A stretch of 49,059 nucleotides of DNA. It comes from Candidatus Bathyarchaeia archaeon. Lineage in GTDB: Archaea; Thermoproteota; Bathyarchaeia; 40CM-2-53-6. Where the stretch lies: contig JBEKSC010000021.1 in assembly GCA_049517415.1 (NCBI GenBank), positions 1-49,059 of the forward strand, given 5' to 3'. The notes under the pieces are model-generated. The model was not told the origin of the DNA. It was given only the letters and a program-made list of their open reading frames with translations, and searched no databases. This document shows, in pieces, positions 1-49,059 of this stretch. The position numbers were made by a program, and so were the translations under genes. The first letter of the stretch is position 1; the number at the start of each line of letters is the position of its first letter.

Positions 1-2
1 GT

Positions 3-1754
3 TTCTCAGCGAAGTACGAATGCCGTGTGAAGGCACAGTATCAGAGAGACTTGATGGGCCTTCTCGAGGAGGGCATGCTATTAGCGGTGCGCAATTTCAA
101 AGCGAAGAAGCATAACGGCAACCGCTTCACGCTCCTCGAAATTTCGCGCATCGGGCCAGAACACTTTGGCCTCAGAGGGCTCTCTGATCAGAGCTACTAT
201 CCCTACCAGTTTGAGATAATTGAACAGAGTGTCTCCGACTGGGATACGGATGATAAGGCAACGATGATGATTCAATTAGCGGCCATTCCGCTTAACTACG
301 ATTTGATTCTCGACGGCCTCGACCAGCAGTATGTGAAAGGCTTCACATACCCGATAGTTGGCGAACGAGTCTTCATCCTGAGCAAGAACACTATCCATAG
401 GATGTACAACCGACGACTCCTCGAGGAACTTGGCCTAACCTGGAACGAGGATAGAATCTCAACCTTCGGGGACGCGCGAAAGGATCCACGGATTGGCGTA
501 ATCAAGATGTTCCAGGAGGAGAAGGATCCGATTCCAATTTACGTTAGCTTCGAAAGGCTAGCTAGATACCACTTCGGAGTATTCTCTTTCACGGGCAGCG
601 GAAAAAGCAATCTGGTCTCCAACATCCTAAGAAGGATAATGTACCACACGAAGACTACGAAAGTTGTAATATTCGATATATCGATGGAGTATCCCTTTCT
701 GCTCCAAGACGTCTTTTCCGACAAGACCGTAGAGAGCAAAATTATCACCGACGTCCCCATCGCCGACGCCGAACACTTCAGGAAAATCATCGTGACTCCG
801 AGAAAATTCGAAAAAGCGGACATTTCACCGACACTGAAGTCGATCCTCGCCCTGGGCCGCGTGGGCCATTTCGCAGAAGGAAGCGAACATCCGCCAACCT
901 ACGAGGACGTTCTTGAAGAAATTAAACTCTTAACGGTCGATGACATGAAGAAGGCTGTAAACCTTAACGCAATCAATCAAATCAAACTCAAGGTATTGCA
1001 ATGGATCAAGGACAATCATGCAGAACGCTCACAAACCGTCACGCAAGCGTTCTTGGAATACTTGCAAACTGAGGCCGTAAGCACGCTTGACAGATTCAAA
1101 GTGTGGAAGAATAGCGGACTCTACGCTTGGGCTTCAACACGATCTGAACTAGCTCCACTCCTTCAACCCGAAGAGAAAGTGAAGGACGATAAATCCTTTG
1201 GAGCAGAAAAAATAGTCCAGCTTCTCGAGAGCGACACGAGGCTACTGTGTCTCTCAATCGCGGAACCGAGCGTCGTGAAACAACTCGCCATCACGTTGAC
1301 CTCCGACATTTTGCGACATAGGAAACGCGAATTTCAGGTGGAACCGCAGGTTCTCTTCGTCTTCGATGAAGCTCAAGAATTCATCCCCGCCTACGATAAG
1401 GCTAGGGGGATAGACTCCACTTGTACACAACGCATAGAGACTTTGCTGAGACAGGGAAGAAAATACGGGTTGGGGGGATGCGTTGCCACTCAAAGAATTG
1501 CTTACCTTAACACGAACGCCTTACAACAATTGCACACATACTTCGTCGGCCCCTTGCCGCGGCCTTATGACCGAAGCCTCGTGAGCAGCACGTTTACAAT
1601 TGATCAAAGCATTCTTGAGAAAACGCTTGAGTTTGCCCCTGGTCAGTGGCTGTTATCTAGCTATATTGCGACTGGGATGGAGAACGTCCCAATATTCATA
1701 ACTGCTGATAATTCGGAGACTGAATTGGAACGAGTCATACCCATGAAACGCTAA
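3..1754 (+). CDS. HerA/FtsK-superfamily ATPase (DUF87-type), 5'-truncated by the window
   Basis: Walker A FSFTGSGKS, Walker B LFVFDEAQ, RQGRKYG and ATQR motifs of HerA-like ATPases. The frame is open from position 3 (FSAKYECRVKAQ), so the true start probably lies outside the window. Confidence 0.85.
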   Translation, partial: FSAKYECRVKAQYQRDLMGLLEEGMLLAVRNFKAKKHNGNRFTLLEISRIGPEHFGLRGLSDQSYYPYQFEIIEQSVSDWDTDDKATMMIQLAAIPLNYDLILDGLDQQYVKGFTYPIVGERVFILSKNTIHRMYNRRLLEELGLTWNEDRISTFGDARKDPRIGVIKMFQEEKDPIPIYVSFERLARYHFGVFSFTGSGKSNLVSNILRRIMYHTKTTKVVIFDISMEYPFLLQDVFSDKTVESKIITDVPIADAEHFRKIIVTPRKFEKADISPTLKSILALGRVGHFAEGSEHPPTYEDVLEEIKLLTVDDMKKAVNLNAINQIKLKVLQWIKDNHAERSQTVTQAFLEYLQTEAVSTLDRFKVWKNSGLYAWASTRSELAPLLQPEEKVKDDKSFGAEKIVQLLESDTRLLCLSIAEPSVVKQLAITLTSDILRHRKREFQVEPQVLFVFDEAQEFIPAYDKARGIDSTCTQRIETLLRQGRKYGLGGCVATQRIAYLNTNALQQLHTYFVGPLPRPYDRSLVSSTFTIDQSILEKTLEFAPGQWLLSSYIATGMENVPIFITADNSETELERVIPMKR

Positions 1755-1930
1755 CAGAACGGCGTCAGTTGCATTCCCTTTGGGACCCATCGAATCGACT
1801 TAAATACAGATGAACAGGTTCATTTGCTCGGTGCCTGACACATGGGTGACGGCTTTAACGAGGCAATACTTGGCACGTAGCTTACCTGCAGATCCCGCTT
1901 CATCGATATTTTCTCTGGGAGGATTTTGCG

Positions 1931-3247
1931 TTGGATGAAGTGCCGACCATCGCGGATATTTTCGCCGGAAAACTTGACGGTGCACGTGTCGTCTTTAGAG
2001 GGTGGTTACACCACATTCGAAGTAGCGGTGGCATTCTCTTCCTTCAGCTGCGCGACGGGACAGGTGTAATACAATGCACGCTGAAGAAGGATAAGACGGA
2101 CCCCACGGAATTTGAGCGCTTAACCACTACGCCTATCGAAAGTACGATAGAAATCTCAGGCGAAGTTAGGAAAGATCCCCGCGCACCTCGCGGGTACGAA
2201 ATTCTGGTTGAGAAAGTCACGGTGGCTTTTCCGGCTGAAGATGGATATCCCATCGCGGATGAGAAGAGCCGCCGCCATCACGGACCCGACTTTCTACTCG
2301 ACCAAAGGCACCTCTGGCTGAGAAGCCAGAGAATGCAGACGATTATGCGAGTCCGGGGCCGGCTCATAGACGAAGCAAGAAGATGGCTCATAGATCACGG
2401 GTACCTTGAGATCCAAGTCCCGATACTTGTCACTGCAGCAGTGGAGGGTGGTTCGACGCTGTTCCCAGTCAAGTACTTCGATGAGAAAGCCTACCTAACC
2501 CAGAGCTGGCAGTTCTATGCTGAAGCAATGATCTCCAGCGTAGGAAAAATCTTCACCCTAGCACCGTCGTTTCGAGCGGAAAAGTCAAGGACTAGAAGAC
2601 ACCTGACCGAGTATTGGCACCTAGAAGTCGAAGAACCTTGGTTGGAACTCGATGGGCTGACGCGCCTCGAGGAAGAACTGGTAACGCAAATGTGCCAAAA
2701 GATGCGAGAGAAAGTGCCCGAAGAATTGAAGTTCATCGGGAGGGACCCTGAAGAAATTGCGAAAGTTAAGCCCCCCTTTCCAAGAATAACTTACGATGAG
2801 GCTGTGGACCTAATCCAAAAATCAAACCCCAGCTTCAAATGGGGAACCGACCTAGCTTACGAGGAAGAGAAAATTCTCACCGAGCGCTTTGAGTTGCCAT
2901 TCTTCGTTACCCACTATCCAAAGAGCGTCAAAGCATTCTATCATATGCCCGACCCGAAGAACCCCAAGGTAACACTTTCAACAGATCTGCTCGCGCCCGA
3001 AGGCTACGGGGAGATCACAGGCGGCGGCCAACGCATCCACGACGCAAAACTCCTGCTCGCAAGAATAAAGGAAGAAGGATTGAGCGCTAAAGATTACAAA
3101 TGGTACATCGATCTCCGACGCTACGGAACCGTTCCGCATTCGGGATTCGGAATGGGAATTGAGAGGACGCTGGCGTGGATTTGTAAGCTGGACCACATCA
3201 GAGATGCAATTGCATTCCCACGACTGATAAACCGCATCTACCCCTAG
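1931..3247 (+). CDS. asnS: asparagine--tRNA ligase
   Basis: OB-fold start (RGWLHHIRSSGGILFLQLRDGTG), class II motif 2 FRAEKSRTRRHLTEYWHLE, GEITGGGQR, and WYIDLRRYGTVPHSGFGMGIER. Confidence 0.93.
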   Translation: MDEVPTIADIFAGKLDGARVVFRGWLHHIRSSGGILFLQLRDGTGVIQCTLKKDKTDPTEFERLTTTPIESTIEISGEVRKDPRAPRGYEILVEKVTVAFPAEDGYPIADEKSRRHHGPDFLLDQRHLWLRSQRMQTIMRVRGRLIDEARRWLIDHGYLEIQVPILVTAAVEGGSTLFPVKYFDEKAYLTQSWQFYAEAMISSVGKIFTLAPSFRAEKSRTRRHLTEYWHLEVEEPWLELDGLTRLEEELVTQMCQKMREKVPEELKFIGRDPEEIAKVKPPFPRITYDEAVDLIQKSNPSFKWGTDLAYEEEKILTERFELPFFVTHYPKSVKAFYHMPDPKNPKVTLSTDLLAPEGYGEITGGGQRIHDAKLLLARIKEEGLSAKDYKWYIDLRRYGTVPHSGFGMGIERTLAWICKLDHIRDAIAFPRLINRIYP

Positions 3248-3268
3248 TCGCAACCAGGCTGTCAGCCA

Positions 3269-4099
3269 ATGCTGCAAATCAGGCGAATGCGATTTGACGA
3301 TATCGCGTACGCCCTCCGGCTTACGGACCAAGAGATGTGGGGGGTAGCACGTGCCGACCTTCTCAGAATTCTGAAACTTGACCCGAGAGGTTCCTTCATT
3401 GCCGCACGGGGTTCACGGAGAGTCGGCCTAATCACAACAACTCGATATGGCAGAAAACTCGCCTGGATTGGGAACGTCATAGTTGACCGAAACTACCGCG
3501 GAGCCCACATAGGCCAGTTCCTCGTCCAAATTGCGTTAAAACACTTGCAGAAATCAAACGTCAAGCATATCGCACTTTACTGCTTCGATGAAAACGTCAA
3601 ATTCTACCGAAGGCTCGGGTTCGTGCGTGACGCCCCATTCGTCAGGCTCAGACGCAAGTCAACACGAGCAGCTTCGCTTGCACACATGACTCATCGAACG
3701 CTACCTCTCCGGAGGATTCTGTCCTTGGATAGGAGAGTATTCGGAGCTGATCGCTCACATCTAATTCGCAAGGTACTTCGCTCCAAATCTGGATGGTACC
3801 TGAGTTCGTCAAACTCACACTTGCTGGTCAAAGAATCTAAGGAAATGTGCGAGCTTGGGCCGTGGATTTCCAGCAAGCAGTCCAAGGCCCAGGCAGGTGA
3901 GATGCTTGACCTTGCCCTGCGCGTGACTAAGGGGAAGCCGATAGAAGTTTCCTGCCTAAGAAACCACCCAGCTTACGGACTCTTCAGGAAACATGGTTTT
4001 CGAGTGATGAGCCACGGCTACCGTATGTATTTTGGTAGCATCGCTCGAATTGGAGACCCTGGAGCTAACTACGCGCTCGGGTTCCTGGACAAGGGATAA
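3269..4099 (+). CDS. GNAT family N-acetyltransferase (two-domain, YitH-like)
   Basis: WIGNVIVDRNYRGAHIG acetyl-CoA-binding motif, FYRRLGF, second domain with DRRVFGADR and LGPW. Confidence 0.85.
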   Translation: MLQIRRMRFDDIAYALRLTDQEMWGVARADLLRILKLDPRGSFIAARGSRRVGLITTTRYGRKLAWIGNVIVDRNYRGAHIGQFLVQIALKHLQKSNVKHIALYCFDENVKFYRRLGFVRDAPFVRLRRKSTRAASLAHMTHRTLPLRRILSLDRRVFGADRSHLIRKVLRSKSGWYLSSSNSHLLVKESKEMCELGPWISSKQSKAQAGEMLDLALRVTKGKPIEVSCLRNHPAYGLFRKHGFRVMSHGYRMYFGSIARIGDPGANYALGFLDKG

Positions 4100-4107
4100 T
4101 TTCCGGA

Positions 4108-5766
4108 TTAAGCGGCCGCATTTTGTAGTAAGGGCACTAGTTCCGGTGCGGGTCTTCCTAGCTTCTTGTCGAGCGCAGCTTTAATCAGGCCGTAGTAAGG
4201 CGGCGAGGGCCTGCTCGGCCGGGATTTGAATTCAGCGTGGAACTGAGTTCCCATATAGAAGTACTTCTCGGGTAGCTCAAAAATTTCCATTCTCCTGCCG
4301 TCCATACTGCAGCCAGAAAATACTCCACCCCCCTTCACAATTCGGTCGATAAAATCCGGGTTGACTTCATACCTGTGCCTGTGCCTCTCAGAGATTACTT
4401 CGCGGCCGTACAAGAAGCTGGCAGTCGTATTCGGTGTGAGTCGTATTTCATGCGCGCCGAGCCGCATCGTCGCACCTTTCGAATCCACTCCCACCTGCTC
4501 AGGCATAAGGTCAATGATAGGCTGAGGAGTCTTCGAATCGAGCTCCCTGCTATTCGCGTTTCTAAAGCCGAGGTGCCTAGCAAATTCAACTACCGCCAGT
4601 TGGAATCCGAAGCATATGCCCAGCGTGGGGATGTCCTTCTCTCGAGCGTACGATAGAGCAGCAATCTTTCCTTCGGTACCACGCGACCCGAATCCCCCTG
4701 GTATTAATACCCCATTGAATTGTGATAGCAATGTGCAATTGTCAGGGTCCCTCTCGAATAGTTCTGTTTCGACCCATTCAATCTCAACTCGCGCGTTACA
4801 AGCCCCCCCTGCATGTTTCAAAGCTTCGTTTACGCTCACGTAAGAATCGGCTAGCTCGGCGTACTTTCCGCAAAGTGCTATCCGAACGACTTCACGCGGA
4901 TTTGATATCTGTTCAACAACACGTTCCCAAGGTGCCCAATCAACGTCGTGCTTCGCGAGCCCGAATCGGTCCGTTAGAAAGTCTCCCATTCCTTGAGAAT
5001 CAAGTTCGAGAGGTGTTTGATATATGGTGGGAAGGTCCGGGGCCGCAAAGACTGCACGTTCCTCAACATTGCAGAAAAGCGCAATCTTCTTTCGAGCATT
5101 CGGATTGAGAGGCCCTCTAGTCCGGGCAACGATCAAATCGGCCTGAATACCAATTCTACGCAGTTCTTGTACGCTATGCTGCGTTGGCTTGGTTTTCTGT
5201 TCACCCACCACATCCAAAGCGGGGACAAGCGTGACGTGCGCGAAGAGAACATTTTGATGTTCTTCTTCGAGTCTTAGTTGTCGGGCGGCTTCAAGGTATG
5301 GCAGGCTTTCAATATCTCCGACGGTGCCTCCTATTTCCACAAGAAGAACGTCCGGCTCCGCCTTTGCAGCTACGCCCCTCACAACCGATTTGATTTCATC
5401 TGTGATATGGGGAATTATCTGGACGCACTGGCCCAGAAAGTCGCCACGCCGTTCTTTGTTTATGACGGCCGTGTAGATCTGGCCGGTGGTCGTGTTGTGG
5501 CTTCGGGACAGGTTGATGTCGAGGAACCTCTCATAGGTCCCCAAATCCATGTCCATCTCCCCGCCATCGTCTGTAACGAACACCTCTCCGTGGGCCACTG
5601 GATTCATTGTTCCAGCGTCAACGTTCAGGTAGGGGTCAATCTTCATCGCAGTAGGATTGAAACCCCTCATCTGCAAAAGCTTCGCAATTGAAGCGGCGGT
5701 AATGCCCTTTCCAATTCCGGACATGACGCCGCCGGTGATGAACAAATACCTCGTGTCTGTCGGCAT
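4108..5766 (-). CDS. pyrG: CTP synthase
   Basis: [34 protein letters not shown], glutaminase GICFG and TQFHAE. Confidence 0.98.
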
Positions 5767-5859
5767 AAATCACACGAACCAGTCGTGCGACTTAAAGCTT
5801 CTCCGATAGGCGTCACAGAAAATTGAAGAACTGAAGGAAGACGAGCTGTTAGTGTTCTG

Positions 5860-6540
5860 CTATTTGGGTACCTGAGTTTTCAGTTTCCTGATTTCCTGGT
5901 TTATCAGGTTCAGGGCGATTCGCGCGGTTGATATCGCTTGGTCCAAGGATTGTGAACTCTCAGCAGCCCAAATCTTCGCTGCACCTTGAGCGGTCTGTGC
6001 CCCGAGTTGGCTAAGGTATAGGCTTCCGTTGTTTTCGAATACCAGGCCAGCACTCACGAGTCCCTTTACAGCATCCGTCTCGTGCGAGGACAGTTGGAGG
6101 TCTCCCCGAGGTTTTGCAGTGTCAGTTGAGGTTGCATTAGTTTTCAAGAGTTTTACCAGAAGGCTCGGTCCAGCAGGCACGGTTTCTCCGAATTCGGACT
6201 TCGCCGATTCCTGTAGCTTTCGCAGTTGCTCTATTCTCGAAACTGCGTCAGTAACTGTCGTTAGGCTCCTGGTTATGCTGAGGAAGGATTGGACGACCGG
6301 GCTTTGCGGGTTCATTCGGTACAGGGTTACTGCGCCAACATGCCGCGAGGGCGCGACGGCTTTCATTCGTTCGAGGTCGTTCCAAACTCGGTAGAGTGTC
6401 GTACGGCCGATTCCGGCCCGTTGTGCAATCTCGGTCTTGGTTAATTCTTCTTGGGGTCGTTGCGCGAGGATTGTCAGGACTTTGAATTGCGGGCTCTTGG
6501 ATAGTACTTCCATGAATGCTGTGGCTTCGTCTGCTGCCAT
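5860..6540 (-). CDS. winged-helix DNA-binding protein (probably two wHTH domains)
   Basis: TKTEIAQRAGIGRTTLYRVWNDLE helix-turn-helix plus a second wing (GLVSAGLV...YLSQLG). ATG at 6540 chosen over the track start at 6600 because a TATA-like tract lies at ~6573-6582. Confidence 0.7.
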   Translation of the reverse strand: MAADEATAFMEVLSKSPQFKVLTILAQRPQEELTKTEIAQRAGIGRTTLYRVWNDLERMKAVAPSRHVGAVTLYRMNPQSPVVQSFLSITRSLTTVTDAVSRIEQLRKLQESAKSEFGETVPAGPSLLVKLLKTNATSTDTAKPRGDLQLSSHETDAVKGLVSAGLVFENNGSLYLSQLGAQTAQGAAKIWAAESSQSLDQAISTARIALNLINQEIRKLKTQVPK

Positions 6541-6618
6541 GGACTGTTCAAGTGGAGTGAGGGATGGGAATGGTATATTAATGTTCGCTTTCCCACACAC
6601 TAGAGTTTCATATGGAAG

Positions 6619-6930
6619 ATGGATAAATCAGAGGCCCCAACCATGCGACCTATGCCCGAACCGAACATCCTCTCCGAGCTTGAGGAGAGAACCCTGTTAG
6701 CCATGTGGAAACTCAAAGGAATAGGCAAGAATGGGGTCGAGGAGGGCAACCTCCAAACAGAATTAACGAATGAGACACCTCAAAACTTAGCCGCAGCCCT
6801 AGAGGCTCTTCAAAACCAAGGATTCATATCAAAGACGAATTCCGGCGATCGCAAGGTCGCTTCCCTGACTCCACTCGGCTTGGCCATTTTGCGCAAGCTC
6901 GAGGAGGACAGGCTGCAAGAGCTGAAATGA
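6619..6930 (+). CDS. small MarR-like winged-helix protein
   Basis: LAAALEALQNQGFI...SLTPLG wHTH signature; divergent from the previous gene. Confidence 0.7.
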   Translation: MDKSEAPTMRPMPEPNILSELEERTLLAMWKLKGIGKNGVEEGNLQTELTNETPQNLAAALEALQNQGFISKTNSGDRKVASLTPLGLAILRKLEEDRLQELK

Positions 6931-7183
6931 TACCAAGCAGAACCCCTCCAGTTTTGCAAGAACGGTCAAAGACTTTCAATCGCATTAATTTAAGAATAGA
7001 ATGAGACACTCCCACCGTTCTAATCTGAAGAAAGTCAACCCGTTCGATTACCAAGCTAGCCCCCTTTCGTAAACTTGCCATTTCAAAGACAATCGTTGAC
7101 TCAGCCTCGACCTTTCTCTGACTACCTTGGAATCGGTCTAATCACATACGCTAGATTCTTGCGAGTCTCGTGGGCTCATGCGT

Positions 7184-7206
7184 TGGCTCCGGGGTCGGAT
7201 TTGAAC
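7184..7206 (-). other. tRNA 3'-end-like fragment (degenerate)
   Basis: Reverse complement reads GTTCAAATCCGACCCCGGAGCCA (T-loop, acceptor 3' strand, CCA). It is one base short of canonical spacing and no 5' half is visible. Confidence 0.3.
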
Positions 7207-7215
7207 GCAACTTAC

Positions 7216-7470
7216 CGGCGGAGAAGCTTCAAGTCCAGATTCGAACGGGAGCATACCAACCGCCTATGGCAGGCTGACTTCAAGCTCACAAGCTAAGATT
7301 AATGGATGAACAACTTCCTAGACGACCGCTCCCGCTTCATCCCAGGCTCAAGAATCCATCACAACCCGACAGCCGAACACACCATCAAACTCCAAGAGGA
7401 ATGCGTGAAACATTACGGAAAACCTCGACAAATTCTGACCGGGGAAAACCGGTTTATCCGGCTAGCAGCC
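7216..7470 (+). pseudogene. IS481-like DDE transposase/integrase (rve) remnant
   Basis: One frame reads RFEREHTNRLWQADFKLTS*D*WMNNFLDDRSRFI...YGKPRQILT with two TAA stops (7294, 7300); the following DRG motif is frameshifted. Confidence 0.85.
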
Positions 7471-7610
7471 GCATCAAGGAATAGGCGATCTATCTCCAGC
7501 AGTCGTATACTTCAGAGACGTGACACATCAAAGTGCATAGAACGCATCGATCTAAGGAGTAAAACGCTTATTAACAACTTGTTCCGTGCCAGAGTTTTGC
7601 GGGAATTAGA

Positions 7611-8666
7611 TTGAGAGTTCTTAGAGAAAGAGAGCTTAAGGATGTTGTTTATGGATCTACGTTGCTAGGGTCTGGCGGGGGAGGCTCACCGGAAAACGGC
7701 ATTCAGCTCGTGAAGAGCATATTGGAGGGTGCCGGCGAGGTTAAGTTGGTTAAACCAGAAGAGGTACCCGACTACAGCATGGTATGCGTCGTAGCTGGTA
7801 TGGGTGCGCCAGAGGCTTTGCTCAAGAGGGGCTGGGAGAACGAAGATGTGCCAGCACTCAAGTTGATAGAGCAGACGACCGGCAAAACCATGGATTATAC
7901 TGTTGCCGTAGAAACTGGAGGCTTTAACTCCTTAACACCCTTGCACGCGGCAGCTGCGAATGGAATCGCTGCAATCGACGGCGCAGGCATAGAGCGTGCC
8001 ATCCCCCAGCTTGAGATGACCATGTTCCACGTGCACAACATACCCATAGCCCCGGTTACACTCGCGGATGCGAGTGGTAATTTTGCCGTTCTATACCCAA
8101 AGGATCCTCCCATGGCAGAGACAATGGCTAGAGGCATAACAGTAGCATTCGGAATGAAAGCTGGCCTCGCTTGTCACCCTATGGCTGGATGGCAACTGAA
8201 GAAATCCGTTATCCCAGGAACCTGCACTAGAGCCGAGGAGGTCGGGAAGTCGATGAGGGAGGCTGTTGAAAAGGGCCAGGACCCAGTCAACGCTGTGGTG
8301 AAAACCACGAAGGGATACGAGATCGCTAGAGGAACTGTGAAGGAAAAGACCGTTGAGACTCGAGGGGGATTCGACTATGGGAAAGTAACTGTCGCCGACG
8401 TAAGGGTTGACTACAAGAACGAGAACATGATCGCCTGGAAAGCTGGAAAGCCTATAGTGATATCTCCCGACCTGACTTGCTGGATGACGACTGATGGCAA
8501 ACCTCTGACTAATGCGGACATAAAGAAAGGAATGGAGGTCGCGGTGATAGGGATAAAGGCTCACGAGAGGTGGAGGACCCCTGAGGGACTCGTGGTATAC
8601 CAGCCCGTCCTCGCGGAGATGGGCTACACAGAAAAATATGTACCCGTAGAGCAGCTTCAAAAATAG
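7611..8666 (+). CDS. DUF917 family protein (copy 1)
   Basis: LLGSGGGG, AGMGAP, ETGGFN, RAIP, GGFDYG, KNENM and PDL motifs. Confidence 0.9.
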   Translation: MRVLRERELKDVVYGSTLLGSGGGGSPENGIQLVKSILEGAGEVKLVKPEEVPDYSMVCVVAGMGAPEALLKRGWENEDVPALKLIEQTTGKTMDYTVAVETGGFNSLTPLHAAAANGIAAIDGAGIERAIPQLEMTMFHVHNIPIAPVTLADASGNFAVLYPKDPPMAETMARGITVAFGMKAGLACHPMAGWQLKKSVIPGTCTRAEEVGKSMREAVEKGQDPVNAVVKTTKGYEIARGTVKEKTVETRGGFDYGKVTVADVRVDYKNENMIAWKAGKPIVISPDLTCWMTTDGKPLTNADIKKGMEVAVIGIKAHERWRTPEGLVVYQPVLAEMGYTEKYVPVEQLQK

Positions 8667-8701
8667 AGAAATAGTGCACCCGGTTTTCGCGTGCTCAGAT
8701 T

Positions 8702-9430
8702 CTACTCCGAGTGCTGTCCCGGAGTGTCTCGTGCAGCGCCGGGTCCTGAAGTTCCACTCTTGAATGAGCTGACTTCTCTATACCACTTCTTCTTTGTTCC
8801 GATCTTGGCTCGCATCTTCCACCTGAGAGACTTCGGTCGGGTCTCAATGAAATCGGAAATCTTCCTGATCTTCGCCCCAACATCCGCCTTGTCTTCCTCA
8901 CTGATGGATGTGAGTCCGGCCACCAGTTTTTCCACGTTCTGGAGGTTAGTCGTCACTGTGTAGTAAAACTCCCAGTCATCCGATAAAATATCGGCGATGT
9001 GCATGCAGTTGACAGTTTCTTTATCAGTCTCGCCTATTTCGTGTTCTCTCAGAAGAACTATCGTATCCTTGAAATCCTTCTCGGTGAACTCGACTATCTG
9101 CATCTTAGTCAAAAGCAATTCAGCCAGAGGGATTGTTGGGAAATCAACTTCCAACCGGTCGCGGAAATTGATCGTGTGGCACATCACCACTTTGTCGTAG
9201 AAAACATCGACAACACGTTTGTTGAAGTTATCTATGTAGATCTGTCTATTCTCCTGCCTGTAGAAGGGTTGGAGCATCCGTTGTTCGTAGCCGACACTGA
9301 GGATCAGTTTGGTGAGATTGCCGGCCTGTTTGCCGTATCCAACAACATCCAAGTCCGAAAGCGCTCTTCCCAGGGACTTGTGGATACCGGTAAACTTGGG
9401 ACAGTGTAATCTAATCGCTGTCGCTCCCAT
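8702..9430 (-). CDS. uncharacterised pol-beta-superfamily nucleotidyltransferase (true start probably upstream, ~9500-9530)
   Basis: GATAIRLH...SDLD, VDVF and KDFKD motifs. The frame stays open upstream (DFAEEALRIIKSAHERGIVLRA) without ATG/GTG/TTG. Confidence 0.7.
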   Translation of the reverse strand: MGATAIRLHCPKFTGIHKSLGRALSDLDVVGYGKQAGNLTKLILSVGYEQRMLQPFYRQENRQIYIDNFNKRVVDVFYDKVVMCHTINFRDRLEVDFPTIPLAELLLTKMQIVEFTEKDFKDTIVLLREHEIGETDKETVNCMHIADILSDDWEFYYTVTTNLQNVEKLVAGLTSISEEDKADVGAKIRKISDFIETRPKSLRWKMRAKIGTKKKWYREVSSFKSGTSGPGAARDTPGQHSE

Positions 9431-9634
9431 GGCTCTTAGGACTATCCCTCTCTCGTGCGCACTCTTTATGATCCGAAGCGCTTCTTCAGCGAAGTCTGGT
9501 CGTGGATGTGAGTCTTCAGTCGTAGTGCATTCCCCGGTGGGAGTGAGAAATGAATTTATGTTATGTAAAAGCCTTCCCTGAGATATTTCTTATATCGTAG
9601 CTCATTATTCCTGTGCAATCCAATCGATCTGAGG

Positions 9635-10582
9635 TTGAAGTGCTTGAGTAGGATCTTCTACGCCTGTGATGTCCACGGAAGTCAAATTGTCTGGAAAAAG
9701 TTCCTCCAAATGGGAGGATACCATAAAGCAGATGTGTTGATGATGTGCGGCGATCTAACCGGAAAAGCAATCGTGCCCATAGTCAAACGCGGGCAAGACG
9801 AGTGGTACTACGCGCCATTAGGCAAGGAAGAAGTCCTGCATTCGCCGGACGCGGTGAAAGCGGCAATGGATAAGATGGATGACAGAGGCTGGTACCCGTT
9901 TGAAACCACTCCAAACGAGGTTGAAGAACTGAAGGCCAACCCAAACAAGGTCAATGAACGCTTCAGCGCTCTTATGAAAGACAAACTCAGCGAGTGGCTC
10001 GAGATGGCAAAAGCATTGGACAAGAGTACTAAAGTAATCGTGAGCCCAGGCAATGATGATCGCTTCGATATTGATGAGGTATTCGAGGAAAATGATCGAG
10101 TCATCAATCCGCTCAATAGAGTCGTTGACATCGATGGGATTCATCAACTCATAAGCTGCGAGTGGACGAACCCTACTCCATGGAACACACCGCGCCAGTG
10201 TTCTGAAGAGGAGTTGAGCAAGAGGCTCGAGAAGGAGTTCAAGAGAGTGGACAAATATGACAATTTGATTTGCAACTTTCATGCTCCTCCACTGAACACT
10301 GTTCTTGACGTGGCGCCCAAACTCGACAAGGACAAGAAACAGGTGATGCAATTCGGAAATCCAGTTAACATAAATGTCGGAAGTAAGTCGATCAGGCAAG
10401 CCATTGAACGATATCAGCCGTTTATGACCTTGCACGGTCACATACACGAATCATGCGGTTTCGAAAACATTGGGAAAACAGTTTGCATTAATCCTGGATC
10501 AGAATACGAATCTGGGCTGCTGAGGGGTTATGTTATTGATCTCCCACCGAAGAAGTTCGAGTTTTGGCGCGTTGAAGCCTAA
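9635..10582 (+). CDS. Icc-related metallophosphoesterase (COG2129-like)
   Basis: DVHG, GDLTG, PGNDD, HAPP, HGHIHE and NPGS calcineurin-like motifs; the start may be the TTG at 9644. Confidence 0.9.
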   Translation: MKCLSRIFYACDVHGSQIVWKKFLQMGGYHKADVLMMCGDLTGKAIVPIVKRGQDEWYYAPLGKEEVLHSPDAVKAAMDKMDDRGWYPFETTPNEVEELKANPNKVNERFSALMKDKLSEWLEMAKALDKSTKVIVSPGNDDRFDIDEVFEENDRVINPLNRVVDIDGIHQLISCEWTNPTPWNTPRQCSEEELSKRLEKEFKRVDKYDNLICNFHAPPLNTVLDVAPKLDKDKKQVMQFGNPVNINVGSKSIRQAIERYQPFMTLHGHIHESCGFENIGKTVCINPGSEYESGLLRGYVIDLPPKKFEFWRVEA

Positions 10583-10584
10583 GA

Positions 10585-10620
10585 AAAATTGAGCTGAGAA
10601 AAAGAGAAACAAAAAAAGAG
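10585..10620 (-). terminator. T-rich archaeal terminator for the permease gene
   Basis: A-runs on the + strand (T-runs on -) just downstream of the permease stop, between convergent genes. Confidence 0.5.
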
Positions 10621-10648
10621 AGAGGGACCCGTCGGGAATAGACGCGCT

Positions 10649-12256
10649 CTACTCAGGTGGGACCTCGGAGAAGATCTTTTCCGGCTCCAAGCCCATCTTG
10701 CTGTTGCGTTGGCTGAAGACCATGTACCCTAGCATTCCAAGTCCCATGATTGCCACAGTTATGTAGATGGATGTTGTAGTCACCGTTGCAACTCCCGCAA
10801 ACAGTATCACGTACTCAAGTACTGCTGAGACCAAGCCTAGAATCGCCATGACCGGAAAGCCGGCAACTTCCCATTTGTATCCTCTCTCATAGATGCGCGG
10901 TCTCTGGAATGGCAATGCGATGGCCGATTCTGACCACCAGATCACTAGTAAAGTGGCCAAGATGAATAGACTCACTGACAATACAATCGGGATAAATGCT
11001 GCGACAACAACGAAGACTACTTGCATCAGAAAGCAGTAGATCCAGCTATGTGTAGGAGCATGCCACCTCGGAGACACGTAAGCCATTGTCTTTGGCATAT
11101 ATCGATCGAAAGCCATGGCGAACATTGGTCTTGTAGTCCAGAAGTAACCGTGAGGAATAAGACCTACCATTGATATGAATGGAATCAGAAGTATGATTGT
11201 TGAAAGCGTGAGGTTAGGTGTCAAAGAGGCAGCGAACACTGATAGGTTAGGGCTCAATCCCGGATTAATCTTAAGTTGACTTGCGTATCCGTTAATTACG
11301 AAATTGTACATAGATATGAAATCGCCGAAGGAGTAGATGAGCGACCCAGAGGCTCCGACTGCGAACAGTGCTAGGATGACTCCGGAAAATCCTATTCCAA
11401 TCATTATTGTCTTAGTGGGTGACGACATTTCTCCGACAAGCGGTGACGCATTGTCTGGATAGAGAAAACCTCTTGCGACAAGAACGCATCCAATCGTTGC
11501 ATCCCAGCTGAATGCCGCAGGCTTCCAGCCATTTGCTTTTGCTACGTTCACAATCTCGTTGTATGCCCCGTTTCCCCAAACAGAATCCCAAGCTGCTGGA
11601 ACGCTGGCTGCAGGGTGTAATAGGAAAATCGCTATCATGATCATGGTGCCGATTATAGTTATCCCGCTGAGAATAACCATCGACCTCTTCAACGTGCCAG
11701 CGCCGAAGAAATCGATGAGTCCCCCAACGATAACTAGCGCCAAAGCTATTCCTATCAATGCTCCTCGGCTTGTCAACGCTTGGCCAGTAGCAGTAAGTGA
11801 TGGATCATGAGTGAGTGCTCCGGTAGCTAGCAAGGCCGTCGAGAGAAAGCCTGCTGCAATGAATGAATTCGTGGCGTTAGCTATGGGATTCCATATAATA
11901 GAACGCCAGCCTTCCATCATTCCGAAGAGAGGATGCAGACCCCGAGCTATAACAACATAGTTTGCTCCAGCACGAGGCATACAGACACATAGAAGCGCGA
12001 GCGCAACTCCGTATATTATCACAAGGATTCCTGCGAAGACAAATGAGAGCACTATATTAGCTCCAGGAAACAGAAATGGCATAATGGCAATCAACAGGAA
12101 GTACCAAGGGTTCAAAGAAGCCTTCAATGGAAAGAACAAGACGGACCAAGGTCCGATTTCTCGAGTTAGACCTGACGCTTCTCTAGCGAATATCAGCGGT
12201 TTATCTGACAAAGATTTTCCCCCATTGAATTTGCATCTCGGACAAGTCATCTTCAA
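10649..12256 (-). CDS. APC-superfamily amino acid/amine permease
   Basis: FAREASGLTRE N-terminus, MPRAGANY, RPMFAMAFDR, ~12 hydrophobic helices; likely start TTG at 12211. Confidence 0.88.
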   Translation of the reverse strand: MKMTCPRCKFNGGKSLSDKPLIFAREASGLTREIGPWSVLFFPLKASLNPWYFLLIAIMPFLFPGANIVLSFVFAGILVIIYGVALALLCVCMPRAGANYVVIARGLHPLFGMMEGWRSIIWNPIANATNSFIAAGFLSTALLATGALTHDPSLTATGQALTSRGALIGIALALVIVGGLIDFFGAGTLKRSMVILSGITIIGTMIMIAIFLLHPAASVPAAWDSVWGNGAYNEIVNVAKANGWKPAAFSWDATIGCVLVARGFLYPDNASPLVGEMSSPTKTIMIGIGFSGVILALFAVGASGSLIYSFGDFISMYNFVINGYASQLKINPGLSPNLSVFAASLTPNLTLSTIILLIPFISMVGLIPHGYFWTTRPMFAMAFDRYMPKTMAYVSPRWHAPTHSWIYCFLMQVVFVVVAAFIPIVLSVSLFILATLLVIWWSESAIALPFQRPRIYERGYKWEVAGFPVMAILGLVSAVLEYVILFAGVATVTTTSIYITVAIMGLGMLGYMVFSQRNSKMGLEPEKIFSEVPPE

Positions 12257-12514
12257 ACGTATATAAGCCTAATTTTGGCTGCTGCAAAAATCAAAGACAT
12301 ACTCCAGCGTAACGCCTGTCGATCAAAGTGAGCGAAGAGTTCGGAGAAGACGAGGCGCAGAGATTGTGACCTCTCAGAAGTGATCGTGACACTATGCCAG
12401 TGACTGCGAGTCATCTTCGCTAATCGGTGGTTTCGGGTTTTGATAACAGAATCTTTCTGCAAAAGAGCAATTAACTAGACCGCGATACTCTCTGCATAGA
12501 CAGAGTGATGAACT

Positions 12515-13624
12515 ATGACTCAACGGGTGTTGTATAAGGAGGATTTCGCGAATGTAATTGCTGGCGCCACGTTGCTTGGCTCTGGAGGGGGAGGATCGCC
12601 GAAGGGCGGAATGGACTTGATGGCTTCCGCGTTGACCGAACCTTCCAAAGGAGTGCGACTTGTGAGTGCAGACTCCGCACCTGACACAGACATGGTTGTC
12701 ATGGTGGCGGGCATCGGCTCTCCAGTGGCTTTCTTGAAGAAAGGTTTCGATGTTGAAGCGGTCTACGCATTTGACGCTATGGAGAGACTATACATGATGG
12801 CAGGGCAGAGAGCCTCTTTCCTAGTTCCAGGAGAGATAGGCGGCTTCAACTTAGTGACCCCAATGTATGTGGCAGTCAAGAAGGATGTTCCAGTAATAGA
12901 CGCCGATGGAAACGGCAGAGCGGTCCCAGAACTGGAGACATCTCTCTGGCCCTTATATGGCATACCAAACTCACCATGTGTTCTTGCAGACAAGAAAGGA
13001 AATGTCGTCGTACTCTACACGCGGGATCCTCTCGACTCCGCCACATGCGAGCTAGTGGCACGGTACGTAGCGACCGCCTTTGAAAACACTTGTGCGTTTG
13101 CCACGTGGACGATGAACGTGAAATCTCTGAGAGAGGTTTCGGTGTTGAATAGCGTGACAAGGTGTGAAAATATCGGAAAAGCCATCAACGGCGCAGTATC
13201 TGCGGGCAAGGATCCTGTCAATGCTGCAATTGAAGCGAGCTCAGGCTACGAATTGATCAGAGGAATCATCACCGATATAACGACCAAGACTGTAACTGGG
13301 TTCGACTTCGGGACGACGGCGATAGAGGGAACGGACAAGTACAAAGGAAAGAAGATGAAAATAGACTTCAAGAATGAAAACATGCTCGCATGGAAAGAGG
13401 AAGGTGAAGCCGCCGCGATGGTTCCCGACCTCATCTGTCTGATGACAACGAAGGGAGAACCCTTGACGAACGCGGACACGAAGACGGGCATGGAGATAGC
13501 TGTCATCGGGATTCCAGCGCCAGAAAAGTGGAGGAAGCACCCGAGAGGATTCGAAGTCTGGAGACACATAATAGAAAAAATAGGTTACACGGAATCCTAC
13601 AAGCCCATTGAAAAGCTCGTATAA
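12515..13624 (+). CDS. DUF917 family protein (copy 2)
   Basis: LLGSGGGG, AGIGSP, EIGGFN, DADGNGRAVPEL, GFDFG, KNENM, VPDLI. Confidence 0.92.
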   Translation: MTQRVLYKEDFANVIAGATLLGSGGGGSPKGGMDLMASALTEPSKGVRLVSADSAPDTDMVVMVAGIGSPVAFLKKGFDVEAVYAFDAMERLYMMAGQRASFLVPGEIGGFNLVTPMYVAVKKDVPVIDADGNGRAVPELETSLWPLYGIPNSPCVLADKKGNVVVLYTRDPLDSATCELVARYVATAFENTCAFATWTMNVKSLREVSVLNSVTRCENIGKAINGAVSAGKDPVNAAIEASSGYELIRGIITDITTKTVTGFDFGTTAIEGTDKYKGKKMKIDFKNENMLAWKEEGEAAAMVPDLICLMTTKGEPLTNADTKTGMEIAVIGIPAPEKWRKHPRGFEVWRHIIEKIGYTESYKPIEKLV

Positions 13625-13642
13625 GAACATCTTAAGATCGAG

Positions 13643-14362
13643 TTGATTGAGTTGAAGATCTTCATTATCGTCCCTCTCCTAAAGCAGAAAGCCTTTGAGG
13701 AAGAAGCCTACTCGGAACTGAAGGCCGTGGCCAGAAACGATGTTGAGCTAGTTGTCGATAGCATAGTGAAGGGCCCCGCTTCGATCGAGTCCGAGTACGA
13801 CGAAGTGTTGGCGGGTCCGTGGATAACTGAAAAGGTTGGGTGGGCCGACAAGAATGGCTTCGACGCCATCATCATAGATTGTATGGGAGACCCAGCCCTC
13901 GCAGCTGCTAGAGAGATCACCAGAATTCCCGTAGTAGGCCCCTGTCAATCGTCAATGGCACTTGCTTCAACCATAAGTGAACGATTCACGGTGGTCACTG
14001 TCCTGAAGCGGCTCATACCTCTGTTCTGGAGAAATGCCAAGAGGTATGGACTCGAGTCCAAGGTTGCATCAGTACGATCCGTTGAAGTGCCAGTCCTAGA
14101 GCTAGACAAGAAGAGAGATGAAGTCAAAGCGATCTTGCTGGATGAATCAAAGAAGGCATTGGACGAAGACAGCGCTGACACAATAATATTGGGATGCACA
14201 GGTATGGTGGGGATGGCAAGGGAACTGCAGGAAGCACTAAAGGCTCCTGTCGTAGACCCTGCCATCGCGTCGTTGAAACTAGCTGAAGTGCTCGTCGACA
14301 TGAAGCTATCGCACACTAAACTTGTCTATGCTGAACCCCCACCAAAAGAGAGGCGACTTTAG
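13643..14362 (+). CDS. hydantoin racemase / Asp-Glu racemase family protein (copy 1)
   Basis: GPASIES; two catalytic cysteines in DCMGDP and ILGCTGM. Confidence 0.9.
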   Translation: MIELKIFIIVPLLKQKAFEEEAYSELKAVARNDVELVVDSIVKGPASIESEYDEVLAGPWITEKVGWADKNGFDAIIIDCMGDPALAAAREITRIPVVGPCQSSMALASTISERFTVVTVLKRLIPLFWRNAKRYGLESKVASVRSVEVPVLELDKKRDEVKAILLDESKKALDEDSADTIILGCTGMVGMARELQEALKAPVVDPAIASLKLAEVLVDMKLSHTKLVYAEPPPKERRL

Positions 14363-14408
14363 CCTCTTCCCATCCTCTTTCTTAACACAGCCCACAAGGC
14401 CCAGGGTA

Positions 14409-15059
14409 TCAGGTCTTGATAGAAACTAAATAGTACTTAGCCCATCGGTTGGGCGTACCAACAACTTCTATTCCTTCATAATCAACATTATACATCTTGA
14501 AGGCAAATTTCTTCGGATCCTGCCCTGCCCGTCTCATTTGGTGAAAAAGAGTAAAAAGAAGAGCCTGCACGGTTTTCTTGAGATCTGAGCGTAGACCTTC
14601 AAGACTCTTAGGGTTCTTTTCAAAGAATTCCTCAACTTTCCTCGCGATTCGATAATTGGCCACCTCAGCAATCACCCAGGCGAGAGGCACCACTGCGACC
14701 GTAGAGATAATGAGCCACTCTCCGACCTGTCCATATGATAGCCGCAGTACGAATCTCGACACGACAAGTATCAGCGCCACCGCGGTGTAAATCGAGGCTA
14801 GGAAACGGAATGTGATGCGAATCTTGGCCAACCCTACGAGTCCAGGAATTGATGCTGGCAGACTTGCCATCTGATCCAAGCTCGGCCGGATATCATTCCA
14901 CTTTCTAACTACATCTGCACCAAAATCTTCCTTTTGAACTGCCCTGTCGACCGCCTGAGGGTTCTCGAAGCGATTTACCCTATAACCGTCAAGCAGAAAG
15001 ATCAGTGCAACAAGTGAGGCAACATTAGGACCGGCTGCAGTATTGGAACGTCTGGTCAT
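14409..15059 (-). CDS. hypothetical membrane protein
   Basis: 216-aa ORF with two central hydrophobic helices; no family recognised. Confidence 0.65.
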   Translation of the reverse strand: MTRRSNTAAGPNVASLVALIFLLDGYRVNRFENPQAVDRAVQKEDFGADVVRKWNDIRPSLDQMASLPASIPGLVGLAKIRITFRFLASIYTAVALILVVSRFVLRLSYGQVGEWLIISTVAVVPLAWVIAEVANYRIARKVEEFFEKNPKSLEGLRSDLKKTVQALLFTLFHQMRRAGQDPKKFAFKMYNVDYEGIEVVGTPNRWAKYYLVSIKT

Positions 15060-15398
15060 CCTTCACTACGCTACTTTGCGACAATCAATCCAGGTCTGCA
15101 TGCGTGCCAATCAGCTCTTATTGCTTTGGCTTGGTTCATAAGAATGGAAGATTGAAGCCCGATTGGCCCACGTGAATCGGCAGTGACTACTATCATAGTT
15201 TTCGCGCCCAGAACAAGCAGTCTCCCCGAAAGTTCGCGGAATCCGCCGTCACAGGAGAGACCAGTTCGCGCCGTGGAATTCGGCTCACAGGAGATCAGAG
15301 GAGTGAAAAACTCTTCATCGATTAATACAGCGCGTAAAGTATTTTGTAAAGCTCTAAAAGCAGCATGCAGCCGACGTAGCGGGCGAGGGATTTGAGCA

Positions 15399-15944
15399 CT
15401 GGATACCTTAGAAGCGATCAAAACCAGAAGGGCAATTCGAAAATACAAACCTGAAATGGTTCCCAATGATATGATAGAGACAATACTGGAAGCGGGAAGA
15501 TGGGCGCCCACGGGTTCAAACCTACAACCGTGGAAGTTCATCGTTGTCAAGAACCCGATTACACTAGACTTGATTCGTAAGCTTTCCCCGGGTTATTTCG
15601 GAGAAGCACCATTGGCGATCGTCATATGCTCCGATAAGGCTACTGCCTATGAAAAAGGGGGCGAGTTGGGCCGAGACTATCTCACTATCGCGGATTGCTC
15701 AATGGCAGCTGAGAACATGCTTCTTGCCGCGCATGTCCTCGGCTTGGGTGCTTGCCCTCTGAAATCGTTCGCATCACCAGCAATAAGTGAAATCCTGGAA
15801 GTGCCTTCAGGAATCGAACCTGAGTTGATCTTGATAATCGGCTATCCTGACGAAACACCGACTCCTCCGCCAAAGTATGAACTTGAGGAAATAGCGTTTC
15901 TTGACAAATATACTCAAGTCTGGCCAAGGAGGAAGGAGGGCTAG
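15399..15944 (+). CDS. nitroreductase family protein (CTG start inferred)
   Basis: (M)DTLEAIKTRRAIRKY N-terminus, WAPTGSNLQPW, DCSMAAENMLLAAHVLGLGAC, IGYP; in-frame TGA two codons before the CTG. Confidence 0.9.
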   Translation: MDTLEAIKTRRAIRKYKPEMVPNDMIETILEAGRWAPTGSNLQPWKFIVVKNPITLDLIRKLSPGYFGEAPLAIVICSDKATAYEKGGELGRDYLTIADCSMAAENMLLAAHVLGLGACPLKSFASPAISEILEVPSGIEPELILIIGYPDETPTPPPKYELEEIAFLDKYTQVWPRRKEG

Positions 15945-15950
15945 GAAACG

Positions 15951-16265
15951 TTGAAGAATGAAAAGAAAGTTACTGGCGACGACTACTTGCTCGAGCTAGT
16001 AGCATTCCTGGCAACGAGCGCGAGAGGGTGCGTAGGCGAACCGCCAAGTTACGGGCCTTTCAGACTCATTGATGCACTGAGCAGACTCATCGATCTACCG
16101 AAGTACGCAACATGCTTGAAGGACGACGAATTCCTTCGAAAGATCAAAGCCGAGATCGACGAGAAGAAATTCCTGGTCATGACCAACGATGAGGCTTTTC
16201 GAAATATGCTCGACAGTGTTGTTCTTCAAGTATCCAGACAGCTGAGAGCTCGTGCGAGCGCCTGA
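15951..16265 (+). CDS. DUF6092-like small protein
   Basis: ELVAFLATSARGCVGEPPSYGPFRLIDALSRL signature (recalled family); starts 6 nt after the nitroreductase stop, with a GGAGG RBS. Confidence 0.75.
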   Translation: MKNEKKVTGDDYLLELVAFLATSARGCVGEPPSYGPFRLIDALSRLIDLPKYATCLKDDEFLRKIKAEIDEKKFLVMTNDEAFRNMLDSVVLQVSRQLRARASA

Positions 16266-16560
16266 ATCTAGACAGTTCTTGGTGTCAAAGTTTGTCCAGT
16301 GCGCCCATTCCTGACTGAGGCCAGATCCCCGCATCCACACTCAAAATCATCATTACCTTTCGGGCCCACAGAAACTCCCCAAAATGACTAGATCAATAGG
16401 TCAAGATTACTAGCATAACGACTGAAGGCAAGTACAGAGACGACGTCACCAAAGAAATTTCAGGCAAAACTGTGAAGCAGACTATATTACATTCCGCCGC
16501 GATTTGACCCTAGGGCTTTTTGAGCCATGCTGAGGTTAAGGCCTGGGCGATATTCTTAGA

Positions 16561-17499
16561 ATGATTTGCATTGAATGCCGCGTAGAAAATCCCAAGGAAC
16601 GTTTGTACTGCAAGAATTGTTCTCGCATCCTAGAGCCTAGAAACGAGCTATGGTTGCGCGTAGAAGAACTTCAGACACAATTAGACAAAAATGCTCTCAG
16701 CTTAGTGAGAACAACAGGAATTCTACCGTACATTGTGAATCAACTTCTTGTGAAACCTAGAGAGCGTAAGCTGAGGGAGGTAATCTCCAGTCAAGGTACT
16801 AGAATGAGCGATCTTCCCAATCTGGAAGCATTGGTTCCAGAGTGCGCATATGCGATCAGCCTCGAAAAACTTCCATCGGTCTACGCAATTACTATGGCAG
16901 GCGCACCCAACGCCTTCACCTTCGGAAGCGACGACGCTCCGGTAATAGTTGTCGACAGAAGGCTGATGGATGTCATGTCAACGAGCGATCTACGTGCTCT
17001 ACTTGGACATGAAATGGGGCACATCAAGAGCGGCCACATGCTTTACCATTCGCTCGCTCAAACGCTGGCGCAGGGCGTTGAAGTGTCCGCGTCCGTAATG
17101 GGACTCAACGTAATATCGACGCCAATGCATCTTGCCCTATTGGGCTGGCAGCGAGAGTCCGAGTTATCCGCGGATAGAGCCGCCTTAGTTTCTTGTGGAA
17201 ATCCCGCAGACGTTGTTTCAATGTTTGCGAAACTCACAGGAGCGCCCCGGTTTTCTGTCACAGATAGATCGTCTCTCCTAGATAACGTAGACAATTTGTT
17301 TCGGACGCATCCACGTATGAGCGAAAGAGCCAGAGCTGTATTCGAATTCGCAAACACCGGGGAGTACGCAGACATTACAAAGAAAAACAATTATCGAAGG
17401 ATGTTTCGCCTAGCATTCCAGCCTGTCTGCCGATTTTGCGGATCTGCAAAGTTGATTGGAGCTGCATTCTGTCAGGTGTGCGGAAAGAGTCAGATATAG
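16561..17499 (+). CDS. M48 (HtpX-like) zinc metallopeptidase with N- and C-terminal zinc ribbons
   Basis: PNAF, LGHEMGH, ELSADR, THP; CxxC..CxxC at both ends. Confidence 0.85.
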   Translation: MICIECRVENPKERLYCKNCSRILEPRNELWLRVEELQTQLDKNALSLVRTTGILPYIVNQLLVKPRERKLREVISSQGTRMSDLPNLEALVPECAYAISLEKLPSVYAITMAGAPNAFTFGSDDAPVIVVDRRLMDVMSTSDLRALLGHEMGHIKSGHMLYHSLAQTLAQGVEVSASVMGLNVISTPMHLALLGWQRESELSADRAALVSCGNPADVVSMFAKLTGAPRFSVTDRSSLLDNVDNLFRTHPRMSERARAVFEFANTGEYADITKKNNYRRMFRLAFQPVCRFCGSAKLIGAAFCQVCGKSQI

Positions 17500-17605
17500 C
17501 TCATGCTGCGCTCAATGCCGGCCTGGAAAACGACATGTTTCACTCGATCCTTAGAATGGATGTGTCGCTAAACGCTGCCAATATGGAAACGAGTTCAGGT
17601 ACGCG

Positions 17606-17938
17606 TTAGTCCACTATGAATACGCGTGCCCCAACCTCAGTCCTGAGACAGTGCGGGTTCGTCTCATCGTCCTCAACCTGAAAACTGGACCCCGAATGTA
17701 ACGTGAACTTCCGGCCGTCCATTAACTCAATCACTAGTTCGCCTTGTAGAACAAGCAAAACGTGTCCTCGACCGCACCAATGGTCTAGTATAAATCCGGG
17801 AGTGTAGTCGACCATGCGCACTCGAACGTTACCTTCTTCGAAAGTTCGCCAGGTAGCTTTCCCGCTCTTTCCAGGATGTTCGCTTGAAGCAATTTCATTC
17901 CAGTTGACGAGAGCAAATGGGACTCCTTGAATCTTCAC
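17606..17938 (-). CDS. DHCW-motif cupin fold protein
   Basis: RVRMVDYTPG..DHWCGRGH...GEL...PH...FIVD. Confidence 0.85.
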   Translation of the reverse strand: MKIQGVPFALVNWNEIASSEHPGKSGKATWRTFEEGNVRVRMVDYTPGFILDHWCGRGHVLLVLQGELVIELMDGRKFTLHSGSSFQVEDDETNPHCLRTEVGARVFIVD

Positions 17939-18292
17939 CTATGAACCACTCCGAGCAATAGCAGGTAGCATGATCCAGAGTTTAAGATTGACTGACACCT
18001 AATATAATCCATCAGCAAACCCATGAAACACCCTTCGAGACTGCGGCTGTCACCTCCGAGAAAGTAAACTCACATCGCCATGGAGTCCTGTTTCTATCAT
18101 ACCACTGGCGTCCACCCTTCAACGGCGTTCACAGTCACCCAATGTCCTCTTTCGCTTGCGCTTTTTCCATGGAAAGAACGTGCGGTGACATAGCACTTAG
18201 CGAATTAAATTATGCAACACTCTCTCAATACGAACAAGTTTGTCGTTCTCAATGTCGAAACCCAATTCGTCGCTTTATATCGCGTTTGACGA

Positions 18293-19525
18293 ATGAATAA
18301 GCAAACTAAAAGGTGCTATTGGTTGTCAGTCGAATTTGAGGCCCCTCTTTTCGATACTATGTTCAGGAGACGAACCAAGAGACTTCCTTTGGGCGGGGAG
18401 ATGCTCGCAAGGCGAGCGGGCCTTTCCTATAAGTCCTCGGAACCTCCTGTGTCCTTGAACGAAACCGAAACAGCGCTTCTGTGTTTTTCTGCAGTCGGCG
18501 TGACGGGGGTTACAACTGAGGAGATACGGCACCTGCTAGGACATCTTACGGTGATCGGCAGGACATCCGCCACACCATGCGCTTCTCTTACCTTGCATCT
18601 CTTCTTCACAGATGACAATGGTGTCTATTACTATAAGCCCGAAAAGTCCAGTGAAATCATTCCAAGAGAGAGAGTCCGGATCGCGTCCAAGGAGGACAGA
18701 ATCAAGATTCTTCAAGACTATCAAAGGAACTTGGTAAAGATCAGAGACGGCCGGCTTCCCATTCCCAGAGAGGCCATAGGTTCGGCATTCGTGGATATGG
18801 TCAACCGGCCTGGAACAACAGTCTTCATGCCTGTTGCCGATACGACCCGTGAATACATCAACATGCTCCTAACTGGAATAGCCCAATTCAAATGGCGCAT
18901 GTGGGATGAGGTGACAAACAAACCAGCCGGAGTCGCCAAATGGATTCGAAACGGATTGCTGAACGGAGAGAAGATGACAATCTCAAGTTATGATGCCATA
19001 CTCCCTTGGTTATGCAATCTTGAAGCCGGAATAGCTCTCCAGAATATGATGCTCGCATCGCAGGCTATGGGCATGGGCGGTTTCATAATGCATACCGTTG
19101 ACTTCGGGACGCTGAAGAAAGTGATGAATTTCAGGTTCCAGCGTGTGAAGGGCAAAGGGTTTCCGCAAGCAACGCCAAACGCTGTTGGAATGGACGGAAT
19201 TTTGGAAGGATACTGTCCCCCGTACAAGGATATTGATCGGGCAGTGGATGAGATAGTAGCGATGAAGTGGGGAGTCAAAGGCATCTATGGTCCAGAAGGA
19301 TATAGTCTGCCTGTTCCCAAGTGGTACCCAAGCATGGTGGAAGCCGTCAAGGCGTTTCTGAAGTATGTTTATGAGAAATATGGCAGGCTACCGAAGTACA
19401 GCGACGCAATGTACTTCCCAGCCCTGTTACAGGCACACCATATTGACTTAGGATACTACACGAAATACTATCCGGAATACGTAACTGAAGCAGAGAAAAA
19501 CCACATGACAAACTGGCATCAGTAA
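18293..19525 (+). CDS. uncharacterised large nitroreductase-fold-like protein
   Basis: RRRTKR FMN-phosphate-type basic motif near the N-terminus and EAGIALQNMMLASQAMGMGG helix; the start may be the TTG ~30 nt downstream. Confidence 0.6.
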   Translation: MNKQTKRCYWLSVEFEAPLFDTMFRRRTKRLPLGGEMLARRAGLSYKSSEPPVSLNETETALLCFSAVGVTGVTTEEIRHLLGHLTVIGRTSATPCASLTLHLFFTDDNGVYYYKPEKSSEIIPRERVRIASKEDRIKILQDYQRNLVKIRDGRLPIPREAIGSAFVDMVNRPGTTVFMPVADTTREYINMLLTGIAQFKWRMWDEVTNKPAGVAKWIRNGLLNGEKMTISSYDAILPWLCNLEAGIALQNMMLASQAMGMGGFIMHTVDFGTLKKVMNFRFQRVKGKGFPQATPNAVGMDGILEGYCPPYKDIDRAVDEIVAMKWGVKGIYGPEGYSLPVPKWYPSMVEAVKAFLKYVYEKYGRLPKYSDAMYFPALLQAHHIDLGYYTKYYPEYVTEAEKNHMTNWHQ

Positions 19526-19590
19526 AAGCAAACCAAACGTTCAGAACGCACTCTGCATTGTGTTCCATGTCTAATGCAGCAGGCTCTGTT

Positions 19591-19815
19591 GACTAGATTT
19601 TCGAGGCCCGGGCACAGGTGCCGATGACTTGACCGGAGGGGTACAGTGGGGTACACTTTGCCACCTCCCTGGAGGGGGTCGACGCGATGGCGATGGTTCA
19701 TGGCACGAGTCGCTACCTGTGTGAATGGATGAAAACTCTCTAGTCCTGTGGGCGTAGAAAGTTCTCCGCGATTGGTAAGCCCGACGACCCACCGACCATT
19801 CTCGGTCGGGTGTGT
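19591..19815 (+). ncRNA. candidate structured non-coding RNA or inverted-repeat element
   Basis: Nested complementary arms 19591-19625 / 19709-19745, an internal hairpin at ~19635-19667, and a ccgacc/ggtcgg hairpin at ~19792-19809; no convincing ORF. Confidence 0.3.
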
Positions 19816-20221
19816 GAACGGACAATCTTCAGGAGCGGCCCCTTGAATGCGCCCTAGCGCGCTAATAGGTGATTGCCGCGTTCAACCCAACCAAGAAAAG
19901 AACGGCGGTGAAGAATCAGGATGCCAGTCTACGTTGGAAATAGACGTCCTCGATTCTTCTATTCTCATAGGCTGCTTCATGCATGATTTAACCTTCTTAG
20001 ATCCATAGTGACTAGAAACTGATCGAGACCGATGCAGTATGATGCGATTGCTTCAGCAAGGACTGAATACTCAAAAGTGAATACACGGAGCAAAAAGTCT
20101 CGGAAAAGTCTCGAATTGTGAAGTATGGAAGTCGCTCACAGAAGATATAGGTGATATATACACATGAGATATAGCTCGCCTCAAATGACATGCAAGGCCA
20201 GAAAACCAGTAGTTGTCGTAG

Positions 20222-21184
20222 TTGTTAGAGCAATACAGCTCTCTAAACGAGCACGGTCATCGTGAGAATAGTATCGAACAGACTATTGGAACAATTTTTG
20301 ATATAGTAAAATTCTCCACGCACGACGGCCCAGGAATCCGGACGGCCGTGTTCTTCAAGGGGTGTCCGCTTCATTGCTTGTGGTGCCACAACCCTGAGGG
20401 GCAGTTTTTAGTAGCACAACTCGTTTACCGGGAAGAGAGGTGCATCCGATGCTTCAGTTGCGTAGAAGCGTGCCCGAATCACGCCATCCAAATCCTGGAC
20501 GGAACTCCAACTCTTCTGAGAAATGCCTGTAGGCTTTCCGGTATGTGCGTTCGGGTGTGCCAGACGAAAGCTAGAGAGATAGCGGGGAGGCAGGTCAAAG
20601 TCTCCGACGTTATGGAAGAGGTGGAGAAGGACAATATCTTCTACGACGAATCTGGTGGCGGGGCCACCTTCTCCGGCGGCGAACCGTTCATGCAACCCAT
20701 CTTTCTTCAAAACCTACTTGAAGCCTGTAAGGAGAGAAGGATCCGTACCGCCGTGGAGACTTGCGGCTTCGTAAACCCCGAGACCCTGATGGCCAGCTGC
20801 CCGCACGTGGATTTGTATTTGTACGATTTGAAGGTCATAGATAACGAAACGCATCGTAGGTTCACCGGCGTCTCGAATGAAATAATTTTGAAGAACTTGC
20901 GGCAACTATCTCGCTCTCACGACGAGGTGATTGTTCGCTTTCCAGTTATCCCAGGCGTGAATGACGATGACGAGAACGTCCTTCGATTGGGCGAATTCGT
21001 GTCATCATTGGGAAGCGTGAAGGAAATTGATGTTCTTCCCTACCACGAACTTGGCGTTGAAAAATACAAGCGGCTCGGAATGATAAATAGGATGCCGGAA
21101 GTCGAGCTACCTTCCTCCTTGAGAGTGAGTGGGATAGTGGAGAAGTTGGAAGGTTTTGGCTTATTGGTTAAGGTGGGAGGTTGA
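20222..21184 (+). CDS. glycyl-radical enzyme activating protein (radical SAM with ferredoxin-like insert)
   Basis: HDGPGIRT, GCPLHCLWCHNPE, CIRCFSCVEACP and CRLSGMCVRVC inserts, SGGEP; adjacent to the GRE. Confidence 0.96.
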   Translation: MLEQYSSLNEHGHRENSIEQTIGTIFDIVKFSTHDGPGIRTAVFFKGCPLHCLWCHNPEGQFLVAQLVYREERCIRCFSCVEACPNHAIQILDGTPTLLRNACRLSGMCVRVCQTKAREIAGRQVKVSDVMEEVEKDNIFYDESGGGATFSGGEPFMQPIFLQNLLEACKERRIRTAVETCGFVNPETLMASCPHVDLYLYDLKVIDNETHRRFTGVSNEIILKNLRQLSRSHDEVIVRFPVIPGVNDDDENVLRLGEFVSSLGSVKEIDVLPYHELGVEKYKRLGMINRMPEVELPSSLRVSGIVEKLEGFGLLVKVGG

Positions 21185-21188
21185 CGAA

Positions 21189-23546
21189 ATGAATGAAAGA
21201 GTGACAAAACTTAGGCAACAAAGCTTGGATACGAAACCGAAGATCTCAAGTGAAAGAGCCGAATTAATGACCGAATTCTACGAGCACTCCTCAGAATCTT
21301 CCGCCCCAATCAGAAGAGCTCTCGCATTCAAGCACTTAATGGAAAACCAGACGATCTACATAGGCGACGAAGAGTTAATCGTGGGTGAAAGGGGCCCTGC
21401 CCCGAAGGCTACTCCTACATACCCGGAACTGTGCTGCCACAGCCTCAAGGATCTTCAAATTCTCAATGACCGAAAGAAAATTTCATTTGTCGTCGACGAC
21501 CAGACGCGAAAGTTCTACCAAGATAGGATTATTCCGTTTTGGCGAGGCCGAACCATCCGTGACATTCTCTTTTCGGAGATGTCGGAGGAGTGGAAAGCAG
21601 CATACGAGGCCGGCATCTACACCGAATTCATGGAACAACGCGCCCCCGGCCACACCGTTTTGGACGATAAGATCTACCGCAAAGGATTCCTAGACTTCAA
21701 AGCAGACATCGAGAATGCGAAACAAAAGCTCGATTACCATAACGACCCGGACGCTTACAGGAAACAGAAAGAGCTCGAGGCTATGTCCATTTGCTGTGAT
21801 GCCATTATCAGGTTTGCTGAACGCCACGCTGAGAAAGCGCGCGAGATGGCTCAGCATGAAACCAACCCTCAACGAAGAGAGGAACTGGAGAGAATTGCTG
21901 ACGTTTGCTCATATGTTCCCGCGCATTCGCCACGTGACTTCTGCGAGGCATTGCAGGCTTACTGGTTCGTTCACTTAGGCGTAATCACGGAACTCAACAC
22001 GTGGGATTCTTTCTGCCCCGGCCACCTTGACCAGCACCTGTTCCCGTTCTACAAGCACGGGCTCGAAGATGGCACACTAACGAGAGACAAGGCGAAGGAA
22101 CTCTTGGAATGTTTCTGGGTTAAGTTCAACAATCAACCCGCGCCGCCAAAAGTAGGCGTAACTGCGGAGGAGAGTGCCACGTACACGGACTTCGCAAACA
22201 TCAACGTCGGCGGCCTAAGGCCGGACGGTTCCGATGGAGTGAACGAACTCAGCTACTTGATCCTTGATGTAATTGATGAGATGAGACTTGTACAACCCTC
22301 TTCCAACATCCAACTAAGCAAGAAAAGCCCCGACCGTTTTCTAAAGAGGGGATGCGAGATTATTAGAAAGGGATGGGGCCAACCTTCGATATTCAATACT
22401 GACCTAATCGTCGACGAACTGGTCCGCCAAGGTAAAGCCGTTGAAGATGCGCGGTCAGGAGGCATAAGCGGCTGCGTTGAGACGGGCTGCTTTGGCAAGG
22501 AAGCTTACATACTAACCGGGTACCTGAATCTGCCAAAGATATTGGAAATTGCCCTACACAAGGGAGTGGATCCGCGCACGGGCAAGAAGATAGGGTCAAC
22601 CACCGGCGACCCTGCTGAGTTCAAGTCTTTCGACGAAGTCTTCGAAGCCTTCACTAAACAATTGAAACATTTCGTTGATATCAAGGTTAAGGGTAGCAAT
22701 ATTATCGAAAGATTATTCGCCACGCAAATGCCCGCCCCATTTCTATCAACGCTAATCGATGATTGCATCAAGAACGGCAGAGATTACAACGACGGCGGCC
22801 CACGTTACAATACAACTTACATAATGCCCGTTGGAATTGGCACGTTAACCGACAGCCTAGCCGCCGTCAAAGATCATGTTTTCGATGAAAAGCACTTGAG
22901 TATGGAGCAGATGCTGAAGACGCTCGATGATAATTTTGAAGGACATGAAGTAATCCGGCAAATGCTCTGGAATAGGACGCCGAAGTACGGAAACGACGAC
23001 GACTACCCTGACGCCTTATTGAGGGCCTCATTCGATTCATTGTACCGCGTGATTAGCGGCCGAAAGAACACGAAGGGAGGATTCTATGCAGTCAACTACC
23101 TTTCCACAACCTGCCACATCTACTTCGGCTCAGTTGTGGGTGCAACTCCCGACGGAAGACGTGCGCATGAGCCATTATCCGAAGGAGTTTCACCCGTGCA
23201 AGGAGCTGATACACATGGGCCTACAGCCGTGATAAAGTCGGTTGCCAAGATGGACCAGGTCCGCGCGGGTGGAACGCTACTAAACCAGAAATTCTCTCCA
23301 TCACTCCTAGAAGGCGAATTGGGTATTGACAACCTGGCACACCTAGTGCGATCTTATTTTAAGTTGGATGGCCACCACGTCCAAATGAATGTCGTCACGG
23401 CGGAAACTCTACGTGCAGCACAGGCGAACCCTGAGAAATATCGGGACTTGATCGTTCGAGTGGCAGGTTACAGCGATTACTTCTGCGACCTCGGCAAGAC
23501 ATTGCAAGACGAGATTATTGCTCGGACAGAACACAAGTCCTTCTAG
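21189..23546 (+). CDS. hypD: trans-4-hydroxy-L-proline dehydratase-type glycyl radical enzyme
   Basis: HypD-like segments TYPELCCH, TEFMEQRAPGH, WDSF, ESATYTDFAN, SGCVE (catalytic Cys/Glu), TTCH and RVAGYS glycyl loop; ATG 4 nt after the activase stop. Confidence 0.88.
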   Translation: MNERVTKLRQQSLDTKPKISSERAELMTEFYEHSSESSAPIRRALAFKHLMENQTIYIGDEELIVGERGPAPKATPTYPELCCHSLKDLQILNDRKKISFVVDDQTRKFYQDRIIPFWRGRTIRDILFSEMSEEWKAAYEAGIYTEFMEQRAPGHTVLDDKIYRKGFLDFKADIENAKQKLDYHNDPDAYRKQKELEAMSICCDAIIRFAERHAEKAREMAQHETNPQRREELERIADVCSYVPAHSPRDFCEALQAYWFVHLGVITELNTWDSFCPGHLDQHLFPFYKHGLEDGTLTRDKAKELLECFWVKFNNQPAPPKVGVTAEESATYTDFANINVGGLRPDGSDGVNELSYLILDVIDEMRLVQPSSNIQLSKKSPDRFLKRGCEIIRKGWGQPSIFNTDLIVDELVRQGKAVEDARSGGISGCVETGCFGKEAYILTGYLNLPKILEIALHKGVDPRTGKKIGSTTGDPAEFKSFDEVFEAFTKQLKHFVDIKVKGSNIIERLFATQMPAPFLSTLIDDCIKNGRDYNDGGPRYNTTYIMPVGIGTLTDSLAAVKDHVFDEKHLSMEQMLKTLDDNFEGHEVIRQMLWNRTPKYGNDDDYPDALLRASFDSLYRVISGRKNTKGGFYAVNYLSTTCHIYFGSVVGATPDGRRAHEPLSEGVSPVQGADTHGPTAVIKSVAKMDQVRAGGTLLNQKFSPSLLEGELGIDNLAHLVRSYFKLDGHHVQMNVVTAETLRAAQANPEKYRDLIVRVAGYSDYFCDLGKTLQDEIIARTEHKSF

Positions 23547-23692
23547 TAGACTCACCTATGAAAAGCCTGGTTCTGCTCTATGATGATAGCCTTGCGAAGT
23601 TCTTTTGGCAACGCTATGATGTTTGGAGTAAATTTGTTCATGGAGGCAATGATTCTCCTGAGAGATAATTGGCTAGGCCTATGAGCTGATCG

Positions 23693-24904
23693 GTGGGAAT
23701 CAAGTTGAATGTTCTATCTGTATTTCAGAAACGTGCTGGTAGGATTCGAGAATACCTTGCTGAGAGGGATCTGAAGGCGTTGGCGGTTCTGGGTAGCGTA
23801 AACACTATCTATGTTTCCGGATTCCAACTGGATGTCGAGCCTTGGGAGAGGCCCGTCGTCACACTGATACCCCTCGACTCTGATCCGTTGATCATACTCA
23901 ACGAACTCTCCATAAACCACTACCAATACGGTCTCGAGAAGAAAGAACATTGGATCGAAGACGTGAGGTATTACGATGAACACCCACGTCTCACGAAGCG
24001 GCGCTACTACACTGTGGAGATACCATTGCTCCTGAGCGAAGCGCTGGAAGAAAGAAAATTAACCAGAGGCCGCGTTGGCGTTGACAGCTCCTTATCTGCT
24101 TTCGAACGGTGGGTGCGGCCTCGCTTGCCAGACCTCCAAGCTGTCGACGCGAGCATGCTCTTGAGAGAGATGAGGGTCGTCAAGGATGATTATGAGCTTG
24201 ACCTCATGAGGAAGGCTGCGGGACTCACGAATTTCGGTCAAGACAAGATGGGAAAGGCGATAAAGGTCGGAAAAAGTCATGTAGGGATCGGACATGAGGT
24301 TGCTTACGCAATGGCCTTGGAGGCGGCTGAAAGATATCCGTCTAACTACTCACTTGAGATCGAGACAATTGGATTTACTGGGACGGGCCCAGAAGGAGCG
24401 GGCCCGCATGGTTGGCGTATGCCTACTGGTAGAAAGATTCAGAAAGGAGACTCCTTACCAAGCGTCGTGGCTGTAAGACTCAACAAGTATTGTGTTGAGA
24501 ATGAGCGAACATACTTCCTTGGAAAACCTACAGAAAAACAGAAACAACTCTTTGAAGCTGTCACAGAAGCCCAAGAGAAAGCCATAGCGGTGTGCGTCGC
24601 CGGAAACAAGGTTTCGGACATTGACGCGGCTGCGCTGAAGGTGATTGAAGCTGCAGGTTTCGGGGACTATGTATATCACCGCAGTGGACACGGGATAGGT
24701 CTCGAAGGCCACGAGTACTGGGATGATATGGCATTCAACCATAGAATCATGAAGACAGGAATGGTTACGTCCGTGGAACCGGCGCTTTTCGTCTACGGCC
24801 TGGGTGGCTTTAGGCACTCCGATACCGTAATCATTGGAAAAGACAAACCCGAAATAATAACAAAGACTACGAAGCGATTGGAAGAACTAACTATCCCCGC
24901 ATAA
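23693..24904 (+). CDS. M24/creatinase-fold hydrolase, probably metal-independent
   Basis: Creatinase-like N-domain, RVVKDDYE, GHGIGLEGHE, VEP; canonical Asp/Asp/Glu ligand positions altered (SVVAV, VENERT, RHSD). Confidence 0.85.
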   Translation: MGIKLNVLSVFQKRAGRIREYLAERDLKALAVLGSVNTIYVSGFQLDVEPWERPVVTLIPLDSDPLIILNELSINHYQYGLEKKEHWIEDVRYYDEHPRLTKRRYYTVEIPLLLSEALEERKLTRGRVGVDSSLSAFERWVRPRLPDLQAVDASMLLREMRVVKDDYELDLMRKAAGLTNFGQDKMGKAIKVGKSHVGIGHEVAYAMALEAAERYPSNYSLEIETIGFTGTGPEGAGPHGWRMPTGRKIQKGDSLPSVVAVRLNKYCVENERTYFLGKPTEKQKQLFEAVTEAQEKAIAVCVAGNKVSDIDAAALKVIEAAGFGDYVYHRSGHGIGLEGHEYWDDMAFNHRIMKTGMVTSVEPALFVYGLGGFRHSDTVIIGKDKPEIITKTTKRLEELTIPA

Positions 24905-25218
24905 CGGCGAAGCACAACCAACAGATTCGAAATCGAATGGTGAACTCGGCCCAGCAGTATGTGGAAATTCGATCAGCGGCCTACAGCCTTCAAAGCCGGA
25001 ATCCTGTAGGCTTGCCAAACCTTTTCTAGATCCATGATGGATCGACGCGCGTTCACACCCATTTCTCCGACTTAGCTTCTCTTGGATTAGCCAAAGGAGT
25101 TCTCATTCAGCTGAAGCATATAGCGCCTACGACGGAATGAGAAAATATCTCGGGTGAACGAGAGCAAGCCCAAACGGTTATATACGTTACCTTCTCACGC
25201 AGCACTCAGAGCATAATT

Positions 25219-26373
25219 TTGGACCCTGACATCACTCAGGAAGAATATCAAGACCGACTATCGAAGGCTCAGCGACTACTCAAACAATACGGGCTGGATG
25301 GTCTACTCCTAACTCAGTGGGAAAACATCTACTATATGACAGGCTTCATGGGCACCGAGGCCCAGTGTTGCAGGGATACGCCTCACGCCGTGATCGTGAG
25401 AAGAGACGGAGATGCGGTGCTGATCATACCCGAGTACAAGCGCCCAGCGGCTGAGAGCGCCGTTTGGACCAAGGAGCTTCGCGGATACAATCCACTGAAG
25501 GAATTCGGGAACACGCTCATCAAGACTTTTGCGGAGCTTGGGCTGAAGAGTGCGAAGATAGGGACCGAGCTAGGTGATTCCGTACGCATGACCTGCGTTC
25601 CCGTTCACTCATACCTCGATCTCATCAATGCAATAGGCAACGACTTCGTGGATGGGGCCGAACTCATCTGGAAACTCCGAATGGTCAAATCCAAGAGCGA
25701 ATTGGATCGAATAAGAATCGCAGCGGAGGCCGCCAGTCGTGCTGCTGACAGAGCTTTTGGCGAAATCAGCGATGGCATGACTGAGAGAGAATTTGCACAC
25801 ATAATCGGTCTTCGCATGATGGAAGAAGGCGCCTCCCGCCCGCATATAATCGTGTGTACGAGCGGTGACAAATTCCGCAGCGGTGTCGTTGGCGACTTTG
25901 CCGGCGGACGAAAGATACGCCGAGGTGAGTACGTTGATATCGACTTTCTTGCCCTCTACAGACATTACGTTTGCGATCTCCATCGCGTCGCGTTCTTCGG
26001 AGGGCAACCGCCAAAGTCTGAAATCGATCACTATCAGTTGTACATCGACGCGAACAAGAAGGGTGCGGAAGCACTGCGGCCAGGCGTAACTGCAAGTGAC
26101 GTGTACAAGGCAGAGGCTGAGGTCTTTGAGGAGGCCGGAATGAGAGTCGAAAGTTTCTTGCTCGGCCATGGGATAGGCTTGGAAGCACGTGAGCCTCCAA
26201 TTATTGCTCGTGACAACACAACGGTCTTGGAGTCAGGCATGGTATTCTCTATCGAGCCTCAAGGAATACCGAACGCTCAAGGAGTTGCGTTCAACTGTGA
26301 AGATAACGTCGCCGTAACGGAGACAGGTCACGAGCTGCTCTCGACCATTAGCCGAGAGCTTAGGATCGTATAG
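25219..26373 (+). CDS. M24 family (Xaa-Pro peptidase-like) metallohydrolase
   Basis: RMVKSKSE, IDF...CDLHR, GHGIG, SIEP and CEDN retain the D-D-H-E-E ligand set. Confidence 0.88.
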   Translation: MDPDITQEEYQDRLSKAQRLLKQYGLDGLLLTQWENIYYMTGFMGTEAQCCRDTPHAVIVRRDGDAVLIIPEYKRPAAESAVWTKELRGYNPLKEFGNTLIKTFAELGLKSAKIGTELGDSVRMTCVPVHSYLDLINAIGNDFVDGAELIWKLRMVKSKSELDRIRIAAEAASRAADRAFGEISDGMTEREFAHIIGLRMMEEGASRPHIIVCTSGDKFRSGVVGDFAGGRKIRRGEYVDIDFLALYRHYVCDLHRVAFFGGQPPKSEIDHYQLYIDANKKGAEALRPGVTASDVYKAEAEVFEEAGMRVESFLLGHGIGLEAREPPIIARDNTTVLESGMVFSIEPQGIPNAQGVAFNCEDNVAVTETGHELLSTISRELRIV

Positions 26374-26701
26374 GCCCCTGGAGAAGTCGAATTGACTTCG
26401 ACTTGACAGGAAGCAAACGCGCTTCATTCCTTGCTGAGCAATATGTCAGCGAGGCCAACACAGGAGCCATCGTCGGTTTCTTATCCGTTGGGAGGCGAAT
26501 ACATACCGTACTGAGTGACGCTCTCGGCAACGGCTCCGAAAACCTCCACGAGATCTGGAGATCTGATGTCACAAATGTCCTCTGTAATGCAACGAGCTGG
26601 GCTATGCTCAGGGGCCGAACCTTCCAAAATTCTCTTTGAGCTTGCTTCGTCAAGTATGGTGTTGAAAGCCAGTGTTGTCGTGAAATTCTTACGAAATCTT
26701 G

Positions 26702-27700
26702 CTACATATGTCCCTTAAGTATGTCTTCTGCGAAGTGACAGGCTACAAAATGCCCTTTCCTTATCTCTCGTAATTCGGGATAAACCTCTTGACAGACCTT
26801 CTGCCTAAAGACGCATCTTGCATAAAATCTGCACCCGACGGGCAGACTGCTCAAATCAATTCCAGCGTCTACGACGTTTTCCAGTTCTGCTGAAGCGGGA
26901 AGCTTAACATTTGTGTCCACCACAGACATTGCTGATAGGAGCGTCATGGTGTAAGGATGAGATGGAAACTGAAACAATTCCTCGGTAACGGCCAACTCCA
27001 CTAGTCGGCCAAAGTACATCACGGCGACTTGCGTCGCAATATTCTTGACGAGTACTAGATTGTGTGAGATGAACATGTAGGTCAACGAGAGCTTCCTCTG
27101 CAATTCGGTCAGGAGATTCAATGTCTTTGCCTGCACTGAAACATCTAATGCGGAAGTAGGCTCGTCCAATACCAAGATGCGCGGGTTAAGAGCCAGAGCG
27201 CGCGCGAGCCCAACTCGCTGTTTTTCGCCTCCGCTTAGACCGTATGGGTACCGATGCAGGTAATCTTCTGAAAGTTGAACGAGCAGTAGAAGTTCAGTAG
27301 CTCGCGCAAGCCTTTCAGATTTATTCCCTATTCGGTGAATCTCAAGAGGAGCCGTTACAATCTCTTTGACCCGTTTTCTGGGATTCAGAGAAGATGTGGG
27401 ATCTTGAAACACCATTTGCATGTTGCGCCTAACTGACTTTAGTTCACTTTGGGACAGATTTGTTACGTCTTGGCCTTCTAGGCAGATAGTTCCAGACGTG
27501 GGATCGTAAAGCCTAACAATAGTTTTGCCTACTGTTGTCTTTCCGGAACCTGATTCTCCAACTAAAGCGAAAGTTTCACCTTTTCTTATTCTGAAAGAAA
27601 CGCCGTCGACAGCCTTGATCTCTCCGACCTTCTTACGGAGGATTCCCCCGTAAAGAGGAAAGTACTTCTTCAGATCTTCAACGACGAGAGCCTCGCTCAA
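26702..27700 (-). CDS. dppF: dipeptide/oligopeptide ABC transporter ATP-binding subunit
   Basis: [30 protein letters not shown]-terminal GCRF..RC..C..ACH. Confidence 0.92.
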
Positions 27701-28743
27701 ATCTTACGATCACTCGAGTAGAGGTAACATTCGGTAAAGTGACTCGGGCGGACCTCAATCATTTCGGGTTTGGTTTTCTCGCAGATGGGCATTCTATGGT
27801 CGCATCTCGGATTAAATCTGCACCCGCTCGGCGGATTAACATAGTCAGGGATCATCCCAGGGATGCCATCGCCCATATTCCCCTGCAACCTTGGGAGTGC
27901 CCTAAGCAGACCTACAGTATAAGGGTGAAGAGGTTCTTGGAACACGTCTTTGGCATTTCCAAATTCTACGATTCGTCCTGCATACATTATTGCAATCTTG
28001 TCCGCAACCTTTAGTGCTGTTGCCAAGTCGTGAGTGATGTATAATGTTGAGAGATGTTCTGATTTTATCTTCTCTTTAAGCAGGTCTATTATCTTGTCTT
28101 GAACAGTCGAATCCAATGCTGTCCCGGGTTCGTCCGCGATGAGAAGTTTAGGTTGGCCCAGTAGCGCCATCGCAATGAGCACTCGCTGCCTCATGCCGCC
28201 GCTCAGTTCTATTGGATAGCGTTTGAGTATAAGTTCTGGTGAAGCTATTCTCATGCTGTTTAATATAGCCAAGGCCTTTTCCTTTGATTCTTTCCTGATC
28301 TTCTTGTCTCCGTCGAGAGCCAACCAACTCTTAAGCTCCACTTTGCGGCTCTGCCACAACATCAATGTTAGGATTTGATCCTCAATCGTGTAAACAGGGT
28401 TGAGTGATAACATTGGATCTTGGGGTACTAGGGCGATCTCTTTGCCTCTGATCCGTTGAAGGTCCGCATCTTGCACCTGCAGAAGATCTTTTCCTTTGAA
28501 AAAGACCTCACCGGAGATTATTTTTCCTGGAGGGCTAGGAATGAGTCTGAGAATTGCTTTTGCTATCAGAGACTTTCCGCAACCGGTTTCTCCTGCTAGA
28601 ACAACGGTTTCTCCGTTGTTAATGGTCAGATTAGCTCCATCAACGACTTTTGACACGCCGCGAAAAGTGGAGAACTCGAGCCTCAAGTCGCGAACCTCAA
28701 GAAGAGGAGCTTCCATGCAGGAAAACTTCCGGGGTTCCATCAT
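27697..28743 (-). CDS. dppD: dipeptide/oligopeptide ABC transporter ATP-binding subunit
   Basis: GETGCGKS, LSGGMRQR, ADEPGTALD, HPYT, GCRFNPRC; 4-nt overlap with dppF. Confidence 0.92.
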   Translation of the reverse strand: MMEPRKFSCMEAPLLEVRDLRLEFSTFRGVSKVVDGANLTINNGETVVLAGETGCGKSLIAKAILRLIPSPPGKIISGEVFFKGKDLLQVQDADLQRIRGKEIALVPQDPMLSLNPVYTIEDQILTLMLWQSRKVELKSWLALDGDKKIRKESKEKALAILNSMRIASPELILKRYPIELSGGMRQRVLIAMALLGQPKLLIADEPGTALDSTVQDKIIDLLKEKIKSEHLSTLYITHDLATALKVADKIAIMYAGRIVEFGNAKDVFQEPLHPYTVGLLRALPRLQGNMGDGIPGMIPDYVNPPSGCRFNPRCDHRMPICEKTKPEMIEVRPSHFTECYLYSSDRKI

Positions 28744-28855
28744 AAATAGTTCCTGTGTTAAATAGTTGTCATCTTGGCTCGGTTGCTACTAATGGAACTT
28801 GGATGAATTATGTTTAAATCAGACTTTGTTGGTCGACTTGAAAGAGCTTTGACGA

Positions 28856-29893
28856 ATGGTTGAAGAAGGAAGTCTAAGATCGTACATCGTGCGTCGAACC
28901 CTGCTGATTCTTCCGACGCTCTTCGGATTGGTAGTACTGGTTTTCGTAATCTCCCGGCTTCTGCCAGGAGACGTAGCTCAGCGAGTACTCGGTCCCCTCG
29001 CATCAGCCCAAGCACTTGCAAATTTCAGACATCAGTATGGCTTGGACCTGCCTATCCCCGTTCAATTCTATCGTTATCTGGTAGGGTTGATGAGTGGCGA
29101 CTTGGGGACCTCGTTTAGGACTTCGAGGCCGGTCCTGGTTGACATTGAGGAGTTTTTCCCTGCCACGATCGAATTAACTACGGCGGCCATGATCATCGCG
29201 GTAATCTTGGGCGTCGCGATCGGGACGGTGGGCGCTACAAGCGGAAGAAAGTACGCGGACGCTGTTAGCAGGCTCTTCTCGGTTTATGCAGTTTCGCTTC
29301 CAGAATGGTGGACAGGCATAATAGCTCAACTCGCCCTAGCATTTGATCTGGGCATCTTCCCGCCCACCGGAAGGCTCGATTACGAGGTGATAGGCACTCC
29401 TGTTCGCATTACTGGACTGTACGTGGTGGATAGCATCTTGACGCTGAACGGTCCAGCATTGGTAAATAGCCTTTGGCACCTTGCATTACCCGCGCTGGTC
29501 CTATCGCTCGGAGCGATGGCGCAAATTGCCAGAATGACCCGGTCGAGTTTACTTGAGCAGTCAGCCAAAGATTATGTCACATTCCAAAGAGCGAACGGCA
29601 TGCCTAGCAGAATAGTGACATACAAGTACATGCTCAAATGCGCGTTTTCTTCTGTGCTCACGATCATTGGCCTGACGTATGGCTTTCTCCTAGGTGGAGA
29701 TTTCTTGGTCGAGTCAGTCTTCGGATGGCCTGGGTTGGGATACTATGGTGTGCAAGCGCTTCTGTACAAGGATATCGACGCGGTCGTAGGCGTGGTACTT
29801 ACAATAGGCGTAAGCTTCGCAATCGTCAACCTTGTCGTTGACCTACTGTACGGAATGCTGGATCCACGAGTAAGGTATGGAAAGGCTAAGTGA
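28856..29893 (+). CDS. dppB: dipeptide/oligopeptide ABC transporter permease
   Basis: LPGD, GLDLP, GDLGTS, PATIEL, VESVFGWPGLG, LDPRVR. Confidence 0.92.
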   Translation: MVEEGSLRSYIVRRTLLILPTLFGLVVLVFVISRLLPGDVAQRVLGPLASAQALANFRHQYGLDLPIPVQFYRYLVGLMSGDLGTSFRTSRPVLVDIEEFFPATIELTTAAMIIAVILGVAIGTVGATSGRKYADAVSRLFSVYAVSLPEWWTGIIAQLALAFDLGIFPPTGRLDYEVIGTPVRITGLYVVDSILTLNGPALVNSLWHLALPALVLSLGAMAQIARMTRSSLLEQSAKDYVTFQRANGMPSRIVTYKYMLKCAFSSVLTIIGLTYGFLLGGDFLVESVFGWPGLGYYGVQALLYKDIDAVVGVVLTIGVSFAIVNLVVDLLYGMLDPRVRYGKAK

Positions 29894-29899
29894 AGAGAG

Positions 29900-30796
29900 A
29901 TGACCAGCACTACGGTTCTGAAACAAAGGGGAAGCCTTGATGATATCAAGGAGGACCTGCAACTCTCATGGTACCGTCTGAGGCGAAGCAAGCTCTCCCT
30001 GGCCGGAGTAATTCTGATCGTAGCGGTTTTCTTGATAGTTTTTCCGCTTGCGCCATATGTCACTCCGTACCCTGCAGATGCGGGGCCAGTTGCTCATTTT
30101 GAGATTAGGCTTCAGGGACCGAGTTCTGCGCATTGGCTGGGAACGGATGGTGCTGGGCGAGACGTATTCACCCGATTAATCTTCGGGGGTCGCGTTGCAA
30201 TTGAAGCTGGGCTCATAATTGTGGCCGTTGCTATCAGCATTGGTGTGCCTTTGGGTCTGATAGCCGGTTACTTGGGTGGGTCAATCGACATCCTCATCAT
30301 GAGAATGACCGACATATTCCTCTCTCTACCGGGACTGGCCTTGGCACTGATTGTCGCTGCTTCTTTCACTCCCAGTTTGGTGACAAGTTCTTTGGCGATT
30401 TCGATCGTTTGGTGGCCCTGGTACGTTCGACTTGTTCGCGGTGAAGTCCTTTCCATTAGGGAGGAACAGTTTGTTGAAGCAGCAAGGGCGCTTGGAGCCA
30501 GTAGGATGCGCGTGGCCTTCAAGGAGATCCTCTCGAATCTGGTTCCAGTCTTGACAGTCAAGGGAAGCTTGGACATGGGATATGCAATTCTCTGGGGCGT
30601 TGCTTTGAATTTCCTTGGTTTGGGGGTGCAAGAGCCCACACCTGACTGGGGTCACATGTTGGCTGAGGGACGCATAATCTTACCCGCAGCGTGGTGGATA
30701 TCTGTATTCCCAGGAGTTGCAATGCTTGTGACCGTTCTAGGTTTCAACCTTCTGGGCGATGGATTAAGGGACATGTTCGACGTTAGAATTATCTGA
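29900..30796 (+). CDS. dppC: dipeptide/oligopeptide ABC transporter permease
   Basis: HWLGTDGAGRD, EAARALGAS, FLGLG..PDWG, FNLLGDGLRD. Confidence 0.93.
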   Translation: MTSTTVLKQRGSLDDIKEDLQLSWYRLRRSKLSLAGVILIVAVFLIVFPLAPYVTPYPADAGPVAHFEIRLQGPSSAHWLGTDGAGRDVFTRLIFGGRVAIEAGLIIVAVAISIGVPLGLIAGYLGGSIDILIMRMTDIFLSLPGLALALIVAASFTPSLVTSSLAISIVWWPWYVRLVRGEVLSIREEQFVEAARALGASRMRVAFKEILSNLVPVLTVKGSLDMGYAILWGVALNFLGLGVQEPTPDWGHMLAEGRIILPAAWWISVFPGVAMLVTVLGFNLLGDGLRDMFDVRII

Positions 30797-31015
30797 GGCC
30801 ACTAGAATTGGTCGCGTCTTAATCATAAAGTCATTAGATTCCTTGTCTCCTGTCCCGAAATCATTTCGAATATGAAGCTGAGCTTCTACGGGTGAAACTC
30901 AACGACAGGAAGGTTCGGTGGGCTATCTTCCTAAGATCTTTCTCGTCTCCGCATATACGAAACTAAGTTAATGTTTCACGGCTTAACTGGAATACTAGAA
31001 CCGAGTTTCCTAAGT

Positions 31016-32134
31016 CTAAGTGAGTATTTTTTCAGTCGCTTTTAGCATGTTGATTACGGGAAGGTCGTAGGGGCACTTCTTCTCGCATTCGCCGCATTCT
31101 GTGCAGCTGTTAACTCTGCTTCGCAATTTCGGATACTGTTCTTTGGTCCACTTCTTTACGTTATAGAAGGTGTAATATGTTTCCCATCTTAGAATAGTAG
31201 GTATCTCCACATCATCGGGACATGGCATGCATGCTCCGCATTCTCTGCAGAAAGGTTCAGGGGGTGACTCTCCGAATCTGTAGGCTCTTTCCTCCTCCGG
31301 AGTAAGTCCGTCAAAATCATCTCCTGCCTTCAATGCGTAGTCTACTTCCTCTGTGGAACGAAATCCAGGTATGACCGTATCTATGTCATGGGCTAGTACA
31401 AACCTGAGTGAACGACGAGCTCTATCAATTCCTTCTTTCCCGAAATGAGCAATGAATTCTGATGCGTCAGGCCAATCGCGTTCAGGCTTCCCATAGAATC
31501 GTCCATCCCGCTGAGGATACTCTAAGGGCCGCTCACATCCTCCCACCGCTTTCATGATTACAATCCCTACGTCAAGCTCGTTGGCGAGCGAGATCAGTCC
31601 GTCAGTTGCTGTTCGAGTAACGATGTTCAATGGTACGAGAACGGTGTCAAACTCCTTGGTTGCTATGGCCTTCATTAGAACGTGGGGATTATGGCCGGTT
31701 ATGCCCATGTAATCAATCTGGCCTTGAGCTTTGGCCTCTTTAAGGGCTTGCAACGCTCCGTTTGGTCCTGTGACCTTTTCGAGAACCTCATCGCTATCAA
31801 CGCCGTGAAGTTGAAGGAGGTCTATTCTGTTCGTCTGGAGATTTCTGAGACTCTGTGTGAGTCCGGTTCGGGCTGCGTCTTTCTTCGTTCTCTGGAGAAC
31901 CTTGGTTGCTATTACAACCTCGTCTCTTACGTCTTTAAGGGCTGCTCCTATCTTTTCCTCGCTATCTCCGTAAACTCTCGCTGTATCGAAGTAGTTCACT
32001 CCTCGTTCAAAGGCGTACCTTACGATCTTTTCTGCTTCATTCCTTGAGGCTGATATGATAGGTATGCCTCCGAAACCGATGACAGAAACCTGTAAGCCTG
32101 TTCTTCCGAAACGTCGTTTCTGCGCAAACTTCAC
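31016..32134 (-). CDS. aldo/keto reductase with C-terminal 4Fe-4S dicluster
   Basis: FDTARVYGDSE, IATK, LQLH; CRECGACMPCP and CTECGECEKKCP. Confidence 0.92.
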   Translation of the reverse strand: MKFAQKRRFGRTGLQVSVIGFGGIPIISASRNEAEKIVRYAFERGVNYFDTARVYGDSEEKIGAALKDVRDEVVIATKVLQRTKKDAARTGLTQSLRNLQTNRIDLLQLHGVDSDEVLEKVTGPNGALQALKEAKAQGQIDYMGITGHNPHVLMKAIATKEFDTVLVPLNIVTRTATDGLISLANELDVGIVIMKAVGGCERPLEYPQRDGRFYGKPERDWPDASEFIAHFGKEGIDRARRSLRFVLAHDIDTVIPGFRSTEEVDYALKAGDDFDGLTPEEERAYRFGESPPEPFCRECGACMPCPDDVEIPTILRWETYYTFYNVKKWTKEQYPKLRSRVNSCTECGECEKKCPYDLPVINMLKATEKILT

Positions 32135-32277
32135 CAGGATGTGATCCTTATCCGATCAGTACGTCTTCTTCGGCGAATAATATTTCTGCCTTTTAGCGTT
32201 CACTTCCAGAACCAATTGATCTAGGTAGTGTGAGTAGGCATCGGCGAATCGCCTCATGGAGGCTTAGTTGGATCGAA

Positions 32278-34032
32278 CTACTGAGGCGCAGTTTGTTCCC
32301 TCAGCTTCTTGGTTAGCTCAAGGTCGACCCCAAGAGTCTGCGGGTTAAGCTTAACGCCATAGTGTGTTGCAGCTTGATCGATGGTGATGAGGCGGGTCCT
32401 CACATCTTTCGCGACGAGTTCGGCGTTTCGTTGGTATGGATTGCCCCAGCCGGCTCCTCCCGCAGTGCAAATGCTGACAACGTCTCCTTTCCGCAACTTG
32501 AAATTCGTTAGTCTGCTTACCCTCATAATCTCCTTTCCATCTCGAATCACTGCCAGGTAGTTCAGGGTGCCATTCTCGCCGCCGTCGACGCCCCAGGGAG
32601 GGAACTTTGCTCGATTAACGTCAGTTGTGAGAACTGCATCATCAGTCATTATCCTGTAGTTCTTCACTATACCGAAACCTCCTCGGTGTCTTCCATGGCC
32701 AACTCCATCTTTTACGTTCAGTTCGAACTTTTCTACGAGTATAGGGAATCTGATTTCGAGCACTTCAACTGGATTGGCATAGGTCTCGCCATCGGAGTAA
32801 GACACTAATGCGCTCTCACCGTCCTGATCGAATCCTGCTCCCCACCCTCCGGGGTTCGGCTCAACCAAAACGAAATATTCGTTTGATCTTGGGTCTGTTC
32901 CCGAAATGCTCTCGGAGGCAACTGTTAAGAAATGACCTGCCGACAGTTTGTCAGGCATCTTGAGCGCGAGAGCTTTCCAAACCAGGTCGGCGGCGTAAGC
33001 CATTGTCTCCCAGTAGACTGAGACTGGGCTAGGCCTCTGAGGATTGAATATTGTTCCAATGGGTGCGACTACCTCCAGCGGGCTCAGTAGACCATAGTTG
33101 AAAGGGACATGTGGATTTGTCAAGGCCATGAAGACTACGCTAACTGCTGCGAACGTTCCCGGGTAGGGGTTGTTAATGGGTGCCGGAAGAGCTTTTGAGT
33201 TTCCTGTGAAATCTACCTTGAAACTCTTGTCAGTTATTGTAATCTTGGCTTTCAGTTTCAGAGGATCAGGTGAAACGTAGCTCTCATCCAAGTAATCCTC
33301 AACATAGAAAACTCCTTTTGGAAGGTTTCTCATGGCCGCATTGGCACGAGTCTTTCCCTCTTCGAGGAGATCTTTCATAGCGGTCTTCACAATCTCGGCG
33401 CCATATTTCTTGACCAGCTCTCCAATTCTTCGATTAGCTAGCCGCAAAGCCGCTGCGAGCGCTTCCAAGTCCCCATGCGCATAGTCGGCAGTGCGCGAGT
33501 TTGCACTTATCAATCGAGCTATTGCTTTGTTGGGCTTTCCCTCTTCGTAATACTTCGTAGGCGGAATGAATAGTCCCTCTTGGTAGATGTCTGTTGAAGC
33601 TGGGCTCCAGCTTCCAGGTGTCATGCCTCCCACGTCATACACGTGACCTTTCGCAACGGCCACGGCCAAAATCTCGTCTTTGTGGAAAATGGGCATCGCG
33701 AGACCAATGTCGTTGAGGTGAGTTCCCGTCTCATAGGGGTCGTTTGAAACTATTATGTCACCAGGATAGACAGGTTCTCCCTGTTTCTTCATTCCTTCAA
33801 CTGAGCTTTCGGCAACATACTTGCCTACGGGCGCCCATACAGGCACTCCTATTGCAGCAGCTATCGTGTCATATTTTCCGTCCGTCAAGACTGTGGTAAA
33901 ATCCAGTGTTTCGTAGAAGATCGGGCTTTTTGATGTCCTGATCGATGTCCAGAACATTTCATTTGCTAAGCTATCGAAAGCGTTTTTCACAGTCTCAGCG
34001 GAAAAAATGTCTCTCTTCAAAGGGGGTCTCAA
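32278..34032 (-). CDS. hyuB: hydantoinase B / 5-oxoprolinase subunit
   Basis: NDPYETGTHLND, HVYDVGG..PGS, QEG, PVEVLE, GHGRHRGG, TAGGAGWGNP. Confidence 0.93.
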   Translation of the reverse strand: MRPPLKRDIFSAETVKNAFDSLANEMFWTSIRTSKSPIFYETLDFTTVLTDGKYDTIAAAIGVPVWAPVGKYVAESSVEGMKKQGEPVYPGDIIVSNDPYETGTHLNDIGLAMPIFHKDEILAVAVAKGHVYDVGGMTPGSWSPASTDIYQEGLFIPPTKYYEEGKPNKAIARLISANSRTADYAHGDLEALAAALRLANRRIGELVKKYGAEIVKTAMKDLLEEGKTRANAAMRNLPKGVFYVEDYLDESYVSPDPLKLKAKITITDKSFKVDFTGNSKALPAPINNPYPGTFAAVSVVFMALTNPHVPFNYGLLSPLEVVAPIGTIFNPQRPSPVSVYWETMAYAADLVWKALALKMPDKLSAGHFLTVASESISGTDPRSNEYFVLVEPNPGGWGAGFDQDGESALVSYSDGETYANPVEVLEIRFPILVEKFELNVKDGVGHGRHRGGFGIVKNYRIMTDDAVLTTDVNRAKFPPWGVDGGENGTLNYLAVIRDGKEIMRVSRLTNFKLRKGDVVSICTAGGAGWGNPYQRNAELVAKDVRTRLITIDQAATHYGVKLNPQTLGVDLELTKKLREQTAPQ

Positions 34033-34058
34033 CCGCTCAGTAGGCCCCTAACCGCTTG

Positions 34059-34071
34059 TTTAAGCTTTTAA
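34059..34071. promoter_or_regulatory. back-to-back TATA boxes of the divergent hyuB/hyuA promoter
   Basis: tttaagcttttaa: TTTTAA (+) ends 25 nt before ATG 34097 and TTAAA (-) ends 26 nt before TTG 34032, consistent with leaderless transcripts. Confidence 0.6.
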
Positions 34072-34096
34072 GTCCGTAAAATGCCGTTAGCACCAC

Positions 34097-36178
34097 ATGA
34101 GCTGGAGAGCGGCTATCGACATTGGTGGAGCCTTCACAGATCTTCTAGCCATCAATGACAGGACAGGAGAACAGGTCTGGGTCAAACTGGAATCGACACC
34201 GCCAGACTACTCCAAAGGCGTAGTCGAAGCGCTCGCGAGAAGCCGCTTGGATCTGAAGCGCGTAGATTTTTTGGTTCATGGTCAGACAGTGGTAATTAAC
34301 ACCATAATAACGCGAACTGGTTCGAAAGTGGGTCTGATCGCAACCGAAGGATTCGACGTGCTCGAGATAGGGCGAGCCAACCGCCGAGACCTCTTCAACA
34401 TGAAATACAGAAAGCCAACTCCGTTCGTTCCTCGAGAACTCAAAGTAGGTGTTCTTGAGAGAATCGCAGCTGATCGATCGATTGTTACCCCCTTGAACGA
34501 TGATGGAGTCAGAGTCGCCGCCAAGAGTCTAATCGAAGCAGGAGTGGATGCATTCGCGGTTAGTTTCATCAACAGTTACGCTAACCCAATTCATGAGAAA
34601 CGAGCCGGAGAGCTTTTGCTCGAGCAGCTCAAGAAGGCGGGCAAGAAGCCATTCGTCACGCTATCCCACGAGCTCACACGCGAGTGGCGAGAGTATGAGC
34701 GCACATCCACCACTGTGCTCAACTCTTACGTTCAGCCAGCCTTCGACGACTACGTGAACAAGCTTGAACAGGGTTTCAGTAAGCAAGAGTTTACGGGGAT
34801 CCTATACATAATGCTGGCTAACGCCGGCATGTCGAGAACAGACTTCGCGAAGAAGTATCCCATTTTCACGATAGAAGGGGGACCTGTTGCCGGGGTGGTC
34901 GGCGCTTTAGCAGTTGCTGAGCTTCTGGGCGACAGAAACATCATTGTACTAGACGGAGGCAGTACAACGACCAAGGCCTCTTTGGTCAGAGATCTGCTTC
35001 CAAGAATCACAACAGACTACTACATCGAGAGGGATAGATTCAATCCTGGTCACCCTGTCAGAGTGCCGGTTGTCGATGTTGAAGAAATAGGCAGCGGCGG
35101 GACTAGTATAGCATGGATTGATGACGTAGGAAGCTTGAAAGTTGGACCGAGAGCAGCCGGGGCTTACCCTGGACCTGCCTGTTACGGGAAAGGTGGAAAA
35201 GAGCCGACCTTGACAGATGCATATGTGATAGCGGGATACCTGAACTCAGAGTATTTGCTTGGAGGGGATTTGAGGATTGAGAAGGGCTTGGCTGAGCACG
35301 CCCTTCAGAGTATCGCGAGGCGTTTCAAAGTCACCATTGAAGAAGCGGCTGATTCAATAATCCGGATAGCGAACGACCAGGCTGCTCGTGTAATCCGCCA
35401 AATCTCGGTACAAAAGGGGTACGATCCAAGGGACTTTACTCTCGTAGCTCACGGCGGCTCTGGTCCAATGTTTGCGCCATTCATTGCAAGTGAACTTTCG
35501 ATTCCAAGAGTGGTGGTGCCTGGAGTACCTGCAGGCGTCTTCAATGCATGGGGCATGTTGGCAGCTGATGTTAGGCATGACTTGATCCGCACGAGTATTG
35601 TTAAGGTGGGCGAGCTTAGGGAGACTTGCGACTTCGTGAATAGCACGTATCAAGACTTGGAGTCGCAACTATTGATGATCTTTGCGTCGGAGCACTTGGA
35701 ACGCAGCAGGATCTCAATTGTGAGGTACGCAGACATGCGATATTACGGCCAAGAGCACACAATCAAGGTGGCTCTTCCGTCGCGAAACTACAATCCTCAT
35801 AATATGAGAGAGCTTGAGGGGCGCTTTGTGAAAGCCCACCAAAGGGAGTACGGGTTTGTTCTACCTGGGAACGCCGTCGAACTCGTGACCTTTCATGTCG
35901 TTGGCTTGTCCAAGGTGAAGAAACCCTCTATACGTCCGCTAACAAAGACGGGAAGAAGTGTCAAAAGGGCTTACGTGAGTGAGCGGAGATTATACGTGGG
36001 CTCGGGACGTTTCAGGACCGTACCCGTATACAAGAGGGAACTCCTCCCCCCAGATGCATCTCTTCGAGGACCAACGATCATCGAAGAAAGCACTTCCACA
36101 ATAATTGTAACTGAAGGACTCAGATCAAAACTGGACGGCTACGGTAACGTGATAATAGTACCGAGCAGGAAACGCTAA
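34097..36178 (+). CDS. hyuA: hydantoinase A / 5-oxoprolinase ATP-binding subunit
   Basis: DIGGAFTD, HGQT, REYERTST, GGPVAG, DGGSTTT, GAYPGPACY, DMRYYGQ, GPTIIEE. Confidence 0.94.
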   Translation: MSWRAAIDIGGAFTDLLAINDRTGEQVWVKLESTPPDYSKGVVEALARSRLDLKRVDFLVHGQTVVINTIITRTGSKVGLIATEGFDVLEIGRANRRDLFNMKYRKPTPFVPRELKVGVLERIAADRSIVTPLNDDGVRVAAKSLIEAGVDAFAVSFINSYANPIHEKRAGELLLEQLKKAGKKPFVTLSHELTREWREYERTSTTVLNSYVQPAFDDYVNKLEQGFSKQEFTGILYIMLANAGMSRTDFAKKYPIFTIEGGPVAGVVGALAVAELLGDRNIIVLDGGSTTTKASLVRDLLPRITTDYYIERDRFNPGHPVRVPVVDVEEIGSGGTSIAWIDDVGSLKVGPRAAGAYPGPACYGKGGKEPTLTDAYVIAGYLNSEYLLGGDLRIEKGLAEHALQSIARRFKVTIEEAADSIIRIANDQAARVIRQISVQKGYDPRDFTLVAHGGSGPMFAPFIASELSIPRVVVPGVPAGVFNAWGMLAADVRHDLIRTSIVKVGELRETCDFVNSTYQDLESQLLMIFASEHLERSRISIVRYADMRYYGQEHTIKVALPSRNYNPHNMRELEGRFVKAHQREYGFVLPGNAVELVTFHVVGLSKVKKPSIRPLTKTGRSVKRAYVSERRLYVGSGRFRTVPVYKRELLPPDASLRGPTIIEESTSTIIVTEGLRSKLDGYGNVIIVPSRKR

Positions 36179-36241
36179 AGCTCGCGCTAGAAAGCGGAAT
36201 TGAAAAAAAGAAGATGGGAGCAGTGCTCCCTAACTCGTAGT

Positions 36242-37993
36242 CTAACTCTTAGTTCTATACCAGCCGTTTCTGCGGAAGAGATTCCAGTTTGTAAAGTAGA
36301 AAGGCAGTGGTGTGAATCCTTCTATGTCCGAGCGAATTCCCATTTCGGTGTTGTTCCAAACTGGCCACAGACTAGCCGCGTCGTCAATGATCATTGCCGT
36401 AGCTTTCTGGTAAATTGTGTTCCTTTGACTCGGATCCGTAGCCACTGCTCCTTGCTCAATCAGTGTGTCGACAGCTGGGTTCTTGTAAAATGACATTGTG
36501 TAGTATGTCTTCAGTCCTTGAACTTCCCATGTGGGCGAGTAATACCACGCATGTAGGATGTAGTCAGGGTCAGGGAACGCGATCGAACCCGCTAGATGAC
36601 TCATTGCGATGACGTCCTCAGGCTTCGAACTTGTGATTCCTTCTATGAACGTATTCCAGGGCATTTCCTTGAGGTTCAGCGTGATTCCTATCTCAGCCAG
36701 ATTCTGCTGGAGTAGGATCGACATCAGCCTTCTAACGTCCTGGCCTGTTCCCCAAGTGATATCTATGGTGATGTCTCCAGGTTTGTATCCAGATTGCGCG
36801 AGAAGAGCCTTCGCTTTGTTTATGTCCTGCGTATACATTGTCGCGGATGGATTATATCCTAGCATGCCGGGTGGTATTGGTCCTGGGCTCGGCACCCCAT
36901 GGCCTCCCCAAATGTTCTTGAGGCAACTGTCGTAGTCGAACGCGTAGGAGATGGCTTGCCTGACCAGTTTGTTACTCAGAAACTTGTTCTGGTTGTTCAT
37001 TAGTATCGTGAATGTTCCGGCCAAGTCAGGCCATTCAACAACCGAAACGCCCGGGCTTGTCGCCAACGTATTGAAAGAGTCTTGTCCAAGCCAATATTCG
37101 CACCAGTCGTTTGTGCCGTCCTGGAGCTTTGAAACGATCGTTGCGGATTCGCCGTTGAACTGATAGTCTAATTCATCGAAGTAGTTTGGCCCCCAGCCTT
37201 GCCAACAACCAGGGAATCGTTCGAACACAGTTAGCTCGCCAGCCGTCCTTTGCTTTAATGTATATGGACCGGAGCCCGCATCGTTCGTCTCCAACCAGGC
37301 AGTGCCGTAGTCTCCCTTTGCTCCGTAAGTAGTGGCTTTGGAATTGATGTTCGCTTCGACTAGTGTGGGGTTTACGATAAACAGCAGTGGGAGCACTGAA
37401 AGGAATGGCGCATAGGCCTTCGATAGAGTCACCGTAACCTCGTAATTGCCAGTAACCGCGCTACTGGATACGAATGGACTGATGGTTTGAGCGGTAAGAT
37501 TCGTGTTCATGGCAACCGCTCTATCGATAGAATACTTGACGGCATTCGCGTCCAAAATTGAACCATCGTGGAAGGGCACTCCTTTTCGAATCTCAAATAC
37601 GTACTCCTTACCGTCAGATGATATGGTCCAGCTCTTCGCGATGTTTGGTGCTATCTGCACCCAACTGCCCATTCCAGTTTGTCCCACCATTTGCACTAAA
37701 GGATCATACAGGTTTGAAGTGAATCTAATGGTCGGTTCGTCGTTGGCTTTGTGAGGGTCCATCGAACTTGGGTCAAGAAAAGTTACGTGATTTAGAATCT
37801 GTTTTGCTGCTGCGCTAGTTACAGAACTAGTCACTCCCGGCGATACTGCTTTAGGAGCAGAGGAATATCCGCCCACGCCCCCTGCAACTGCACCGAGTAC
37901 AAGTCCGCCTATTGTACCAGCCACGAATTTCCGACGAGAAACTTTAGTTTCTTCTTCCTTCTTCTTTCGTTCTTCAGCCATACGCCTAAGCAC
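36242..37993 (-). CDS. dppA: family 5 ABC substrate-binding protein (DppA/OppA-like) with Tat-type signal
   Basis: SRRKF followed by a hydrophobic helix; LYDPLV, FHDG, GSGPY, VRQAISYAFD; alternative ATG at 37981. Confidence 0.9.
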   Translation of the reverse strand: MLRRMAEERKKKEEETKVSRRKFVAGTIGGLVLGAVAGGVGGYSSAPKAVSPGVTSSVTSAAAKQILNHVTFLDPSSMDPHKANDEPTIRFTSNLYDPLVQMVGQTGMGSWVQIAPNIAKSWTISSDGKEYVFEIRKGVPFHDGSILDANAVKYSIDRAVAMNTNLTAQTISPFVSSSAVTGNYEVTVTLSKAYAPFLSVLPLLFIVNPTLVEANINSKATTYGAKGDYGTAWLETNDAGSGPYTLKQRTAGELTVFERFPGCWQGWGPNYFDELDYQFNGESATIVSKLQDGTNDWCEYWLGQDSFNTLATSPGVSVVEWPDLAGTFTILMNNQNKFLSNKLVRQAISYAFDYDSCLKNIWGGHGVPSPGPIPPGMLGYNPSATMYTQDINKAKALLAQSGYKPGDITIDITWGTGQDVRRLMSILLQQNLAEIGITLNLKEMPWNTFIEGITSSKPEDVIAMSHLAGSIAFPDPDYILHAWYYSPTWEVQGLKTYYTMSFYKNPAVDTLIEQGAVATDPSQRNTIYQKATAMIIDDAASLWPVWNNTEMGIRSDIEGFTPLPFYFTNWNLFRRNGWYRTKS

Positions 37994-38214
37994 AAAGGTA
38001 TGTTGGAGCTTGCGTGCAGTATTAAAACTTGCGTAATTAGGAATCTTATTAGTATGCCACCCTCCGTGCTACCTGTAAAAGCAATCATTTCCACGTCTTT
38101 TTGGCGCGCCAAAAATCAAGAGGTCGGCAAGCCCAAAGAAAAAGAACGCCAGACATTTCACGTGTACACAGGTGGGCTGTGCAAAGACGGTTTTTGTGGT
38201 CTAGCGGAGCGTTA

Positions 38215-38988
38215 CTAGCTTCTGCGTAGAGGCTTAGTGGGCCTTGCACGAATCCAGATCCCAAGGAGTGCAATGATTATCGAGACTAAGCCAACCGAAG
38301 CTAAGAATTCTGAGTTGACTTGGAATGGGGGGATTTTTTTCGTGCTCATGTATGTATCAGTCGAGGTAGATGTTGTTGCATGTTGGTAAGGTACACTGAC
38401 TGATATCTCGAGGCCGTTTACGACAAAACGCACGTGTGCCTCTGTTGCGTTCATGTTGAACATAAGGATCGAGCAGGGGCATGTGCCGGCCGGTAGGGAT
38501 GCTGTAAAGGAGGCGTACGTTGTATTTTCCCAACCAAACGTCCAGCTCGAAAATGGTGGTGCACAAAATTGGTAGGGCCAGAGAGAAGTATAGTAGAGCC
38601 ACGAGAGTTCTTGGTCCCGTGTCAAGAAGTACAGGTCGACGGGGAGATCCGACCAGTACTGCACGTGTACAGTCTGCTGCAATTCAGGATCACCACCGAT
38701 AAAGGCTATCGGAGGTGAACCTGTCCCTGTGCCGCCAGCTATAACCGGGAACTCACCCCAAGTGCAAGAACGGAACCAAGCAGGTTGACCTCCAACCATG
38801 GTTTGGCTCAGATTGTAGTCGTAAGTCAGGTCGGTGGTGGCGGTGGCAACCGAGGAGGCGGTGGCGACGGCTGTGACTGTGGTTGTAACCGATTTCGTAA
38901 CCACGTTAGCCTTCCCTTGAGCAGAACCAACCAGCCCTGGAATGATCGACAAGAGCAACAGGAGGAAAAACAACTTGTAGAGATGCAT
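38215..38988 (-). CDS. hypothetical exported protein with Thr-rich linkers and C-terminal membrane anchor
   Basis: N-terminal signal-like helix, T/A-rich stretches, terminal hydrophobic helix followed by a basic tail. Confidence 0.7.
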   Translation of the reverse strand: MHLYKLFFLLLLLSIIPGLVGSAQGKANVVTKSVTTTVTAVATASSVATATTDLTYDYNLSQTMVGGQPAWFRSCTWGEFPVIAGGTGTGSPPIAFIGGDPELQQTVHVQYWSDLPVDLYFLTRDQELSWLYYTSLWPYQFCAPPFSSWTFGWENTTYASFTASLPAGTCPCSILMFNMNATEAHVRFVVNGLEISVSVPYQHATTSTSTDTYMSTKKIPPFQVNSEFLASVGLVSIIIALLGIWIRARPTKPLRRS

Positions 38989-39055
38989 GATCCAATATGT
39001 ACAGAAGAAGTTAATGGCCTTTTACCGCATTTCAACAAGGAATGATTTTTCGGCA

Positions 39056-39112
39056 GGCACGACTGTTTTCTTGTCTCTCGCCGATACGACCCGTGAATGC
39101 ATTAACATGCTT
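39056..39112 (+). pseudogene. short remnant homologous to the 18293-19525 gene
   Basis: Translates GTTVFLSLADTTRECINML versus GTTVFMPVADTTREYINML at 18812-18868; exact 19-nt match 39080-39098 = 18836-18854. Confidence 0.75.
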
Positions 39113-39160
39113 CCTTGAGAAACTCAAGAAATCAAGATGACTCTTTCAGGCACTTTTCGA

Positions 39161-40330
39161 TTAGTGGATCTTTCCCGAATTGAGTATGCGATTGGCTGTG
39201 GCAATTCCCGCGCCGGCTTGGAAGTCGTACCCTTGCTGCGTCAGACCACCTTCGATCGCGGCAATCGTTGCCAAAATGTCATTGCGATCGACATTACCCA
39301 TATGCCCAACCCTGAAGACCTTCTGGCTTAGTGGTCCTAGCCCCCCCGCAATCGTGATTCCATACTTGTCTGCAAGCGTCTTGCGGAAGTCAGCATCACG
39401 TACAGCCTCGGGATACTTGACAACGCTTAGAGTGCTTGCAGATGCCTTCTCTTCGCAAAGTAGTCGAAGATTGATGGAGCGCATTGCGTTTCGGAATGAC
39501 GATGCCACCGTAGAATGGCGAAGGAATCTTGCTTCTAGGCCTTCGGATAGAATCATCTTGCAGCTTTCATGAAGCGAGTAGATCATGTTTACTGGGTGAG
39601 TGGCGAAATATTTTGTCGGTTCCGCCATCACCGGCGCCCATCTCTTAAGGTCACCGTAGTACGTTGTCATAAGCGACTTGCGCGTATCCCTTACTTTGAG
39701 AGCCCTTTCGCCGAAGCAAATGATTGCCAAGCCCGGCGGCACTGCAAGGGCCTTCTGTGATCCAGTGAAACATACGTCAATATTCCAGTCATCGACTTGA
39801 ACATTCATGCCGCCTAACGAACAGACGGCGTCCACGATATAGAGCACCTCTTTAGCCCTCGCCACCTTTCCAAGACTCTCGATCGGGTTTGCGGCACCTG
39901 TTGACGTGTCGACGTGAACAGTCAGGAGGCACTTATAGTCCGTTGAGGCAAGTTTGCTGGCAACTTCAGCGGGTTCTGCAGCGGCTCCCCATGGAATTTG
40001 TAGTTTGTCAACAGTGGCACCAAGAGTGGATGCCACATCGGCCAGTCTTTCGGCAAAGTAGCCGTTGCACAAGGCAAGGACCCGATCACCTGGCTCTATA
40101 ACGTTTGCCAGAGCGATTTCGTCGCCAAGAGTCCCAGAGCCAGCTAATGGCAAGATCAGTCCATTCGTTTTGAATATTTTCTTCAGATCACTCAACGTCT
40201 CTGAGAGAATGTTCGCGAAAGCAGGACTTGCGTGGGACAATGTTGGCCGAGCCAATGCGCTGAGCACCGATGGCGCGACGTTGGTTGGGCCAGGAATCAT
40301 CAGTAGATCTCGGTCATTCACGACTTTCAC
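39161..40330 (-). CDS. class V PLP aminotransferase (alanine-glyoxylate / serine-pyruvate type)
   Basis: LLMIPGPT, HVDTSTG, VDAVCS, GSQKAL (PLP lysine), FRVGHMG; start trimmed to GTG 40330 (or 40321). Confidence 0.92.
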   Translation of the reverse strand: MKVVNDRDLLMIPGPTNVAPSVLSALARPTLSHASPAFANILSETLSDLKKIFKTNGLILPLAGSGTLGDEIALANVIEPGDRVLALCNGYFAERLADVASTLGATVDKLQIPWGAAAEPAEVASKLASTDYKCLLTVHVDTSTGAANPIESLGKVARAKEVLYIVDAVCSLGGMNVQVDDWNIDVCFTGSQKALAVPPGLAIICFGERALKVRDTRKSLMTTYYGDLKRWAPVMAEPTKYFATHPVNMIYSLHESCKMILSEGLEARFLRHSTVASSFRNAMRSINLRLLCEEKASASTLSVVKYPEAVRDADFRKTLADKYGITIAGGLGPLSQKVFRVGHMGNVDRNDILATIAAIEGGLTQQGYDFQAGAGIATANRILNSGKIH

Positions 40331-40608
40331 AACTTTCTGTTGTTCGGTTCCGGCAGAACCCTTTAACGTTATTCTTCTCTTTTCAGGCTTGCTCTCACAA
40401 TGGTATAGAAACTGATATCGTTGCGTGAACCACAGCTTGGCCCGTCTGGGAACTCGTAACGCCAGCCTTCGAAAGCACCATCGATTTCTCATGCAAACAA
40501 AGGGCGCGAATGTTCGTCCAGTCTATTTCTTTTCTGGCCACGCTTCAACTTAGCATGGCCGTTGGTATAGCGCGGACTTATATTTGCGTGCTCATCGAAG
40601 TGTAGTAT

Positions 40609-41646
40609 ATGGGTAAGATAGTTACCGTTGGAGAAGTGTCAGCTGGTCCCGGAGAAATCAAACACGGTCCAGCAACTTGGGTTGAGTTGAGGGACGCGAC
40701 GCGGGTATCTTTACCCGTGATAATCATAAACGGCCATGATGACGGCCCAAAGGTTGTACTGTGTGGGGCAACACATTCTACGGAGTTGTCCGGAACAGCA
40801 ACAATTCATGCCCTAATGAAAAGAATTGACCCTTCTAAGTTGAAGGGTAGCATAATCGCTTTTCCAACAGCCAATCCTCTTGCAATGCAGTTCGGGGCTT
40901 ATGTGTCTCCTCATGATGGGGCCAACCTTGCCGTCTCGTATCCGGGAAGCGAAAGTGGCAGCATAACGGGTCGCTTTGCGAACTTCATCTGGAAGAATGC
41001 GACACTCGGTTCAAACTTGATAGTGGACCTTCATGAAAACGTCAAACCATGCCTCAAGTTCACACTAACCGGCTACAGCAAGGACAAGGACGCTGAGAAG
41101 CGAGCTCTCGAGCTGGCAAGAGCATATGGCGTGACGGTCATTCGTAATCGTTCATCTGAAGTTGACACCGGTACTGCCGGAATGAAAGTCGGTGACCTTT
41201 ACTGGGCCGAGTTGGGGCTGACAAACGGAATTCCGGGCTTCACGGCCGAACTGGAAGGGAGTTTCGAATCAAGATTTGATGAGGCTCAGTCATCTGTGGT
41301 GAGAGTTGGAGTGAGAGGCATTATGAACACTCTTAGTACGCTAGGTATGGTTCAAGAGAAAGTACAGCCTCAAACGGAAACCCTCGTCCTCAAGGGCGAC
41401 TTCAAATCGAGCGGGAACATTCGCGCAAACAGGGGAGGGCTCGTCAACAGGTTCGTTGATGTCGGCGTTAAGCTGGCAAAGGGAACGAAGATCGCAGAAG
41501 TCATCAACCCCTACGGAGAAGTAACTGAAACCATCAAGATGCCGATCGACGGCTACATCTGGGCTTGGAGCATCATAGGCGCTGACAACTTCAACTGGTG
41601 CGTGCAAGCTGGATCACCGATAGCCTATTTGTTTTCGGAGCTGTAG
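40609..41646 (+). CDS. succinylglutamate desuccinylase / aspartoacylase (M14) family deacylase
   Basis: HSTE, ANP, VDLHE, TAELEG, C-terminal biotinyl-like domain. Confidence 0.87.
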   Translation: MGKIVTVGEVSAGPGEIKHGPATWVELRDATRVSLPVIIINGHDDGPKVVLCGATHSTELSGTATIHALMKRIDPSKLKGSIIAFPTANPLAMQFGAYVSPHDGANLAVSYPGSESGSITGRFANFIWKNATLGSNLIVDLHENVKPCLKFTLTGYSKDKDAEKRALELARAYGVTVIRNRSSEVDTGTAGMKVGDLYWAELGLTNGIPGFTAELEGSFESRFDEAQSSVVRVGVRGIMNTLSTLGMVQEKVQPQTETLVLKGDFKSSGNIRANRGGLVNRFVDVGVKLAKGTKIAEVINPYGEVTETIKMPIDGYIWAWSIIGADNFNWCVQAGSPIAYLFSEL

Positions 41647-41757
41647 TCCACACGGGAATCCAGTTACTCCACGTATCGTAAATTCTACGATCCTTCGTGC
41701 CTGGAGAACTACCCTGCCAGGTGAAACTACTTTTGGAGGCTTTGAATCCGTTCGCTG

Positions 41758-42522
41758 TTATTGAATTACGTACCCGCCGTCCACGAGCATGCATTCGCCA
41801 AGAACGAATGATGCACGGTCCGAAGCGAGGAAGAGCACGGCTTCGGCTATCTCTTCTGGCCTTCCCATTCTCCCAATTGGATGGCTGTCGATTACCTGTT
41901 TTCGGACTTCAGCCGGATCTGGGAAGAGGCTAAGCTCACGATCCACCATCGCTGTGTCGACAGCGCCAGGGCAAACGCAGTTTACCCGTATCCCGTCTTT
42001 CGCGTATTCAAGCGCCATTGCCCTAGTCAACTGAACAATCGCGCCCTTTGACGCACAGTACGCCGTGAATTTGTCAAAGCCTACGAAGCCAAGCTGAGAG
42101 GCGATGTTAACCACTACACCCTTTCTTTTGGCAATCATGATTGGGAGAGCGTACTTGGAGACAAGAAATGCTGCCCTCGCGTTGGTATTTAATACCGCAT
42201 CCCACTCCTCCACAGTTGTATCAACAAGCCGTTTCACGAGCTCCCTGCCAGCGTTATGGCAGACGATGTCTACCGTACCGTACCTTTTCACGGTCTCGTC
42301 GACGAGTTTCTTGACCTGTGAGCTATCCTGAACGTCAGTCTTCAAGAAAAAGGCCTTGCCTCCTTTTTGTTGAATAGCCTTAACGGTCGCTTCTCCCGTT
42401 TCCACATTTCGAGCACCTATCATAACGCTCGCATTCTCTCTTGCAAAGACTTCAGATATTGCTCGCCCGATCCCGGAATTGCCTCCGGTCACAATGGCAA
42501 CCTTGCCGTTCAACTCCATCAT
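41758..42522 (-). CDS. short-chain dehydrogenase/reductase
   Basis: TGGNSGIG, HNAG, YCASK, VCPG, VDGG. Confidence 0.95.
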   Translation of the reverse strand: MMELNGKVAIVTGGNSGIGRAISEVFARENASVMIGARNVETGEATVKAIQQKGGKAFFLKTDVQDSSQVKKLVDETVKRYGTVDIVCHNAGRELVKRLVDTTVEEWDAVLNTNARAAFLVSKYALPIMIAKRKGVVVNIASQLGFVGFDKFTAYCASKGAIVQLTRAMALEYAKDGIRVNCVCPGAVDTAMVDRELSLFPDPAEVRKQVIDSHPIGRMGRPEEIAEAVLFLASDRASFVLGECMLVDGGYVIQ

Positions 42523-42648
42523 CCAAACCCTCTACATGCAATTTGTTCCTAGGCCATATATGAAGTCAAGCCCTACATAATTGGATTGTACGCGAGGCGT
42601 CAAACTTATTGAACTCACATTGTGCATCGCATTGGCACGTGGAATACT

Positions 42649-42768
42649 TCGGTTCGAAAGTATGTTTCAGACTTGATGGTAGATGCAGGACTTAAAGTGA
42701 AGGTGGATCCGTTCGGGAACCTCATTGGACGATCTGGAAGTCCGTATGAGCCTCTTCCAGTCGTCGCT
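42649..42768 (+). pseudogene. N-terminal remnant of an M20 N-carbamoyl-L-amino acid / allantoate amidohydrolase (HyuC/AllC-like)
   Basis: VRKYVSDLMVDAGLKVKVDPFGNLIGRSGS..PLPVVA matches the family N-terminus; similarity stops just before the expected GSHxD, at the convergent neighbour's stop. Confidence 0.7.
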
Positions 42769-42771
42769 TGG

Positions 42772-43842
42772 CTATTTTCCTACTTCCGATGCCAAGTCGG
42801 TGAGTTCCGGATGCACCACGCGACCTTCTCTCGTGACTTCCACTCCGTCAAGTGTAACCGAGCAGTTGAGGCATATGCCATCGACGTGTGATATGGCTGA
42901 AACTGGCATACCCTTTCCATTATAGTACCAGGACTGATAGCCGATCCCCCACTCAGTGCAACCCCATACTCTTTCATCTTCCACAGTCACCCCGGTGAGT
43001 TTTGCTCCGGGGTTGAATCCATAGCAGACATGCGCCAGTTTGTACATGTTTGCATCATCCAACTTGGCAAGCCACTTCTCGTAAATCTTTGCCTCGTCGC
43101 CGCCTGAAATTCCAGCTATCTTGCCGTTCTTGATTTCCAGTTTTACGGGGGTTCTGAGGGTTCCGAAGTATGCTTCGCCTCCACCAGCTAAAGCTCCATC
43201 GAATACTATCTGGCCGCTGATCGTTTCTTCGACTGGAGCCCAAATTATTTGACCTCCGAGGAAGTGCGCGTGCGCACCACAGACATTTGGAATAGAGCAA
43301 TCCATGGTTTCAGTGACGACGGGTCGATGATTCATGTTGAATGAGATGTCGTTACCGGCGGGGTTCGTGATTCGTACATTGTCAGCGTTATGGGTCATCT
43401 CTGCTACTTTGGTGAGAAAAGGATTGAGGAGTTGCCAGTTCACCTTTCCAACACATCTAACTAGTCGCTCGACATCTATGCCTCCCAGGCAGAGGTACCT
43501 TACCTTCTTGGATTTGATAGCCTCCTCCCATGGTGTCGAGTAGAGGAGCCATTGATTGTTGAACTCAATCCAAGCGTCGGCTTTGGGGATTGCAGCCTTG
43601 ACTGGTTCTGGCAAATAGGCGTCTGTAGCTTTCCCAAATCCGGGAGGAGTGGTATGCCAAATGACCGCAACCTTGGCATCGAGAGCTTGCGCCACCCGAG
43701 CTACAGCAGCCGCTGACCGGAAATCTGTCTCTGTATCAATGGTAACCAAGAAGTTCTCCCCTGGTTTGATCTTCAGACTGTCCCTTACGAGAAAGTCAGC
43801 CGCCTTCGCAAGTTCCAGTTCAAGATATTCGGGCAATCCCAA
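42772..43842 (-). CDS. M29-fold protein with NicX-like metal site (copy 1)
   Basis: KPGENFLVT, ITNPAGND, GQIVFDG, AHVCYGFNPGA, EDER, SHVDG. Confidence 0.82.
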   Translation of the reverse strand: MGLPEYLELELAKAADFLVRDSLKIKPGENFLVTIDTETDFRSAAAVARVAQALDAKVAVIWHTTPPGFGKATDAYLPEPVKAAIPKADAWIEFNNQWLLYSTPWEEAIKSKKVRYLCLGGIDVERLVRCVGKVNWQLLNPFLTKVAEMTHNADNVRITNPAGNDISFNMNHRPVVTETMDCSIPNVCGAHAHFLGGQIIWAPVEETISGQIVFDGALAGGGEAYFGTLRTPVKLEIKNGKIAGISGGDEAKIYEKWLAKLDDANMYKLAHVCYGFNPGAKLTGVTVEDERVWGCTEWGIGYQSWYYNGKGMPVSAISHVDGICLNCSVTLDGVEVTREGRVVHPELTDLASEVGK

Positions 43843-43866
43843 GATCTCCTTCCATACGAAACTGTA

Positions 43867-44928
43867 TTACTCTCTTCCGAGTTTCTTCGCAAGTATTGCG
43901 AGCTGTGGGTCCGTAAATTTACCCTTGTCCAATAATTGCCGTCCATCAATCCAAATAGATGAGTTGAGGCATATTCCATCCGCGTGAGAAATTGCATTGA
44001 TTCCCTTTGCTTTGAAGGCTGGACCCTGTTGGCCGAAGCCCCACTCGGTGCACCCCCAGACCCTTTCATCTTCAGTGCATAGGCCTGAGAGTCTAGCGCC
44101 GGGGTTGAACCCGTAGCAGACATGCGCAGCATAGTACATATTCGGGTCATTCAGCTTGTGCAACCACTTCTTGACGGCTTCAGCCTCCAATCCGCCTGAG
44201 AACTCAACGGCCTTACCGTTCTTTACGGTGACTCGGACCGGTGTCCTGAGGATTCCGAGATCCGCTTCAGCACCACCGGAATATGACCCATCATAAACGA
44301 TCGTACCGTTAATACTCTCTTCAATTGGCGCCCACGCTATCTGACCAAGAAGAAAATGCGGCCCAGGCACATCAGCAAAGAGCTCATTCCTCACAGGCCG
44401 TTTCGGATCGTTCTCGAAATAGACATCTGTTCCAGCTGGCGTTGTTATTCTCATCTTTCTCCCCTTCAAAGTCATTTCTGTGAGTATCTCCTGCAGCTCG
44501 GCTTGCGTGTCAATATCAATTCTTCCGACGCACCTAACAATCTGATCCACATTCAATCCTCCCAAGAACATGTACCTGACCTTTCCCTTTCCTTCGACTG
44601 CTGGTTTCATCGCGTTATCCCAGGGCGTCGAGTATAACAGCCATTGATTGTTCAACTCGATCCAGACGTCGGTATTAGGGATAGCAGCCCACAAAGGTTC
44701 AGGAAGATATGGATCTGCGACTTTGCCATAGCCTCTTGGTGTTGAGTGCCAAGCAACCATGACTTTTGCGTCAGCTGCTTCCGCAGCTTTCGCGATTTCC
44801 TCAGCAACCCGGAACTCCTCAAGTCCGTCAATCGTAATCAGGACACTTTCGCGAGATTTCACCTTGCACAATTTGTTGATAACTACATTCGCAGTCTTGC
44901 CGAGTTCCATATCAAGAAGTTGTGGCAA
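43867..44928 (-). CDS. M29-fold protein with NicX-like metal site (copy 2)
   Basis: Tandem paralogue: ITTPAGTD, GTIVYDG, AHVCYGFNPGA, EDERVWGCTEWG, SHADG. Confidence 0.82.
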   Translation of the reverse strand: MPQLLDMELGKTANVVINKLCKVKSRESVLITIDGLEEFRVAEEIAKAAEAADAKVMVAWHSTPRGYGKVADPYLPEPLWAAIPNTDVWIELNNQWLLYSTPWDNAMKPAVEGKGKVRYMFLGGLNVDQIVRCVGRIDIDTQAELQEILTEMTLKGRKMRITTPAGTDVYFENDPKRPVRNELFADVPGPHFLLGQIAWAPIEESINGTIVYDGSYSGGAEADLGILRTPVRVTVKNGKAVEFSGGLEAEAVKKWLHKLNDPNMYYAAHVCYGFNPGARLSGLCTEDERVWGCTEWGFGQQGPAFKAKGINAISHADGICLNSSIWIDGRQLLDKGKFTDPQLAILAKKLGRE

Positions 44929-45213
44929 AAAGAACGTCTCAAGTAGACCACGCCGAGTTACGTCTTAAAACACTTCGGTTAGTTCTCACATGCGGCAGCG
45001 AACCTGTTCGCGATTTTCTCAGGGTCTACGTCTGAAGGCTATACCGACACTTTAATTAGAAAACAAAATGTTGTGAAGAGACATCATGACATCGTTGATC
45101 CGGACAACCCAGCAAACGTTATTATTATTTGTTCGTCAGGGAGTAACTTACAGAACCGAGATATGTAGAATGCTGAGTTCACGGTCTTAACTAGATCGTG
45201 GGAAATTAACACC

Positions 45214-46956
45214 ATGACCCAACCCGACTCACGCCTTCAACCGCTGAAGCATGAACGTGTGCCCGTACCGGAAATATACGTTGAAGGCAAACCGGCCCTA
45301 GTCCTAGATAAGCGGACGAAACGGAGAACCAAAGAAGAGGCTCGCGACGGCAACCTTTCGGCCGTTCAGTTCATGCAGGATCTAGCCAAAACCATCTATG
45401 GTCCACGTAGACTGATCAAGGTTATTTCAACCCAAGATGGCAATTATCCGATGACCTTCATAACGTCAGATCTACAGAGTGTCCTGAAGCGAATCCAGCT
45501 CAAACACCCTGCAGCGCAACTGATAGCAGGGGCGGCCATTGCAACTTATCGCGAGAAGGGGGATGGTTGTGTCTCAACTTTGCTGCTTGCCGCGAGTATC
45601 TTGACGGGCTGCAGGCGTCTGCTCGCTCGCAAGACTCACGTGAACACGGTAATCGACGGCCTCTCCCTTGCCTATAAGCGAACAATGAAAAAGGCACCTA
45701 GACTTGCGCTTGCTGGCAGGAATGAGCCTATCGTTGAGGTGCGACAAGCCATTAAGAACTCTCTCGAAGGAAAACTCTCGCCCCAAGATCATGATGTCAT
45801 ATGTAAGCTGCTATTCCGAGCCGTCGAGATCGTTGGGCTCTCGAACCTTGACGGACCGGACGCGGATGCAATAGTTGACGTGAAAAAAGTCACTGGAGCT
45901 TCGTTGGCAGAATCTCAGATCGTTGAAGGCGTTGTTCTGACTCAAGAGATTCCCCATGATAGGATGCCACGAAGAGTGGAACATGCCCGAATAGCACTTA
46001 TTCAAGGTGAACTTAGAATTCCCAACAAGAAGATTTCGCGGTATCAGGATTACAGTTTTGAATTCGACAGCCCCGAAAAACTGAGCGGCTTCGACAAGTC
46101 AAAGGAGACCTTCTTGGAAGGCCGAGCGGCCAACATTATTGAAACTGGCGCAAATGTCATTCTTGTTTCCGAAGGGGTTGATGACTTACTTCTCGAATAT
46201 TTTGCTGACCGTGGTATACTGGTCATTCGTCGTTTTCCTCCAGTCGAGTTCGAGAGAGTAAATCGCATACTGGGCGGAAGAAGGATTACTAACCCATTGA
46301 TAATCACACGTGAAGACTTGGGAAGTGCAGAATTGGTCGAGGAGCGGAAGCTTGGAAAGGACAAGCTGATTTTCATATCTGGTTGTAGTACCCCGAAGTC
46401 GGTTGACATTCTCCTAAGAGGAAATGTGAACTGGGTACTTGACGACATAGAACGCGTGATGAAAGGCGCAATCAAATCAGCCACAGCAGTTGCAAAGAAT
46501 CCACGGATGGTTTGGGGCGGGGGAGCATTCGAACAAGAAATTGCTAGAGACTTGTACGACTATGCTGAGAGTATTGCCGACCGGAGACAACTTGTTGTAA
46601 GGTTAGTTGCCGAGGCGTTCGAATCCCTTCCAGCCATGCTGGCTGAGACGGTCGGAATGACAGCAGTGGATGTGACGACAGAACTTCGACACCGGCACGC
46701 TAAGGGCGATAAGTCAGCGGGGGTTGATGTGATGAACAATCGAATAGCGAGAATGTCCACGCGAGGCATTCGTGATTCTCTCGATATCAAGCTACAAGTA
46801 ATCACGACCGCGTTCGAGACGGCGATAACGCTTCTGAGGATAGATGACTTGATCATTGCCCCAGACCTGCCCGCGGCCGAGCGACACTATCTGGAGCGAA
46901 TAAGAGGAACATCACGAAAAGCGCTCAAAGCAAAAGGCGCCCCGCTAACAGAATAA
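45214..46956 (+). CDS. divergent group II chaperonin (thermosome-like)
   Basis: HPAA, GDG, MPRRVEHARIAL, GANV, ILLRG, GGGAFE, LLRIDDLI; ATP-site motifs degenerate. Confidence 0.88.
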   Translation: MTQPDSRLQPLKHERVPVPEIYVEGKPALVLDKRTKRRTKEEARDGNLSAVQFMQDLAKTIYGPRRLIKVISTQDGNYPMTFITSDLQSVLKRIQLKHPAAQLIAGAAIATYREKGDGCVSTLLLAASILTGCRRLLARKTHVNTVIDGLSLAYKRTMKKAPRLALAGRNEPIVEVRQAIKNSLEGKLSPQDHDVICKLLFRAVEIVGLSNLDGPDADAIVDVKKVTGASLAESQIVEGVVLTQEIPHDRMPRRVEHARIALIQGELRIPNKKISRYQDYSFEFDSPEKLSGFDKSKETFLEGRAANIIETGANVILVSEGVDDLLLEYFADRGILVIRRFPPVEFERVNRILGGRRITNPLIITREDLGSAELVEERKLGKDKLIFISGCSTPKSVDILLRGNVNWVLDDIERVMKGAIKSATAVAKNPRMVWGGGAFEQEIARDLYDYAESIADRRQLVVRLVAEAFESLPAMLAETVGMTAVDVTTELRHRHAKGDKSAGVDVMNNRIARMSTRGIRDSLDIKLQVITTAFETAITLLRIDDLIIAPDLPAAERHYLERIRGTSRKALKAKGAPLTE

Positions 46957-47081
46957 TGCACCTTTGCAAACCCTCAGTTCTCAATAGTCGTCGAGAAACG
47001 ATCTCCGCGTCTTGAATCACGGGGGAATCAAGCCAAAGTGATATAAAGCTGAAAACGCAGAGATACGCCGTGTGATTGTTC

Positions 47082-47828
47082 ATGAAGATCAAAGTAATTC
47101 TTCCGATTACGTCGAAGGGTCTTGACGCAGAAAGTGAGAAAGAGTTTAGGAGCTACGCCTTCACCGGCACGGAAGTTAGCGTGACTCATCTTGACTACGG
47201 GCCGGCTTCTGTCGAGAGCGAGCTAGATGAAGCCCTTTGCATTCCTGATTTCCTTCGCAAAGCACAAGAGGCCGAAGCTGCGGGCTATGATGCGGTCATA
47301 AGCGACTGCTTCGGAGACCCAGGAGTCAAACCTGCTCGAGAAGTACTCAAGATTCCAGTTATTGGTGCGGCTGAAGCCTCAATGCACTTTGCCGCAACTC
47401 TCGGCCACAGATTTTCTGTCGTGACTGTGCTGCCCAACATCCTTCCTATGATCGAAAACCTCGCGAAACTGTACGGACTCGAGAATAAGCTTGCGTCCGT
47501 GCGCTCGGTCGACATACCAGTGCTTGAGCTCGAAAACAAAGAGAAGACTATCAGGGCTTTGCACAAAGAAATGCTCGCAGCCATAAAGGAAGATAACGCG
47601 CATGTCCTCGTTCTCGGATGTACCGGGATGATGGGAGTTGCCAAAGAGTGTGAGAAATTACTGAAACAGGATGGATATGAGGTACCAGTGGTCAACGCGG
47701 CTGCGGCCAGCCTAAAGTTCATCGAGGCATTAACCGCTATGGGCCTTAAGCCAAGTCGCCTGACTTCAATGACTCCACCCGAGAAGACCCGAACTGGATT
47801 CCCAGTTGCGCAAACAGTCGCAGCTTGA
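47082..47828 (+). CDS. hydantoin racemase / Asp-Glu racemase family protein (copy 2)
   Basis: GPASVES, DCFGDPG, VLGCTGM; TATA-like atataaa at 47041. Confidence 0.9.
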   Translation: MKIKVILPITSKGLDAESEKEFRSYAFTGTEVSVTHLDYGPASVESELDEALCIPDFLRKAQEAEAAGYDAVISDCFGDPGVKPAREVLKIPVIGAAEASMHFAATLGHRFSVVTVLPNILPMIENLAKLYGLENKLASVRSVDIPVLELENKEKTIRALHKEMLAAIKEDNAHVLVLGCTGMMGVAKECEKLLKQDGYEVPVVNAAAASLKFIEALTAMGLKPSRLTSMTPPEKTRTGFPVAQTVAA

Positions 47829-48841
47829 ATACTCCGCTAAGGACGAAAACATTGCCTTTCCCTAAAGCATCAAAGGCAGAAGAGAAACTGCTACTGAAGA
47901 CAGCTGAGAGTCTGGTCAAGACCAGCCTAGCTGTCAAGCCGGGGGAGAAGTTCCTTGTTATTACGGACATTGAGACTTATCCCATTGGCAACGCTTTCTT
48001 TGACGCTGGTGTGAAAGCCAGTGCTGAGACCATACTTACGGTCATCAAAGAGCGCACCCGTCACGGTGAGGAACCCCCGGATCCGGTGGCCAAAGCTTGG
48101 GAGCAGGCGAACGTCTACATCGTCCCCACGAAGTACAGCCTAACACATACACAGGCTCGCAAAGCCGCTACGCAGGCGGGTGCAAGGGGCGCAACCATGC
48201 CAATGATCACCGTGCCAATGTTCAAAACCGGGGCTATTACAGCAGATTACTCGAAAGTGAGTAAGCTTTGTGAGCAGATGGGCACCCTGATGGATGGTGC
48301 AAAAGAGGTTCGCATCACCTCAGACGCGGGAACGGACATTACGATGTCAATCGAGGGTCGAATGAAGGAGCGAGATACAGGCCTACTCCTCAAATCCGGC
48401 GACTTTGGCAACTTGCCCGCCGGCGAGGTCTTCTGCGCGCCTGTGGAAGGGTCCGCGAATGGAACACTTGTATTCGACGGAGCAATAGCAAGTGTCGGAA
48501 TGCTGAAGAAACCGGTAACAGTAACCGTGGAGCAAGGTTTCGCGACAAAGATGACGGGCGGCCCGGAAGCAACGAAATTCGATACCCTGCTAGCAGCAGT
48601 GAAGAAGAAGGAAGCATACAACGTGGCCGAGCTAGGAGTTGGATGTAACCCGAACGCCCGATTGATTGGAATAATTCTCGAGGACGAGAAGGTGTACGGA
48701 ACAGTTCACGTCGCTTTCGGCGACAATAGCACCTTCGGCGGCAACGTTCAGGCAGGCATCCACTTAGATGGGATCATGCGCAAACCAAGCCTATTCCTAG
48801 ATGAAAAATCCGTCATAGAGAAAGGTACCTGGACTATCTAA
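47825..48841 (+). CDS. M29 (AmpT/AmpS-like) aminopeptidase with canonical ligands
   Basis: NLPAGE, AELG, EDEK...VHVAFG, HLD; overlaps the racemase stop. Confidence 0.88.
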   Translation: MNTPLRTKTLPFPKASKAEEKLLLKTAESLVKTSLAVKPGEKFLVITDIETYPIGNAFFDAGVKASAETILTVIKERTRHGEEPPDPVAKAWEQANVYIVPTKYSLTHTQARKAATQAGARGATMPMITVPMFKTGAITADYSKVSKLCEQMGTLMDGAKEVRITSDAGTDITMSIEGRMKERDTGLLLKSGDFGNLPAGEVFCAPVEGSANGTLVFDGAIASVGMLKKPVTVTVEQGFATKMTGGPEATKFDTLLAAVKKKEAYNVAELGVGCNPNARLIGIILEDEKVYGTVHVAFGDNSTFGGNVQAGIHLDGIMRKPSLFLDEKSVIEKGTWTI

Positions 48842-48865
48842 CGATTCAGCGCGTTCAACTCTCGT

Positions 48866-48908
48866 AAAAAACGTGGGTGGCTGGAGACCCGATAACGGGA
48901 GCCAGCCA
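48866..48908 (-). terminator. hairpin plus T-tract terminator between convergent genes
   Basis: tggctgg/ccagcca and cccg/cggg stems followed on the minus strand by T6, just downstream of the DUF917 stop. Confidence 0.55.
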
Positions 48909-48923
48909 ATAGGGTGGAAGTTC

Positions 48924-49058
48924 CTACTTTCGACCTTCCTTCATCACTGTCTCAATGGGTACGTAGGGAATGTCATACCCAAAGTGCTTTGGACCCAGGA
49001 TTGCCAACCCCTTAGGACTTCTGAAGGGCTCGCGACCGCGTAGTCCTAGCACCGAGAC
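48924..49058 (-). CDS. DUF917 family protein (copy 3), C-terminal fragment only
   Basis: Manual translation VSVLGLRGREPFRSPKGLAILGPKHFGYDIPYVPIETVMKEGRK* aligns with the C-termini of the other two DUF917 copies; not in the ORF track. Confidence 0.8.
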   Translation of the reverse strand, partial: VSVLGLRGREPFRSPKGLAILGPKHFGYDIPYVPIETVMKEGRK

Positions 49059-49059
49059 T

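Follow-up and report, generated by a model that had tools for sequence, protein, structure and literature searches.

Does this stretch of an archaeal contig encode a single pathway for cyclic amides, and on which ring would such a pathway act? The window, the whole 49,059-nucleotide stretch that was analyzed (Candidatus Bathyarchaeia archaeon, assembly GCA_049517415.1, contig JBEKSC010000021.1, positions 1-49,059, forward strand), had been interpreted from its letters as carrying, at 7611-49058, a catabolic region for cyclic amides or heterocycles, centered on three DUF917 genes, with a substrate that could not be read from sequence. We examined this region using HMM scans to call the gene families (Table 1).

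A clustered, mixed-strand island

The island genes are genuine and clustered beyond chance: 10 of the genome's 35 members of these families sit within 42 kb, while 20,000 random placements of the family genes gave a maximum of eight and never reached nine, in a statistic that counts tandem duplicates though they are not independent. The genome is 100% complete with 6.9% contamination. The genes run in either orientation, and HyuA/HyuB as well as dppBC/dppDF are arranged head-to-head, so they do not form one operon; what the region holds is an island of mixed strands and not a single pathway. HypD is a passenger module apart from the core, absent from all 75 NicX-type loci described below (best 80 of 430 hits) and adjoining core genes in none of five other genomes of the class. 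The APC-permease cassette, each gene of which has 7-10 relatives in the genome, is probably another, and the idea of one pathway around three DUF917 genes is thereby lost. One open reading frame of this cassette is presumably a nucleotidyltransferase, a label based on a sequence motif.

Table 1. Features of the island
Feature	Coordinates	Strand	Basis or remark
DUF917 (S-Me-THD-like), copy 1	7611-8666	+	PF06032/PF20906
Nucleotidyltransferase-like ORF, passenger cassette	8702-9589	-	no HMM match
Metallophosphoesterase, passenger cassette	9635-10582	+	HMM
APC permease, passenger cassette	10649-12256	-	HMM
DUF917, copy 2	12515-13624	+	HMM; conserved acidic residues intact
Two-Cys racemase	13643-14362	+	PF01177; NozR-like pocket L, F, T, V at KpAllR 12, 17, 118, 119
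CDO-A, AlbA-like flavoprotein subunit	15399-15944	+	top PDB 8UC3 (E 9e-31), 9EXV (E 3e-27)
CDO-B (DUF6092), AlbB-like subunit	15951-16265	+	PF19585; PDB 9EXV_C, 8UC3_D
Large nitroreductase-fold protein	18293-19525	+	weak PF00881; unnamed Atlas clusters
Glycyl-radical activating enzyme for HypD	20222-21184	+	TIGR02494 above cut-off
trans-4-Hydroxy-L-proline dehydratase HypD	21189-23546	+	NF043068, 1343 bits (cut-off 1100)
M24-fold protein	23693-24904	+	two metal-ligand positions lost, third Asp to Glu
M24 metallopeptidase, Xaa-Pro dipeptidase type	25219-26373	+	all five metal-ligand positions; below PepQ cut-off
Dipeptide-type ABC importer, two ATPases (-), two permeases (+)	26702-30796	both	HMM
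Aldo-keto reductase with Fe-S domain	31016-32134	-	HMM
HyuB, ATP-dependent lactamase pair	32278-34032	-	HMM
HyuA, ATP-dependent lactamase pair	34097-36178	+	HMM
Family-5 solute-binding protein, dipeptide-binding type	36242-37993	-	PF00496; DppA-type PDB matches, E ~1e-32
Class-V aminotransferase	39161-40492	-	HMM; candidate downstream enzyme
AstE/AspA (M14-like) deacylase	40609-41646	+	HMM; candidate downstream enzyme
SDR	41758-42522	-	HMM; candidate downstream enzyme
HyuC-type carbamoylase remnant	42613-42798	+	TIGR01879, E 3e-4 over ~40 residues
Two tandem NicX-type proteins	42772-43842, 43867-44928	-	no Pfam match; structure and alignment
Divergent group II chaperonin	45214-46956	+	HMM and comparison; degenerate nucleotide-site motifs; specific to module
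Two-Cys racemase	47076-47828	+	HMM; NozR-like pocket I, L, T, V
Short M29-type aminopeptidase	47825-48841	+	PF02073; E/E/E/H/H/D ligand set
Third DUF917, C-terminal 44 residues, cut by contig end	48924-49058	-	homology

Much of the gene content listed by the sequence-only reading was recovered by the HMM scans, including both racemases, hydantoinase/oxoprolinase A and B, the M14 deacylase, the aminotransferase, the SDR, aldo-keto reductase and nitroreductase-fold enzymes (the last being CDO-A and the large protein), and two uptake systems, namely the APC permease and the dipeptide-type ABC importer with its binding protein. A genuine but very short HyuC remnant is present, and the proposed creatinase-like hydrolase fits the first M24-fold protein, whose metal site is degenerate. 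Of the three DUF917 genes two are full and the third is a stub, while one of the three supposed M29-fold proteins matches Pfam M29 and the other two are NicX-type. The CDO-A/CDO-B pair, HypD and its activase, the second M24 peptidase and the divergent chaperonin had been overlooked. The DUF917 stub corresponds to residues 339-382 of a relative's protein (82%), and the end of contig C14 to residues 1-312 of the same protein (77%), with no DNA overlap.

The core recurs in anaerobic bacteria and archaea

Anaerobic bacteria and archaea repeatedly carry a core made up of DUF917, the oxidase pair, racemase, NicX-type protein and dipeptide ABC importer, so that the co-occurrence elsewhere on which the earlier proposal depended is widely found. 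Among 75 loci around NicX-type genes, drawn from the best 80 among 430 hits with close kin among them, CDO-B was present in 26, DUF917 and racemase in 28 each, a dipeptide-type binding protein or permease in 27, a peptidase in 29, the large nitroreductase-fold protein in 11 and the aldo-keto reductase in one; a recurrent M20 neighbor is PepT-like. The 26 CDO-B loci of this set had the dipeptide importer alongside in 15 cases and NCS1 in four. DUF917 occurs in 20/20 class genomes with a NicX-type gene, as against 51/151 class genomes overall. In bacterial loci L075 and L084 the core forms a same-strand run of DUF917, CDO-A, CDO-B, NicX-type, binding protein, dppBCDF and DUF917.

The association of oxidase, DUF917 and racemase was noted earlier by Andreas and Giessen with the substrate unknown (10.1101/2023.09.25.559410; PMC11055893). 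In the available text of that work, non-CDPS cyclodipeptide-oxidase (CDO)-like clusters from anaerobes and archaea place CDO-A/B by a hydantoin racemase, DUF917, dipeptide ABC genes and peptidases and include fused CDO-AB forms, as does this genome; the same text names neither the NicX-type protein nor the chaperonin, and leans to hydantoins without assigning a substrate. The present genome carries seven NicX-type genes and CDO genes at three loci, and an AstE gene lies near both of its fused CDO genes. New here is a chaperonin clade lacking ATP-site residues that accompanies the module across several archaeal families.

Conserved residues in the core proteins

The top PDB matches of CDO-A and CDO-B are AlbA/AlbB and NdasCDO, both diketopiperazine oxidases encoded, like the window pair, by two adjacent genes. 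The pair keeps AlbA R24, R28, S54, C135 and P136 and AlbB E33, P34, Y37, R41 and M78, with E33, Y37 and R41 each unchanged in 34/35 homologues of the alignment, which favors a diketopiperazine substrate; according to the accessible part of the AlbAB paper, residues near FMN may underlie this specificity (bioRxiv 2023.09.25.559410). Counting against such a substrate, AlbA Ser54 is Gly in 20/38 CDO-A homologues, and CDO-AB lacks cluster partners in 12/20 phylum loci and 4/8 class loci. Since CDO-A has Asp at the Cys115 position, as do 37/38 homologues, covalent FMN is not expected and the cofactor is likely non-covalent; the start codon is probably CTG. The window pair differs from AlbAB and NdasCDO in its catabolic gene context, and HMM scans found no cyclodipeptide synthase among the window ORFs.

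Both racemases lack Asn12 and Met17 (KpAllR numbering), the former position being Asn/Asp in 100% of the allantoin-hydantoin racemase clade, and at the level of the published logo their pocket (Ile/Leu, Leu/Phe, Thr, Val) matches the NozR clade (available text of PMC12661438), again favoring diketopiperazines. NozR, of the same two-Cys family, is described in the accessible portion of PMC10156859 as a diketopiperazine stereoisomerase that epimerizes cyclo-Trp-Trp; it is biosynthetic, whereas the window racemases lie in a catabolic island. On the opposing side, Asn12 is kept in 24/42 neighborhood racemases.

DUF917 copy 1 has Ala and Gln in place of Asp131 and Glu139 (copy-2 numbering), which are kept in 39/40 and 38/40 neighborhood homologues, and is thus possibly inactive or altered. 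Copy 2 is a candidate ring-opening hydrolase. A suggested thiohydantoin desulfurase role is not borne out: the window proteins share a fold family with the thiohydantoin and S-methyl-thiohydantoin desulfurases NF058529/NF058532 but score 73-93 bits where the cut-offs stand at 440 and 450.

The closest structural match to a NicX-type protein is the 2,5-dihydroxypyridine dioxygenase NicX (7CN3, PMC7910607; Z 33.4, rmsd 3.2 A over 323 residues), ahead of AmpS (Z 26.1). Both tandem proteins keep the His-His-Asp metal site, and the NicX residues that bind the ring NH-CO edge, E177 and H189, align to E182 (101/123) and H191 (108/123), which suits diketopiperazines. They differ in sharing 18% identity with NicX, in Gly297, which the sequence alignment places at Ser302, in the additional conserved Q196, E286, E288 and E295, and in their mostly anaerobic hosts.

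HyuB keeps the metal tetrad D44/H105/D108/H130, and the pair retains the ATP-site motifs of CapAB/oxoprolinase/HyuAB (PMC8453981) largely and the metal tetrad (Asp-His-Asp-His) fully; at 498 and 254 bits against caprolactamase cut-offs of 1000 for CapA and CapB, its substrate is not assignable. Nor do the DppA-type matches assign a ligand to the binding protein.

Candidate substrates of the core

We put the probability at about one half that the conserved core, with the M29 protein counted in, salvages cyclic dipeptides (2,5-diketopiperazines), with HypD a separate module predicted to dehydrate hydroxyproline, as suggested by which genes are present, the families they belong to, the residues they retain and their co-occurrence. 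The earlier broad idea of an uncharacterized anaerobic gene set that racemizes and opens cyclic amides stands; the oxidase pair, the racemase pocket and the missing carbamoylase shift it toward cyclic dipeptides. These are likeliest because both racemases have a NozR-like pocket, the usual neighbors are peptidases rather than carbamoylases, and no intact L-carbamoylase is present: TIGR01879 has no match above cut-off in the genome, and what we take to be the HyuC motif is absent from the 75 loci (best 80 of 430 hits). The genome's D-hydantoinase lies on another contig. Genes for the breakdown of ring-closed dipeptides were not identified in the literature searched.

It is conceivable, though doubtful, that the substrates of the core are instead five-membered rings derived from amino acids that were carbamoylated or otherwise modified (5-substituted hydantoins, thiohydantoins or 2-amino-imidazolones). 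DUF917 would then hydrolyze at C2 and the racemases act at C5, while ring opening would fall to HyuAB or the NicX-type protein. Characterized DUF917 families act, by name, on thiohydantoins, and for these clusters the AlbAB paper, in its available text, favors substrates resembling hydantoin or allantoin (bioRxiv 2023.09.25.559410); both points oppose diketopiperazines, as do the Asn12-bearing racemases and the PucR-type regulators and NCS1 permeases in 17 and 16 of the 75 loci (best 80 of 430 hits). The HyuC remnant, a creatininase-family gene on the C14 continuation and a carbon-nitrogen hydrolase in four of those loci point the same way. Opposing five-membered rings are the lack of an intact L-carbamoylase, the position of three carbon-nitrogen hydrolases off the islands, the loss of Asn12 and Met17, the missed desulfurase cut-offs, and the lack of a urocanase-family gene near any DUF917, which removes an ergothioneine route. 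We consider it unlikely that the island merely gathers, through a common niche, scavenging genes for unrelated damaged-peptide products (D-residue, pyroglutamyl and N-acyl peptides, hydroxyproline), there being no one ring compound on which they all act: the same-strand bacterial runs imply one substrate class, even as the detached HypD, the frequent solitary CDO-AB and the many paralogues on four islands (30/35 family genes in 4.8% of the genome) would fit. The mixed strands would fit as well, and count against cyclic dipeptides. Degradation of N-heteroaromatic rings (pyridones, hydroxypyrazines), reduced by the flavoenzymes and cleaved by the NicX-type protein with oxygen or hydrolytically, appears very unlikely; the NicX match, its retained metal and E177/H189 residues and molybdenum dehydrogenases in 5/75 loci (best 80 of 430 hits) are offset by the Gly297 replacement, acidic residues at apparent second-metal positions, the anaerobic lineages of most hosts, and flat aromatic substrates that would leave racemases and peptidases without a role.

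In the cyclic-dipeptide scheme, the ABC importer would take up the ring compound, the racemases would interconvert its stereocenters as NozR does, and the AlbA/AlbB-like flavoenzyme could, without oxygen, introduce or take away an alpha,beta double bond. A ring amide may then be hydrolyzed by DUF917 and/or the NicX-type metal protein, leaving a linear dipeptide to be cut by the M29 and M24 peptidases. HyuAB would use ATP to open the rings of five-membered lactams, pyroglutamate for example, and the degenerate chaperonin may be a dedicated folding or assembly factor.

A separate HypD module

For HypD the claim of an unreadable substrate was too pessimistic. The protein keeps R156, H160, D278, K326, S334, D339, F340, C434, E436, Y450 and T645 of C. 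difficile HypD (6VXC, PMC7077986) and is predicted to dehydrate trans-4-hydroxy-L-proline; archaeal HypDs have been reported previously (PMC6219649). Its activase best matches NF043069 (369.5 bits, below the 425 cut-off). Unlike in the C. difficile system, no P5C reductase was found in the genome; glutamate is therefore the likely fate of the product, by way of one of the ten proteins that match aldehyde dehydrogenases. The adjacent M24-fold protein appears, by its residue pattern, to be of the creatinase or ectoine-hydrolase type.

A possible cyclic dipeptide pathway in an archaeal gene island

Ordinary peptidases are ineffective on cyclic dipeptides, and the literature searched contained no paper naming genes for microbial cyclic dipeptide hydrolysis. 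The best reading of the core genes in the window (DUF917 proteins, a CDO-A/CDO-B pair, two-cysteine racemases, NicX-type and M29 proteins and a dipeptide ABC importer) is the salvage of such compounds, a route in which we infer every step. A cyclic dipeptide would be imported, the racemases would epimerise its ring, a flavin-dependent enzyme could optionally change the alpha,beta bond, and either DUF917 or a NicX-type protein would open the ring, with peptidases cleaving the opened product and HyuAB, which keeps the CapB metal tetrad described in PMC8453981, handling small lactams. In its full form, this reading posits an undescribed anaerobic pathway: the ring would first be prepared by an O2-independent flavoenzyme of AlbAB type together with NozR-type epimerases, and then opened by DUF917 or by a NicX-fold protein acting as a hydrolase and not as a dioxygenase. 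In archaea, a group II chaperonin with a dead ATPase would have been taken over as an assembly factor specific to the pathway. We regard this full form as tentative, with a probability of about 0.3. If true, it would offer a testable role for four families that lack characterisation (DUF917 beyond its use in ergothioneine breakdown, non-CDPS CDO, NicX-type and NozR-type racemases) and a route by which sediment archaea could feed on the leftovers of peptides.

The window takes in the whole of contig C21. Its host genome (2.65 Mb, with a listed completeness of 100% and contamination of 6.9%) is taken to be a member of the class Bathyarchaeia because the nearest named-record relatives of the window proteins are Candidatus Bathyarchaeia, and the GC content of the window is about 50% along its entire length. 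HMM scans of 41 chosen ORFs among the 85 listed bore out nearly all of the genes named in the sequence-only reading, while tRNA and Rfam scans of the window gave no match.

Features of the window and their assignments
Position	Strand	Assignment
1-5766		HerA-like helicase, asparagine-tRNA ligase, GNAT protein, CTP synthase; housekeeping, outside the finding
6930-7614		Broken reading frames
7611-8666	+	DUF917 copy 1
8702-12256		Three-gene cassette
12515-13624	+	DUF917 copy 2
13643		Racemase
15399-15944		CDO-A (nitroreductase fold)
15951-16265		CDO-B (DUF6092)
18293-19525		Nitroreductase-fold protein, 400 residues
19718-19899		Non-coding repeat, about 190 bp
20222-21184		HypD-adjacent activating enzyme (HypD module, 20222-23546)
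21189-23546		HypD
23693-24904		M24 protein
32278-34032	-	HyuB
34097-36178	+	HyuA
36242-37993	-	Family-5 solute-binding protein
42772-43842	-	NicX-type protein
43867-44928	-	NicX-type protein
45214-46956		Degenerate group II chaperonin
47076		Racemase
47825-48841		M29 protein
Right end		DUF917 stub, 44 residues

The flavoenzyme pair and the ring-opening candidates

Nitroreductase-fold redox enzymes had been recognised from sequence, and that fold holds for CDO-A; its pairing with the adjacent CDO-B gene, 6 bp away, had been overlooked. The top PDB matches of both proteins are the two solved cyclodipeptide oxidases, and by sequence we assign them as an AlbA/AlbB pair. The FMN-site residues are mostly kept (AlbA R24, R28 and S54; AlbB E33, P34, Y37, R41 and M78), whereas R175 and G138 of AlbAB are both replaced by Lys. 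Cys115, the covalent FMN attachment of cyclodipeptide oxidases associated with a cyclodipeptide synthase (CDPS), is Asp in CDO-A in an ungapped register and in 37 of 38 homologues; HMMER placed a neighbouring Cys at this position solely by opening a gap in a helix. The window combines the CDO with a racemase, DUF917, a dipeptide importer and peptidases, has no CDPS, and so belongs with the non-CDPS CDO gene clusters. According to the AlbAB paper (bioRxiv 2023.09.25.559410), 88% of 274 CDO clusters lack a synthase, and hydantoin racemases, DUF917, dipeptide importers and peptidases are over-represented in these; anaerobes and archaea are included, and the substrate is left open with a leaning to hydantoins. 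The cluster type has thus been published on bioinformatic grounds, and the open-access literature searched contained no characterisation of such clusters. What the window contributes is an archaeal example of unusual expansion, arguments at residue level in favour of diketopiperazines, a HypD module embedded in it and a degenerate chaperonin tied to the module. A search for CDO-B among plasmids gave no match, and no RNA data set was listed for 12400-16400, which carries no weight as to expression. Two fused CDO-A/CDO-B genes lie on other contigs of the host (C14:44619-45518 and C16:54733-55647), each adjoining a NicX-type gene with a racemase and an AstE deacylase nearby. The 400-residue nitroreductase-fold protein falls in unnamed clusters, shows a weak SagB-type dehydrogenase match, adjoins CDO-AB in one fetched neighbourhood (L013) and occurs in 11 of the 75 NicX loci described below.

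Three M29-fold proteins had been called; the one at 47825 carries E/E/E/H/H/D, the two-metal ligand set of M29 aminopeptidases, but the other two are NicX-type proteins (Atlas family PF26233) with Q/H/E/E/H/D at these positions, residues that are each shared by 116-123 of 123 homologues. A structure model with a pLDDT of 96.6, which replaced a first model at 63, gave a Z score of 33.4 to NicX versus 26.1 to AmpS and 23.9 to AmpT. Within this shared fold the NicX iron ligands His265, His318 and Asp320 align with H269 (123/123), H315 and D317 (both 121/123), the Ser302 ligand appears to be replaced by Gly297 (122/123, position placed by motif alignment), and acidic residues are retained at the M29 metal positions; Q196, E286 and E288 are each conserved in 122/123. 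Glu177 and His189 of NicX, which according to PMC7910607 bind the substrate through its ring N-H and its carbonyl oxygen, align with E182 (101/123) and H191 (108/123). The NicX-type proteins would be metal hydrolases recognising a cyclic amide edge, a property that decides no ring because hydantoins have the same edge.

As to the three DUF917 genes reported from sequence, two are complete and the third is the stub at the right end of the window. Copy 1 lacks two acidic residues that are otherwise nearly invariant. On a Haloferax plasmid (L115) and a Rhizobium plasmid (L116), a short HyuA of about 515 aa adjoins two or three DUF917 genes while HyuB is absent, and DUF917 may stand in for HyuB there; the HyuA copies of the host genome are all long.

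Recurrence of the core across genomes

The proposal that DUF917, racemase and M29-like/NicX-type genes would be found together elsewhere was borne out in 75 loci around NicX-type genes from bacteria and archaea mostly of anaerobic lineages, including Clostridia, Thermotogae, Spirochaetota, Anaerolineae and Nitrososphaeria. These loci derive from the best 80 of 430 confirmed matches, with a median length of 13 kb and some from one genome or genus, and they contain DUF917 (28), racemase (28), a dipeptide-type binding protein or permease (27), CDO-B (26), canonical M29 (19), large nitroreductase (11) and HyuA (7). At least one of DUF917, racemase and CDO-B is present in 52/75, and both DUF917 and CDO-B in 17/75. 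Among 151 Bathyarchaeia genomes, NicX-type genes were found in 20, DUF917 in 51 and CDO-B in 8; DUF917 is present in all 20 NicX-type genomes and in 7 of the 20 class loci fetched around NicX-type genes. Within the host's family the two occur together in the same 5 of 15 relatives. The reverse association, from CDO-B to core partners, is weaker: CDO-B occurs in 30 of 401 phylum genomes, core partners flank it in 8 of the 20 loci fetched from the 29 non-host genomes, and in the class a partner was found at 4 of 8 CDO-B loci.

Which ring is the substrate

Hydantoin utilisation requires a carbamoylase, and the classical process (HyuH or HyuAB, HyuC and racemase) was rejected: the window holds an N-carbamoylase remnant alone, no protein in the genome exceeds the TIGR01879 cut-off, and the D-hydantoinase and three unassigned carbon-nitrogen hydrolases lie on other contigs. 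The 75 loci gave no match to a HyuC motif; 29 of them have peptidases and 4 have carbon-nitrogen hydrolases, and the recurrent M20 neighbour is PepT-like. Both window racemases keep the two catalytic Cys. At KpAllR position 12, where the allantoin-hydantoin racemase clade has Asn or Asp in 100% of members (PMC12661438), they carry Ile and Leu, and their pocket residues (I, L, T, V in 47076; L, F, T, V in 13643) match the NozR-like pattern I/V, F/L, T/S, V/I, including Thr-Val at 118-119, although the first position of 13643 is Leu rather than I/V. NozR epimerises cyclo-Trp-Trp, according to PMC10156859. This pocket test for ring type is only suggestive because the neighbourhood racemases are a hybrid family, with Asn12 in 24, Met17 in none and Val119 in 27 of 42 rows, three of them duplicated between neighbourhoods L012 and L040. 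Also counting against diketopiperazines are PucR regulators in 17/75 and NCS1 permeases in 16/75 loci; in the 26 CDO-B loci, however, a dipeptide importer is found in 15 and NCS1 in 4. The solute-binding protein yielded distant peptide-binding matches alone, with no assignable ligand. In a 2013 study (PMC3852281), two D-hydantoinases were inactive on nine diketopiperazines and the ring-opening enzymes for these compounds were called unknown.

Ergothioneine catabolism uses a urocanase-family hydratase and a carbamoylase. This process was rejected as well: the lead of a thiohydantoin desulfurase function for DUF917 failed by a wide margin, with both proteins at 73-93 bits against equivalog cut-offs of 440 and 450 (NF058529, NF058532), the single urocanase of the genome lies on contig C19 with none near DUF917, and a carbamoylase over cut-off is absent genome-wide. 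No paper in the literature searched combined thiohydantoin, desulfurase and ergothioneine. Ectoine catabolism via DoeA/DoeB was dismissed on scores of 68-87 bits against cut-offs of 403-613, as was the assignment of both M24 proteins as prolidases, since the metal site of the one at 23693-24904 is degenerate.

A degenerate chaperonin bound to the module

The chaperonin shares about 30% identity with the genome's other chaperonins and scores 392 bits against thermosome cut-offs of 400-671. It reads TSDL, GDGCVS and KGA where the housekeeping thermosome has TNDG, GDGTTT and HDA, which we take to be the nucleotide-site motifs of group II chaperonins and which are intact in 6 of the 8 other paralogues. 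Of the genome's nine group II paralogues, two on C14 (529-2334 and 2412-4106) likewise carry altered nucleotide motifs, yet retain the Asp. The chaperonin and its relatives form a 16-row clade apart from housekeeping copies (support 100/99, in a midpoint-rooted tree with long-branch warnings and neighbourhood L043 left out). In the phylum sample, chaperonins above 500 bits occur in 11 of 401 genomes and CDO-B in all 11, a lower bound from few independent lineages, as four were in the query, seven belong to a single genus and no more than three candidates per genome were scored. At above 800 bits, four other class genomes qualify, with CDO-B in three and DUF917 in all four. In ten loci fetched around such chaperonins, DUF917 and a racemase are adjacent in six, two of which are a second related type outside the clade; one further locus has only a shared binding protein and ABC ATPase, and three are cut by contig ends. 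Two more such chaperonins adjoin CDO-AB (L147 and L154). It would be unexpected in itself for a chaperonin clade lacking ATP-site residues to be tied to a single catabolic module.

The embedded HypD module

The sequence-only reading had passed over a HypD module. HypD reaches 1343 bits where the family threshold is 1100 and keeps eleven active-site residues named in PMC7077986 when the alignment to the 6VXC structure is read with a 20-residue tag offset; its neighbour matches the HypD activase model best, though below its cut-off. As an enzyme HypD is ordinary, yet it is uncommon in the class: six of 151 genomes encode one above the threshold, and the five besides the host have no NicX-type gene and no DUF917, racemase or CDO-B beside HypD. 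Membership of the core was rejected, since HypD is absent from all 75 NicX loci and stands apart from core genes in those five genomes, and HypD is a passenger. Its product likely goes to glutamate, because no P5C reductase was found in the genome. The non-coding repeat upstream of the activase has copies of 76-88% identity on C47, C2, C50 and C16 and no Rfam match.

Layout and continuation of the island

Ten of the genome's 35 island-family genes sit in the window, where 20,000 random placements gave at most 8 per 42 kb, and 30 of the 35 belong to four islands that together occupy 4.8% of the genome; in these statistics the islands were drawn after the fact and tandem copies are not independent. 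Similar islands lie on C3 and C16. The window genes occupy both strands, and the region is therefore not one transcription unit. A continuation of the island over about 26 kb of C14 is likely, because the DUF917 stub matches residues 339-382 of the DUF917 protein in neighbourhood L012 (82%), the right end of C14 corresponds to residues 1-312 of that protein (77%), and the order of the flanking genes in L012 is compatible with the join; the ends of C14 and the window's contig, C21, show no DNA overlap. This stretch of C14 contains racemases, a NicX-type gene, a fused CDO-AB, an AstE deacylase, M24 proteins and a creatininase-family gene. Ends of C21, C14, C16, C8, C28 and C51 all lie inside DUF917 genes, three being N-terminal and three C-terminal pieces, which suggests five genes in all and an assembly breaking repeatedly at DUF917.

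The broken frames just left of the island gave no HMM match and resemble an integrase or transposase remnant; part of them recurs on C14 (41639-41801), again immediately to the left of that contig's island. The three-gene cassette (nucleotidyltransferase-like ORF, metallophosphoesterase and APC permease) has 7-10 relatives per gene in this genome, and one such cassette adjoins the DUF917 piece on C28. In the C14 island (neighbourhoods L004 and L005), two D-cysteine-desulfhydrase-family PLP enzymes, a LysA/DokD-like decarboxylase and a cysteine synthase would fit D-amino-acid breakdown. In the window (26702-36178) and the C3 island, hyuA/hyuB and dppBC/dppDF lie on opposite strands though they usually share an operon, which suggests frequent local inversions.
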